Assembly: GCA_037379345.1 (NCBI GenBank)
Contig: CM074514.1
Location: 40,982,001 to 41,046,000 of the forward strand
Source of the DNA: Perna viridis
Lineage: Eukaryota
Reading direction: 5' to 3'
Length of the DNA: 64,000 nt
Shown here: one piece after another, positions 1-64,000 of the stretch
Layout: every line of letters starts with the position of its first letter
Position numbering within the stretch: the first letter of the stretch is position 1
Notes under the pieces: model-generated
Seen by the model: only the letters and a program-made list of their open reading frames with translations
Databases searched by the model: none
What the model was told of the DNA's origin: nothing
Made by a program: the position numbers and the translations under genes

Positions 1-2301
1 GATACACAACATATTTCTTTGAATCTTTCAGACGATTTTCTGAATAGAGTTATATATGGTAAAATTACAAAAAAAAAATGATTTTATAAACACCATCCAA
101 AAGGGAGATAATTGGAAGAAATGTTTCAGCTTTTTTTGATATTACAAGAAAAAAAAAAGGTCGGTGACCCAAATTTTCTTTTGGAAAATATGAAATCATG
201 TCAGATAAATGTTCATTATACAAATTAACATGAAATTAAATCAACCAGTTTTTTTAAGTATTAAGCGTAAATGTGAACATTCCCTACGGAATGTATAAAA
301 AATATTGTAAAACTTCGCCTATATCTAGACTCAATAATCTTGAAATAAAGTTCCATGTTGACCTACATGTATCTTTTTTTTTCTTGGAGAAAATCTAGGA
401 AGATCTATCTATTAAAACTATAAGGTATGAGATACCTTAACATTGATTAAAGTCTTATTATAAAAATGCAACAATCCATAATGATTGTTATTTAAAAAAA
501 AAACCTACATATATAACCATGTTAACAATCCTGTATTCTATTCATTGTATACAATGGAAAAATCGCTGTTTAAGAAAGTAACATTAATACACTTTCATGA
601 ATATGTCCTACAGACAAGTCGTCCCAAGACTACAAAGATCAAAGGCATCGTCGAAGTTAATTAATAATAAATGGCATAATTATTGATAAAACCTCACTAG
701 ATCACAGTCCTCTTACAAGTCAATCATGCCTAATATTATGGTTTGGAATACACATACTACAAGTTAATAGGGCTTATCAGCTGATTTAATTGAAGTGACA
801 ATAATGTCTGTTAAGTTTTAGTTGTAGGGAAAATGATTCTGTTATTGTTCCCGTCTTAATTAGTTTAATTTTTCATTCGAGTATCCTCTCCTTCCCCCCT
901 TTTTTATCTACTCTTACCTACTTTTGTGGGGTTTACTTTGTTAAAACATTTGCTGCTGTTGTCCATGTACGAGCCTGAGATTTGCACTGACCCAATGAGA
1001 TCGGGAAAGCTCACGAAGGAGAAAGGATACGTAAAAAGGACATTTATTTTACTGAACATACAATAAAGCAGTATTATTCTCCTTTTTAATATATAGAACG
1101 ATCATTCAATTTGGTTTGTGCAACTATTTCATTTTCAAATAGAACATTTATATTAATATGCAAATAAGTTAAATGGACTCGACATCTTCCAAGCTATAAA
1201 TAAATATAAGTAACTTTTCCAGTTAATCACTCAGGGAACCTTTTTTGTTCATATATACAGCTGTATTGAAGAGTCTAATATCTAGTCAATTGTTATTCAT
1301 TCATTTTGATCTGATATTGTTAATGTTGAAAAATATTTCATATGTTTTTTGTTAAACTAAAATATTCAAAAAAACATATGAACTTCATTTCGAGTATTAA
1401 AAACTATAAATATTCATATTTTCATCTAGCCTTCCTTAGTTATCAAGATTGCATTTTAATTATGGAAATTGATATTTATTAAAACAAAATGTACATTGTA
1501 TGTCATGAGTTGGAAATAGTAACCCATCAAATAGCCGGTGATTATCTTTACGACTGTATTCTAAGAGATTAATGCGTGTACATGTATAGCCCAATAGGGA
1601 ACACATTATTGTGTATATTATGTTTTTAAGATTTTTATTTGTTTACTTTCTAAGATATAACTTCCGGTCCATATTACGCCTTACGGACCAGTAGTAAATT
1701 GTATTGACCTTTCAAATAAAAACATGACGTCAATTTAAGAAGTTGTGGATGTTTTACTCCTTTATTTCCACACGAAGTGTGTACACTGTAGAGTAAAAAG
1801 TATAGTATAGTAAATTGGGGTCAATTTCCAATATATGGAGTTGGTCGCCCCAAAAAATTCAAAATATTTATTTATTAATTTTTTTTCGGGGTGGGGAGGG
1901 GGGCGACGGACTGGTCAATATACTGCCATATGACCCCCAGCATCATGCACTATTTACTAAATGTTGAAATTCAGGACGAGTATATTGACAAATTATAACA
2001 ACAATACTTATGGCTAATACTAGCTACAAAAGTAATTTTATACATTGTACGTTTCATACTGTCCTTCCAGAACAAACATCAAATTGTACATTTTGTCGTG
2101 CTATACATACCCCCACTCGTACAGGAAGTATATAGAGGAGAAAAACCAAAGCTGCTTACAGCATACGCCCCATCTAAATGAAGCACATCGAATTTGAAAT
2201 CAATCCAGCTATATACATGTACATGACTGTATACGTAAATGTACCTAAATACATCCTTGTGTAGTACAGACGTAATTTGAATGCATTTACATGTAATGCT
2301 A

Positions 2302-2476
2302 TAGTGGCGAAAACAGACAGTTTGAAAAGGAGGGGTGCCACTAGTCGAGGTTCCTCAGAAAGGGAGGTGGGCTAGGATATATTTCCCCTTTTTCGTCAAT
2401 TTTACACTTGAAAATAGCAACTTTCCAAATAAAAGTGGGATGCTAACCCCCTGCACTCCCTCTGGATCCGCCAGTG
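2302..2476. mobile_element. Degenerate MITE, CAG(T/G)GGCGGATCCAG-type TIR family
   Basis: tagtggcg...ctggatccgccagtg ends; similar to copies at 10613, 11911 and 15501. Confidence 0.5.
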
Positions 2477-3003
2477 ATGTTAGATAAAGGAATAAAGCTT
2501 TCTCACGTGCTTTCTGCAGTGAGTGTACATTGTACATGTACATGTTCATGTATACAAATATATACGACCTATATCATTTTGGAGTTGTTTTCTTGGATCA
2601 CATTAACTCAGACCATCCTTTATTTTCCCTGTATTCCCCTACTATTTTGCATGGGCTAACGACTGAAATATGGCATATTCGTAGATCGTCGTATGTAAAA
2701 TGCGTTATTTGATACAACCTGGTATTTGTTTTTTCACCTGAAAACGCTTCAAATTAGTTGTCTCTCGGTCTAACTCTGTCTGCCTTTTTTCAAATTCCCG
2801 GGAAGATATATCTGGTTACCGCAACCGGAAACCATCAAATACGACTATGTTCTTGTTAATAATGATCAATATATATAATATGCATAGTAATGACTTACAC
2901 ATATGAAATCTGTTGAATATTACTAATTTTCTGTATTTTTACACCGGCCACGTGACTTTCTTGACATTAAAAAGGGGGAATTTAAAGAAAAACGAACGGA
3001 CAA

Positions 3004-3202
3004 CAGGCGCGTAGCTGAGGCCAAATTGAAGTGTAGGCAAAATTACGGCAGGGGGTCAAGGGGGCGAAGCTCCGCGGAGATGGCGTTTTAAAGCATCATT
3101 TATGCCTCTCTTGGATGTATTTTATCTCAAAAAAAAAAAAAAAAATGGCAAAATTAGGTGCAGGCAAATGCTTTTTTTTGCCTAACGGCAGCTACGCGCC
3201 TG
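3004..3202. mobile_element. MITE with 14 bp TIR caggcgcgtagctg
   Basis: Perfect TIR caggcgcgtagctg/cagctacgcgcctg; second copy at 26141-26337. Confidence 0.8.
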
Positions 3203-4282
3203 GATAATTGCAGTACATAGGCTGCACGCAGTTCCCAGCTAGCTTGCTGGTTCTGTAAAATCCAAAGTCAGCCAAACGACATTTGTATCATATATAATTT
3301 AAAAACTGATGTCAGTGCTTGTCTTTTCCACAACCACTGACCAGAGAAGACGTCATATCAACGCCATTTTGCAACATCTTTCAAACACATACTGGTATCA
3401 CGTCGATCATGATGAGGAAACGACTTATTATGTTGGTGCATGCACATGTAGAAGTGTTTTATCGAATGTTTCCAGTATAACTATTCACACTGTGAAACAA
3501 ATTTGATAATTTCACTTTCTCCCGCCAAAACGTCACATTTTGATATCAATCCGCCAATCACAGAATTTAAAATTCATATCGAAAATATCGATAAATCATG
3601 AAGAAAATCTATATAATAAATATGATAATTGGTTACCTTGAATAACTAAAATATGATCACTCGTGCCAAGAACGCACATGCACTCGTTAAATCTAGATTC
3701 TTCGACACTCGTGATAATAGTTTGGTTATTCACTCTTTCTAATTAATTATCCTATTACATGTAATCTTTTTGATGTCGCGTGCCTGCTGGGTTGTCGCTA
3801 TTTCAATAAAAAATTCCAAAAAATATCTTAATATAATTGTATTTTCAATGCAAAATCTTAAAAATTAATCACAAAATGCCGATATTTTTTTCCTTTTGTT
3901 TTTTGTTTTCAATTTTTGAATTTCTTGGGTCTTCTAGGCAATGAAATATTTTAAAAATTAATATATATTTTTGGCCATTTTATACCTTAGCAAAACTATG
4001 TTCAAATATTGTCAAGTGTAGTTAAACAGTTGCAAAGAAAATGACTAAAATGCAAAAATTATGTTACCCAGTGGAGCCTTTGATGTTGACCTTTGACCTC
4101 GTTTTTTCTTTTCAGAAATCGCACCACAAAAAACTTCTACGACAGACCTTTTAAATACTTTCAAAATGATACCAAACTCGTCCTTGTGGTATTTCTGTCC
4201 ATTAAATTTTCAAAATCTACCAATTTGTCCCCTTACTATCAATGCAATAAGGAGAATTGTATAATTATAATGGCAAGGGATA

Positions 4283-4614
4283 CAGATGCGATCAATTCTA
4301 ATCTTTCAGGGGAACAGTCAGAAGAGCCAACTCTAGGACAGTTCTTAAAGTGTCATAGAACAGTTTTAGAGCCAGCACTCTTGTTATTTCTTCTGGCCTG
4401 ATCTACGAAAACAGTTCTAGAGCCAGCTCTCCTGGCATTTCTTCTGGCCTGCTCTACGAGAACAGTTTTAGAGCCAGCTCTCCTGACATTCCTTCTGGCC
4501 TGCTCTACGAGAACATTTCTAGTAGTAGAGCCGGCTCTGCTAGAAATGTCAGAAGTGATGGCTTAAGAACTGTTATAAATCTGTTCTGTGAGAGGTTAGA
4601 ACTTATTTCATCTG
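4283..4614. mobile_element. TA-flanked MITE containing a 51 bp tandem array
   Basis: ta|cagatg...catctg|ta with imperfect ~25 bp TIRs; units start at 4357, 4408, 4459 and 4510. Confidence 0.7.
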
Positions 4615-5754
4615 TATATCACAAATATGTGCCTGTGAGTTGCGATACGGACCAGATAAGGCGAAAGAAAATATCTTGTTTCCTGCTACAAGCAAAAAAA
4701 AAATAAGGTAGATACAATGTAGGTAGGGAAATTATTAAAGTGGAGTTAAAGGGGAAACAAAAAAGACTAAAAGTGGCCATAGAATGTTACATGTAAGCAC
4801 AACAAATAGGGTAGGTACGGTAGTAGGAAACATACAATATTATTTTTTAGCCTAACAGATGTTGCACCTCGCCTACGACTCTGGCAATGTAATTTTCTTT
4901 GGTCCATATCACTGCACATAGGCAGTCTGCATGTTGTGATATTGCCCTCTGACTGAGTGTCTTTTAACGTATTATTAAGGCAGATGCATTTACACGAGAA
5001 AAAGTATCCCAAAAATCATATCGTACCAAACTTTACACGATACGTCATAATATATTGAAACGGAGAACTTAATTTCATTTTCAATCGCGAATAAAATTAC
5101 ATTATAGATGCAGTATCGTAACGGTGAGTCAAGGTAACTTGCATAGCTTTTCTTTTTTGTGGAAATAGTTCATCGGTTTTTTAAGTACAAATTACACTTG
5201 TGCATAGACCTGAATGATACCCAAATGCCTGTTTTTAACAATATCTATGTCAAAAAACCCATTAAAGAGATTGTATTACGATTAACATGCTTAAATAATT
5301 AATAGTGAAACATCAGACAGTTGCGTTAGTTTTTGGTCTAAATAACTGGATATTTGTTATTAGTTATTGATCTGCAACAATAAATGACATCATTAATTTA
5401 TCAAAACAAGGATAATGTGATTTATTTGAACTGTATACGATACACATTATATATTTATTGAACTCGGATCAGATGAATGATTATGTATTTCAATTTCAGG
5501 ATCACAATAGTGTTTGCTGCTGACGAAATTTTGTTCAAAGCAGTAACCAGGATGAATAATTCAAACACAGCTTACTGGACGAAAAAGTACTGCGCAAATA
5601 TAATGTAGATACATATATAATACATGCACACGAAAAGCAACAACATAGAATGAAATAGAGTGAAATACCTGCATTGAATACCGAATCATTCAAAATAAGG
5701 GACAATTAAGTGTCAGCCTCTGTATGAATTAGGCTGTCAGAGAAATGTGGTAAC

Positions 5755-5756
<2 letters not shown>

Positions 5757-5798
<42 letters not shown>
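5757..5798 (+). repeat. Poly(A) tract
   Basis: ~42 consecutive A. Confidence 0.9.
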
Positions 5799-5799
<1 letters not shown>

Positions 5800-7280
5800 A
5801 TTTTTTGAAATAGTTTAGTTTGATTAATTGTATCATCAGAAACAAAAGTAAAAAATCATAATTTTCCATATGTTTGGTTCATTGACATATTTGATTGAAA
5901 TGCACTGACAATGAACAATTCAAGGGCAGATAACTGTGTCAAAAACCTCATTTTTCAAACGTTCTATGGAAAAAAAAATTCTCAGCAAATCCAGTGATAC
6001 GGGAATCAAATTGATAGATGTGTTCGGTAAAGTACCTAAAAATCCAAACAGGTCAGTTTTACTGAGTTACAATAAGTCTATGTAGATTACGCATTTAGAA
6101 AATTTGTATGTAGACTTCCAGAAACAAACCTATTATTAACTTGTTTTACTCCAACAAAGCCTTTGAAACAGATAATGTCGTTTTGTTTTGTTTAGATTCT
6201 ACTGTTTTCGTTAAAGCACGACGAAAGTTAGCTTTTTCACTAGGTTCATATACACAATTTCAGATTTTATACCTATTTCTGTGTTATACTTTTGCATTAT
6301 ACTTGTGCATATACATGCACATATGAAAATGATCAGGCCGACATACACAATCATTCGATAGAAACTAAGCTGTTTGAGTTTTCAGCATTGAAAATGCTAA
6401 CAAGAGCAATAAAAATTGTTCGATAATTGATAACAGTATTTTCAAATTGGATCTAAACTTGTACAACATGTACATAGAACAAAATTTTGGGAAGAAGTGC
6501 AATTATTCGTTATCGTCATTATTCTCATTGTCGGTGTTGTTTTCGATATTGGCCAATACTCACTAGGTACTCGTACACATGTAGGAAAGAGCAGTGGTCC
6601 ATTTTGTTGATGAATCATTTTCAGAATGGAAAACAATACGTATCAATTTTAAAGATGTTTTACTTTTTTTAAAATACCTTTGTGTACAAGATTAATTAGA
6701 TTAAACACTTAAAATCTGTCAATTGTAGTACGCGTGTATCAATAATAAATGTTGCTAACTTAACGCTACTTCGTCGGCAACCCTACCACCGGTATAAGAC
6801 GCATCAGCCGCGGCCCCTTTTACATGTAATATACATGTACATGTATCACAGTTCATTTCATCGTTTAACTTACATGAAATACATAAACAACCATGTTAAC
6901 TTAATATGTTTATCTCACTCATATAATCAGAGTAAATATGAATTATCATGTTTGATTCCACTGACAAAATGCCGAACTACCAGCAGAATACACATCGAAA
7001 GCTACATAAGTACATGTATAGATCTGGGTACAACATGTAACATCCCGAATTGCCGACTGACAGTTTGTCGAGTCCAAATTGCCGATGCTCAAATTGCCGA
7101 CTTTTCGAAAATAGAACTACTAAAAATCGAATTACCCCACTAGCCCTACCAGCTGTAATTAACGAAAAATCTGTATTCGATTTTTTTGTGTTAAGTGAAT
7201 GACCCATTGAGTTTTCAAGACAAATGAGCTACGTTCTTTACGTCTTCTTTTATTTCCATTGTAAACCGATTAATTAAAGT

Positions 7281-7980
7281 TAAGTACTTCTCCGTCTAGG
7301 AATCATGCAAAATCTGTTTAAGGTGTGGCACATGAAGGAAAAAAGAACACAGAGATTTTATTGCATTGACCAAATGTTTATACCTGATAACCTCCAGAAA
7401 AATCATCATAGTGTTTTTAAAATTTGCCTTCTAAAGAGAAGGGAACCAAGGTTCTAGCGGTAATCAAAAGAATGTAATCCAGGGACAAAGACCAGACATG
7501 GAAAACAGACATACACAACAAAAAACATAAGGCAACTAAAATAATAAATATACAAAGTAACAAAAGCAAATGAGCAACTCGGACTCCACAAAAAGTGGTA
7601 GCAAGGACCAGGTGCACCGGTAGGGTAAGCCTCCACTGCTTTTCTAGAAACACCCGCCGAGTTGCTCATAAAAAAGTCAAGTCCGAGGTAGACGAAAGAG
7701 GAAATGAAAACTATGACAAGTTAAAGATATTGGTAAGTCAAATTTAATTGAAATGCACTATCGAAAATTGCTGGAAAATTCTCCCGCCCTTTTCCTTATT
7801 CAAGCAGTCAAAACATATCTAGATCACAGATGATTCAGGATATTCAGTTGTTTTCTAGATGTACTGAATATACTTGAAGCAAAAAAGACCTAATTAAGAG
7901 TTACGATGTGCGACCCATTGTCGGTTTCTTACAGAGAATGGTACTTAATATCTGGATTTGATGCCTTATGCATTGCATTT
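7281..7980 (+). repeat. Dispersed repeat shared with 18725-19110, interrupted here by an insertion
   Basis: Colinear similarity from taagtacttctccgtct to acagagaatggt. Confidence 0.7.
7435..7715 (-). mobile_element. Dispersed SINE-like / retroelement-tail repeat (copy 1)
   Basis: Shared core gcttaccctaccggtgcacctggtcc...gtggagtccgagttgctca...aaccttggttccctt. Confidence 0.8.
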
Positions 7981-9599
7981 GAAAAAAAATCTAACCCCGG
8001 GATAAATTTAGGACAGAAAACCACAAGAGCAAACCAATCTCTGTAACTCTAAATCTCTCATTGTTACTTTACTATTTACATTACTTTTCTTTTACTTCTG
8101 GTAGCTTATCTTGCGGTCTTTTAAAACACCTTGTTTAGTTGTATCTATTTCTATCCCCATAAATGTCATAATACACACTGGTCCCGATATTGTTTTCTTC
8201 TTCGGCAAATGGAGCACCTAAACGCGAAACAAGACATCAAATCCGCTCTAGCTGCATGTATATGTACAAATGTACATGTACCTGCCTGAAAAAAAAGTTG
8301 TCCAAATATTGTTCAACTACTGATCCATTTTAAAATCCACTCTATATAATCAAAAAAATGAAGAGGAACTTTTTTCAAAAAGAGCACAACCTATCGACAT
8401 ACACTACTGTAGGAACAAAATCATTTGCATTTGAATCCGAATAACTCGAAATCGTTCAGATTTCAAATCATTAAGCGAATTCGGATTTTTACGGTACACT
8501 TCCCGATTCGTATTTCTGACTTTGTAGCAATATTGGCTAATTGTAACCATAAAGAAATCTTTAAATGTATATAATATCAGTCATCTTTTTGCTCTGTCTC
8601 CCTTGCACCGTCAAATTCCCATTTTGATCTATAATTAATGCCCACGTATCATGCTTTGTGAACTAAATAACGAGTAACTTCTGAAACGGAAATGGGTATC
8701 AAGCTTTCCAGTAAACTATATTCATCTTTTTTCCATTTACCCCGTTTTTTTGTTACTTCTTCGAACATGGTGGAAACTGTTTACCAGTTTTAAACTAGAC
8801 GATGCCGGATTTTGGATTGTAATAAAACAATTCCAGTCATTATTATGTGTGTGTATAAGAGCAACTCCGAACACGAACACATCCACTATAGGGACAACCA
8901 TTTGTTTTTTGGGTTTTTTTTTCACGGGGGTTAGGGGGGAGGGGTGGTAAGACTAGATTTTCTATCCTGCTTCTTTATTTATTGTTCTAATGGACTGTCC
9001 TGCTTTTCTATTTCTTGAAAAAATTCAATTCTGCCGTTTTATTTCAAATTTATTCTCCCCCTCTTCTATAAAAAAATGAATGGTAGTCTCCTGATGTGCC
9101 ATTCAAAAATTATTTGTTTCTAATAATCGACTCCCCTAGGCTCTCATTCACCAATGACTCTGATATCCGCTTGTTGACCACCGAATAAGACCTCGATTTT
9201 TTTTCCGGAACGGATATAAATATGCAAGTCGTCAATGGTTACATTCTTCAAATTGGTAATTGCACTGGATATCTCCTATTATTATATTTATATACCGTTC
9301 ACACTCAGATGGGATGGCTTTAAAATTATGCGCCGGCATAGTTCCAAAGGATTTTAAATTGATAAAGAATCATGGTTTAGTGCAAAATGTCACACTTTGT
9401 CCCGAAGCATGACTGTATTCACAAAGCTAACAATAAGACTGGTCGTTTAAACATTTAATAACCATTACCATACTGATTTCTTTTGTTTTAACTAGGTTAT
9501 ATTATTTATTTTGATTACACAAATCATAAGTCAGATGAGACAGCGATATTCCTATTATATTTTATTTTACACGCTGAAAAATGTAGCGAATTTTCAAAG

Positions 9600-9663
9600 A
9601 TGGGATTTCTTTTAAGTTTCGTAGTTTTGTTTTTCTGTTATTTAGAACTTTGTTTTTCTACAG
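9600..9663 (+). CDS. Gene A exon 1, signal peptide MGFLLSFVVLFFCYLELCFST
   Basis: ATG, hydrophobic core, G|gtaagt donor; same 64 nt length as B exon 1. Confidence 0.8.
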
Positions 9664-12600
9664 GTAAGTTTAGAATTTTTCTTCATAAATTTAACCAGAT
9701 GTTCTATTTGCAAAAACTCAAATCACCATGTACATTGTAGTTCGCTGGCTTGACGTCTATTAGTTTAATACCTATACATGAACCTTTCTAACTATAGATG
9801 AAACATGGTCATGTCTTACTTCCCCTGCTCGGGTTTACATCTTTCAGATTATAGTTTTTTAATCAAGTATCTTGTACTCTCTTTAAACCAGCAAACCCCA
9901 TCCCCACCTTGCGATTGCGATTGTGTCTTAGTTAAATACATCCCTACATGTACTAATTCCATATAGTTTACATGTCAACACAGTAATATTTTCAAATATT
10001 TTCCAGAAAGATGTGCTCCTATACGTTATGATATCGCATTTTATTTCAACCGAGATAACCAAGGGAATTCTGGTACATATTACTCAAGACAAAGGAGTTT
10101 TGCATTACGGATCATTGAGAAATTTCCAGTAGGATACATGCAGACCAGATTTGCCGCACATGCGTACGGCGGAAACCATGAAAAATTTTTCGACTTCAAA
10201 ACAAAAACAACTAAAGACGCTGTAATATCAGGAATTCCCTCGAGTATAAAAACGTCAGGTAGTTGGGAAACAAAAGAAAACATTAGAAAAATCTGGAATT
10301 CTATTTTTCTGGAGAGTGAAGGAGATAGAAGTGATGTTCAAAACTACTGTTTTATGTTCTCGTCGGCTGAGACAAATCAAACCTACGCATCTAGGGGTGA
10401 GAAACCAAGCACAATCATTCTGTATTTGATGGACGCTCAGGATTATTTCAATGCTGCTGATTATTCTGATGATAGAATTTCAGAGTTTGCTAATACTTAC
10501 AAAACCATCAGTAACATTTTTTCCGACTCTGAATTCACCACCATTGCCACGGATTTTACCGGTAATGCTGATTTCAGTTGCAAAACAAGTAAGTAAACAA
10601 AGGTTACCGAAGCAGTGACATATCCAGAGGATAAAAGGGGTTGGTACCCCCTTTTTATTGGATATTTTGTCTTCCATGTGTAAAATTGACAAAAAAAAGA
10701 GTAAACAATGTCCAAGCACTCCTTTGTTTCCCGAGGGACCCCGACCTGAAACCCGTCCTTTTTAAAGTTTGGTTCCGCCCCTGACTTGCTTGAAAAAAGT
10801 ATTCTTTCGAGGTAGATATAGCTGGCTTGTATTCGGTCTTTCTTGTTAGTGTTCGTATTCTGTATCGATCTACAGAATAAATCCGAATTCACCGAATTTT
10901 TATAGTTTGTTTTATTGTTATTTTTTTTCACACCACTCTCCCAGGCTAGAGGAGGGATGAGCGCTCACAAACATGTTTAACCCCGTTACGTACTTTATGT
11001 GTCAGTCCCCAGACAAAACATTTAGTCCTGTTGTTGCCGTTGTTCTTTTTATGTATATTTTATGTCGATTTTTTACTTTTATGAATAGTTTCACTTCGTT
11101 TATTTTCGTGTATGTTTACTGAAGATCAAGTAATCCTAAGAGTAAAATTAAATTTGAATACATATATAAATATATGAAGGGAGGTAATAAAAATTTTCCT
11201 GCAGCCGAAGCAGGTGCTTTCGAATATTTCTGGAATGATATACAGGCGCGCATGCTTAGAAGGTGGATTCAGCTTTCGCACTCACTAAAACTGTGATTTT
11301 GTTTCATGAATTCTTATTCTCAAATTCCAATCCCTAAAATGTTCTTGTCTCGTATCTCTTGAACTCTAATTATATTTACACCTTTCTGGTATTAGCCGTT
11401 ATTAGAAACTGAATCGATAAACTCATGGTTATTATGGTTACAGATATTGTCATAATGATTTGTTGTACTGTTATTTATAGGAAAATGAGGGACTTGCACA
11501 TCAAAACGTTTTAGGTATAATACTATTAGCACCTACAATTATACTTTTTTCTTTTTCTTCAACATTTTATCAGAAGAATTAAGGGTATTAAGAGACAAGT
11601 CATAGTTATATATCATTATTATAATAGTTGATTCTTAATTAAAAAATAGAATATTAGCATCCATATTCAAGGCATGTACATGTACATGTACGTGTATACG
11701 TCTACCAATCTAGTGTAAGGGCTCTTTTTATAATAATCTTATTCAATTTGATTTGACGGGCACTTGCCCCCCCTTCTTTTCTTTTTTCCTTTACATCAGA
11801 AAGTGTGTTTAGTGATCTCAGTGTAAGCTAGTCTGATATTGAGAAAAAAATATGATACTGCACCGTGCCAATAGTGAGTGCCAGAATTAATATTCCTCAC
11901 AGAATGTATACAGGCGCGGATCCAAGGACTGGCCTAAATCGGTAAAAAAAAAATCACCACAAGTTTTACCCCATAATATTTTTTGCCTTGCTTTGCACGG
12001 CATTTAATTTAATTTCACGCCCTCCCCCCCTTAAACTCAAACACTGGATCCGCCCCTGGTATACATGTATGTGATTTCTTTTAAAACGAATATTGTGAAG
12101 CCGTCCTATCATCAATCTTTATGAAAGCTTCATGAAGCGACAACAGAGAGAAAACAAAACAACAAAAGTTAATATCTGACTAATTGTTCGCTAACATGAG
12201 GTTCGTTAGTCTGTTTAGGTTACATATACATTGTATTTGTTATGATAAGTGGTAACTATCTTTCTATTGCAGCGTGTGGTGACAATTTCTTCGCGTATGA
12301 CTACCCATCAGAAATAACCACCAATACTGACACAGAAGAAGGTACATGTATCAGTATTAGTTGATTGCATGCGCAGACCTATGAGATGTCAGTTTCACTT
12401 GTCGATCTTATTCCTGCATTTTTTTTTTTTTTAATTTCTTATCCGTACAAACAAAACCTATAAGTCTTCCTAGCTGCTTTTTTTTATCAATACAAAAGTA
12501 CTACAGTTATGATTGTGCCTTAGTTACACAGGTTGTTCACCTCACTATATGTACATGACATGTTTGCACCATTTATCCATTATAGGTATTTAGGGCCGCG

Positions 12601-15600
12601 GAAGGGGATAAATTTGGAAATTTCGAGTGGAAAACAAATGAAGGATAACATTAAGGCGCTTGTAAGCATGAGTTATCCTTCATGCATATTCAAATAGTTT
12701 ATAATGTTTAATTTAATTTTCATATTAAATGATGCATTAAAAGGAAACAAATCAATAAATAAAAAAGCATAAGTTATTCCTGTATGACATGATCCAAAAC
12801 CGTTTTGATGTCATAGAAACTGGTATATCACTTGACAATAAGAAGGGAAATGAAAATTGGTAACTGGAGATATTAACAATAAAAGCTTAATTACAAATGT
12901 ACGTACTGCTATAGAAAAGTACGGGAAAGTTTTACACGAACTAGTCAAAATATTTTTTCACAAAATATCATAGCAAGGAAACAAACACCGGGGGGGGGGG
13001 GGTTAGGACGTCACAAAAGTATTTGAACAATTTCATTGATTATCTTGAGATATCATTGTACATGCAGACATGCCCGAAAAAGTTTTATGCTCAATTATAC
13101 TTATACATTAATTACTTATCATGTATATTTCCGTCACCGTGAACATACACAGTCATGTATTTACATGTATTATTACAGGTAAAATGACGGTTTTGATGGA
13201 TACAGCCTGGGATATATCGTGTTGCGCAGTGGTAAAACAATGGAATTTCTGGGCCAAGGCCAGTGGTGTTCTTAAGATTGGTGTATTTAGGCCAAACGGG
13301 ACAAACTACTATGCTGTTGGTTACAATGAAATTATAATACCAGGTGAGGAAAGGATGTAAAACTCTTCTTGAAACTCACAATTCTCAATCGAAATTTCTC
13401 GGTCATTCCTGATATCATTGCGCTAAAAATAATCTCGTAATCCGATGCAAAAGAAGAAATTACATGTAGCCGGAATAGTGTCCACCAGGTGGCTTTAAAA
13501 ATTTTAGTCAAAGATATCACAAGAAGTAAAGAATAGTATCCTTTTTAAGATTGGAAGAGAGAGTTAACACTTAAAAAATGTAATTCGGTGAGGTAGTTAT
13601 GATTATAATCTTGGAATCGATCGGACAAATTCCAGAAGGTTATTCCGCTTAATGCCGACGAAGTTTTTCTTCTGGGTAACGAGATAAGTTGAATATTTCA
13701 AACTGCACGCAATTTTGACATTTTTTCTTACATTTGTCGTCCATGGCTTTTTTGCAAAAAATGACTTAAAAAAGGTTTACTACCGTTGTACGAAATGTAC
13801 ATGTGTTGTATTGGCATGACGCAGTCGGAACAGCTTCACTCTTTACCCTTAGAATTCAAGGACATGCATGTTTACTGGTCGTAATTAGGTTTGAATTCCC
13901 GATTGCTCAAATACCGATAACTTAGTACATTGTAGCATCCGAAAAATGTGTATCTACATATATAAAAAATGAAACCGCGGTTTATGCTCATGTTGAAAAT
14001 TTTAAGTAAAAAGAACATGATTTAACTGCGTCTACTATCTTCTGTTTTAAGAAGATATACGGTTATAACATGATTGTACTTGTTTTATAATTTGCACATC
14101 TGATACATGTAGAAACTATAATTTACAGATCAGGTTCAATTTTCAACAAAATCCCGTTGGAAGATTTTGAGATATACTATCTTTAAGATTTGCCATGGCT
14201 TCTTTTTTGGGAATTCCTTAAATTTTGAATATAGAAAAAAAAGGTGTCAAATCTTTATATATTCCGGATATTTAGTATACACTACAAGCCCAATATACAA
14301 ATATACATGCATTAGTATCCTTCTTTTACTCATGTGTATGTGTTCATACTTTTTTACAGACTCATCCATTGGTAAAGAAGTGATAGTTGAAAATGTAGAA
14401 GGCGAAAGAATTGCCATTAAAGACGGAGATAAAATAGCTTGGTAAGGATTATGGTACATGTATTTTGTTTTCGGCCACTTCCGCAAACTAATGAAAAAAA
14501 AATAGAATTTGACTATAGAATAAATATTAAATATTGAATAGTAAATTTATTTTTCACAAGTTACAACTACATTGTATTCACGAGACGAAGTCGAGGGCAA
14601 TAGTTGTAACTGAGGGGAAAATAAACTTACTTTTAAGTGTTCAAAACTTAGCCAATCATATTAACAGCAGTGCAAATTTTGCGAAATATAATTACTCTTT
14701 CAGGGAGGGCAAATAGTTAGGAAACTATTGACCAGCCAATAGTCTTTTGGCTCGCAATTTATCAGAAAATGAAAACTACAAATGTATTCACATAAACTTT
14801 GCAAAGAAAAAGTACACTGAGGTATATGTACATGATAATTAGCATTTATTTTGTTTGTCACTGGAAGGAACGCAAATGCAAATGTCATAATGTGTACGCA
14901 ACAGTGCATGCAACAAACTATAAAAAATGTTTTTACGGCCTTTATTCCGGACTTGCGGACCAACATTTTGTCAATATTTATCTCCCGACCTCCACAAGTA
15001 GGGAATAGACAATGAATCATTGTCCAATGAATTGTTGCATTTGTCCGAAAACGTAGTCTTAGACACGGAGCAGTCAGCGGCGTCTCAGGCTATAATTTGA
15101 AACGATGAATGGCTCCAAATCGTTCAGTCGGAAGTGATGTAAATTGGAAACGACGTATGCAGTAAGGAAATGGTTGTTACTTTTAACACAGATACAATGT
15201 ACACGTTGTATGTTATAGAAAGTCTTGAGTATTCCCGTTTAATCGCGACATCAGCACTGTGAATTATGTCATCTGAGTACAAATGGCTGCTACCGTAAGA
15301 ATAGAAAAGGTAGTAGAGGTGCTCATTGCACTGTTGGCAATCAAAACGTTTTAAGTGTATATTAATTGTTGAATTCCAAACGCTTTAAACAAGGTAAGCT
15401 TTGAAAAAAAGAACGTAAATAGAAATTCTCAGGCGTAGTTTAGCTTTAAGTTTTGAGTACAGTGTACACTTGTAGCTGTGTTAAGGGTTTATTAATGCTA
15501 CAGCGGCGGATCCAGAGGGGTGGAAGGGGTTGTCACCTACCTCTTTATTGCAAAACTTGCCATTTACATGTGAAAAATTGACAAAAATGGCAAATAATGT

Positions 15601-18600
15601 CGTAGCACCCCCACCCTTTTCTGAGGGACCTCAGCTTGCACCCCCCCCCTTTTCAAAGTGTCTGGATCCGGCCCTGTTCTACATGTATATTAAGACAGAG
15701 CATTGATCAAATTTTGTACAATCATTAAAATATTTCTATCTGGAAGGCTATATCTTATTAATAACACTTCTGGAAACATCTGATTTTATGATATTTACAC
15801 TATGGAAACACTTCTAGATCATGATAATTTTGTTGGCATTGTTTTACAGTTGATAAGCTGGAAGTGGGCAACATAAGAAGCGGTTTGGTAGTGTACTTAG
15901 CCTCAACAATTATAAAATGCTCCTCATCTATGAAAATTATCATTATAATTATTTATTACAAGAATGGATAATTATGTCACTCCGGTTTTATTTATTCACG
16001 TTCAGTGGGCATTAATTTTAAACAAATATTGACATAACATGGTCTTAACAAGGTTGTATACATGAACATTGATATTTCAGGCATTCATCCGGTCGAAACA
16101 TCATTGCCTATGAGACTTGTACGACTTCGGATCGGTCAGACTGTCCACAGAATACAAAACAATTCTCTCCAGCTACTGACCCACAAGCAGGCGACAACTA
16201 CGACTTATCAACGGCAAATACTTTAACTAACAGGGCATACTCCATCATGTTGACAACTTCTGAAAGTATGTATTTTTAAAGGGATTTTAAGGAACTGTTG
16301 CTTCGACAAGGTGAAGTTGAATTGAACACTTCATATAGAAATCAAAAAGAGCATACCCGTAGACAGGAGGGTTGAGAGAGGGTGACGACGACCCCTCCTT
16401 TTGGAAGAAAACAAATCGTTGAAACTGTTAAAAATGCACTTTTAATTTAAAGTAAAATAACCCTAGTCTTCAGTTTTTGTAGTATTCTAGCACATAGAGT
16501 TGCATAACCTGACCTTTGGTTAAACGCAAAAGAAACAATGCAAATGTTTTGAAAATTTTGTATAGGTTTTCCGGTTATATTTCGAAGGAATCGAAGCATC
16601 CTTGACTGCTTTTGACGTCACTTTTCCAGATTCTGCACAGAGACTAACTTCCAGTGAGAGTGAGACGGAGTTGGAATGGAACACTGAGATTGGTACTACA
16701 GCTATCTTCCTTACTAATACGGATTTGGATGCCTTCGATGAGTTTACATATACCATGACGGAAACATCACCTAGTGGCTCCTCCTCCTACTTTGAACTGA
16801 ACATTCCAAGATGTATGTTATTATTTTATAATGATTATGAGGGCCGGAGCTATTTGTACATTTAATTTCATTAATAATGCATTGTTAGGTTGTTATATTT
16901 ATGTCACCGATGTCTCGACCAAAGAGAATATGCGAGACTTCCTATTGTACATGATGTGCGTCTGCGCTAAAACTTCAAAAACTGCATACTCACTTTGAAC
17001 AGAAACATTTTATTTTGACAGAGAATCGAACACTTAACTCAAAAAATTCTAGAACGAGATTGATACATAGATCGTGAACGTTTTATTTTTTCGCCGTTCT
17101 GTATATGAAAATATGTGTAATTTTATTCGTCTCTGCAAAAGTTGCAATCAGTATATACGTTCTGATAGCTTTCAGTCTGGTTTAAGAATCTCATAAAATG
17201 ATCCATACATGTTTGAGTCAATAAGACAAGTTTAGCTGTCTTCTAGAAAATTACACACGTATTAACTTCTGTGAAATCCTACATGATAACCAGTACTATC
17301 TTCAACAAAAAATAGCCGACGCAATAAAGTTTTGTTCTTTCTATTTATAATTTTCTTCATTTCAATCAGGGAATAACACATAGCACGCAATTTCAATTTT
17401 TGATACTGTTTGTTCGAACGCCACTTACTTATAAGTAATTGTCCAGTCGGGAAACATAATTGAGATCAGTTGATTTGCGTCTCCATGGAAGGGCGTCTTT
17501 TAAGGTCAAAGGTAAAAAGCGAAAGTACACCGACGGCGTCGAAAAAAGAACGGATGTGATAAACGAAACAACTGTACTAGACTAAGTGTTTAACCTTACA
17601 CCCCAAAATACGGCAAATTATTTCGGAGACCATCAAAAGGTCTTTAACAAGTGTAAACATACATGTACCTTTGAGAAAGCTCCAAAATGGCCAACAACAA
17701 AAATAAAAAAATCCCTGGTAACAGATCGTCTCAAATTCCTCAAAATCAAAAGGACGCAAAAGACACATTAGCAGCAAACATCTCCTGGCTTTATGTATGG
17801 ACAGGTGCGTGGAATCTGTGGAGGGTTTAATCTAGCTTTATACGGCCTTCAACATCCCTATTTTTTCCATTTAGATCTTTTTTTTTTTCATTCGCTGTCA
17901 TGCAAGCCTGCTATAATAATTGATCTAACGATACACACATATCTGCTTTTAAGCAAAACTTATGATACATGCATTACTTTACATAACTACTTATAGCATA
18001 TATCATACGTACCATTTTTATTTACATGTACATGTACATTTAGTGCCGAGAAATACAGCTTGTAATGTTAAATATTAAAATATGCAGAAAGTAAATATTT
18101 TAATGGTTACTAAAATGAAAGAAAGTCTATAAAGAATGCACATACATGTATATCTTTCCTGTAGATGAGTCAAATTATATTAGACTGTTAAAAGATTGCA
18201 CTGGCAATTCATTCATGAACATCTGCAATTATTGAATAGTCTTCCTATACAATTTCATCAAAGTTTGTACAATCACATGTACTGTACACGTACAGTAATG
18301 GAGCAGTTACACATACATCTACACGATTTTAACATATAAATTCCTTAAATCAGGCTTACATGTATCTCTCAGTACAGATACATACTGTAATGCACATCTA
18401 CATTTGATGTCGAAATTTAATTTAACGTCATATAAAAAATTATCAAACTTCGCCGTTTCTCACTATGTAATACTTTTCCTCCGTAGATTTGTAGCATGTA
18501 AATAAATGCTTAAAAAGGCCTTTTACATTTGTGCTTTTTAATACAGTAAACTTACCATTTTTATGCCATTGCTTAAAATTAATCATGTTCATAAAATGAG

Positions 18601-21600
18601 AAACGAGTCTTCTTTTACTATAGAGTTGATAAATTTAAGTTAAATACATGTTTTACTGTTACCTTTTGAAAGCTAAAAAAAATGTGGAAGTTAAAAAGGT
18701 TTTGTTTTTTATAACTAGTCCATTTAAGTACATCTCCGTCTGAGAATCAGGAAAAATGTATACATGTATAAGGTGTTGCACATTAAAGACAAAAAACGCA
18801 GAGATTTTATTGCAATTAATTATACCTGATAACCACCAGAAATGAACATCAAAGTTTTTGTAAAATATGATTTTGATAAGTCAAATTTAGTTGAAATGCA
18901 CTACAGAAAAATGGCGGGAAACTTTTTCCGCACTCTTTCCCGATATACCAGTCAAAAATATCTATGTCACAGATGCTTCAGGATAAACTTACATAGCTAT
19001 TTTGTTGTTTTCTATATGTACTCACTAAATTTGGGAAAATGATGTGCCACCCATTGCCTGGTTGTTACACAGAATGGTTCTTCATTAGGAATTGTTTATG
19101 CAACATGCAAGGAATGCCAACAAAGTTCTCTAGCCTATTATACATGTACCTAATTTTCAAAATATAAGAATAGGTTGAAAGACCGATAATTTTACTATTC
19201 CCCTCATAACCAAATGTAAATTAATACATGTAACATAAGGTTTTACATGTATGTCTGTTTCAGTAACGATTGACCTTAAAGCGAAACTTCCACTACAAGA
19301 TAGCGGTCCATATACAATAACTGTTACAAATGTGGATACTTGTGAACATACTTCTAGTGTCACAGTTACCATAGGAACTTACAATGCCGTGAGTACACTA
19401 TTGAGTATACTTACATGTACATGTACACTTGCGAGTACTACAATATGAAAACTTATAATGCCGTGAGTATTACATGTACTACATATACAATGTATACTTA
19501 CATGTACATGTAAGCTATAGTGAGTACCGCTATATTAAAACTTTTAATGCCGTGAGTACTGCATGTGCTACATAATGCCGTGAGTACTATTGAATGTACA
19601 TGTAAAATGTATACTTGCATGAACATATAAGCTATCGTGAGTACTGCAATATTAAAACTTTCAATGCCGTAATTACTACATGTACTACATGTACAATATA
19701 TACTTGCATGTACATTTAAACTGTCGTGGGTTCTACAACACATATAGATGTATTTATTCTATCGTGATTACTGCGGTATGTATACTACACAATATATATC
19801 TGTGCTCATGCTGTATGATTTTGATTTAAGTACGCTTATGCTAATGTTTTGGAGTTTAAATAAGCTAGCAGAGTCATACGTATTTAGATCGGGATGCTGT
19901 TAGTCTGCGAATGAGACTGTGTGTGATTGTTAATGCCCATAAACTTAAAAATATATTATAGTTGCAGTTTTGTATAACACTAATTATAATACTTTTTTTT
20001 CTACGCAGCCACCAATCGTTACAAATTTGCCATACATTTTGGAAATTATTGAGACTACCAGAGAAGTAATTCCATTGTATCAAATCAACGTAATAGATGC
20101 AACAAATGATCCTATATGTTGCACGATGCCCTATTCAATACCAGCCTCGTTCAACTTTGAATTAAGACAATTTAATAATTCAAATGGTAGGTATATGTAC
20201 TGTATAAATGCTTTACGTTCAAAGTATACTGTAAAAATACTATTATTTGGTACAAATATTCTTAGTTAAAGAAGAACTTTCAAATGTCAATTTGCACATG
20301 TACATGTATATTAATCAATTCGTGATATTAAACAACTTCATCATTTAAATCATTTTATTGAAAATTCTTATTTCGCTGGCAAATAAATTTCGTCATTTGC
20401 CTTACCCATTTTTCATATATTTCTTTGACGTATGTAAAACATTTACATGTATAGTATTCATAGAATCAAAGTACTCATGTCCTGAATCAATTTATCTTCG
20501 ATTGTTGCATTTTAACGACTAAAAACATCATCAAATTGCAAAAATATGGATAAGTTAAAAGTAAAGAACTGGGATTGACTTCAAACGTATCTAAACAAAA
20601 AAAGTAGTGTTATAAATGGTTAATATTGAACTCCTTGATTTAAACTCATGTATTTGCCATCGTTCTAGCAGAGTTTTATTTTAATTTGTCTTCGCCGGGC
20701 TTCCGATGTCACGAGGCGGTAACTGTACTAAAAGGTTAAGATTAAGATCAGTCCACAATTTGCTTTCAACTTAGTTGCCAGTTTTTAGTTGTTTGATGCG
20801 GCGTTTTTTTTTCTGTTTTTTTGTTTGTTTTGTTTTTGTTTTTGTTAGATGGATATGGATTAAAATATCTTCTATGAGTGTAAATAATAGAACGTTCTCT
20901 TCCGACTTGTCGGTCTAATGCAAATTAACGCTCCAATATGTAAATGCTACCCTTTTGTGTAAAATGTGGTCCCAAACAAGAGCGGCAAATACATGTACTA
21001 GCTTGATATACTCTTTCTTTGGCGCTAAACATAACATGGTTTATTACGCATCTAAGAATGAAGCATATGTAGGTACAAATGTAACTTGAGTACATCGACA
21101 ATGAACGAGTGAACGATTGGTTTAGTCCTGTATGAAGCTTAGATATGAACAACAGTACTGATAAGGATGGAGTCATTTTTTTTAATTGAGTCGTTGTCAA
21201 TTCTGAATTCAAACCAAATTAATCTGATATTTTGATTGCAGTAAAAGTTATTTACTGGGTTTGTTTGTTGACGTTAATAGCATAATTTTAAATTTGATAT
21301 ATAAGAAATACCTATAAAGGGGACATAAGCCTAAACGGAGGTTTTCAGTGGAACTATCTTCCTGCGGCGGTGTAAGAGATAATAGTAGATGTTAATAGGC
21401 TTTACAAATCGATAGGGACTGGCGACTGCTATATCAATTCTGATCTTCGATCTAAATTGATAAAAAGACATACATGCACATGGATCATAGGGGCGCCTCT
21501 GATGTTTACGACCCCTCCCAACCGCCAATCGCTAATTCTTTGCTCGGTCCTAAAATCAGAAATCTATTTACGTCCCTAACCTGAAATCCTAGGTTTTGTG

Positions 21601-23348
21601 TATTTGTATGTATTTTAAAACCTTCGTCAATAAACATCAAATGTACCTTGTAGGATTTTAATATATCTAAGACAACATTCGTAAAGAAACATTTATTGTT
21701 TTTTTGTTTTGTTATTTGTTTTGGTACATTTAAAAGGCATGTTTTTTTTAATTTGTCAATCTTTATTCAAATATTGAAGATTTTTTTATTTTTGTTTCAT
21801 TGATCAGATGTTAAAAAAGAACAGAAAAAATTTCTTAACTTCAAACATACATGTGTTTTCTTTTTGGAAAATGAAAACTTTGAACGCAGATTTTAAATCA
21901 ATGGGTTTTTAGCACCTTTTTTTTTAAAACACATTAACACTTGAGAACTGTCAAACAAGTACATTCTGTATAAAGACCAGTATTTTTGTTTTCGCAAAAA
22001 CAACTGTTGAAAGAGTAATCAAGGGAACCAAGGTTATAGCGGTAATCAAAAGAACGTAATCCAAGGACAAAGACCAGACATGGAAAACAGACACACACAA
22101 CAAAGAACACAAAGCAACTAAAATCATACATACAAAGTAACAAAAGTAAATTAGCAACTCGGACTCCACTAAAAACTGAAAGATAATTCTCTAAAAATCA
22201 GTCAATTTCTATTGTATTTTAACACATCATTTAGTACATGTATATTTACATATAATATTATACATGTACATGTATTTGATGTATCAATAGGAGGAATAGA
22301 TCTCTGGCTGTACACACGTACCAACCCTGTATTTGAGTACAGTGATATTGATTCCTACAGAGTATTCGTCTGCTGTCAGGATGCTTATGGGTCTTCATTC
22401 AGTTACCTCGTTGTGAGATTGGTAGAGGTCAAACAGGAAACTCCATACGTACCACCAGGTAAGTTACAACTACATGCCTTAATAAACATAGATTATATAT
22501 ATATATATATATTTTTATTTCCACATGTACCTGGCAAGCCTATTGAAATGCCAGAGATCTCCACGCCATACATGTACTTTTTTACTTGTAGCCAGAAACT
22601 GTAGCTATGTCTGGGACCTCGAACCCGAGTTGCTAAGCGTAGATATAGAAATTAGTTTTAGGATTTATGGGACTTAATTGATATCCGTTTTTGTGGGGAT
22701 ACATGTAGGATTCAGGACAAAACTTACGTGGGAAAGGGGTGGTGTACCCTACACTCATTATACCTTACGTTTACATGAAACAGAACATAAATGGATTGTT
22801 TGACTAAGCAGTTCTTCGTAACATTTACTTAATCAGATGATAAGTATAGTGTTACATGTTCATACATGTACATACACGTACATAGATGACCGTGCAAATC
22901 TTTTCTGAATGTAATCATTAAAGTGGTTCGTCTTGAATTGCAAAAGCTTAGTATAATTATGTTAACTTTAGCAAATTCTAAACATCAAGATTTTTCAGGA
23001 AATGCGTATATTTTCATATAAGATTTTATTGCAGGTGTTATTGGGTACTTAGGGTATTGTCCAACTCGTATATTTCATTAATAGGTAGCCAAGGATTCTG
23101 GTTGCGACATTTTACACTTAAATATATTCAATAAATTGACTAATAGTTTATATCCTTTTGTTTTCCAACTACAAATGTTTATTTGTCTTACATGTAAATA
23201 CCAGTCAGAGTAATATGGCATTGTTTGATTCTGTTTTGTTTTAATTTCAGATTGGTTTTACAGAGCTCTGATCCTGAGTTTGACTCCTATATCACTAATG
23301 ACAGCAGTTGCCTGTATCGTTCTCTTTTATTCCGTCTTCTGGTTTTAA
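9600..23348 (+). CDS. Gene A (11 exons, 632 aa): signal peptide - degenerate VWA - CC/W-rich beta domain - 2 cadherin-like repeats - C-terminal TM helix, no cytoplasmic tail
   Basis: Exons 9600-9663, 10007-10588, 12273-12341, 13179-13343, 14360-14441, 16081-16265, 16630-16812, 19264-19388, 20009-20186, 22291-22458, 23251-23348. All introns are GT-AG, phases 1,1,1,1,2,1,1,0,1,1, total 1899 nt in one open frame. Every exon has a same-length counterpart in gene B. Confidence 0.9.
10007..10588 (+). CDS. Gene A exon 2, degenerate VWA domain
   Basis: ttccag acceptor; CAPIRYDIAFYF...TRFAAH...FLESEGDRSDVQNYCFMF VWA-like pattern; A|gtaagt donor. Confidence 0.9.
10613..10783. mobile_element. MITE, GGCGGATCCAG TIR family
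   Basis: cagtgacatatccagagg...ggttccgcccctg; internal similarity to 15501-15676. Confidence 0.6.
11911..12058. mobile_element. MITE, GGCGGATCCA TIR family
   Basis: caggcgcggatcca...tggatccgcccctg. Confidence 0.75.
12273..12341 (+). CDS. Gene A exon 3 (CGDNFFAYDYPSEITTNTDTEE)
   Basis: ttgcag acceptor, gtacat donor; 69 nt as in B and C. Confidence 0.85.
13179..13343 (+). CDS. Gene A exon 4 (DTAWDISCCAVVKQWNFW...YNEIIIP)
   Basis: ttacag/gtgagg junctions; paralogous to B and C exons. Confidence 0.9.
14360..14441 (+). CDS. Gene A exon 5 (ERIAIKDGDKIAW)
   Basis: ttacag/gtaagg; 82 nt in all three paralogs. Confidence 0.88.
15501..15676. mobile_element. MITE, GGCGGATCCAG TIR family
   Basis: cagcggcggatccaga...tctggatccggccctg. 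Confidence 0.75.
16081..16265 (+). CDS. Gene A exon 6 (HSSGRNIIAYETC...RAYSIMLTTSE)
   Basis: tttcag/gtatgt; matches B 33857-34041. Confidence 0.88.
16630..16812 (+). CDS. Gene A exon 7, cadherin-like repeat 1, first half
   Basis: ttccag/gtatgt; ELEWNTEIG...TDLD cadherin-like pattern. Confidence 0.88.
19264..19388 (+). CDS. Gene A exon 8, cadherin-like repeat 1, second half
   Basis: tttcag/gtgagt; GPYTITVTNVD...TYNA. Confidence 0.88.
19383..19760 (+). repeat. Degenerate tandem repeat built from the exon 8/intron 8 junction
   Basis: aatgccgtgagt at 19383, 19457, 19546 and 19574; aatgccgt at 19663. Confidence 0.8.
20009..20186 (+). CDS. Gene A exon 9, cadherin-like repeat 2, first half
   Basis: acgcag/gtaggt; PPIVTNLP...DATNDPICC. 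Confidence 0.9.
22010..22180 (-). mobile_element. Same repeat family (copy 2)
   Basis: High identity to 54740-54903. Confidence 0.85.
22291..22458 (+). CDS. Gene A exon 10, cadherin-like repeat 2, second half
   Basis: caatag/gtaagt; FEYSDIDSYRVFVCCQD. Confidence 0.9.
23251..23348 (+). CDS. Gene A exon 11, terminal hydrophobic helix and stop
   Basis: tttcag acceptor; DWFYRALILSLTPISLMTAVACIVLFYSVFWF-TAA. Confidence 0.88.
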
Positions 23349-23363
23349 TATTTTTTAAACTAC

Positions 23364-23369
23364 AATAAA
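23364..23369 (+). promoter_or_regulatory. Candidate polyadenylation signal of gene A
   Basis: AATAAA 15 nt after the stop; the hexamer is common in AT-rich DNA. Confidence 0.4.
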
Positions 23370-23555
23370 GCACCGATTAGCTTTTTTGCAATCAAGCAAC
23401 CATATTTTTTTCTGGAACAAGAGTTGTGGCAATATTTTTTTTTATTTTGTATATAGAACATTGTAGCTGTGAAGTATGGCTACCTGAATTGTTTTTGTTT
23501 CATTGTATGGTATTCCAAGTATTTCAACCAATGCATGAGCTTTAAGGATCAATCA

Positions 23556-23911
23556 GAACACCTCAGCCTTTCTAGTTATACAAAAGAAAAAAACTAGGAA
23601 ACGCTAGGCGGATGGATCTGTCCGGAATTTGACCGATCGGTTCTGAAATTATTGTTAAACTGGTTTAATTTTTTACCATTACTTTTTTTTCCTTAGCTCC
23701 TCGCTTCGCGTCAAAATTCTTGGAAGAGTTGTTGTTCTTTATTTCTAGTGATATCCAACTAAAATATTTAGCGCCACCTGGTGGATAGAACTACTTTGAT
23801 TCGCGTATGACTACAATTCCGGCAATTTTTCAATAAGAAATTCTCCTTTCTGCAGCCGAGGTCATTGTTTTCGTTTTACAGTAGCGGAAATGGCCGAGTA
23901 GTTCCGATTGC
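23556..23911 (+). mobile_element. ~350 bp dispersed repeat carrying a CTCF-like motif
   Basis: Colinear copy at 31878-32224; diverged inverted copy at ~13430-13700. Confidence 0.8.
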
Positions 23912-25502
23912 TTTGAGAACCTACGCAAAAAAGTAGTTCACATATTTATTGCACTTGTTTTATGTCACTGATGGAATAGTGCCAAGTGAACTTATAGTAC
24001 AGCTGATATTTATATTATAATTATTAATATATTGATACATAAAATAGGCACTGTTATACATGTAATCTGAATTTATTTTTATGTCCTATTTGTGTGAAAT
24101 GTACATGTATAGGGGAATTCCCGTTCTATATTTAGCTCATTGAGTATCTAGTACATGTAGCCGGTGTCGCAATCCTAGGTAATACATACATTTACAACGC
24201 TTTTGGTGTAGAATGGAAGCATTTATGTGATTTACAATCATCTAAAGTTCCATTCTGTTTTACCTGTAAAATCAGGCATTTTTATTAGGTACTTTGACTA
24301 AATATATGTAATACATCCAAAAACAACCGAAAAGCCATTTAGATATATTTCGAAGCATCTGCGGGGCGTAGACATTCTAAGGAATAGGTGCGGGAATATA
24401 CTCCGTCATTTTCAATATTTACGATATTTCAATATTTTAAGATCATTATCTTAAAAGGGCAAATTCAACATATACTTTAATGGTTGTTAATGACATAAAG
24501 GGTATTACATGTAATACATGCACTTTAGTATTGAAATAGAAGCTCGACGTTTTTTTTTCTCTTTATGTGCCACTCCTAAAACACATTTAACCTGATTCTT
24601 AGAGAGAAGAGTTTATTTGATAAGGTTTATAAACCTTTTTTAAGGTAGAAACTCCATAACACATTGAACCAAATGAAATTAGCATTGAAAAGTATGGAAA
24701 GTGACATTAATTAGTGATTTGTCGCCTTGATACTAAATGCAAGGAATAATGGTATTATTTAGAGACAACTCGTCCTCCTGGGAAAAATGAAAATAGCCAC
24801 AATGGTTTTCACTTGATACAGGCATTCTACATGTAGAAAATGAACATCGTGGGTTAAACCAGATTAAGTGGTTTTCCAAAACATATTAAGCTAATTTGAA
24901 ATTGTTTAAAAAGATTTGGTAGAAATGTAAAAATGTTTTTATAAATGGCTTTTCTAGTTGAACAATACAGCGGAATGATGGATGTTTTTACATATACATG
25001 TACATCTTGAGGAACAAGACAAAGGACATGTAATTAGAAATCAAAACAGACGAAAATAAACCCTTTTTCTAGAGGTTTTACTTATTTGTACAAGTAAATA
25101 AAAATAGTTTAAACAATGACGAACGTAGCTCTATTTTGTACCTTCTCTGAATTGACATTATTGCATTAAAAGAGGAAATTTAAAAAAAAATGTTTTCTGT
25201 GCTTACTTTTAAGCATGGTAAGAATTTGACTTTCGACAATGTTTTACATGCAAGTAAGTGCATCACCACTGCAAACAAAAATGTTTTAGCTGTTGCTTCA
25301 GCTGGCACAATATGGTTATCTTCTCTTGAATGAAAACTTTTTTCCAGAGACTGTTTTACATGTAAATATTTCCAACTACTTAATTACATGTAGATACAAC
25401 ATATATTCCCAACGTCCATGATCTGGATGGATAAACGAATTGTTTACAACAATGTACTCCTTCACTGATTTTTAGAGGGTGTACATGTTAAATGTTAGTC
25501 CT

Positions 25503-25831
25503 TGTAAGAATCAGGAAGTCTGTGAAACATGGTATGATAAAACCCATTATTTTGAAAGTGTAATTTGACTATTTTTACCACCAGAATCAGGGGAAAACTG
25601 ACAAGACTTTCCATATCATGCAGGACCATTTAGTTAAAATGTACTGGAAATTAATGTTTCAAGGGCAGATAACTCTGTCAAAAACCTCATTTTTCTAACA
25701 TTCTGTTGAAAAATTTCTGAACAAAGGCAGTGAAGCAGAAATCAAATATAGAAAGCATCATTGAGTGAAATTATATAGTGAGATCGGTGTGTTTTGTTCT
25801 GATTTTATTCCCATTTTGCCTGATTCTTACA
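25503..25831. mobile_element. MITE with tgtaagaatcagg TIR
   Basis: tgtaagaatcagg/cctgattcttaca; partial relatives at ~5800-6100, 32230-32612 and 55530-55850 (shared caagggcagataact-like core). Confidence 0.75.
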
Positions 25832-25975
25832 AATACTTAGTAATACACTTGAGTGTAATGCTTGTGTAACCAGTTGTACACGTAACTGTTACAAAACAGA
25901 ATATACACTGTAGATACCAGACCGGAAAAACCACGCCTAAAACACAAAAAATAAATATTTAAGTTACATTTTAAT

Positions 25976-26395
25976 GGAGGTAGACCTTGGGTAAGGGACA
26001 TAATTTTAACTCCCGAAATCTTTGTTTTTATCATTCAAAATCTCACCATAGCCCTTCTAGTAATCATTTAAAAAAGAATGAAACCGATTCAAGTTACTCT
26101 GATGCTTACACGAGACTTATGTATAAATTCTTTACACAAACAGGCGCGTAGCTGAGGCCAAATTGAAGTGTAGGCAAAATTACAGTGTAGGCAGGTCCAG
26201 GGCGGAGCCCTGGTAGTGGGTCAAGGGGGGAAATAGCGTTTTAGAGCATCATTCATGCCTCTCCTTGATGTATTTTATCTAAAAAAAAAATGGCAAAATT
26301 AAGTGCAGGCAAAAGCTTTTTTGCCTAACGGCAGCTTTGTCGGACATGTAACAATGATTTGAAAGGGTCTTACCCTTTAACCTAGGTCAACACCC
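25976..26395. mobile_element. TTAA-type (Kolobok/piggyBac-like) MITE with a nested CAGG MITE (26141-26337)
   Basis: ggaggtagaccttgggtaagggaca...ctaggtcaacaccc|ttaa; same family as 38391 and 40052. Confidence 0.7.
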
Positions 26396-26927
26396 TTAAA
26401 TGAAATGATCGAGAGCGTTATATGTGTATAAAAGTACACAATATGGTTTTGACAAGTATCAAAAATTAAACAAATCTTTTTACATTCATCTAGATTACAA
26501 AGAAAATAAATTAAGCATGTAGTAGATGTTTTTCATTCTAAATCAACATATACCCTTTCCTGTATCGAGTTTCTGCTCCACAATAACCTCACTTGTGATG
26601 TCGAATAAGCCAGGAATCCCTCATTTCAATTGGTAGAATTATCCATAAAAGTATAGAACTACTGGTGCCAGTATGTAAAGACCACAATCAAGCGATCAAT
26701 TAGTACTGACATCAAATTCGTTGATTTCTTTTCAAACAATCGAAGCCAAATTCAAACTTAATCAACTAGAATGATACTGTTTTTCATATACAATGTCTCA
26801 ATTTTGACAGAGACACAATGGCAGTTTACAGCACTAAATCGAAACATATCATGCCTAACATATTCATGAAATATAGAGTCTAATAAAATTTCATCACTAC
26901 TGACCTTTTATGGTCGTCATTATTAAT

Positions 26928-27424
26928 GATTGATTGATTGATTGTTGGGGTTTAACGCCCGAGCAGCAATATTTCAGCTATATTCAGGCGATGAACATGA
27001 AATGATGATGATAAAAAAAGGGATGGGACACCAGGATAATAGGGTCGACAAATTTTGATTGCCAAAAGATAAAAGGGAGGGATGGGCAGGATAGGGCAAT
27101 TTTGCCTCCTCTGGCGGAGCGCAAAGGTTCCTACTTCTATCGAATACCACAGCGGGGTTCTTTAAAGTGCGAAGAACGTGGCATCTTTTTCATCACTGTG
27201 CACCACTATGGTTTGTGGTCAGGTTTTCGGTATTATAGCCTTCCAACCCCAACATGTATTACGCCAGGGGTACCCAATTCCACCACCTAGGGCACACATC
27301 CCATTTGCTCTGTCGGCAGAGCGCCTAGCCTCCGGCTAGTTAACTAAGCAATATTTAGTCGCCTTTTACGATAACCTTAGCGCTGCTGCTGGCCTATTCC
27401 GTTGACACCCGGACCTGCACGGGG
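26928..27424 (-). mobile_element. SINE-like element with (CAAT)n tail and degenerate TSD
   Basis: (gatt)n tail; flanks tcattattaatgat/tcatcacgaatgat; 3' part repeated in the opposite orientation at 49850-50075. Confidence 0.75.
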
Positions 27425-27496
27425 CTCATCACGAATGATGTATTCACCTGTACCATGGGAACCAATTTATACACCGGGTGTGACAATGTAGTTTAC

Positions 27497-27643
27497 CTTT
27501 TTCTCTTTCGTCTACTCCGGACGTGATATTCATGAGCAACTCGGTGGGTGTTTTTAGAAAAGGAGAAGATGCTTAAATTACCCTACCGTTGCATCCGATC
27601 CATGCTCCCAGTTTTTAGTGGAGTCTGGGTTACTCATTTACTT
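27497..27643 (+). mobile_element. Same repeat family (copy 3, 5' part)
   Basis: gagcaactcgg...ttaccctaccg...tttttagtggagtc. Confidence 0.7.
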
Positions 27644-28369
27644 AACATGGTATATAACAAAATAGTTTTGCATTATGAACAAAGTCATAATTATGAGTAC
27701 AAAAAACCCGAATCTCCGTCATAAACAAAGTCTATAGCTAGACACTACATTGATTTAACATCATAAAAATTCGTACATCGGACAAAGTAATTTGATGGGT
27801 CATTTTACGCGTTATAGCTTCATAGTGATAAGTTCGTTATGCATTGTCGCGATTCTAATTAAAATGTCATAAAACAGTTGCAGCGTTAATAAAACAATTA
27901 AAGTACTGCTCCGTTTAATAATCGTGGAGGGTTTTTGATTGTTATAAAATTTAGACTATCTATATTATATGAGATACATGTACGCTCGAACAAGAAAAGG
28001 TGAACATTTATGCAAATCTTACAAATGCATTTATCTTAAAAACAAAATATGTTTTATTTTTACAGATTGTTGCTTTCTGCGTAGACAACAATCGACAATA
28101 ACTTTTCATGATCTCTATAAAGACCGATTACTGTTTTATATTTTAACTTTAAACCATGACTCCATACATGTCAAATCGTTAAGTTATTACGTCCAACTTC
28201 AACCAGTACAAAATTAGTCACAGTTCTATTATTTAGATTTGACCAGGCACTAAAATATCATTATCATGTTTATTTCAACGTACCCTTCCTCTTACAGTTC
28301 GATTGGTTATGATTTAGAGCTTTCTACCTGAACCAAACATCAACAATTCTGTGGATTGGATTTTTACAG

Positions 28370-28433
28370 ATGGAATATTTATTACGTTACATTGTTCTCC
28401 TCCTCTGTCATGCTGAAATTTTTTACTGTACGG
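28370..28433 (+). CDS. Gene B exon 1, signal peptide MEYLLRYIVLLLCHAEIFYCT
   Basis: ATG directly after tttttacag (an upstream UTR exon is possible); G|gtatgc donor; 64 nt. Confidence 0.75.
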
Positions 28434-29167
28434 GTATGCAGAATCGAAAATTTAATATTTTATTCATTCGATTTTTTTCTCATTATTTTGTTAATTGATT
28501 GTGTTTTCAACGAATTTCTGATATTAAATTATGAATATTAATTACCTAATTAAATTGTATGTCAGTTGCTTTGTAAACTTGAAATCAATATGTTTTGCGG
28601 GTTGTTAGAATACCTCAACTATAATTTAAAACTTTATTGATCTATTCCGCATTTCATTATATGTTATTTTTATCAAGGATGGTGAGTTTGTGTATTGTTT
28701 TCAGTTTTTAGTATGGAATAACATAAAATAACGAAGCAAATTTTCGTCGTTCCCTCCGCGGGACTCGAACTCATACCGCTGTGACATCTATGGCAACACC
28801 GCCTGCACTAAGTCCAGCGCCCTAGAACACTCGGCCAGCTAAGCTATATAAAAATATAGCATTCGCTGGCCGGGTGATTCTTCCTCGTAGGATTAATCTA
28901 GGGCTGTAACTTAGTAACTGTAACTATATTTTTATCTGGCCGAGTGGTCTAGGGCGCTGGACTTAGTGCAGGCGGTGTTGCCATAGATGTCACAGCGGTA
29001 TGAGTTCGAGTCCCGCGGAGGGAAAAACAAAAATTTGCTTCGCAAATTTGACAGTTCTAACATCGTTGGGAATTTTTCAGACCCTTCTATAAGTTTACGT
29101 TATCTTCCCTATATCAAATTGATCCGATGGAGCAGTGTAGAGAATAGAGTCGTCACATTCTGAGACG

Positions 29168-29207
<40 letters not shown>

Positions 29208-32200
29208 GAATAAAAACACATGTAAACAATACATTTTTTATTGTTGTAACACCTTCTTCTATTTTTTTTTCTATTGTTTGTGTATGTTTTGTTTTGCATG
29301 TTTTTTCTTTTTTTTTTGCGATGACCTTAATAGAATAAAGGAACGATGTACTCATCTGTTTCATGTATATAAATATCTTTCAGAGAGATGTGCCCCAATT
29401 CGTTATGACATTGCATTTTACTTCAATCGCCATCGACAAACAGGGTCCTATACATATTATATCAGACAAAAAAGTTTTGCAGAGGTAATAATCGACAAAT
29501 TTCCAGTAGGCTACATGCAGACTAGATTTGCTGCACATATATACGGGGGAACTCATTCTAGATTGTTCGACTTTAAAACCAAAACAACTAAAGATGCCGT
29601 AAAAGCAGGCTTTCCAGAAAATGCAGATAAAACAGGGAATTCCGAAACTAAAGAGAACATCAGAAAGATCTGGAATTCGATATTTCTCGAAAGAGAAGGA
29701 GACAGAAGCGATGTTCAAAATTACTGTTTCATGTTCGCTTCTGTTGAAACCAATCTGACGTACGAGTCCAAGGGAGAGAAACCAAGCTCCATAGATCTAT
29801 GGATAATGGATGCTCAGGATTACTTTAATCCTGATGAATATTCTGATGATAGAATTGATGAGTTTGCTAATAAGTACAAAGTCATTTCGGACGTTTTTTC
29901 CACGACAGTATATAACGATATTGCTGCGGAATTTACTAGTAACTCGGCTTTTGATTGCAAGACAAGTAAATACATAATATGTAGAAACCTTTAATCAATC
30001 ACTTTCAGCCATTCTTTACGTACAGGTGATTATTCCCTTAGATTGTTGCCTTTTCACAGTTTGATAATTTAGTATTATCCCCTTCACCTTCTTTCAGGTT
30101 ACACAAATGTTTTATAATGCTTATCTTCCAAAAATGACCATATTACGAACTGTAACTGCGGCTTTTTTTTTTTTCAAAAGTACATTTTTTTCAGTTTTTC
30201 AAAATACAAAAAAAACTACATGTGTATTTAAAAAACGATTAATGTAGTAATTGCAATTCTTTTATATTTGTGTAAACAATCGATTAGTCAAGTTGAAATT
30301 CAATGGCATATTCAGAGAATCACCTACATGTAAGGGGTTCCACTAGGGGCACAAAGCAACCTTGTATCTCTCGCAGAGGTGGTTTTACGTCATCAGGTTC
30401 TGAGGCCCGCTCAGAGCAAAGTATACGATATTACTGATAGAGCCGATATCATAAAAAATTGTAATATTCTTTTTTATTTATAGTAACCTAGATAACGTAT
30501 AAGTAAACGATACTTTAACTCCAAAGAGTGTTATCTTTTTACAGGTTATTGCATACATGCAGTAAAGAATTATTGCAAATTATGTGTTACTATTTTAGAT
30601 CGCCACAAACTGCACTTTAAATGTCGTTGTAGTGTGCGGCGAGAACTTCTTTGCATATGACTACCCGTCAGAAATAACCAGCACTGCTGATACACAGCAA
30701 GGTACATTCCGGGGGTTAATGTTTGGATAACAAAATACATCGGCATCATGCAAGCAATGCTTTTCTATAATTATTTATCATTCTAATCATGAAATGCAAA
30801 GTAGGCTCATATTAATATTTTCTCCTAAAAATATAAATCTAAAACATAATAAAACGGTGTTTAATCAATGATTTAGGTCAAGTCCTATAATTAAAGGATA
30901 CATGTACCAGGTGGTATCAAAAACGTATTCATCTCAATTGAAAACATGCAATGTTGTAGTAAGTGGAAATTAAGGAGGAAGACGTAAGGTATGGGACACA
31001 ACTCTTACAAATCATTGGAACGTTTGTATTCTAGCTGTTTTTTTTTTTTATAAAAATCTCATGTAAGCATCTGATACTGTTCTGTTTTAGAATGAAAGTC
31101 TTGTGAAATTGAATATGACACAAACATATCACTGATTTCAAGAAATGTGTCCCCTACCTTAGGTCTAACCCCTCTACGTTGTCTGTGAACTGTATGTAAC
31201 ACTCGGACGTACAGTAAACGTACTCAGTTGTAAACGTACTCGGTTGTAAACGTACTCAGTTGGACTCGATAAGTACATGTAGGCCGACATTATGAAGATT
31301 GTGTAATTTAAAGATCAAATTAAATACATGTAAATGGAAAGAAATTTAAGATATAGGTTAACTTTTATGTTAATATTTACGATAATATCGTAATTAGTTC
31401 AATTCACTCAAAGCTTGGAGATGTTTCGCCGAAAAGTAATCAAGCCACCGTGACAGCCTTGTAATCATAAAGATTGATATTTTACATTTGCGGACTGTTC
31501 TCCATTTAAAGACTTACATGTAAAAAACACATATAAAACCAGTCCAATACTTCAATTAACACGTTATAGGGTGTATTTAATCTGGTGAAGTAACATAATT
31601 TTATTTCTGTTCGTTATCTTAAGGGGTCATGACTGTTTTGATGGATACAGCCTGGGATATATCCTGCTGTGCAGTGGTTAAACAGTGGAGTTTCTGGGTG
31701 AAAGCCAGTGGTTTATTAAATATTGGAGTTTTAAGACCTAACGGAACAAACTATTATGTTGTCGGTTTTAATGAAATCATCATACCTGGTAAGTAAATGC
31801 ATAACTGCAACTCTACAATGGTATGAACTTTCCATTTATACATGTGCCATATACTATTCCCAATTCCACACTATCGAAACACCTCAGCCTTTCTAGTTAC
31901 ATGAAAGAAAACTTCGGAGGCACTTGGCGGATGGATGTGTTCGGAATTTGACCGATCCGATTCTAAAATTATAGTTAAACTGGTAGAATTTTTACCATAT
32001 ACTTTTTTTCTTAGCTCCTCGCTTAGCGCCAAAATTCTTCAAAGTTGGAAGAGATGTTCTTTATTTCTAGTGATATCCAACCAAAATTTATAGCGCCACC
32101 TGTTGGATAGAACTACTTTGATTTCGGATATGACTACAATGCTGGCGAATTTTTCAAGAAGAAATTCTTTCTGTCTAAGAGGTTATTTTAAGTGTATCGG

Positions 32201-35200
32201 AAATGGCCGAGTAGTTCCGATTGCATACCCAATAAAATCCCATGTCATTTTCTTTCAAAATAATTTTCATTATGGTATGAAAAAAAAATCATTTATTTTG
32301 ATTGTGTAATTTGACTTTTTGCACCATCAGAATAAAGGAAAACGGACAATATTTCCCTTATCATGCTGGATCATTTTGTTGCAATTTCATTGAATGCACT
32401 GAAAATGAACATTTCAAGGGCAGATAACTATGTCAAAAAACCTAATTTTTCTAACATTCTATTGGAAAATTTCTGAGCAAAGCCAATAATGCAGATATTA
32501 AAAAATGACTTTTCAAACAGAGAAAGTATCTTTGAGTGATATTACATTGTCAGATCGGTGGTGTTTTGACATGCATGTTTCTGATTTTTCCCATTTTGCC
32601 TGATTCTTACACACACTTACACTTAAATGGCTTTCAAACAGATTCATCAATAAACAGAGAAGTTGTTTTTAAAAATGGAGAAGAAGAAAGGATTGCAATA
32701 AAGGATGGAGATAAGATAGCATGGTAAACATACACAACTGTACTGATTGGTCTTTGCATTTGCAAAACAAGAGCAAAGTCATTAATAAAACGAGCAAGCT
32801 AAAGATAACACGCAAACAGAAAATAAATCAAAGCAATATAGGTATAATTTGTTGTCAAGAACTTTCGTGTTATTACAGAAATCGGAGTTCAAGATACAAA
32901 TTATTTCATTTGTAAATAAAAACGCAATACCGCATGGTCGCTAAAATTGTCGATTTTAAGGCAAACAGTTATAGGATGAATTTTTGTTTTTCTAATTGGG
33001 CGGATGCGTAGTGGTGTTCTGGTAATTAAACCACCACTAAATATCTTGCGAAATTTATTTTTGCGCTTTTAGCCTGACCGATAAAATACATGTAAGCCAA
33101 AATTAACATCACGCGAAAATAACCCGCAATACTTTATATGAAACGACACAACCATAAATATGAGTATAATTGATTAAGGTTAAATGCTTGTCTTTCAAAC
33201 TTCGTAACTTACGGTTCTTAGCAAATTCTTGTATATATATATCCAGGAAATGTCTGTATTTTATTGCTATGTTTTCCGAAAAGTAGGAATTGGGCCATAT
33301 GTATTTTGTTTGGTATTATTTGAATTGCAAGTAACGGTGAAAGCGCACTTGACGTCACCTACACATGCTCATGTGAAAGAAAGTTCCTACTTTTTCTTAA
33401 AGACATCGTTTTCGAAAAAAAACATAATTGAAATACTGTGAATGGGAAACACAAACGTGTGTCCCGATTTTGTTTTCTATTTTTCACAATAAAGTTGTAT
33501 TTAAACTAGTATAAGACATCGACCTTTTTTATTAGCGAAGAGGGAGGGGTTGATTGGATCATTTTGAGAAAAAAATGTTCAAAATTTTAAGGAACAATTC
33601 TTATTTACTTATAAATTGCAAAAAAAAAAATAATAATAATAAAAACAAAGATTCTTTATTTTTCTCACTAACTTACAACAAAGATTTTCAAATAAAAACA
33701 TTGATTTCAGTTGCTGATGAACAACACACACAACTTTTGCGCTTGCACGAACAAAATTCCTCTCCGAGATTAATTCCCAACCTCCCCCCTCCTCAGGATA
33801 AAAATTGATAGGTCCATAACTGCTGATCGGAACTTTGCTTTGCTTCATATTTTCAGGTATTCCTCTGGTCAAAATATCATTGCATACGAGAGCTGTTCGA
33901 CGTCGGATCGGTCAGACTGCCCACAGAATACAAAACAGTTTTTTCCGGCCACTGAACCACAAGCAGGCGACAACATTGACTTATCAACAGCAAATACTAT
34001 CACTAATAAGGCGTATTCCATCATGTTGACAACAACTGAGAGTATGTAGTATTGTAAAAAGGGATTAATTTTAGGACGTATGAAAATATTGTATGGTTCC
34101 ATTGAACAGACAACAAGAAACAATATCCATAAAATAATCCTAAAAGATAATTAGTCTCGAAGTTTATTGAGTTGGGAACAATACTAAACACTTCCATCGT
34201 AATATAAAAAGCTTGGGATATGTCTGTATTATTTGGAAATGTTAAAAAGGATAAACACATGGACCAAGCTTGTTCATAAACACACATTTTGTGTCAAAGA
34301 TAGACAACAGAAATGACGAAAAATGCACACAGAGACGAGAATCACGAATCTCACTAAGAAATAGGGGCTGGGGGATTTGCTCTGGAAGTTTCTGCTTATT
34401 GCAGCGGCTGTTTCAATTCATTTATTTCTTTTGATATAATATATATGTTCAGAAAAGAGATGAAAACAACACAGAAAGTCATAAGTCATAATATAATATA
34501 TTTTAAATAAAATCTCTTAAAACTTAAAGATTCTGCCCAGACACTAACTTCCGGTGAGACAGAGACGGATTTGGAATGGAACACTGAGATTGGTACTACA
34601 GCTATCTTCCTTACTAATACGGATTTGGATGCTTTCGAGGAGTTTACATATACCATGACGGAAACCACATCTGCTGGTGCTACCTCTTATTTTGAGTTGA
34701 ACATTCCAAAATGTATGTTTTTGATTTATTTAGTTTAAGACTTAAATGTTTTAAAAAGGTCAACAGGTAGATTAATATTATTTTAGTTTTCCTGGTAGTG
34801 GAGGTGCTGCCTAGACTTTTGCAACCATAAAACTGGCAAAATATCACAAATAATCGCAAACGGATAATAGGTTAAGCTTTGTTGTAGCTAACTGAACACG
34901 TACCTTTTATTTTTTTTTAATAGGACATAATGTATTGGCCATTTTCTTTGAACAGGTATAACGTCTTCAGGGGACAGTCGGAGACTGACCCCAGCTTACG
35001 ATTTTTTCTGACCGTTTATGGACGGCATATAGTTTGCCTTATGCTTAATGTTGTGGAATTAATTTTACCCCTTTTGACACAATCCCCGTTTTCTCTTTCT
35101 TCTCTGTTGCTCGTATAAAATTGACAGGTTTTCCAACCTTGATGTATGTGCTTACAACATGTAGGGACATGTTTAAGGGGTTATTGTTTTAAATTAGAAG

Positions 35201-38200
35201 TTTGTTTTGTTACAGTAACAATTGACCTGAAAGCAAAGCTCCCACTGCAGGACAGTGGACCATATATTATAACTGTTACAAATGTGGATACATGTGAACA
35301 TACTTCAAGTGTCACAGTTACTATAGGAACTTACAATGCCGTGAGTACCAGATAAGTCTGCATTTGTATCGATAAGCTCATAATCTTAAAAAATATTGAA
35401 GTCTAAGCATAGTTCATAAGATTTGTTTCTACATGTAGATTCCTCATGCACATTGAGAAACAAATAACTCGATGAGCATTGTAAGTTTGTGATTTTATTT
35501 TTTCCTTTTTTTTGCTATTGTCGTGCTTTTAAGTAGCTGTCTTTGTAAGAATCATGCAAAATCTGAAAAAAGTGATACACCCCAAAAAAGGCTACATTTT
35601 TTTATTTTTGTAATAAAGTTGTTTTATAGGTCTATACTATGAAATGTGTAATTATTCATTCAAATGTTCCTGCTCTTAGGAGATAAACAACATTGAATAT
35701 CCAATAGATTCTATTGTATTTGAGTGTCATTCACAGAGTTATCTCCCTTAATTTTGAATTCTACAGTGCATTCTATACGTTCTTTATCTCCTATGAGCAC
35801 AGGTTATATGAAAAAACCAAATGTTAACTTGGGTTTACTAAAGCATTTTAAACAAAATATCAAAAATAAAAATATGTAGGCCTTCCAACCATGTATCACA
35901 TTTTGCATGATTCTTAGCTGGAGTGCTACTTAAAATAATCTTTTTTTTTTATTCGCTTATTCCAACTTGGTTTATATACTACTTTATGTCTAAAGGTTTG
36001 TTTTGTTTTTTGTTTTTTTTTTTTTGGCACGAGAACATGCTCAAATATCTTCCAGTATAACTTACCGTTCGGACTACAAATATATTTTCGATGAGGGAAT
36101 AAAATGAAAAGTATTTCTAAAATTTAATGCATAAAATATAGAAGTCATATTTTAAACTTGTATATGCAGCCGCCAATTGTTACCAATTTACCATACATCT
36201 TAGAAATTATTGAGACTACAAGAGAAGCACTTCCGTTGTATCAAATCAACGTAATTGATGCGACAAATGACCCTATATGTTGTACGATGCCCTACTCGGT
36301 ACCGGCCTCCTTCAACTTCGAATTAAAACAATTCAATAATTCAGAAGGTAAGTCCAATACAGGGGGCACTAACTTCCTGGAGTTAGAGGAAGAGTCAGGC
36401 GAAATGATAAATAAATGAAACAAATAGTTAAAGAACACTGTTAAAATGAGGTAAGTTTTTTTTCTGACAGTGTTTTCTCAATTGCCAGATTTTGATTAGG
36501 ACTGGTACTTAATTTATAACAGTCATTCTGAGCCTAGACAAAATAAAAATGACTAAATATTTATATATGTCAGTGTTTCATATTTAAATGTGATTTTCTT
36601 TGATCTTAAGAACTGCAGTTATTTTAAATATTTAACTGCTTCTCAACATAATTGCAAATTCAGGACAATTCCAACCAAAACTAAACATTTAATGAAACTA
36701 TTACACGCAATTAATCAATTCATCTTTGATTTCCGAATTATATACAGATAGAAAATCAGTAAAGTATGCAATCACGCAATACACAAAGCGAGGAATCTAT
36801 ATATATCTAAAATTCAATTATTCAATATTTGTCATTGCTCTATTCTTTGTTAATCATCGTCTAGGAGGTATAGATCTCTGGCTGTATACACGTGACAACC
36901 CTGTGTTTGAGTACAGTGATATTGACTCGTTTAGAGTTTTTGTCTGTTGTCAGGATGCTTATGGGTCATCATTCAGTTACCTCGTTCTGAGATTGATAGA
37001 AGTCAAACAGGAAACTCCATACGTACCTCCAGGTAAGGCACAACTGCACGTTATGAAAAGAGTATGGTTTCATTTTTTGTGAAAATGACAAATACAAGGA
37101 CATACATAAAGTAGGCACACGATAGACAGGTATTTTTGACATGTACATGTAACAGAATATATCTTCCCCACATCGATTCCTCATTACATTTTTGCCAAAA
37201 AGGGACGAAATCCAGATAACTTTTCATTTTGGAGTTTCATATTGAAACGCAGGTCAAAAATTCGTGCAATCGCACAAGACAATAAATACATGTACATGAA
37301 TGGAGTTGCTAGTTTGAAAACTATAGAATATTCCTTGAAAAGCGACTGCAATGCAATCATAAATTTGATAGTTTTAAAGAATTACTACATGTTAGTAGAG
37401 TAACCAACGTCTTATCTAGTTCTACTGCATAATGGTATTTGCACACGATGTAATTTTAGTTATACATGCATGTACTGTAATATTGTACATTCAAAAGTGT
37501 AGGGTACACATTTCCTCATATACATTTATTTGATGTCCGTATAAAGTTTTGGATCAAACCATGTCATAAATGTTGCATTTTAATATGACGTGCTTCAAAG
37601 TTCCTTAGACCACAGTAAAAAAAGTGATGAACACACGACCAACATTTCGTGCAACTCAGGCTGCGTCTGTTAAAAAAATGAAGAAAGTTATCTTTTTAGA
37701 ATCGAAATAAATCACGTTTGTTTTCTCATTGTTTTACCACTGACTGGCAATTTATGTCGTTATTTAACCTTTATCGCTTGGAGTAAAACAACGCGATGTA
37801 AATGGCCCACTCGACATGGTAAAACAATGATAAAGTATACTGTCCGTGATTTATTTGTGAAATTAAAAATTGGATGTGTATGGAATTGTATTTTAAGTGT
37901 AGAAAAAAAAATGACAAAAAGAGTATGCATTGGTGATATAACACCCATTATGTAACTTTCGAGTTGAGGATGACTTAGTCTAAAATGTATGGTGCACCGG
38001 TTCGAATGACTACCTGTACGTACACTGAAGACGACTCCAGCATCTGCATAATCAAGTTGCAATAATTTACGTACGGTTCGACTAGTAATTGGGTTGTATA
38101 AATAAATAGCATAATTGAAAGTAAGATATGATATGATACAGGTGTATTATAACCTGTAAGAGGACGAAATTGAATACATACATAAAATGTAGATATTTAT

Positions 38201-38930
38201 CTAAAAAAGAAATCATATTGCTATTTTCCTCCTCTTGTCGTTTTTTCTAAGCAATTTGATGGCTTTTCTTGACCCTTCTTTACACCTTTTGGCGATATTA
38301 TTTATATTAGTGTTCGTATTTCGGACTTCCTGGCAAAAGCCACAAAGGCTTACTCTCACATCATGGAAACGAAAAAAGAATCAGAATTAAGGAGGTAGAC
38401 CTAGGGTAAGGGACATAACTCATGAAGTCAGTGATATGTTTGTATCATATTCGATTTCACCAAAGCCTATCAAGCTTTCATTTGACACAGAATGAAATCA
38501 GTCTAAGTTACTTTGACACTTACATGACAGTGGTGTAAAAAGCTGAAAACAAACATTCCAATGATTTTTAAGAGTGATGTCCCTTACCCCAGGTCTACCT
38601 CCTTAAAATGTATAATAAACGCTTTTTAGTGTAGAAGAATTGAAAATACCAAAGTTTGTACATATATGAGATCTCCCACTGACGCGACTTTCTGTCAGAC
38701 GTAAATCAGGCTCCCAGTGTTTTCAAGCTGCTATGGCTTTATTTCACATGAAAAACCGATATGGAGCCTTTGTCCTTTATTATAGTCAATAATGGAACTA
38801 AAATACCATTATTTTTCTGTTTCATTTTACAGATTGGTTCTACAGAGCCCTGATTCTGAGTCTAACTCCATTATCACTTATGACAGCAGTTGCTTGTATT
38901 GTCCTCCTGCTGACTGTTTTCTGGTTTTAA
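28370..38930 (+). CDS. Gene B (11 exons, 632 aa): tandem paralog of gene A, tailless VWA/cadherin-like membrane protein
   Basis: Exons 28370-28433, 29384-29965, 30633-30701, 31624-31788, 32642-32723, 33857-34041, 34530-34712, 35216-35340, 36170-36347, 36865-37032, 38833-38930. GT-AG introns, lengths and phases identical to gene A, frame intact. Confidence 0.9.
28732..29042. repeat. Long inverted repeat of a tRNA-derived (Pol III A/B box) sequence
   Basis: Arms 28732-28838 and 28936-29042; A box tggccgagtgg, B box gttcgagtcc. Confidence 0.85.
29169..29204. repeat. (TA)18 microsatellite
   Basis: Read directly from the sequence. Confidence 0.95.
29384..29965 (+). CDS. Gene B exon 2, degenerate VWA domain
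   Basis: tttcag/gtaaat; 582 nt; ~71% aa identity to A exon 2 (hand count). Confidence 0.9.
30633..30701 (+). CDS. Gene B exon 3
   Basis: ttgtag/gtacat; CGENFFAYDYPSEITSTADTQQ. Confidence 0.85.
30974..31172. mobile_element. Degenerate TTAA-type MITE, same family as 38391
   Basis: ttaa|ggaggaagacgtaaggtatgggaca...tgtcccctaccttaggtcta. Confidence 0.65.
31214..31262 (+). repeat. 16 bp tandem repeat x3 (gtaaacgtactcagtt)
   Basis: Read directly from the sequence. Confidence 0.85.
31624..31788 (+). CDS. Gene B exon 4
   Basis: cttaag/gtaagt; DTAWDISCCAVVKQWSFW. Confidence 0.9.
31878..32224 (+). mobile_element. Second copy of the 23556-23911 repeat (gene B intron 4)
   Basis: aacacctcagcctttctagtta...ggaaatggccgagtagttccgattgc shared. 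Confidence 0.8.
32642..32723 (+). CDS. Gene B exon 5
   Basis: aaacag/gtaaac; ERIAIKDGDKIAW. Confidence 0.88.
33857..34041 (+). CDS. Gene B exon 6
   Basis: tttcag/gtatgt; YSSGQNIIAYESC. Confidence 0.88.
34530..34712 (+). CDS. Gene B exon 7, cadherin-like
   Basis: ttaaag/gtatgt; closely matches A exon 7. Confidence 0.88.
35216..35340 (+). CDS. Gene B exon 8, cadherin-like
   Basis: ttacag/gtgagt; 41/42 aa identical to A exon 8. Confidence 0.9.
35546..35916. mobile_element. MITE with 16 bp TIR taagaatcatgcaaaa
   Basis: Perfect TIR at 35546-35561 / 35901-35916. Confidence 0.8.
36170..36347 (+). CDS. Gene B exon 9, cadherin-like
   Basis: atgcag/gtaagt; PPIVTNLP...ICC. Confidence 0.9.
36865..37032 (+). 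CDS. Gene B exon 10, cadherin-like
   Basis: gtctag/gtaagg; FVCCQDAYG. Confidence 0.9.
38391..38602. mobile_element. 212 bp MITE with TTAA TSD (Kolobok/piggyBac-type target site)
   Basis: ttaa|ggaggtagacctagggtaagggaca...tgtcccttaccccaggtctacctcc|ttaa. Confidence 0.88.
38833..38930 (+). CDS. Gene B exon 11, terminal hydrophobic helix and stop
   Basis: ttacag acceptor; DWFYRALILSLTPLSLMTAVACIVLLLTVFWF-TAA; AATAAA at 38981. Confidence 0.88.
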
Positions 38931-40051
38931 AAAGCACAAACATTGAACGATCAGTTTTGTTTGTCACCATACATGATATAAATAAAATTATAATATTTAC
39001 AAAATAGGTTTACTGTTTATAATAAATGATATCATCAATACATGTATATAGGAACAAAATATGTAGCCTAGCAACTGTAGGCGACAAGAAGTTATTTTTA
39101 GATTTAAAGAGGTTATTTTTACTGGATTATTGAATATTTATTTCCCTATAAAACTCAATAACTGCTCAGTTATTGTGTAGTGGATGAATAAATGTACATA
39201 ATGTTCCCGATAAGGGTACATTCCATTGGTCATGTTGGTATCATCGTACAATCATTTAGATGTTGATAAAAGGGCAACATGTATTACACGTGAAAAGTTT
39301 TGATTGGTACGAAGCAATCAAGTGATCTGAAGTTCTCACTGCGTCAGCGAAATACTCAATTCAAAGTCTGTAAAATCGTTTTGAAGTGAAACATATTTAA
39401 GAAAGGCGTTGTTTCGTCGATATTGGAATTTTGGAAATGACTACTTAAGTACCAGTCCACATAAAATTCAAACACTGCAAATGGTAAAGTGATTCATGGC
39501 GCAGAAAAACCCACCAAACAAACGATGCTTTTCCAGGCTGCATATGCTGTAATTTCATATAACGATAACCTTTTCTGCATTCAGATCTGCACTTATTAGA
39601 AAATCATACATTCATCTTCCACAAAAAGCAACCAAATGAAGCTAAATCAAGAACGATAACTCTTCCAATGTGCCAATTACATGTCCAATCTATATGATTT
39701 TTATATCAAAAGCGCAGCAACGTAATGAAAAACTAAGACTGGTTATGTGACCAGTAAGTGTTTCTGAACAAGAAATAAGACTGAATTCAGTGGGTTTTTA
39801 ACATGCTTGAATCATCTTCTGTCTGATTTTTAGAAAGACTTATACTTAAAACCAAAATAAGAATCAAACGATGAGAAAGACGTTAATGTATTGTTGTGTA
39901 GCAAAGACGATAAATGCAGGAGATATCACCCTTATTATAAGTACATATATATAAGTAATATATTCGCTAAGTGCACAATTCGAATCAAAACAAATTAAAT
40001 CTGTAGGCGGCCAGAAGTTTAAACAAGCAATGATTAAGGCAGTCATTTTAA

Positions 40052-40263
40052 GGACGTAGACCTATGGTAAGGGACATAACTCTTGAAATCAGTAATATGT
40101 TTGTATCATATTCAATTTCACCAAAGCCTATCGAGCTTTTGTTTGAAGCAGAGCAAAATCAATCCAAGTTTATTAGATGCTTCCATAAGGTGGATGTAAA
40201 ATGTTGCATACAAACGTTCCAATGATTTTTAAGAGTTGTCCCCCTTACCTTAGGTCTACCTCC
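40052..40263. mobile_element. 212 bp MITE with TTAA TSD, same family, abutting the gene C stop
   Basis: ttaa|ggacgtagacc...aggtctacctcc|ttaa. Confidence 0.88.
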
Positions 40264-40269
40264 TTAATT

Positions 40270-41279
40270 CTACTGCGTTCCAAGAGGAGCATTGCCTGCA
40301 TCAATGATCTCATCGAATACACTGATTATTTCTTCATCATGTACATCATCAACATTGGTTATGGCATTATCATGAGAAGAAGTTCTTAAGTTATCGTCAT
40401 TATCGGAAAAAACAGCAGATATTACTGATTGACTTCGTTCCAATATCACTTTACAAGACAAATCTTCGGTTTCATATATTGGCTCTTCCGGATTTACAGA
40501 GTCTACTGAAATTTGTGCTTCAACATGGTCACTTAAGTCAAGCGAGTTTTGTGTGGTTTTTATCTGATCGTTTGAATCCATCAATTCCATATTGTTTGTG
40601 TCGGTTTGTTCGATTTTACTCTCCATCAGTTTCTTCAGTAACTGTTTTTGTTTTTTTACTTGCTCAGCCTTTGCTATTGTTTCCTGCCATTTCTCTTTAA
40701 TTTCATTCTTTTTCTGAAAGATTGCAATTGCACGTTCGCGATCGGGTTTCTTAATCATTGGTTTGCGTCCATAGTGAAATAAGTTCATTTCGACGCCAAA
40801 CTCAGTTCTTGATTTTGAGCCAAGATCTTGAGACGTAGAAATATCTATTTCAGAGTTTTCATTTAAATCTTGTGCCACATCGTCGTGCAACATAGTTTGT
40901 GTAATATTTTGAGGTATGTCAGACACTTTGTTTACGTTCCTAGATCTCCATACAGGAATGAAGAATTCTTCATCGGTGTACATATTTTTGAAATAGATTG
41001 TGTCTCCCTTTGATTTTTTATTTACTTCTGTTTTTTCGCGTTCAATAATAAACGAGTCTGACGGCTTAGACAATGTCTTAATATCTGTTTCCATTCTTGA
41101 TTCTAAAGTGGGCGGCAATACATCGTTTGTTTCGAATTCTGCCTCAATAGAATGTCTTCCATCTTCTATGTCTTGTGTTGCATCAAGACAAAACATAGTT
41201 ATAATAAGTATTGCAAAAGTTAAAATTGTCATAACTGATATAGGTAGCATGGAAACAACTATTGCTCTCGTAAACCAAC
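40270..41279 (-). CDS. Gene C exon 13, TM helix and long acidic cytoplasmic tail
   Basis: Poly-T/cag acceptor; GWFTRAIVVSMLPISVMTILTFAILIITMFCL then ~304 aa open frame to TAG. Confidence 0.88.
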
Positions 41280-44200
41280 CTGAAAAAAAAAAAAAAGAAC
41301 TGCAAAATGTTCGATCTGTAACATACATTATGAATAATCAAAGATTCCAGCTATTTCTTTAAAAGTACTTGTTACTCCAAATTAATGACAAAGTGACGAT
41401 TTGAATGTCAGACCTATATTTCTTTTTATATATTATATTATTATTATTATTTTTTAAATTTTAACCGGACTTCTGACTCATGATCGCCATGTGCGGGGCG
41501 GGGAGGTCGGTATGTGGTATTTCCCTCGAGGTCTTGTTTTATAGTCACTGATTCTCTACCTTGTTCACTGAATACATTATAATTGTGTAGGAACCAAAAC
41601 AAGGTGTAGCAGTTGGATATGTGTCTTAAAATACAGTAGCTTTTAATGAACAATTGAATTCTGTGCAGTTTAAATTGACCCCATATTCGTGTCATAATAG
41701 AAAGATATACATTTGTAACATTTTTTTTAAGTACACCTGTGTACAATGACAAAGCTTTTTATTGATCTCTCTCTTTGAACTCTCTTAACACGACTCTTAG
41801 GTAATGCGAACAATGAATGGCGATCTGAACGATACGTATCTAAGATGAAAAAAAAAAAAAAACACAAAACAAAAAACAAAAAACACAAAAAAAACAATAA
41901 ATACAAAACAAAACAAAAAAATAAAGTCGTTTGTACCCTTCCCGTAATACATACAGTAATAGTTGAATTTGGCTTGATTGGTTCTCTTTCAGCAAGGCAG
42001 GTTATTTTGTATAACCAGTTTTGGTACAGTGACGTCATTAACGTCGGTTAGTCCACACGCCGCGATTCAAATGAAGAAAAGCGGTTTATAAGTGTAAACT
42101 GTTGCCAACCAGGTAGATGGGTATAACCTGTTAAAAATATGTTGAACATACCCGGTGGAGTATAGGTTGTTACTGTTTTAGTTTCTTTAAGCCTGATGAT
42201 AAGATACCCAACTGAGGAGCCGTTAAAATTATCCTGACAGCAAACAAATAGTCTGTAGGAATCGACGTCTCCATATGAAAAAGCTGGATTATCACTGGTC
42301 CATAATGAATACACTATAATAAAGGAGAGCATTTTTTTTTATTAAGTATAAGGGTGTCTAAACATTCTTTGTATACATTGGCTACTTGTTTACTTTATAA
42401 TCCCTCAAAGATGCATAAATAATAAAATGAATCACATCAATTGCAGACTTACTGAAATGATTAAATGGATACGATGAGGACGCAATGATGTTTCAATACA
42501 AAACACCGGGAGATAAACTTAGCACTTTTGACACACAATTTTGTTGCCGTTTCTAATTAAAATAAAACACCCAATTTAAAAATACAGTCACTACTATTTT
42601 TTATGTCGTTGATAGCACAATGACAGAATATGATTGCGAATTTACTTTAAACACAGTTCCTGACTATATCAACATCCCAATACAGCCAGAAGTATAACAG
42701 GCACAAAGTATACAGAATCATGGTATGATAAACTAAGTTGGTGTAAATGGAAATATTACTTTATCAGAATCAGACATAAACTGTACCTCCATTTTCGTAT
42801 TTGATCCGGAAGTTCAATGTATGTGGAAGCGTATATGGCATGGTACAGCATATTGGATCGTTGGTGAAGTCAGATACGTTGAGGCTGTATAAAAACATTG
42901 GTTCTTTTACGGTTTCGCTGATTTCCATGATATGTGGTAAATTGTGCACCACAGGAGGCTGAAAAGAAATACAGGTAAACCTGTCTAAACCCAACAATAT
43001 TTTAGAGGTTAAAGTTGGATCAGTTTAAACCGGTGTTTAGTTTGCGAAGTTTCAAGATATATTTAAGCTAATACAAAAGCGGCTAGCGTACAGGAATTTC
43101 CATATTATTCAGGGTTTGGTTTAGATAGGTTTCTTTGTGATTGATTTAGTGTATCGTTGTTTTATTGTTCGACCCTTAAGATTACAATTTCGATTGGTTA
43201 AATTCAACCGGGAAGCCAGTGACACAGGATAATTCTTTCTTAAGTCCAAAGTCACGTGATTTCAAGTCCTAAATCGACGTCATTGTTATCGTTTCAACTG
43301 CACGATTAAAAAACCGTAATTTCAATTATTTATCGCGTTTCAAAAAAAAAAAAAAAAAATAAACAATGATATCTGTAGCTACCTGGATAATTTATATTTT
43401 CCATACTCTTTATACATTACGAGACGAAACTTATTTCTAATATTATTTTGGAGAAATCCAACGTAATGTAGAGAGTTGGGTGGTGTTACGCGTCGATTAA
43501 ATCATGAAACATGTCGTTCACAAATCGAGTAATGGGCATTTATGTGATTAAGGTGATGAACAATTCATATAAAATGTTAAATATCCACATGAAAAGAGAT
43601 ACAAATATATAGGATGCAATTGTGTCAGTGACTTGTCCATAGACGTCATAATATTCGGAACGTTTTGGGCTTTTCGAATGGAAAAAAATAGTTAATTCTA
43701 GAGAAGTGTTTCTTAAAATAGGAAAGTTCATTAGATGGTTTGAGAAATTAATATTTTGTTTGTAATTATTAAATAAAAAAAAGTCAAGACCATGCATTAA
43801 TGGATGCAGAGTAGGGAATTTTCGACATCAAAATAGAATGTCGAAGGGTTGTAGACCTATATTTTTTTTTTTAATTTACACTTTTCTTGTCAATTAACCA
43901 GCAAAAAAAAATGCATTTTACTGGTATAATGTCGTGTGTACTAGAGGCAAAACTATCACGAACAACCTCTTGACATCTATCATTCAAACAGTCTGCAATC
44001 CACTGGACAAGATTGCGATGAATACCATAAGACTTAATTTTATGTATTAAGCCTCTGTGCCAAACCTTATCAAAGACTTTAGATCTATCACAGAAAATAA
44101 ATCTGACATCTTTGCCCTGATCAGGGTTGGAAATAATAATATTATAAATCCCAAGGAGCTGATTCACAGTGCTATCACCAGGTTGAAACCCTGATTGGTG

Positions 44201-47200
44201 TTTATTAAGTAGGTTCTTAAACTTCATGTAGTTGAAAAAGGTGCTTAAATAGTATCTTCTCCATAATCTTCGAAACAATACTAGTAAGAGAAATGGGTCG
44301 GTTGTTTAAAGTATCATGATGACTACCTTTACCCTTATAAACAGGGGTAACATAAGGAAGTTTCCAAGCGTGAGTTTTCCGTTTCAAACGAAGAGAGCAA
44401 TTAAAAAGTTTTGTGATCGGTTTAAATAGCCTCAATTTAACCTCTTTCAATACACAAGGTGAAATACCATCTGGACCAGCCCGTTTGTTTTGGTCTAAAA
44501 TCTTCAATTGGTCAAGAACTTCATTTTCATTAATGATAAAACTAAATTAACAGGCTTAAGATCGGTACTATTTAAAAAAATACAAAAAAGTGGACACAGT
44601 TGTATTATTCCTTGATATTTTTAATAATTAGGGGAATTTCCATCAAATTATAGTTGGAAATTCAAACTGTTATTAATAGGTCTTAGTACTATTCAATCAT
44701 TTATACGGTATGCAGATTTATAGTATGCATAGGGTTGGACTGCTTTATGAACATAGGATTGAAAAAATGGAAGCACCAAGGTACATAGCAAGAACTTTTT
44801 ATATATGTAAAAATGTATTAAAGTAAAAAATTCAGCAGTGTGATTTATAAATCTTTCTCCATAAATCAAATTGTCATATGTAAGCTTACTATAATACTTA
44901 CAAATATATCACACAAGTTTCAAGACTAAACAGCTTTGAAGTGACAGATCTGTATTATTTCTTCCAGACACTTACATGTAAAACATATTAAATGTAGTAT
45001 TTTCCTTGTATGAGGGAAATTATGTGGTATGTTTTCCAATTTTTTTAAACAAGTTTCTTTAGGAATATAATAGAATTTCCAAAAGGGAAAACAAAGTATA
45101 TGATAATATGAGGGAAATTGTGTTGTTTGTTTTCCAATTTTTTTAAAACAAAAATTTCTATAGGAATATAATAGAATTTCCAAAAAGGAAAACAAAGTAA
45201 ATGATAAAAATCTAGAAATGGTTGAATCCTATTCTTATTATATTTATATTTTATTTTCTTTTGGTCTGAATTTTTCTTACAATAAATTCTGATTACTAGA
45301 TTGGTAAAACAAATCTGTTCAAATCATCTGAATTTAGGTTTCTGCCTTTAGATGTTGTGATATTTTAGCAGAGGAATGAAACTAATTGATATTTGTGTAT
45401 GTGTGAGAATCATACTTGTGCTACCACCTGCTTTGCTGCTTTTTATTTATTATTTTGAATTTATCAAGGGGCTAGTTTGTATACATAAGTACACTCCCTA
45501 ATTTATCTTAAATTCAAATTAAAAAACAATGTCATGTTTAGTGTGGGGCTAGTTCGACATACATTGCTGTTGGACTCAAACTTCTAAAAAAAAATTGCAA
45601 CGTATCAGACCTCGTGTAGAGTAATACATTTTTTTTTCAATCCAGAATTTCAGGTACAATGAACATTTATAAACTATCAACTTTAAATGACTTCATCATG
45701 CATGGCCATCATCCGAACCTCAGTATCAAGTTTACTAAACTCTTATTAATAAGAGTGACAAGCAAGTCCCTGAATCCGACAAAATTTCAGAAATTTATTT
45801 ATGGCAGATTCGGAATATCTGATATATTAGAAACATATAAAAGAATGCATAATAATTTCAATTTCCTTCCATTTTTTCTTCTTTATATTCACGGATCAAC
45901 TAAATTTATTCAAAGTAAAAGTAAAAGGATCTAGCCAAACGATATTCTTTCTTTCGGATCAGATCAGCTATAAAGTCAGCCTCATAAGAGTGAAGGAATA
46001 GGTCAGCAAGTAAAGGAGCACAATTTGTTCCCATTGGAATGTCGACCGTTTATTGAAAATATATTTGGAAGATGACTTGGAATTATTTCTGACAAAGTAT
46101 GAGGAATCTCTACCAAGAACTATATATTTGTATCTAGGTGTACCATCTTTTTTTTTTGGAAAAAAACAACGATGTATAATGTTTTTAAGTCGGGGTTTTA
46201 ACTGAGTATGGGGAATAGAAGTATACAGTATTGACAATTCATAGTTTTTAATGCTATTATATTCAGATAATAGTCTTGAACTGTTGTCTCCAAAAGATCT
46301 TTCGAATTTTTCAGTATCCACATTGAATTAATACCACTACGGGAGTAACAAGTGTTGTGGTAGGACTGCAGACCCTCTTTGACAGTTGTGAGTATAGACG
46401 TTAAATGTTTTGCAAGAACAGTCAGGTGGTTTAGCCTTGAAGTCCTCAATCTCGAGGTTCTGCAGTAGCCTTTTATAATTGAAAATTTTGGATGCAATGG
46501 GTGAAGTATAGGAATATTAAATAATTGGTATGGATTTGTCTTTGAAATATGGGGGAATTTTGTTGGTAACGTTTTTGTGATGGAGAATGTTAGCCAACTT
46601 AATTGCATCTATACCTTTGTTAACAAACGGTAGTGGAATAAATGATCGTTTTTCTTCATCTTGACTTTTCACACAGACTGGTTTAAACGTCCTTAATGTT
46701 TAAATTTGATAACGATATATACAGTCAGAACTGATTGAATTTAATATTACATTTAATAAATTGAAACTCTCGATATTTTTTAGATGCTCAGACACGAGCA
46801 ACTTAGTATAAATTTATTAAAGTTATTCTCTCTTGCCATTTAGTGATTGTTTGCAAAATTCTTAATCAAAATTGCAATATGTCACAATAATTTTAGATTA
46901 ATAATTAAATATATACTATGACATTTAATCACTTACAGCGTTGTACGTCGACACAGTTACGGTCGTGGATGCTGAATGTCTACACGAGTCTTGGCCAATG
47001 ACAGTTAGTATGTATGGACCACTAGGACCTTCTGGTAACTTCTGCTCTAACGTCATAGTCGCTGTAAGTATAATTCGTTTAAATGAAGCCAAGAGCAAAA
47101 TATAAATGCAAAGAAGAAATTACATTCACTTTTGAATTCTGTGGAGTCAACTTTTACAATGTTTTGTAATTGACAACATGTCGCCACATGGAATGAAAAT

Positions 47201-50200
47201 TGTTTTCTGTTGCCTTTTTTATTGTGAAAAAAGGAAAGAATGCACAGACCCGGCAAACCTGACAAATTTTTAGACCAACGTTTTGGCTCCAAAAGTTGTA
47301 AAATCTCCATGGCTCTACTTCTAATTTGTGGAATATCGTTTTTTGTTTATGTCAATGTGTCATTTTAGTGGATTATGAGCAGGCTATTTTACCTGCAGAC
47401 AATTATCTTTGTAATGACCTATCATTATCATTGATATCTGTTTCGATTTTTATTGATACAGTTAAACTCTACCTAGTTCGTATTGCACGCTACCCATGGC
47501 AAAGTAATGGCTGTTAACACCAGTTAAGGACATGGTAATATTATCTGCAAGGTCGGTATCTGTTACCCGGAAGTACATCACCTTAAATCCGACAGGAGTA
47601 TTCTCTTCTACCTCTGTTTCATTTTGTATGGGAATAATATGCAGCTCTGTGTCTTGAAACAAACACAATGGAATAAATACAATAATTAAAAAAAATCAAA
47701 ATTCATTGAACTAATTATTTGATAGAAAGGCGATTTGATTTTATTGTTATATCGTGAAGATATATTAGAAGTAAATTGTTATGAATCCGATCCTAAAATA
47801 AGAAATAATTATTTCTTCAAATCTCTTCAAATTAAGGAATATTAAGGAAAAGTCGGCCATATGTCATGGGGTACATATATGACATTTATGAAAGGTAAAC
47901 ATACTGTCAGTAGCTGCCAGTTTAAGCGAATACCCTCGATTTGGAACAGTAGTTGCGTTTACGAAATTCAGCGTATCTCCGTCAACAAAAGTATCACGTG
48001 ATATGCGCAGCATTTTGTTGTTTTGTGGACAGTTATCACCCGTGCAATCAGCATGTCCAATAATATTTGCTGCTGACGTGTGCCTTAAATAGTTCAGATA
48101 TTATTTTTTTTTAATTTTAGGGTTAGAGATACATACACTTATTACATAATGTTTGTATATGAGTGTTTATTTATACAACATTTATATGTAGACTTTTCTA
48201 TATTTTTTTACCCGTTTACAGAAAATAAATTGTTTAAGCAGCGAGTACATATGTATTGATCTGTTTACTGAGTTAAATTTACTGATATTAACAGTTGGTA
48301 ATACCTGAATCTTTTTATCTAGATTAATTTACTTTGAAAAATACACAGGAAACACAGAAACAATTCTTACCCCCCTAAGTTTTATTTAAATTCATTTTGC
48401 TTATTTGTTTATTTATATGTATAATATCTTGTCAACTGATTGAGACAAATATCCCTTACTTAGACAAGTGTATTTTAATCACAGATCATTAAACTATTTG
48501 GAACAAATTCATGAAATGACAGAAGGAAATTTGACTTAAACAAAAGTGGACACTTACCCTATCGATGCTTTTAGTCCACGATCAAAGTTTCTAGTTGACT
48601 CTTTGTTCATATAATTTTATGTCAATGCATGTGTTAGTTTGATTATTTCATTTTTCTTGTTGTGTGAGGCTTTATTTTCGTTGTGTATGTAGTGGTTATC
48701 CCCGAATTATGATATTTTTATCATTGTTCGTGTCACGGTTCCATTGATTTACCTTTTGAAAGCAAAGTAAGGTTGAATATGTATTAAGATAACATAGAGA
48801 CAATGGAGGATTCTCTTGTCTACATCTGAGAACAATATGTCATCTATTACATTATGTTTTACAATACATTATCTGAATATAATAGCATATGTTTTTACAA
48901 ACCACCCTAAAAAGTCTCCTTCCACAAATGCTACCCTCTCTGACGCAAGAAGGTTGAACGAAACTGTTTTACCAACGTATGCCTCTGAAATTAAAGATCA
49001 TAATATTAATTAATCATGGAGTTATAAGTTTATTTTTTGCATCTTTAAGATATGCATTTATATGGAATTTTTTTTTTGCTTTGGAATATTACATAAAAAA
49101 TGATGTCAAATGAATATCCCTTAAACTCTAAGAGAATATGAAACCATCTTCATGCTGCTTTTATCATATTCATCTCAACGTCCTAAAACAATGTTGAAAA
49201 TATTTGGAATATTTTTCATATTTTAAACTTTTCGTATTAAAAACTGTATTGTTCAACGATGAAAGTTAATCACTTTACATGTATAAATCATGATACAGAC
49301 ACTGGGTTGAAGAAGGTTCTTCAATATCTAGAACGTCATTTGCCAGTCAACATGCTTAGTTTTTATGCTTTTATGATATTTTGAAGTATATTTCAAATGC
49401 TGATATTTAAAAAAAAACACACTGACCCATCTATTTTTCTTTCAATATTGTTTTAGCGTAAAAGACCTTTGAAAAGATACAACCCTTAGAGACCCATGTT
49501 ACTATCAACAAGAGCACTTAACATCCTTAAAATTCAAAATTAAAACTCACCTGGTACAACGATTCGAGTTGATCCTACCAAATAATAGCTGTAGCGGCCA
49601 GTGTTCCGGAAAATCATGACTTCAACGACCCCGTGGTTTACTGCATAAAACTCCCATACTGATGTTGCTCCACAGCATGTCATTTGGTAGGCAGAGTCAG
49701 TCATTAGATATAGATAGCCTTTAATTATTGGACAAACTCAAGCATTTGATGATGCAGGTGATATTCTTATATGTGAAAAGGAGAACAAGTTGCCATACAG
49801 ATCTTTCAAATATCTGATTTATCGAAATGAGTCATAATTAACTACCTTTGCTTCATTGGGCTCCGCCAAAGGCTTAATTGCCCGACCCACTTCTCCCTAT
49901 TTCCACTGATAATCAGCATTTGTCGACCTCATTATCCTTGTGTCCCATCCCATTTTTTATTTCATCATCATCTTATGGTCATTTTATCAACCATTTCATG
50001 TTCGTGGCCTGGATATGACTGGCCATGGAATATTGCTGCTCAGGCGTTACACCCCAATAATCAATCAATCAATCATTGCTTCTTTGTTGAGCGCTTACAG
50101 GGTAAGAAATGATTATTTTTGTGAGTCTAGAATCAACATCAACGACAGTATACATCTTGTATTTTAATATAGTTTTGACACATACAGGCACTTATCCATA

Positions 50201-53200
50201 CCCAGAAGGTAACTGTACATTACATTAAACTTGAGTGGAAATGACAAGTGATTCTAATTCGAATCCGGGTAAATCCGGAATGTGAGCATATATTCCCTCT
50301 GAAGATCCCAAAGTTACATATGATATAGCATATACTAATTCATGATAGACGACATTTAATACCGAGTAAAATAAACTAAATAAAAGTGAACAGTTATTGT
50401 TGTGGTAAGTATTGATGAAAACTCACCAACAACTTCGAATGAAATCTGTGTGACTTCAGATACTGATTTAGTAAATCACCGTAGACAAATTATAAAGAAT
50501 AACAATATTGTTAATAAAATGAATATAGATAGCCCTAAGAAGAAGTTCATTCCTTATCTACATTTATAATAGTATGATCTTTAAATTTTAGACAGGTTTC
50601 TTGGAGTACACGGATTGATGATTTATTTTTGTGTGCAAATTTGTTTACCTGAAGAAGAATCATTGCCGCTTCCAAGATTTTCAGGGGAGTCCAATGCAAA
50701 CACCGATGTGCCACAGACTACAATAAAGATATCTTTTATGTTTTAGTTCATTGTCATATAATAATATAAGGCATGTTTAACCTGTAAAAGGACGGGATTG
50801 TAAGCCAGTAAGGGCTTATTGATTGGTATCAAATATTAAATATCATATGTTGAGAGACGTTTTAGGTCCTAGTGCACCTGGGATGACTTGTTTGTTAGTC
50901 GAGTTGTTCGACTTCCGTATCTGCAACCCGAAATATATATGTATATATATATATAGTAGCAGCTTAATTTCTGTCCTAACGGTATAAACGGTATATCCCT
51001 GAATGTAATTTTATATTTATTCGCGTGATAAGTGTTCGTCGTCTGTAAATCTGCTGCAAGATAAGAAAGTAAAATCTTGTGCAATGATAAAAATAAACCA
51101 CATGTAAACATGTGAACGAAACAAACAAATGGAGACATATCAATATATTAATATTGATTTTACTAAATTAATCATAAGATACTTAGTAATTGAGTAATAG
51201 CGAGGGAAGATTTGCCAAAAATATGGCCTTGTATATTGCACGTGTATATGTATATGATTTAATATACCTTTTATAGACAATAGAATAACACCAAGGTCCT
51301 TACGTAATTTTTTTTTATCGTTTTAGAAAAGACATAACCCATGTAAGCTGTAGTTGTGTTTTTGCTTACACATGGGTTGGGTCTGTATCTTCAATTATGA
51401 TTATATAGTGCTTTAATTAATCCATATTGATTAAATTGTTTCATTTAACGTATTTTCCAACTAAGATACAAAAAGTAAATGGTCAATTCCATAAAAAAGT
51501 AATAATGGGACTGAGAAATGATCGCTATAATGTTTGTCTTTCAGACTTCACATAGACGTTTGATAGATGGACCAGACAGTTCATTTAATGCCGACACACT
51601 GACGCAGAATTTAATGTACCAAGACTGTGAAGCAACAAACCGCATGCAATCCATCCTACCAAGTGGCATTGTTCCTTGACAACAAGATGCTACTTCATCT
51701 TCTATATAAATTCGTTTGCGAATAAACAGTGATTAGGAAAACCATTGTTTTTAAGTTTCCTGTTTTACCTAACTGGCAGCAAATATGCTAAAACCGGGCC
51801 ATCGAGGCGGTTTTTGCAGCGCACAAAATGAGATAAAGTTTTATTAACAGCACCTCATTGCGTTGGTTGGTCGTTATAATAGAAAAAAATATAATGTATA
51901 TACAGTCGAACCTCGATGTGTCGAACTCAGGTTTGTCGAAATCTCGGATAACACGTAATAATTACAAAGTCCCAGCAAAACCTCACTTACTCCGATGCAA
52001 TTTTACCTCGGATGATTCGAACTCGGATTAATTTGAAACCTCGGATAACTCGATGTAATCAATAAATCCCCTCGATAGGACTTCGATGTTAATTAACCCT
52101 GATGTCTCGAAGTCAACTAATTAGTTGGAAAACTGATTGCTTATTACAAACAATTATCAAAGTGTGTTTTAACAATTAGTGTGGCTTTTAAAATTAATTT
52201 GTTCACACTCTTTATGGTTTGATTTGTTTATTTAATATAATATAAAATTGCGCGTGTTGTTAAAAGAAACGAATTGTATTAATAACACGTCGGAATTTAC
52301 ATTAACAGTGATATTGGACATTTTGATATTTTGAAAAAAAAATACAGATGAATTGTAATGGTATCTGACTATTTAATGAAACATCAAACCGACGTAGGGT
52401 ATTTCAACGACTACATTCGTTTCGCTAGTGAATCTGATTTTTTTATTGTAATATTGTAGAGCACATGGTTTGATGATAATCCTGATTGTGAATCAAACAA
52501 AGCAGCATGTTATGAACTATAACGTTTTTGACATAGAAAAAATAAAAAGGAAATTTCACTAAAACACTCGGTGCCATTCAGTATTTCAAACATGATATAC
52601 AACATACAAGAAAATGTTTTCCGATATGAAACGCATGACATAATGGAGCACCGTGTAAAGTGAAGTACATGTACATGTACAAGCATAACAAATAATGTAA
52701 ATACAGAAACAATGATGGACCAAACTAATAGTATTTCCGGTTTATCCTCGACCTCGGATTACTTGAACCTCGGATAACTCGAACATTTTTGCATGGTCCC
52801 TTCGACTTCGACTTAACGAGGTTCGACTGTAGCTCATCTTACTCAATAACATATAACAATATTCTGTCCATCTTGTTTATTTTTGTTTTATATTTTGAAT
52901 GTTGTAAATATAGTTATAAAAGTATCATTTTCAAGCTTGAACTTACAGTAGTTGCACGGAAATCCAGACTGTATCTTGCCGAGAAAGTTGTTCTTTTCAC
53001 CTGCTGTAAATGTGGAAAACGATTCATAGACATTTGCAATACTTCCAAACTCTGATTGTGAGTTTCCTTCGGCCACAAGTAGATATACCCCGTTGTCTTT
53101 CAACTTTTGTGCGGCCTCTTTTGGTTCGTCATCAATGAATATTTTAATGAACCAACCGAAGAAACTGTTATAGGAATATGAGTCATGGGTGACGTACATG

Positions 53201-56093
53201 ATGACGACATCACTAATATCTGATCGCGCACCATTACCTTCGGTGAGGACGTCACTTCTAATAAATTCTAAAGCTGATTTTGGATTTGAAGTAGCAGACG
53301 ATGTCGAAATTCCATTTATAGCTGATTTAATGGCTGACGCCGATGAATATTTATTGAAGCCAAACAAGATACTCGTCGTGGACGACGAAAGTACAGTTGA
53401 AATACGTGTCGCAGTAGGGGAGATACTGAACAGATCCGTTATTTCGTTGAATAATGCTTTGACATTACTAAATCTAGAGTAATCGGTAACATCAATCAAA
53501 AACACAATGTCAAATACTTTTGGGGCACAACCTGAAAACGTACAAAACTATATTTGTTTTTTATATTCATACACGCGCACAAAACTTAAAATTAAAGATA
53601 AAATTTGCATTTATGATAATTCATCCGCTGAAAAATAAAATGCTACTGAAACCTTTAGCATATCTTGAAAATTACTAACGGAAACTCTACCATAAATTTT
53701 ACAGTAAAAATAAAAATACCAAGCAAATACATCAAAGAAAACAAGACGAAAAATCTATCACGAAAACCACCTATACCCACAAAAAGATAAATACTAATTG
53801 TAACTGAAAAGTGTGAGGTTGAAAAGTCTATGATGTAACGAAAGCAATATCACTGTAGTCTTTCCAAAGTTTTTACTTGATAAAAATATCAAAATGCATG
53901 GTAGTCCGTACATTCGCCAAGATTACAAGCTTCTAAGCCTTCGGTACTTCCGTCGCAATCATCACCATTTTCACCTGGAGGAGGGTTGTCACACACACGA
54001 TCTCTGTAACGGGTTCCTGTTCCACAATGAACGGAGCAAGAAGTCCATGGACCCCATTCTCCCCAGTTGCCATGAATAACTTATGTAAAAGAAAACACAA
54101 ATTTAATTGTACAAGGAACAATTTTCATTTATAATATGATTTTAGGCTATGCCTATGATGGACAGAGCTCATTCTTTGTTTACGATGCTCCGCCATGTTG
54201 CTATATGTGAAGTCTCATTTTTTAGGAGAAGTTGTGAGACTTTCCACTGGGAAAATTTAATACATTTCTACGCAGCCATGAATCAAATTCCAAATTATTT
54301 TTTAATAAATAAATATATATAGAATCATATCCATCGGCGTATTAAAAGACAAAACAGCGCCTCCACACTTGCCGATTACTGCCGTGTCTGAAATTTTTGT
54401 TGGAATATGTTTAAGACATAATAATATCTTTTTTTCAAAAAATAGCAACGATACAAATCATATTTTGTAGGTTTCAAACGAAGTACCTTATACTTTATCT
54501 AAACAAATGGGCGGCAATAATATGCCGTCGATATGAGTACAGCAGAGAACAGGTCATTGTAAAGAAATGCAAGCAAACCATGCTTGCACAAAAAGGTATC
54601 GACATTAGCTAAATTAACTTGAGCAAACAATGAATTTTCTTTTTCTGTACTTCTACAGTTGGTCATTCTTTTTTTCATATGTTTTCACATCATTTGCAGG
54701 ACGCTTACCCTACCGGTGCACCTGGTCCATGTTCCCAGTTTTTAGTGGAGTCCGAGTTGCTCATTTACTTTTGTTACTTTGTATGTATGATTTTAGTTAC
54801 TTTATGTTCTTTGTTGTGTATGTCTGTTTTCCATGTCTGGTCTTTGTCCCTGGATTACATTATTTTGGTTACCGCTATAACCTTGGTTCCCTTGATTACT
54901 CTTGCAACGGAACTATTCTGAAATTGTATGTTGCATTGTACGCGAATGCTGCTGCAGCGCAACTTTGTTTATGAGGACTGAAGTTGAATTTTTGAAACGG
55001 TCCATTTACACTCTTTCTGTGTTTTTTTTAGTCTGTATCTGTTTTTTGTATTATTATTTTTTCTATTCTAAAGTTACCTGTTGTAACTTCTATTGTTGTT
55101 GTACTGTCTTGTATTGTTTCAGTAACTGTCGTATCTTCTATTGTTGTGCCATCCGTTTGTATATCACCAGATGGGTCCTTGATTTGACAGATTACTGCAC
55201 AGAAGATAATATTTAAAAAAAATAAAGATACATTGTAAATGCAATAATATAATGTAGAAAGAAGGTGTATTCGTTATTCTAAATTTTTCTATGACGAAAT
55301 GATACATAGTGGTTGTATGATCGGCGTTGGGTATTGCCTTTTTTGTTGACGGCATCAACAGAATAGGTTGGAGGTGTCAACCTATGGTCGATGTTTTCAT
55401 ACCTACAGCCTTACCTTCACTATACTAAAGAAACGTCAATTTTACGTTACTGAAAGACTGAAATAACTCTTGTTTAACAAATTATATGAAATTGTAAAAA
55501 AACAGGTTGAGTGCCAGTCTCTGTAAAGATTGGGCAGTGGGTGGAATATGGCACAAGAAACACCATTTTAAAAGTGTATTGTGACAATTCACACCATCAG
55601 AATGAAATAAAAATACAAGATTACCATTATCATTTTGGTAAAGTGACTCAAAATGTCATTTAAATGCACTTAGAATGACTATTCTAGGAACAGATAACTC
55701 GTCTATAACTTTATATTGAAATATTTTTAGCAAATCCAGTGATGCAGAGATCAAATGGGGATTCTTTCAAATAGAAAATCATAGAGTGAAACAACAAAGT
55801 CAGATCGTTGGGTTTTTTTACTTTTCCCATTTTGCCCGATTCTTTCAAAAACTTACACTAAAAAAATAAAAACTTGTACCATAAACGTACGCGCATTTTT
55901 TATAACCAACAACATTGATTAGTGAACAATTTTTTCGGATTTGATTATAAGTAAAATACCTGATCTTGAAAGCAGTGCACTAAACTAATAATCACGCTTT
56001 TTTTTTACAAGTTTCATATCAAAAAGACAACATCAAGTACTCACCAAATGCAAAAAGAAAAACGCAGACACAACAGGACAAGATGAGATTCAT
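40270..56093 (-). CDS. Gene C (13 exons, 1021 aa): signal peptide - Thr-rich - TSP1 - VWA - CC/W-rich domain - 2 cadherin-like repeats - TM - ~304 aa cytoplasmic tail
   Basis: Exons (minus strand) 56093-56045, 55194-55078, 54079-53912, 53531-52947, 50717-50649, 49718-49551, 48984-48903, 48083-47905, 47652-47473, 47061-46937, 42958-42787, 42313-42152, 41279-40270. GT-AG introns, 3066 nt in frame, core intron phases identical to A and B. Confidence 0.88.
42152..42313 (-). CDS. Gene C exon 12, cadherin-like
   Basis: FSYGDVDSYRLFVCCQD...YTPP|gtatgt. Confidence 0.9.
42787..42958 (-). CDS. Gene C exon 11, cadherin-like
   Basis: PPVVHNLP...TNDPICCTMPY. Confidence 0.9.
43930..44545 (-). mobile_element. 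Decayed non-LTR (CR1/L2-like) reverse transcriptase fragment
   Basis: GPDGISPCVLKE, VTPVYKGKG, RPISLTSIVSKIMEK, QSGFQPGDSTVNQL, SKVFDKVWHRGL; frameshifted; in gene C intron 10. Confidence 0.9.
45009..45206 (+). repeat. ~98 bp direct tandem duplication
   Basis: tatgagggaaatt...ggaaaacaaagta..tgataa twice. Confidence 0.8.
45930..46800 (-). mobile_element. Decayed Penelope-like element RT fragment
   Basis: SGINSMWILKNSKDLLE, LYTSIPH, IPMGTNCAPLLADLFLHSYEA (RT motifs); frameshifts, stops and apparent internal deletions; clade not assigned. Confidence 0.8.
46937..47061 (-). CDS. Gene C exon 10, cadherin-like
   Basis: KLPEGPSGPYILTVIGQDSC...TYNA|gtaagt; 125 nt as in A/B. Confidence 0.88.
47473..47652 (-). 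CDS. Gene C exon 9, cadherin-like
   Basis: EVEENTPVG...VTDTD cadherin motifs; exact donor slightly uncertain. Confidence 0.85.
47905..48083 (-). CDS. Gene C exon 8
   Basis: HTSAANIIGHADC...CPQN...NRGYSLKL aligns to A/B exon 6. Confidence 0.87.
48903..48984 (-). CDS. Gene C exon 7
   Basis: ERVAFVEGDFLGW aligns to ERIAIKDGDKIAW; 82 nt, ends in phase 2. Confidence 0.85.
49551..49718 (-). CDS. Gene C exon 6
   Basis: DSAYQMTCCGATSVWEFYA...YYLVGSTRIVVP aligns to A/B exon 4; gtgagt donor. Confidence 0.88.
49850..50075 (+). mobile_element. 3' part of the same SINE-like element, (ATCA)n tail
   Basis: Reverse-complement match to 26930-27125. Confidence 0.75.
50649..50717 (-). CDS. Gene C exon 5
   Basis: ttgtag/gtaaac; CGTSVFALDSPE aligns to A/B exon 3; 69 nt. 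Confidence 0.82.
51903..52829. mobile_element. Non-autonomous Tc1/mariner (pogo-like) element with TA TSD
   Basis: ta|cagtcgaacctcg...cgaggttcgactg|ta; subterminal ctcggata/tcgaac repeats at both ends; no transposase seen. Confidence 0.85.
52947..53531 (-). CDS. Gene C exon 4, VWA domain with degenerate MIDAS
   Basis: FDIVFLIDVT...TRISTV...FNKYSS...ALEFIR...GARSDISDVVI...AAQKLKDNGV. Confidence 0.92.
53912..54079 (-). CDS. Gene C exon 3, thrombospondin type-1 repeat
   Basis: HGNWGEWGPWTSCSVHCGTGTRYRDRVCDNPPP...CDG...EACNLGE: canonical WxxWxxWxxCSxxCG and RxRxC. Confidence 0.93.
54697..54903 (+). mobile_element. Same repeat family (copy 4)
   Basis: Best-preserved copy; in gene C intron 2. 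Confidence 0.85.
55078..55194 (-). CDS. Gene C exon 2, Thr/acidic mucin-like segment
   Basis: gtgcag/gtaact; VICQIKDPSGDIQTDGTTIEDTTVTETIQDSTTTIEVTT; phase 1-1. Confidence 0.72.
56045..56093 (-). CDS. Gene C exon 1, signal peptide MNLILSCCVCVFLFAF
   Basis: ATG, hydrophobic run, G|gtgagt donor. Confidence 0.72.
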
Positions 56094-56499
56094 GTTTCTA
56101 GCTTTATAACAGTAAACCCATAGCCATCTTCAATTTATCATCTGATATCAAACTTAACGCAAACAATTAGATGGGTCATTTTGCATGTAATCAATTCTCC
56201 AAAGCCTTCTTCAATATATCATCTGATAGCAAATTCAAAGTCGCCCTATAACAATAAGATAGGTCACTTTACACGTTATTAAATCTCATGATTAGTTTTG
56301 TTCTTTTGTTTTGTGACTTATAAAATATCTCACAAAATAAATCGCAAACTATAAAACTAGTTGTAACGAATTGTCTAATGGGAAGCATCAATGATTAAAA
56401 GAAAGCTCCTTAAAAAATTATGCAGGGAAAATAAAATTGCAACATCAAAACCAGGAATTAAAGGCTAAATTTTACATGAGGATTCTCTTTTGCTTTTTA

Positions 56500-56750
56500 C
56501 CTGTTGTGTTTTGTGTATTGCATTTGTTTAACTTCTTCCCATTTGTTAGCGTGAAATGTGTCTGTAACATACGCTATATATTTTTGTTTGTTTTTACTTT
56601 GTAGTTTTTGTATTAGCTCTTGTCTTGTTCATTGTCTTTTTTGTGTTTTTTGTGTTTTGTCTTTTGTATTTGCTATTGTTTTGTTCGTTGTTTTCTTTTT
56701 GTGTTTTTTTTTTTTTGTGTTTTGTGTCTTTTGTGTTTGGTTTGTTTTCG
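56500..56750. repeat. T/G-rich low-complexity tract upstream of gene C
   Basis: Degenerate (ttttg)n. Confidence 0.7.
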
Positions 56751-58758
56751 GCATTCAGCATTATAAAGGTATTACTATTTCAAAAAATATGAACATAAAT
56801 AATAAGATAAACGTTCATCTTAAATGATCCTAAAAAATGATCATTTTCTTACTATATCTTTTCGAAGACTAATATCATTTTGATTGTTGATTTATAAACC
56901 ATTGAACTACCCAGTAACATGTCAAATTGTTAAAATATTACTGTCTGACCAAATTAATTTTTGACGTCACTTCAACATAATTGTCATTGTATCGTCTTAA
57001 TTTAGTTGAAATATAATTTATCTTGAATCTACCAATACCCCTCCTGTAGGAATGACTTATTGTTTTTTTGTCATGTCAAATTTAAACCTGAAAGATAGTT
57101 GTAAGTAGCAATCTTTATAAAAAGCAGACAGGAGATGATTCATGCATGTCAATTTTATTTCTTATTCAGAATCAATTGCACACCCCTTAACCAGTCGTTC
57201 TTTTTTATTTAATTGTTTCGATTTTCAGATAAAATTTTGGATTGTACATGAAATTTACACCTTGCAGGAGCTATTGTTCTTGATTTTGTTCGGTTAGGTT
57301 GGTTTTAGTGGGAAATAAATGTATGATTTTCTCAGTAGCATAGATCTGAATATAAAAAGGACAGATGTTACGTAAAAATGTTGCATATGAATAAAAAAGC
57401 ATAGTTTGTTAGGTAAGTTTTATTCACAATGAATCATTTGAATATGGACAGTGTCTGAACTTTATATGGACTTGTACTTTATAATCAATATTATACAATC
57501 GTCAGGAATATAAGGGTCATACAAACTATGGATATTTTTATTACATTTTTATTGCATTTTTATCAAATATTGTCAATATCAACCAGATGAAGATAATATT
57601 ATCATTTTGAACTCACCGAAAGTAAATTGAGAATTATTAAATGTACTTTTAAAATTAGAGTTATCTCGCGTAGAAGGAAATGTCCATGATTGTCGTACCT
57701 TCGTTCAATGCATTCACCTGTAATACCCACATGCGTATATATACAACTCTATAGTACACTATATACATCCTGTTGTGCATTTAAAAGTGTATGTATTACA
57801 CAGCTATTACATATGAAGATTAATTATAGGACAATAACGAGTATGGTGAAACACGACAAATATATCAGCGTATAACCTAAATACAAACAGTACATATTTT
57901 CAGAGATCACCTGAATGTCTTCAACAAGGTGTAAATACACCTTTTAATAAACTCTAAAATGACCTAATAAGAAAAAGTAGTAAAATCCACGGAATCCAAA
58001 GGATGGCAATTATTCAAAACAGACAAAAAAGGAATATAGCATCACAAGGTCACATTAATAATCAACACCTCCTGACTGTGGACAAATACATGAAATCTGC
58101 GATGGGATTAAACTAGTTTTATAAGGCATTAACCAATCTCTTATATCATAAATGAACTAAAACAACAAACAAAAGTGCTGACTATAATTGAAGTTCTTCC
58201 CATAAATGCTAACATAAAATGCATTGCCTTTTTAAGTAAGACCGCTATGAATCAGAACGTTTCAATTGCCTTTCTAATGTTAATTTGATAATTAACAATA
58301 CCTATAGGTTTTAATATAGTTCCAAGCTTCGATTTATTGAGATAATTTGTTCATAGCAATCGTGACTCTTGTTAACTATCACTTTTTGGCGGAGACACGT
58401 TAATTGCAGCTGATGTTTTGAAATTATTTCTAAATCTGTTTTTATTCAGAAAGTAATTTATTTTATTCAATGTAACATATATCAAAAGATATGTAATCAC
58501 GTTTTATTTACACTGACATATATTCGAAAACCTGTTTTAATCTTTTCGAGAACATTGTATTAACTGTAACATGTATTAAAACATATGTATTCATGTTTTA
58601 TTTACTGAAAGATATATACAAAGATTTATGTAATGTAACATGTACTAAAATATTTGCATTCACGTTTTACTTTGACAGTACTCAGTGATGCTAGTCCTGT
58701 TATCAGAGCGTATTTGTTTTACTAATACATAGTTCGCTTTTGAACTGAATAACTGAAG

Positions 58759-58960
58759 AAAGAGTAATCAAGGAAACCAAGGTTATAGCGGTAATAAAAA
58801 AAATGTAATCAAGGGACGAAGACCAGACATGGAAAACAGACATACACAACAAAGAACATAAAGTAACTAAAATCATACATACAAAGTAACAAAAGTAAAC
58901 TTGGACTCCACTAAAAACTGGGAACATGGACCAGGTGCACCGGTAGGGTAAGCGTCCTAT
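58759..58960 (-). mobile_element. Same repeat family (copy 5); a degenerate sixth copy lies near 60165-60325
   Basis: Reverse complement of 54697-54903. Confidence 0.85.
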
Positions 58961-61900
58961 GCTTACCCTACCGGTGTAAACTCATTTTAAATCATTAAAA
59001 CAAGCGAAGAATGCAGTAACATGTATATCTAAATTGGTATAAAACATAAATCACTTTAATTTGTTTGAAATTATTTGTTTTAACAGAAATAGCAAATTAT
59101 TTGTTTATCAAGCTTTCTGTTCACGTAAACTAGCAGCTTAAAACGCACAAAAATCAAATTTTAAGACCAGACAATCCAATTTAAGGATCCACTATCTGTC
59201 AACTACAACAATTTAATGAATAATTTTATTGTAAATCATGTACAATATTCCCAATGAATGTCACAACAAAAAATAACAAGAACAAGAAAGTGCTTCCTGG
59301 TTAGAGATACAATTTGATCGTCCCGAATATAACTATCATGATATATCTCTCAAAGTTTTCTTTAAAAGTGCTTTTCTTCTAGTCTTATCAGTTAGGGGAT
59401 ATATATTTGTGTATACAAACAAAGACAAGTCTTCCTGGTGTTAAATGACCGAATAAAACAGTAAGAAAAAATACAATTTTTATAATGTTTCAAGCTACTT
59501 TCTAATCTCTCGGATACACGATCAATGTTATTATAATCCTCCGATTACATTGTGCATGATTTAAATTGACAAAACAAGTTGATGCCAATGCAACAGTTGG
59601 TTTTAGGATATTTATCTGTTTTTGTATTGTTTGATTGTTGTTGTTGTTTGTTGTTTGTTTGTTTTCTTATTGTTTGTTTGACTTTTGTGTAGCCAGAAAA
59701 TGGAATGATATGGAGAATAATGTACATAGAAGTATAAAACAAGTCTAAACGCATCTGAAGTCAAAGACGTGTCCTGAATGTTCATGGTTGTGGTACGGTT
59801 AAAGTATTAGTGTTATTCGTCCTTGTGTATTCTTATTCAATATGATATGTATTTTTTTTTCTTGACGCTTTATCATTGATTCGACATGCCAGATTTTACT
59901 ACCCGAACCAAGTTTCTACTCACGTCTTCACCCAAATTTTAAACTTTTACACCAATACAAGTATGTATTCATATTACATTTAAGACACGGAATAAACCTT
60001 TAAGAAAGTAAATTTTAATTTACGAAAATAAGTTGAGACTAATTTTATATACAGTATATATAAATGTGACCTGTTTTAATATAAATCTACCGCAGCGTTT
60101 TGTGTTCAAGTACATGAGGAATAATGAGAACTACGATTCTGAGGAAATCAAAAAAAAACAAATAAATGTAGTCCAAGGACAAAGAAAAGACATAGAAAAC
60201 AGACACGCACAAGAAGGAGCATTGGATAACTAAATAATATGTACCAGCAACAAAAGTAAATAATTTTTAAATAGAATTCACTAAAAACTGAGTGTTTGGA
60301 ATAGGAGCAAGCGTCCTCTGCTTAACCGATACAATTTATAACTTAAAACTCTTACATGTATAACATAGTAACTTACACTACATGTATCTACATAATTTGT
60401 AAATATCAAGATAAGGTTTTAGTACTGCTTTTGAGGTTTTAATGGCCTAGGGCAAGCCTGAATCAAGCCAGACAAAATTTCAAAATTTGAAGACCAGACA
60501 TAAACAGCTTCTTCCCTTTTTATTTGCCCTATCGTCAAAATACCAACAAGCATGTCTGTTTAAACATTGATTTTTGAAGGGGTTTAACAGAAAACATTGA
60601 ATGATAGGGAAAATGTGTTTTGTGTCAGGAGTCTTCAGTAATTTAAAAATCTCATATTATTTATTTGTTCAGACGTCATCTATTAGAAAACAAATCTTAT
60701 TTGACGATACTTGATTTTGTAACATTTCTATGAACTATTTTATTAGAGAAATCCGATGTTTTCTATTACAAATAAGACGATATTGCTACTGGTGGTCTAT
60801 TTACATTTTATTTTAGAAACTTCAATGTCTTCCATGCATATTAAATGAGAAGATATAGGGATTTTCTTGACCTATTTCGTTCAGATATCCTTGTTTTGTA
60901 TCAATCCTATATCTATAGATATCTGAATCAAGAATGACTCATATTTATAACAACTGTTCATATAATTGTGAGCGGTAAACGGTAGTGATTGTCTAATGTT
61001 TCAGATATACTTTTCAACCAAAATGTATACATAAAATTTGAACGCTAAGAATTTGGAAAGATTTCGGCTTTTTAAAGGCACAAAACGGATTGTTTGGAAC
61101 ATTTTATATCTCCCCGTACGTCTTTTACAGCGCAAGTTAAAACTTAAGATACATTTAAATGAAACAGTCGTGCTGTTATTTTCTGGAACAGCGATGTTTC
61201 TAATGTAACAAATAAAGTTAATACAACATGCGAAATGTCTATTACATGCATCATTGTGTTGATGATATGGAATGCAACACCTTTATTCACTTTAAATAAC
61301 TCCCGAGACTTCGAAAAATTTACTGGGATTTGGAGGATAATATTGATAATATTGTCCACAAACAGAAAACGTAACATGCGTCTTCGAATGTTATCCATGT
61401 AAAACATTTCATCATTTTAATTCACACATGCATATAAGGTAAATTACATATATGTAGTTTCTCGCTCGGGATCTTTCCCACCAAAAGGAGAGAACGCTTT
61501 TCTCTTTCAAATAAGATCGGTTACAATACAGATATCGTATCGCCGCCATCTCTGAAATTGACGGTATGTTTTTACCAGAGACTCAATATTGGAATAAGAT
61601 AGAAATGCAATAACAAACTTATTGATCAATCAGTTTTCCTATTTGTAGAATATACAGATAAAATATTAATTTTCATTCAAAAATATTCAAATAAAACTCC
61701 AATTGATAAAAAATTAAAGTACTCTAGATCCTGACAACATAGATAATTAGTAACATTGCATAATGTTTTTTATATGTGATTGATAACTTCCTCGAACATC
61801 AGACAAGAAGAAGCAGCGTCCTGATGTTTGAACTAAATTTAGAAGCATTTCAAATAATTAAGTTTATGCTTGACTTATTAAGTGTCTGTGTATCGTTCAT

Positions 61901-62893
61901 GCATTACCAATGAATGATCTAGAGCAATGAAATATGCTCCGCTTTATGGACATGTGTATCAAATAAGATAATCATAGTTGAAAGAAAAATAGATTAAGAC
62001 TTTTCATTAGCAAAACGATGTTGTAAAGACATTAAAAGTGTTTAATAAAAAAATGTTGTCATACATGTGCCTCCGGTGTTGGCAACGGCTTTTCCAAATA
62101 AATCTCATCTTTAAATTAAACTATTGTAAGTTAAATCCATTTTCGGAAGTCTTGTCCTTTTTCAATGTATGCACATGCTAAAAAAAGAAGTTTCATGCAC
62201 ATCAATCTTTAATAATTGAATTTAGAAACGTATAGGAACCATATAATTAAAGTATAATGCATGAACGAAATGTTATAACATTAGATAGTCGCAGACGTCT
62301 TAAGGCATTCTTATACAATTTTGACTATCCCGTGAAAACAATGTGCATGCGTCACGATTTAAATTGATTATCCAAACTACATTAAGCTCTTTTTAATAAA
62401 GGAGAGTCTTTTATCTACGATATAATATGTTACATCCGACTATTATGACATGTAATTGCTTGCATGTCTAAATCTATATTGAATATAAGACGTCTTGTGT
62501 AGCTCTTTAAATAATACCTGGTATGATTAGTTAGAATGAAATGATTCATTTTATTTGACCCTATCCTTGAAAAGTACTTCTGTAAAGAACACAACGACAA
62601 TTTCAAAATACTAAAGCAGGAGATGCAGAACAAACGGTTGGATAATTAAACAAACAAAAACAAAATCAAACAAACAACTACACCAAAAAGGGGGAACCAC
62701 TTGAGTATACTTAATAAATGAACTCATGGAATTTCATTTGAAGTAGTGATTTATGACCATTTTGGTAAATATAACTATTTGTCCAAAAAGGGAAGAGATT
62801 GTTCTTATAAAATAATTTAGCGAGTTGTCAATGTCATTTCTGTTTAATAAACACATAAGGAATACATGATAGAATAACCACCTTAATATACAG

Positions 62894-63021
62894 GTGTCGA
62901 TTTCACAAAAAGTCGTAAGTGTAAAGTTGATCGCAAGTAATGACGTCACACCTATAATAACATTGTGAAGTCATAATTTACGATCCATTTCACAGTTACG
63001 ACTTTTTTGTGAAATCGACGC
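62894..63021. mobile_element. Palindromic MITE with CAG TSD (PIF/Harbinger-like)
   Basis: cag|gtgtcgatttcacaaaaagtcgtaa...ttacgacttttttgtgaaatcgacgc|cag. Confidence 0.78.
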
Positions 63022-64000
63022 CAGGATTAGAGGATTAGAAGAAATGAATGAATAATCAAACAATAGAAAATTTCAAATGCAATATCTCAAAACCGAGCAA
63101 CATCTATTTTTTTTCCATTATATATTCTTATCATCATGATCATGAACGATCTTAAAAAAATCACAACCATTTATAATCCTTGTTATTCTTATATATAGAT
63201 CCAGCGAACTTCCTAAAATAAAAAAGACTAGTATTCCGTTTAATGTCTTGGAGCTACCTTTAAATATTATCACTTTTCCGATTACGTCATATGTGCAAAG
63301 TCTTTTATATTTCCGTCATCAAGCAAACTGCTGTCATTTAAGTTTTAATCAGGAATTTCTGTAGACAATGAAAGAAAAAAAAACAGTTATTGGAACTTTA
63401 ACCTTTAATTTTCTTATGTTTGAACATAAAATGGTCATATTGACATGAAAGATCAATTGACATGGTTAAATTACTAAGGAACATGCGTTATTGGTCTTTA
63501 TTGCTCAATAAATAAGTAATAATTTCAATTTTACCTAGTATGCAGTAAAACATTATTTCCAGGTCAAAGCAATAAAGAACATTGTTTCTTTAAAATTGAA
63601 CATAAACTCAATTTACTGTTTCATTATCATTGAAAAAGTAACGTCAAGATGAAGACTGTTATCAATAAGGCCATACCAATACATTTACAATACATATGCA
63701 GCAAAATCTAATTTTTATCGTGAAATGGAAAGCCCAAAAAAATCCAGATATGGATACTCAAGCCGTCATTTAAAAATGACAAAATATATCAGAGAATGTG
63801 CTAACCAGTTAGTAAATTTAGTCTAGCTCCTTTATCATTTAATAATGAACAGACTTTGTTTATTTTTCTCCGTTCTTGTTGGGGAAGTGAAAATCAAATG
63901 ACTTCAGAAGAAAAGTAAAAGTGACAAAAACACACGTTTCAGTCCAATGTGACATGGGAGTAAATATAAATGTTATGTTCAAATTATTTTCAAAGAGCCA

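Follow-up and report, generated by a model that had tools for sequence, protein, structure and literature searches.

Three neighboring genes in a 64,000-nt stretch of Perna viridis DNA (the window) appear to be members of one small family of type I surface proteins, so far seen only in mussels. Each would comprise a signal peptide, a VWA domain, an unassigned beta-sandwich of the jelly-roll type, a pair of cadherin-type (EC) repeats whose calcium motifs are degenerate, and a single membrane helix whose outer half is conserved. Two of the genes (A and B) are tailless and the third (C) is tailed. We hold with moderate confidence to the whole reading, that is, a mussel surface-protein family with an ancestral tail, tail loss before the split from Mytilus, and gene adjacency that reflects shared descent.

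Gene models

The models of A, B, and C were built by hand from the genomic sequence, using GT-AG introns only (Table 1). An earlier note, made from the letters of the window, had placed the three paralogs correctly (starts at 9600 for A and at 56093, minus strand, for C). Its claim of a common core with equal intron phases also holds: On shared exons the phases are 1,1,1,1,2,1,1,0,1,1 in all three genes. Database searches were run exon by exon, and the joined models were used only for the frame check, alignment, dN/dS, and tree. In the aligned protein models, A is 36% and B is 35% identical to C. C differs from A and B by an extra thrombospondin type 1 (TSP1) exon and by the lack of the 69-nt exon 3, and it may have additional exons between the signal-peptide exon and the TSP1 exon. 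As a hint of expression, 14 runs guessed to be RNA contain 18%–32% of the sampled words of 36800–42400.

Table 1. Gene models and features, in window positions
Feature	Position	Strand	Remarks
Gene A, tailless member	9600..23348	+	11 exons, 632 aa; every intron GT-AG, frame open
Gene A exons	9600-9663, 10007-10588, 12273-12341, 13179-13343, 14360-14441, 16081-16265, 16630-16812, 19264-19388, 20009-20186, 22291-22458, 23251-23348	+	
A exon 1, start codon and signal peptide	9600..9663	+	ATG at 9600; 21-residue hydrophobic leader; GTAAGT donor, phase 1
A exon 2, VWA domain without MIDAS motif	10007..10588	+	Pfam VWA 8.6e-11; N-R-D-N-Q at the DxSxS position
A exons 4-6, jelly-roll ("CC/W") domain	13179..16265 (13179-13343, 14360-14441, 16081-16265)	+	homologous domain predicted as beta-sandwich, pLDDT 76.6; top structural match Z 8.8
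A exons 7-8, cadherin-type repeat EC1	16630..19388	+	family profile positions ~379-511 match EC repeats of CELSR1 (1.6e-5) and cadherin-23 (2.3e-5)
A exons 9-10, cadherin-type repeat EC2	20009..22458	+	equivalent P0152 residues 487-598 match EC domains of protocadherin-15, CDHR3, CELSR1: Z 13.2-12.5, rmsd 2.1-2.5 Å
A exon 11, juxtamembrane motif, hydrophobic helix, TAA	23251..23348	+	frame stops right behind helix; dN/dS vs B 0.067
Gene B, tailless member	28370..38930	+	11 exons, 632 aa; exon lengths as in A; 80% aa identity with A
Gene B exons	28370-28433, 29384-29965, 30633-30701, 31624-31788, 32642-32723, 33857-34041, 34530-34712, 35216-35340, 36170-36347, 36865-37032, 38833-38930	+	
B exon 11, helix then TAA	38833..38930	+	ends ...VFWF and stop
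Gene C, tailed member	40270..56093	-	11 exons found, 959 aa; every intron GT-AG
Gene C exons	56093-56045, 54079-53912, 53531-52947, 49718-49551, 48984-48903, 48083-47905, 47652-47473, 47061-46937, 42958-42787, 42313-42152, 41279-40270	-	
C exon 1, start codon and signal peptide	56045..56093	-	ATG at 56093; GTGAGT donor, phase 1
C exon 2, thrombospondin type 1 repeat	53912..54079	-	Pfam TSP_1 4e-14; not in A or B; also in paralog C2
C exon 3, VWA with degenerate MIDAS motif	52947..53531	-	Pfam VWA 1.2e-18; D-V-T-D-Y at motif position
C exons 4-6, jelly-roll domain	47905..49718	-	exon-by-exon homology with A and B, phases equal
C exons 7-8, EC1	46937..47652	-	Pfam Cadherin 0.0059 (sub-threshold) on 47465-47695; profile match to solved cadherins
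C exons 9-10, EC2	42152..42958	-	50%-60% identity with A and B; fold match as for A
C exon 11, helix and 304-aa acidic cytoplasmic tail, three conserved blocks	40270..41279	-	40%-43% identity with C2 tail; blocks also in P0164; no Pfam match
Retroelement inside C intron between EC1 and EC2	43874..46608	-	stop-free frames, reverse-transcriptase-like; outside gene product

Domain composition of the ectodomain

The VWA domain (Pfam PF00092) scores 42.8 bits in A and 68.4 bits in C (9e-11 and 1e-18; gathering cutoff 23.8 bits), and the predicted structure matches the A domains of collagen VI and VWF at Z ~12. By inspection of the alignments, an intact MIDAS motif (DxSxS) is absent from A and B (N-R-D-N-Q at this position in both), from C, and from the paralog C2 (D-P-T-E-Y), and it is lost in the relatives P0152 and P0164 as well. 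Among the three genes only C has the TSP1 repeat (PF00090), which scores 53 bits (cutoff 21.6). The earlier description of the domains was right about the VWA and EC folds but missed this repeat, the missing exon 3 of C, and the identity of what it called the "CC/W" domain. The latter is predicted to be a jelly-roll beta-sandwich without a clear solved relative; Foldseek gave no match for it below E 0.08, and its ESM Atlas scores were all below 0.9. A link to the Methyltransf_FA domain, suggested by P0129, found no Pfam support on family members.

For the term "cadherin-like", the outcome depends on the method. The best Pfam Cadherin (PF00028) score, from one C exon, reaches 17.4 bits where the cutoff is 28.8 (E 0.0059), and there was no match in the A exons, P0152, or P0164, a test that is weakened for A and C by searching exon by exon. 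In contrast, the family profile compared with PDB sequences matches EC1 to CELSR1 and cadherin-23 (the EC1 model itself is poor, with pLDDT under 50), and the predicted EC2 fold matches protocadherin-15 with Z 13.2 and an rmsd of 2.2 Å over 99 residues. Inspection indicates that the calcium linker motifs (DxNDN, DxD, xEx) have not been kept: the EC1-EC2 linker is (T/S)YN(A/E)PP in all members, and EC1 retains E-E-N and a DxD-like element. On the profile and the predicted fold, both repeats are genuine EC folds, and their calcium motifs are degenerate.

Helix, C-terminus, and tail

As the earlier note had seen, A and B stop where the helix ends, and C runs on beyond it. Both tailless proteins end in ...VFWF and the stop, straight after a 27-residue hydrophobic run, and C continues for exactly 304 aa past the helix. 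The helix core of A and B carries no charged residue; only a D and an R stand at its outer boundary, the R being common to C. Tailed and tailless members have in common a juxtamembrane/outer-helix motif, W-F-x-R-A ... S-x-x-P-I-S-x-M-T, that is identical at ~10 of 18 positions, compared with 35% overall.

A protein that ends flush with its hydrophobic segment, without basic stop-transfer residues, could instead be GPI-anchored, with the C-terminal stretch of A and B serving as a cleaved attachment signal; T-cadherin and the alpha2delta subunits of calcium channels, which contain a VWA domain, are examples. Alpha2delta was long read as transmembrane on account of its hydrophobic C-terminus, until GPI anchoring of the protein was demonstrated (PMC6249638). 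The analogy with T-cadherin drawn in the earlier note itself points to GPI anchoring, which the note did not mention. Even so, we regard this as unlikely. The hydrophobic run is longer than the 15–20 residues usual for a GPI signal, and inspection of the 14 residues upstream of it found no obvious small-residue omega/omega+2 pair (D is the only small residue there, and its +2 position is F). Furthermore, the outer half is homologous, residue for residue, to the true helix of the tailed C, C2, and P0164, and a dN/dS of 0.067 on the segment is tighter than a signal that depends on hydrophobicity only would suggest.

In the tails of C and C2, a pattern scan found no ITIM, ITSM, or ITAM, and the tail has no NPxY or dileucine motif. 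It has no Pfam or PDB match, the ESM Atlas gave no usable lead, and a search with the tail exon matched only unspliced genomic Logan contigs from the same species.

Relatives and history of the family

There are five family copies in the 723-Mb genome. Two further tailed paralogs, C2 and C3, are found 34 Mb from A-B-C; C2 has TSP1, and its tail resembles that of C (Table 1). P0164 and P0166 (892 aa) combine an A-like ectodomain without TSP1 with tail blocks as in C, and the transcript that encodes them (L021, from another species, probably a mussel) is spliced relative to genomic L022, with the helix, tail, and 3′ UTR in one last exon. Proteins from three Mytilus species (P0061, P0151, and P0152) stop at the same position as A and B. 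A Mytilus transcript (L008) is spliced over exons 4–11 relative to the M. californianus locus, and its stop is followed by ~950 nt of contiguous 3′ UTR. A VWA-exon profile (HMMER) mostly recovered multi-VWA proteins, the only useful matches being P0061 and a few exon fragments. By these searches, which are of limited sensitivity, the family looks confined to mussels. No paper or database entry naming the architecture was found in the literature and databases searched. The earlier picture of a surface-protein cluster with tailed and tailless members and no named architecture stands.

A tree of only eight rows, with P0155 and P0164 unresolved at the base and a long outgroup branch, places A and B with Mytilus (support 81/90) and C with C2 (86/84). 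The split between tailed and tailless forms is real and old and, by this tree, predates the separation from Mytilus. The tail is probably the ancestral state; given the small size, unresolved base, and long outgroup branch of the tree, the main support for this view comes from the tail blocks held in common.

Purifying selection acts on A and B (dN/dS 0.137 overall and 0.067 in the helix exon, at dS 0.88). The earlier suggestion that they are variable ligand binders is not supported: dN/dS is 0.14 and no domain outside the signal peptide exceeds 0.15, so there is no sign of diversification for variable ligand binding. It is extremely unlikely that A and B are not truly tailless, whether through a tail added by alternative splicing in this species (RefSeq does list several isoforms for the Mytilus genes) or as decaying truncated copies, given that no GT within exon 11 comes close to the donor consensus, no tail-like coding sequence or relic lies downstream of either gene, the stop recurs in the Mytilus transcript and in three independent gene models from Mytilus, and neutral decay is excluded by 11 intact exons, canonical splice sites, and a dN/dS of 0.14 at this dS.

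In the history that we favor, the ancestral protein would have had an acidic cytoplasmic tail of ~270–340 aa, with three conserved blocks and of no known family. C would have kept this tail and gained its N-terminal TSP1 repeat. In the A/B/Mytilus lineage, the tail would have been lost via a stop codon right after the helix, within the same last exon, before this genus and Mytilus separated. A and B would be products of a later tandem duplication (dS ~0.9), both retained by purifying selection. We infer the roles of every domain and of the tail from fold or conservation alone: A and B would be helix-anchored and bind extracellular ligands without signaling on their own, and C would link a similar ectodomain to cytoplasmic partners via the conserved tail blocks.

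Do the tailless and tailed proteins work as a pair?

The earlier note took the cluster as a paired-receptor system in which A or B joins C in one complex: A/B would bind the ligand or act as decoys, and signaling would fall to C. The three genes are indeed neighbors, B and C are convergent with stop codons 1.3 kb apart, and the motif common to tailed and tailless proteins could serve helix-helix association. Nevertheless, we consider this reading distinctly improbable. The ectodomains are just 35%–36% identical, C has an additional TSP1 repeat, and the split is old; the tail lacks the signaling motifs listed above, and the helix core lacks charge. The adjacency of tailless and tailed genes is not repeated elsewhere either: C2 and C3 have no tailless neighbor at the second locus in this genome, and a C-like exon is absent within 10 kb of the tailless gene in M. 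californianus. A search for the tail in Mytilus data, limited by its length window, found nothing.

A bolder version, in which tailless A/B and tailed C assemble via the juxtamembrane/helix motif into one heteromeric receptor whose tail is a new signaling module, possibly for self/non-self or settlement recognition in mussels, seems to us highly improbable. If true, invertebrates would have their own equivalent of adaptor-coupled receptors, made up of modules of the VWA, lectin-like, and cadherin types. Our preferred reading remains that the adjacency of A, B, and C reflects common descent in a gene cluster, with no dedicated paired-receptor system.

Significance

If this reading is correct, it adds an undescribed and apparently mussel-restricted adhesion-type family with an unusual order of domains (VWA, jelly-roll, and two EC repeats poor in calcium motifs) and a conserved tail without a known family. 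In bivalve genomes, extracellular domains have often been shuffled in a lineage-specific way, and the finding in itself touches no long-standing question. It would also be a natural experiment, in which one ectodomain type has long been kept both with and without a tail, so that what the tail does, and what a surface protein does without one, could be tested in bivalves.

Comparison with known systems

Paired receptors of the KIR, Ly49, SIRP, and PILR type likewise occur as clustered paralogs with long-tailed and tailless members. They have near-identical ectodomains, ITIMs in the long tails, and a charged, adaptor-recruiting residue in the helix, and none of these three traits was found in A, B, or C.

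Alpha2delta resembles A and B as an extracellular VWA protein with a hydrophobic C-terminus and no cytoplasmic part (PMC6249638). Its Cache domains, functional MIDAS, strong omega site, and proven GPI anchoring were not seen in A, B, or C. Hedgling, of sponges and cnidarians, is reportedly a membrane-bound cadherin with a VWA domain. It is a non-bilaterian cadherin (PMC12549020). Hedgling differs in its N-terminal hedge domain, many EC repeats, EGF repeats, and absence from bilaterians.

The anthrax toxin receptors ANTXR1/TEM8 and ANTXR2/CMG2 share a signal peptide, VWA domain, beta-sandwich stalk, single helix, and long cytoplasmic tail, and their natural variants differ in the tail. However, their stalk is one Ig-like domain, whereas here it is a jelly-roll plus two EC repeats, and the MIDAS is lost in A and B. 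Pfam Anth_Ig and Ant_C gave no match at E up to 1 in P0061, P0152, P0164, or the C exons. By analogy, the family may at most work like ANTXR, without being a member of it.

Compared with cadherins, the family has only two repeats, (T/S)YN(A/E)PP in place of DxNDN, sub-threshold Pfam Cadherin scores, and a VWA domain and jelly-roll on top; the C tail shows no similarity to catenin-binding sequences and matches nothing in Pfam. In common with the cadherin superfamily, the family has EC-fold repeats next to the membrane, two in number here, and both comprise tailed and tailless forms, T-cadherin being a tailless, GPI-anchored cadherin. The P0156 cluster of Mytilus proteins ("cadherin-23-like / protocadherin-like") resembles A over the jelly-roll and its first two repeats, at 28% identity (E 1e-19); beyond the shared part, Pfam-positive cadherin repeats follow.

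A cluster of three VWA-cadherin surface protein genes

The window, G000:C4:40982001-41046000, contains a real gene cluster, whose members belong to an uncharacterized family of mussel proteins in which the modules follow an unusual order. Six-frame translation (assembly of 723 Mb in 46 contigs; GC 30-38% across the window) yields three matching sets of stop-free segments, which define the plus-strand genes A and B and the minus-strand gene C. One-to-one exon correspondence was established by BLASTN between regions A and B and by TBLASTX of these two against region C, each boundary was placed manually at a canonical AG/GT site, and the joined frames were verified to be open. Database searches with the three genes were run per exon, and the spliced proteins were kept to local scripts.

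Genes and repeat elements in the window
Feature	Position	Strand	Description
Gene A	9600-23348	+	11 exons, 632 aa
Gene B	28370-38930	+	11 exons, lengths exactly as in A, 632 aa
Gene C	56093-40270	-	11 exons, 959 aa
Retroelement	43874-46608	-	Reverse-transcriptase-like open frames, within the large C intron between EC1 and EC2
Interspersed repeat copies	7420-7665, 21937-22197, 27536-27721, 54618-54971, 58706-58981	both	Recurring open frame …SGVRVAHLLLLLC…; in introns and intergenic DNA

The shared exons of A, B, and C have identical intron phases (1,1,1,1,2,1,1,0,1,1), and protein identity is 80% for A-B, 36% for A-C, and 35% for B-C. In A and B, the last exon specifies a short juxtamembrane segment and then a hydrophobic run of 27 residues, with TAA immediately after it; the homologous last exon of C continues for 304 more residues past that run. 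The earlier note had described the cluster correctly in these respects (A and B stopping at the helix end, the length of the C tail, the common intron phases), and its starts for A (9600) and C (56093) match the hand-built models. The core of its proposed architecture also stands, but it overlooked two features of C: a thrombospondin type 1 repeat (TSP1; Pfam 4e-14) on an additional phase 1-1 exon, and the absence of the 69-nt exon 3 that A and B share. There may be small exons between the signal-peptide and TSP1 exons of C beyond those modeled.

Modules of the ectodomain

The VWA domain scores above the Pfam threshold (42.8 bits in A, 68.4 bits in C); its MIDAS motif is lost in A, B, and the Mytilus proteins, and degenerate in C and its paralog C2. 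The domain that follows, termed "CC/W" in the earlier note (exons 4-6, ~145 aa), has no Pfam match. Its fold, predicted alone from a Mytilus transcript (L008:10-459, 21-row alignment), is a beta-sandwich (pLDDT 76.6, pTM 0.73) whose best structural matches are only middling: a phage tail-tip protein (Z 8.8), the Cwp84 lectin-like domain (Z 7.5), and a carbohydrate-esterase CBM (Z 6.9). Foldseek with this model returned nothing under E 0.08. We call the predicted fold a jelly-roll, a lectin/CBM-like sandwich outside any assigned family. On contig C14, at least seven other genes (L010-L016) also have its first exon (…CCG…W.F…G.L.LQVWR…Y.LVG.N), ending at the same point, so this genome holds a wider family of the domain; the domain also stands at the head of P0156, a Mytilus cadherin-like protein.

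Both cadherin-like repeats fall under the Pfam threshold in single-exon searches (best 0.0059). In an AlphaFold model of P0152, the Mytilus ortholog, the membrane-proximal repeat matches EC domains of protocadherin-15, CDHR3, and CELSR1 (Z 13.2-12.5, rmsd 2.1-2.5 Å, ~100 residues). The first repeat is poorly modeled there, but the family profile over it matches solved cadherin EC repeats (CELSR1 1.6e-5, cadherin-23 2.3e-5). Residues 309-590 of A align with the first repeats of P0156 (28% identity, E 1e-19), which beyond this region carries Pfam-positive cadherin repeats. In all members, (T/S)YN(A/E)PP stands in place of the calcium motif between the repeats.

Relatives and transcripts

By the most conserved exon, there are five genomic copies, three in the window and two at C4:6.93-6.97 Mb. 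Of the latter, C2 is complete and of the C type, including TSP1, and its tail shares 40-43% identity with that of C; C3 (G000:C4:6930010-6937370; loci L001, L004) is partial, with several exons undetected and a tail frameshifted across two overlapping frames, and probably represents either a pseudogene or a highly diverged copy.

The closest named homologs found are Mytilus proteins. Protein collections contain tailless relatives from M. galloprovincialis, M. edulis, and M. californianus, under names such as "hypothetical" or "uncharacterized protein LOC127707895" and, once, "INO80E". Their full-length identity to A and B is 47-50%, and all full-length examples terminate at one position, directly after the helix. 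The "INO80E" name (P0151, M. edulis) arises because an N-terminal coiled-coil piece was mis-fused in the gene model; the remainder is an ordinary tailless member. A predicted 508-aa protein, P0153 (M. galloprovincialis LOC143045619 isoform X2), ends within EC2, without the helix, and is possibly a secreted form or else a model artifact.

A Logan contig (L008, SRR13891811) is a spliced transcript joining exons 4-11 of the 29-kb M. californianus gene, with the stop codon followed by ~950 nt of contiguous 3'UTR; thus, the Mytilus tailless form is a terminal-exon product and no annotation artifact. At the M. californianus locus, the intron after exon 8 is filled by ~20 tandem units of ~83 nt, each a repeat of that exon's 3' part (L009:32870-34278). 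The tailed form is represented by 892-aa proteins (P0164 and P0166, one 90% cluster from ENA, JGI, and Logan assemblies) with an A-like ectodomain without TSP1, the helix, and a ~265-aa tail. Compared with its genomic counterpart (L022), their transcript (L021) is spliced, and one last exon holds helix, tail, and 3'UTR. Transcripts of both forms are observed in related species.

Searches of the literature turned up no paper on the VWA/jelly-roll/cadherin-repeat architecture. The family is apparently confined to mussels, judging from word-seeded searches and a VWA-profile search that was swamped by multi-VWA proteins.

The tail and its loss

The tails of C, C2, and P0164 have three blocks in common, one ending (F/I)-P-(V/I)-W-R-(S/G)-R, one around F-G-V-E-M-x-x-F-H-Y-G, and a helical Q-K-K-N ... 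K-W stretch, as well as similar C-termini. The tail is acidic (D+E 21%), contains no ITIM, ITAM, NPxY, or dileucine motif, and has no match in Pfam, PDB sequences, or Atlas.

In a maximum-likelihood tree of eight rows (P0156 as a long outgroup branch), A groups with B (100/100), two Mytilus proteins group together (100/99), and these four form a clade (81/90); C joins C2 (86/84), and P0155/P0164 lies near the base without a resolved position. Since two lineages outside the tailless clade carry homologous tail blocks, the most parsimonious view is of an ancestral tail and a single loss, via a stop within the last exon, before this genus split from Mytilus. No tail coding relics remain downstream of A or B.

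The tailless branch is old and selectively maintained. A and B separated long ago (dS 0.88); dN/dS between them is low (0.137 overall; VWA 0.14, jelly-roll 0.08, EC repeats 0.14 and 0.07, helix exon 0.067), so both are constrained and pseudogene status is ruled out. Nor is there any sign of the diversifying selection predicted by the "variable ligand-binding" role that the earlier note gave them. Their dS is uneven, 0.43-0.57 in the cadherin-repeat regions (16630-22458, 34530-37032) versus 1.1-1.4 elsewhere, and gene conversion between the 3' halves may account for this.

Is this a paired-receptor cluster?

The proposal that A and B are partners or decoys of a signaling subunit C is unsupported, as all defining features tested fail. 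Ectodomain similarity of tailed and tailless members is only 35-36% (B-C, A-C), the C tail has neither ITIM nor ITAM, and no charged residue lies within the helix core. The second locus (C2/C3) has no adjoining tailed and tailless genes, and the M. californianus tailless gene has no tailed neighbor within 10 kb. An A/B-C heteromer through the shared juxtamembrane and helix motif is possible but unlikely. Expression in this species is hinted at only by fourteen runs guessed to be RNA, from five studies, which contain 18-32% of sampled words of 36800-42400, a span that covers parts of B and C and is not assignable to either. The interest of the cluster lies instead in a defined new family and a natural tail-loss experiment.

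Likely function and membrane anchor

We infer a role in adhesion or recognition, in which the outermost modules (VWA, jelly-roll, and, in C, TSP1) would bind extracellular ligands while standing on a short cadherin-repeat stalk, probably independent of calcium. Members of the C type would couple to cytoplasmic partners via the conserved tail blocks, and A/B-type members would be incapable of doing so.

A and B could be held by the helix or by a GPI anchor, in which case the hydrophobic C-terminus would be the GPI signal. We favor anchoring by the helix because the segment is 27 residues long, shows no evident omega site, is homologous in its outer half to the true helix of the tailed members, and is tightly constrained. 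Nevertheless, alpha2delta, which A and B resemble in a C-terminal segment that invites a helix reading, is a precedent for exactly such a misreading of a GPI signal (PMC6249638).

Follow-up and report, generated by a model that had tools for sequence, protein, structure and literature searches.

In the mussel Perna viridis, two tandem genes, here called A and B, encode predicted cell-surface, membrane-anchored proteins in which the VWA domain at the tip differs far more between the copies than does the stalk beneath it, with the changes genuinely concentrated on one surface of that domain as modelled. Our preferred reading, to which we give about even chances, is that these genes encode a receptor or adhesin of mytilids not described before, and that selection driven by its ligands makes the metal-free VWA tip diverge in episodes while the stalk is held constrained. 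The fast tip likely tracks a changing binding partner; positive selection as such is something that we infer. Bivalve receptors for microbes, symbionts and gametes are mostly unidentified; this small, expressed and conserved family, in which the tip evolves at 3-5 times the pace of the stalk across three lineages, offers a concrete candidate.

Two tandem genes and their products

Exon models built from the window, that is, the whole stretch of 64,000 nucleotides analysed here, give the following layout.

Gene A, 9600..23348, + strand: 11 coding exons, 632 aa
Gene A exons 1-6, + strand: 9600-9663, 10007-10588, 12273-12341, 13179-13343, 14360-14441, 16081-16265
Gene A exons 7-11, + strand: 16630-16812, 19264-19388, 20009-20186, 22291-22458, 23251-23348
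Gene B, 28370..38930, + strand: tandem paralog of A, same 11 exons, 632 aa
Gene B exons 1-6, + strand: 28370-28433, 29384-29965, 30633-30701, 31624-31788, 32642-32723, 33857-34041
Gene B exons 7-11, + strand: 34530-34712, 35216-35340, 36170-36347, 36865-37032, 38833-38930
Exon 2 of A, 10007..10588, + strand: VWA domain without MIDAS and without a helix between strands 4 and 5
Exon 2 of B, 29384..29965, + strand: VWA domain that departs from A at 56/194 residues, with dN 0.205 and dS 1.13
Middle domain of A, exons 3-6, aa 217-382, 12275..16264, + strand: no Pfam family; beta-rich, low-confidence model
Two cadherin-like domains of A, exons 7-10, aa 383-600, 16630..22457, + strand: assigned by language-model features only (0.90-0.91)
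Last exon of A, 23251..23348, + strand: hydrophobic helix up to the stop codon (B: 38833-38930)
Gene C, 40273..56093, - strand: older paralog facing B; exons predicted only, without RNA check

Exon lengths are identical between A and B, and AG/GT is found at 20 of the 20 junctions in these models. The A protein runs from a signal peptide through the VWA domain, an unnamed middle domain and two cadherin-like domains to a C-terminal hydrophobic helix, with no cytoplasmic tail by exon model and hydropathy; Cys24 and Cys213 likely close the VWA domain. The truncated end is common to A, B and the Mytilus orthologs, and no remnant of a tail was found downstream of the last exon of A. A GPI anchor was considered for this end, but a tail-less transmembrane segment is preferred because the end is homologous to the transmembrane segment of tailed relatives. 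All 10 introns of A are joined in RNA contigs (three runs from three studies), and an extra exon near 15851 was rejected, since exon 5 is spliced in frame to 16081, a junction that RNA contigs also contain. For B, single contigs span exons 2, 4, 6 and 9, 10 in three of four runs. Both genes are expressed, one run holding transcripts of both; among the raw-read runs, one has almost no depth over the A exons and another has none over the B exons.

The cadherin-like assignment of the stalk is a qualified one: the best named feature hits fall in the cadherin clan in 10 of 10 cases, but only about 153 features are shared and the model has a pLDDT below 50 there. No Pfam match to the cadherin repeat (PF00028) was found, P0004 giving VWA as its sole family up to an E of 0.5. 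The nearest named look-alikes of the middle domain (Lectin_like, PHR and DUF4082, at 0.82-0.84) serve as leads only. Gene C is predicted to combine a signal peptide, a Thr-rich exon, a TSP1-like exon, a VWA domain (52948-53529, 21% identical to that of A), the same stalk exons, a transmembrane segment and a cytoplasmic tail of about 300 aa.

The A+B clade has a bootstrap of 100 in three of three domain trees, and comparison of the sequences marks the two genes as old tandem duplicates whose duplication postdates the split from Mytilus. The family is otherwise found only in mussels. Its orthologs are uncharacterised VWFA-domain proteins of Mytilus (XP_071129380.1, XP_052068612.1, XP_076074353.1, XP_063445296.1 and VDI63643.1), which share the domain order and tail-less end of A and B and are 43-44% identical in the VWA domain; one locus was found per Mytilus species, in contrast to the duplicated pair of Perna viridis. 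Scans of metagenomes turned up no DNA of relatives. Six Mytilus ortholog identifiers are named in no paper of the literature searched, nor did that search, which leaves outside it most subscription journals and supplements where the genes may be listed, return a paper on the family; passages of PMC5549309 make no mention of it.

The VWA tip and the distribution of its changes

The VWA domains of A, B and C score 43.1, 30.7 and 68.6 bits against PF00092, relative to a curated Pfam cut-off of 23.8. A sequence search of the PDB returned collagen VI alpha3 as sole match (E 3e-4), and a search with exon 2 of A found no longer relatives among 603 candidates. The fold comparison rests on the AlphaFold model of a Mytilus ortholog (P0115), the single-sequence model of A exon 2 reaching a pLDDT of only 32. 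The VWA part of the P0115 model is a Rossmann-like alpha/beta fold, with pLDDT mostly 75-93; its top match is VWF A2 (3zqk; Z 21.4, rmsd 2.4, 175 aligned), and it also matches integrin I domains (Foldseek E 3e-10; Z 21.0, rmsd 2.6 over 178 residues). The DxSxS motif after strand 1 is absent in either register from A, B and six orthologs. The column of the MIDAS Thr, in the helix 3-4 loop, holds Trp in A, Ser in B and Val in Mytilus, and that of the MIDAS Asp, after strand 4, holds Ser in A and B and Ile in Mytilus. Read from the aligned residues, the MIDAS has been lost in all members examined. The first-pass annotation had placed the first two variable loops on a MIDAS ligand face; the VWA fold and the clustering on the MIDAS side stand, but the MIDAS itself does not.

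The first counts hold exactly: aligned without gaps, A and B differ at 56 of the 194 residues of exon 2 (71.1% identity) as against 10 of 157 in exons 8-10 (93.6%). Exons 8-10 favour the contrast most, other stalk exons differing more (7/23 in exon 3, 7/28 in exon 5 and 11/61 in exon 7); against exons 3-10 as a whole (53/385) the VWA excess has a Fisher p of 2.5e-5. The variable segments singled out earlier are present (10051-10077 vs 29428-29454, 10225-10269 vs 29602-29646 and 10498-10572 vs 29875-29949), as are the invariant core segments in both genes. The structural elements concerned are:

Loop after strand 1 and helix 1 of A, 10051..10119, + strand (B 29428-29496): 10/23 different
End of helix 3 and loop with the MIDAS Thr position of A, 10225..10269, + strand (B 29602-29646): loop 7/9 different
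Strand 6, next loop and last helix of A, 10498..10572, + strand (B 29875-29949): 13/23 residues differ

These changes had been described as radical and loop-bound. By mean BLOSUM62, those in the top loops are indeed more radical than stalk changes (-0.31 vs 0.74, p=0.005), yet no more so than those elsewhere in the VWA domain (-0.31 vs -0.07, p=0.45). The cluster in the C-terminal helix is variable, but sits on a side face rather than the MIDAS face. With faces assigned from the secondary structure of the model and textbook VWA topology, not from 3D distances, A/B differences occupy 25/53 top-loop and 6/52 bottom-loop positions (p=8.5e-5), and the mean height observed for the changes is attained in only 2 of 192 circular shifts. 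The variable residues are not scattered in A/B, nor is the skew generic for VWA domains. None of 153 disjoint control VWA pairs (pooled top 0.33 vs bottom 0.35) reaches the A/B top-minus-bottom difference of 0.48 over strands 1-4, the control maximum being 0.39, and A/B owes its extreme place in this comparison to a nearly unchanged bottom face (1/27) no less than to a fast top. Split by motif, top and bottom values are 0.36 vs 0.32 in MIDAS-less controls and 0.31 vs 0.38 in MIDAS-bearing ones. Top-face enrichment is significant in two of the eight pairs tested, and is reversed in P0006/P0124 (top 19/51 vs bottom 27/51).

A fast tip recurs in Mytilus. M. edulis and M. californianus differ at 59/188 VWA positions vs 9/157 in exons 8-10 (top 26/49 vs bottom 10/50), and M. 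californianus and M. coruscus at 25/188 vs 2/157, the exon 11 count for M. coruscus being left out owing to a fused gene model. For the pair M. edulis/M. galloprovincialis, counts are 8/188 for VWA vs 15/380 for the stalk, with no top-face enrichment among edulis-complex alleles. The loop-1/helix-1 segment is the fastest here too (16/22 between M. edulis and M. californianus): it is 68-73% changed between species whose stalks differ by 9-11%, and runs at 9-12 times the stalk rate in four of six pairs. If the stalk is given the A/B value of 0.116, the proxy dN/dS of this segment is 1.1-1.45, with intervals that include 1; synonymous divergence between Mytilus species is not given in the passages of PMC5647807 and PMC9063065. 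Sites variable in A/B and in Mytilus overlap, with an odds ratio of 4.3 (p=2e-5), or 2.7 (p=0.004) on a second alignment.

A third lineage is known from metagenome-type assemblies, and its variants may be a mixture of species, paralogs or chimeras. Four of them, full-length and nearly identical, differ at 23/196 positions in the VWA domain as against 11/381 in the stalk (p=5e-5) and 2/262 in the tail. Across 14 VWA variants, 15 sites hold at least three residues, and of 210 site pairs, 84 do not pass the four-gamete test. The variable sites are confined to a C-terminal patch (41/103 vs 9/81, p=1e-5), a different surface without overlap with the A/B sites (odds ratio 1.0), and the top loops vary little. 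Because the tip is fast in Mytilus and in this lineage as well, the trait belongs to the family and is not a product of the A/B duplication. A patch moving between lineages would fit ligand-driven change better than fixed loose loops.

Competing explanations

Diversifying selection had been proposed at first pass, but A/B dN/dS lies below 1 in every codon class, so that we can only infer it: 0.32 (0.18-0.53) for the top loops, 0.42 (0.20-0.79) for the three MIDAS-side loops and 0.49 (0.22-1.04) for the best hand-picked codon set, two sequences at dS of about 1.2 affording little power. PMC5647807 reports a genome-wide mean dN/dS of 0.119. Values below 1 favour the main rival, a relaxation of constraint in which, once the MIDAS was lost, the outward VWA face binds nothing specific and drifts, while the stalk and the face packing against the next domain stay constrained; we regard it as possible but doubtful. 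The disappearance of MIDAS residues throughout the members examined, the nearly invariant bottom loops (1/34), the slight top-face lean already present in MIDAS-less controls and the lack of exon 2 polymorphism in covering contigs all agree with it. Against it, the A/B skew is reached by 0 of 59 MIDAS-less control pairs, loop-1/helix-1 has changed in Mytilus far beyond its stalks, and the third lineage varies at another patch while its top loops stay quiet.

Gene conversion is improbable as the whole source of the contrast, with 3' exons homogenised after duplication and a VWA domain that only looks fast, but it has contributed. It had been noted that an equally raised dS in exon 2 would point this way, and this is half borne out: A/B dS is 1.13 in exon 2, 1.02 in exons 3-6 and 0.45 in exons 7-10 (3' range 0.45-0.54), about twofold higher in exons 2-6 than in 7-10, and exon 7 holds a tract of excess identity that points to conversion there:

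Identical 62-nt A/B tract in exon 7, 16671..16732, + strand (B 34571-34632): permutation p 0.001-0.0015

The tract lies within a 42-codon segment whose 35 scored codons hold a single synonymous difference. Beyond the tract, exons 7-10 still have fewer synonymous differences (49/158 vs 91/212, p=0.02), and in exon 8 the two copies disagree at 1/42 positions, as against 23/42 from Mytilus. At the level of sequence, partial conversion of the 3' exons is established, and it accounts for the roughly twofold dS part of a sixfold dN contrast (0.205 for VWA vs 0.034 for exons 8-10). The dN/dS contrast nonetheless remains 2.8-fold (0.18 for the VWA exon vs 0.064), the same contrast appears in Mytilus with its one locus found per species, conversion cannot sort changes to one face inside exon 2, and the A/B introns are unalignable, so that tracts must be short or old. 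As sole cause, conversion is largely refuted.

Ongoing balancing selection, under which exon 2 would be hypervariable among alleles in the manner of allorecognition or immune receptors, finds an echo in the VWA variant swarm of the third lineage, but we consider it very unlikely. The excess polymorphism sought in exon 2 is lacking: no other letters occur in three of three covering contig runs for A and three of three for B, a small and biased sample chosen by full match to A exon 2, in which other exons carried 5 coding SNPs. Of the 24 listed runs, from seven studies, 20 contain every one of the 56 words sampled from A exon 2; the runs are ranked by match and rare variants are lost from contigs, which biases the test towards invariance. 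Finally, a single locus represented twice, as two haplotypes or through duplication in the assembly, is what the tandem order and equal exon lengths of A and B might suggest; this is refuted and has next to no probability given a dS of 0.45-1.1, unalignable introns, expression of both in one run and letter-for-letter matches to each exon 2 from independent studies.

Under ligand-driven selection on the tip, the reading that we prefer, episodes of selection would retune what the MIDAS-less VWA domain binds while the stalk is kept constrained. The variable patch would be a putative binding site, binding would be metal-independent, and the partner may be a changing foreign or non-self surface, whether microbe, particle, gamete or other cell. 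A and B would now differ in specificity, and, being tail-less, might use tailed relatives like C for signalling, or else compete with them. A fuller picture, which we offer tentatively and think rather unlikely as a whole, is that of a family of non-self receptors in which a metal-free VWA tip lacking a helix is joined to an unnamed beta domain and two cadherin-like repeats. Tailed members would signal, and tail-less ones would act as decoys or partners. The binding patch, driven by an arms race, would have moved across the surface between lineages, and the metagenome lineage would hold a recombining swarm of variants. A versus B amounts to a natural loop-swap experiment. If the patch truly moves, this would be a VWA domain that has re-sited its binding surface after MIDAS loss; if selection is not found, the case reduces to ordinary paralog divergence with partial gene conversion.

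Comparison with known systems

The integrin alpha I domains (alpha1, alpha2, alphaL, alphaM) present the same fold at the tip of a membrane-anchored stalk, but identity is 15-17%, and A and B lack the DxSxS, Thr and Asp of the MIDAS, the propeller or beta partner, and the helix between strands 4 and 5. That helix is also missing from VWF A2, and VWF A1 and A3 bind ligands without a MIDAS, on side faces. The terminal Cys pair probably takes the place that the long disulfide has in A1/A3, and would then block unfolding of the A2 type; VWF is a secreted multimer, whereas A and B carry a single VWA domain on a membrane stalk. The group of mussel byssus PTMP1 and collagen VI-like VWA repeats matches the VWA model in fold (4cn8, Z 20.4), and multi-VWA matrix proteins are the nearest sequence relatives outside the family (18-33%). 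These are secreted matrix proteins with several VWA domains, and their repeats, unlike A/B, are not skewed towards a single face. Variable-tip surface receptors under diversifying selection include paired immune receptors as well as gamete-recognition and allorecognition proteins. Their domains differ from those described here, where A/B dN/dS is below 1 and exon 2 is invariant in covering contigs, but they likewise carry a fast distal domain on a conserved stalk and, as in this family, keep tailed and tail-less paralogs side by side.

The A/B genes and their relatives

Genes A and B, tandem paralogs predicted to encode a mussel surface protein, carry the only close copies of this VWA domain in the Perna viridis genome (E up to 1e-8). 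In A, RNA contigs connect the exons across all 10 introns (three runs from three studies; a fourth, of raw reads, had almost no depth), and in B, exons 2, 4, 6 and exons 9, 10 each lie within single contigs in three of four runs. Introns of the two genes are no longer alignable.

Genes and sites (window coordinates unless prefixed)
9600-23348, + strand: gene A, 11 coding exons, AG/GT ends, 632 aa
28370-38930, + strand: gene B, 11 coding exons of lengths identical to A's, AG/GT ends, 632 aa
10420-10480 (residues 148-165 of the Mytilus ortholog P0115): site of the missing helix between VWA strands 4 and 5
40273-56093, - strand: gene C (predicted exons), older A/B paralog with Thr-rich exon, TSP1-like exon, VWA and long cytoplasmic tail
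G000:C4:6952429-6971467 (L006-L008), - strand: D1, paralog resembling C at a distance of 34 Mb, with an exon of Thr/Asp repeats
G000:C4:6930000-6937400 (L004-L005), - strand: D2, decayed copy whose VWA is partial and tail shortened, with a stop codon in frame in the counterpart of exon 6

The A/B protein consists of a signal peptide, a VWA domain scoring above the Pfam cut-off, a 166-aa middle domain matching no Pfam family, two domains that language-model features alone mark as likely cadherin-like, and a hydrophobic helix (by hydropathy) with the stop codon at its end. In the Atlas, the middle domain (12275-16264 in A, 30635-34040 in B) most resembles unnamed clusters from sponges and annelids (0.92-0.93), and it may therefore be a widespread, unnamed invertebrate domain. 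Intron 1 of B contains a likely MITE, a near-palindromic element of ~310 nt (28732-29042; 82% arm identity) highly repeated in RNA contigs. Directly after A exon 8, a tandem minisatellite (19405-19731) copies the final bases of that exon together with its donor site several times over and could supply alternative donors.

Named orthologs of A/B are found in Mytilus, at one locus in each of five species, and likewise end without a tail; the public gene models P0120 and P0138 are fused with neighbour genes and bear the misleading names INO80E and PKD1L2. Trees of the VWA, middle and stalk regions each unite A and B with bootstrap 100, which places their duplication after the split from Mytilus. 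C and D1 share the long tail and are 57% identical in the VWA and 63-80% in stalk exons. Reverse-transcriptase-like ORF fragments were noted by eye in introns of C (43874-44546 and 45971-46608, both - strand).

The alignment-based model of P0115, confident in its VWA part, matches VWF A2 best, together with integrin I domains, collagen VI and PTMP1 (Z 20-21). The first-pass annotation had placed the first two variable segments on a MIDAS ligand face; the loops do lie where a MIDAS would be, but the MIDAS itself is absent, and the third segment, the last VWA helix, occupies what we take from textbook topology to be a side face. In an alignment to canonical VWA domains, no DxSxS occurs in A, B or their orthologs, whichever register is tried, and the MIDAS Thr and Asp positions are taken by Trp/Ser/Val and Ser/Ile. 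A, B and their orthologs also lack the helix that normally joins strands 4 and 5, which C retains: the alignment has a gap at this place, and the model forms no helix (local pLDDT about 54).

Divergence between A and B

The counts first reported were exact, with 56/194 residues differing in exon 2, which encodes the VWA, and 10/157 in exons 8-10. The latter are the comparison most favourable to the contrast (exons 3-6 differ at 32/167, exon 7 at 11/61), which stays significant against all of exons 3-10 (53/385, p=2.5e-5). With elements taken from the model and directions from standard VWA topology rather than 3D coordinates, differences affect 25/53 residues in the top loops against 6/52 in the bottom loops (p=8.5e-5). 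From 578 VWA domains kept of 610 (search hits plus family members), 153 disjoint pairs from outside the family, 12-45% divergent, gave equal differences for top (0.33) and bottom (0.35) loops. All of them stay below the A/B gap of 0.48, the largest being 0.39, so the A/B skew is real and not generic to VWA domains, and it owes as much to a frozen bottom as to a fast top. The gap is 0.22 for edulis/californianus and 0.30 for C/D1, and top-face skew is significant in two of the eight pairs compared.

A versus B rates (Nei-Gojobori with bootstrap)
Exon 2: dN 0.205, dS 1.13, dN/dS 0.18 (0.10-0.28)
Exons 3-6: dN 0.105, dS 1.02, dN/dS 0.10
Exons 7-10: dN 0.051, dS 0.45, dN/dS 0.11
Exons 8-10: dN 0.034, dS 0.54, dN/dS 0.064

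Equally raised dS in exon 2 had been proposed as a sign of 3' homogenisation alone. The dS there is indeed about 2-fold higher, but dN/dS is still 2.8-fold that of exons 8-10, the two factors making up the 6-fold contrast in dN. This dS step, together with an identical stretch of 62 nt in exon 7 (16671-16732 in A, 34571-34632 in B; permutation p 0.001-0.0015) and synonymous differences that remain fewer in the 3' exons outside this tract (p=0.02), suggests that the 3' exons have been homogenised. In exon 8 (19264-19388 / 35216-35340), A and B differ at 1/42 residues, with dS 0.64, and from Mytilus at 23/42, a pattern of rate shift or old conversion.

Within Perna viridis, the expected excess of exon 2 polymorphism did not appear: RNA runs X1, X3 and X7 (A) and X1, X15 and X19 (B) hold no other letter there, and contigs of exons 4, 6 and 8 yield five coding SNPs, two nonsynonymous. 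Since the few runs were picked by match to A exon 2 and contigs lose rare variants, this absence of any sign of balancing selection is a weak result.

Recurrence in Mytilus and a third lineage

Mytilus edulis and californianus differ at 59/188 VWA residues and 9/157 in exons 8-10, californianus and coruscus at 25/188 and 2/157; edulis and galloprovincialis sequences have no VWA excess (8/188 vs 15/380). This replication excludes gene conversion as the main cause. Mytilus-variable sites overlap A/B-variable ones (odds ratio 4.3; 2.7 in a second analysis). The loop-1/helix-1 segment, chosen from A/B, is changed at 15-16 of 22 positions when the edulis group is compared with californianus or coruscus, 9-12x the stalk rate; its protein-only dN/dS proxy, assuming the stalk at the A/B value of 0.116, is 1.1-1.45, with intervals spanning 1.

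Third-lineage proteins (from metagenome-type assemblies)
P0124, P0130, P0132, P0135: full-length
P0143-P0180: VWA-only

These proteins form a separate clade whose tail is homologous to that of C (E 2e-30), and motifs surrounding a conserved Tyr are common to C, D1 and this lineage. Among the four full-length variants, which are near-identical, 23/196 sites of the VWA and 11/381 of the stalk vary; three of these variants differ at 2/262 tail sites. In a set of 14 VWA variants, the variable sites favour the C-terminal half (41/103 vs 9/81), in helix 4, the loop following it, the helix-less loop, strand 5 and helix 6, and overlap neither the A/B nor the Mytilus sites (odds ratios 1.0 and 0.9). 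A fast tip is thus family-wide, whereas its location on the MIDAS face is not. Across these 14 VWA variants the mean difference is 18 residues and 84/210 informative site pairs are incompatible. This swarm (P0124, P0130, P0132, P0135, P0143-P0180), mosaic in its site patterns, may comprise alleles, paralogs, species or chimeras, and is a stronger candidate for balancing selection than A and B.

A proposed binding patch and its precedents

Selection on binding specificity, as first suggested, fits a variable tip that is real and recurs in both groups, but A/B dN/dS stays below 1 (0.18 in exon 2; top loops 0.32, 0.18-0.53; best subset 0.49, 0.22-1.04), and the pair, with little power at such divergence, demonstrates no positive selection. 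We give about an even chance to a metal-free binding patch retuned by episodic selection. Gene structure, expression, the variable patch, its recurrence and the conversion are observed; the binding, its partner and the selection are what we infer from them. The last helix would most likely anchor the protein in the membrane, and the cadherin-like repeats and middle domain would form a stalk onto which the conserved VWA bottom packs. An exposed patch would bind a partner without metal, and episodes of selection would alter it from species to species and, once the gene had duplicated, from A to B, with gene conversion slowing divergence of the 3' exons. The main rival, relaxed constraint following loss of the MIDAS, we consider rather unlikely.

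No paper on this gene family was found in the literature searched, including passages of PMC5647807, PMC9063065 and PMC5549309, and the architecture with its shifting patch is undescribed there. Conserved stalks that bear variable tips are an already known pattern. VWF A2, the top fold match, likewise has no helix between strands 4 and 5, an absence common to it and the A/B family, and the adjacent tailed (C) and tail-less (A/B) forms are reminiscent of paired receptors.
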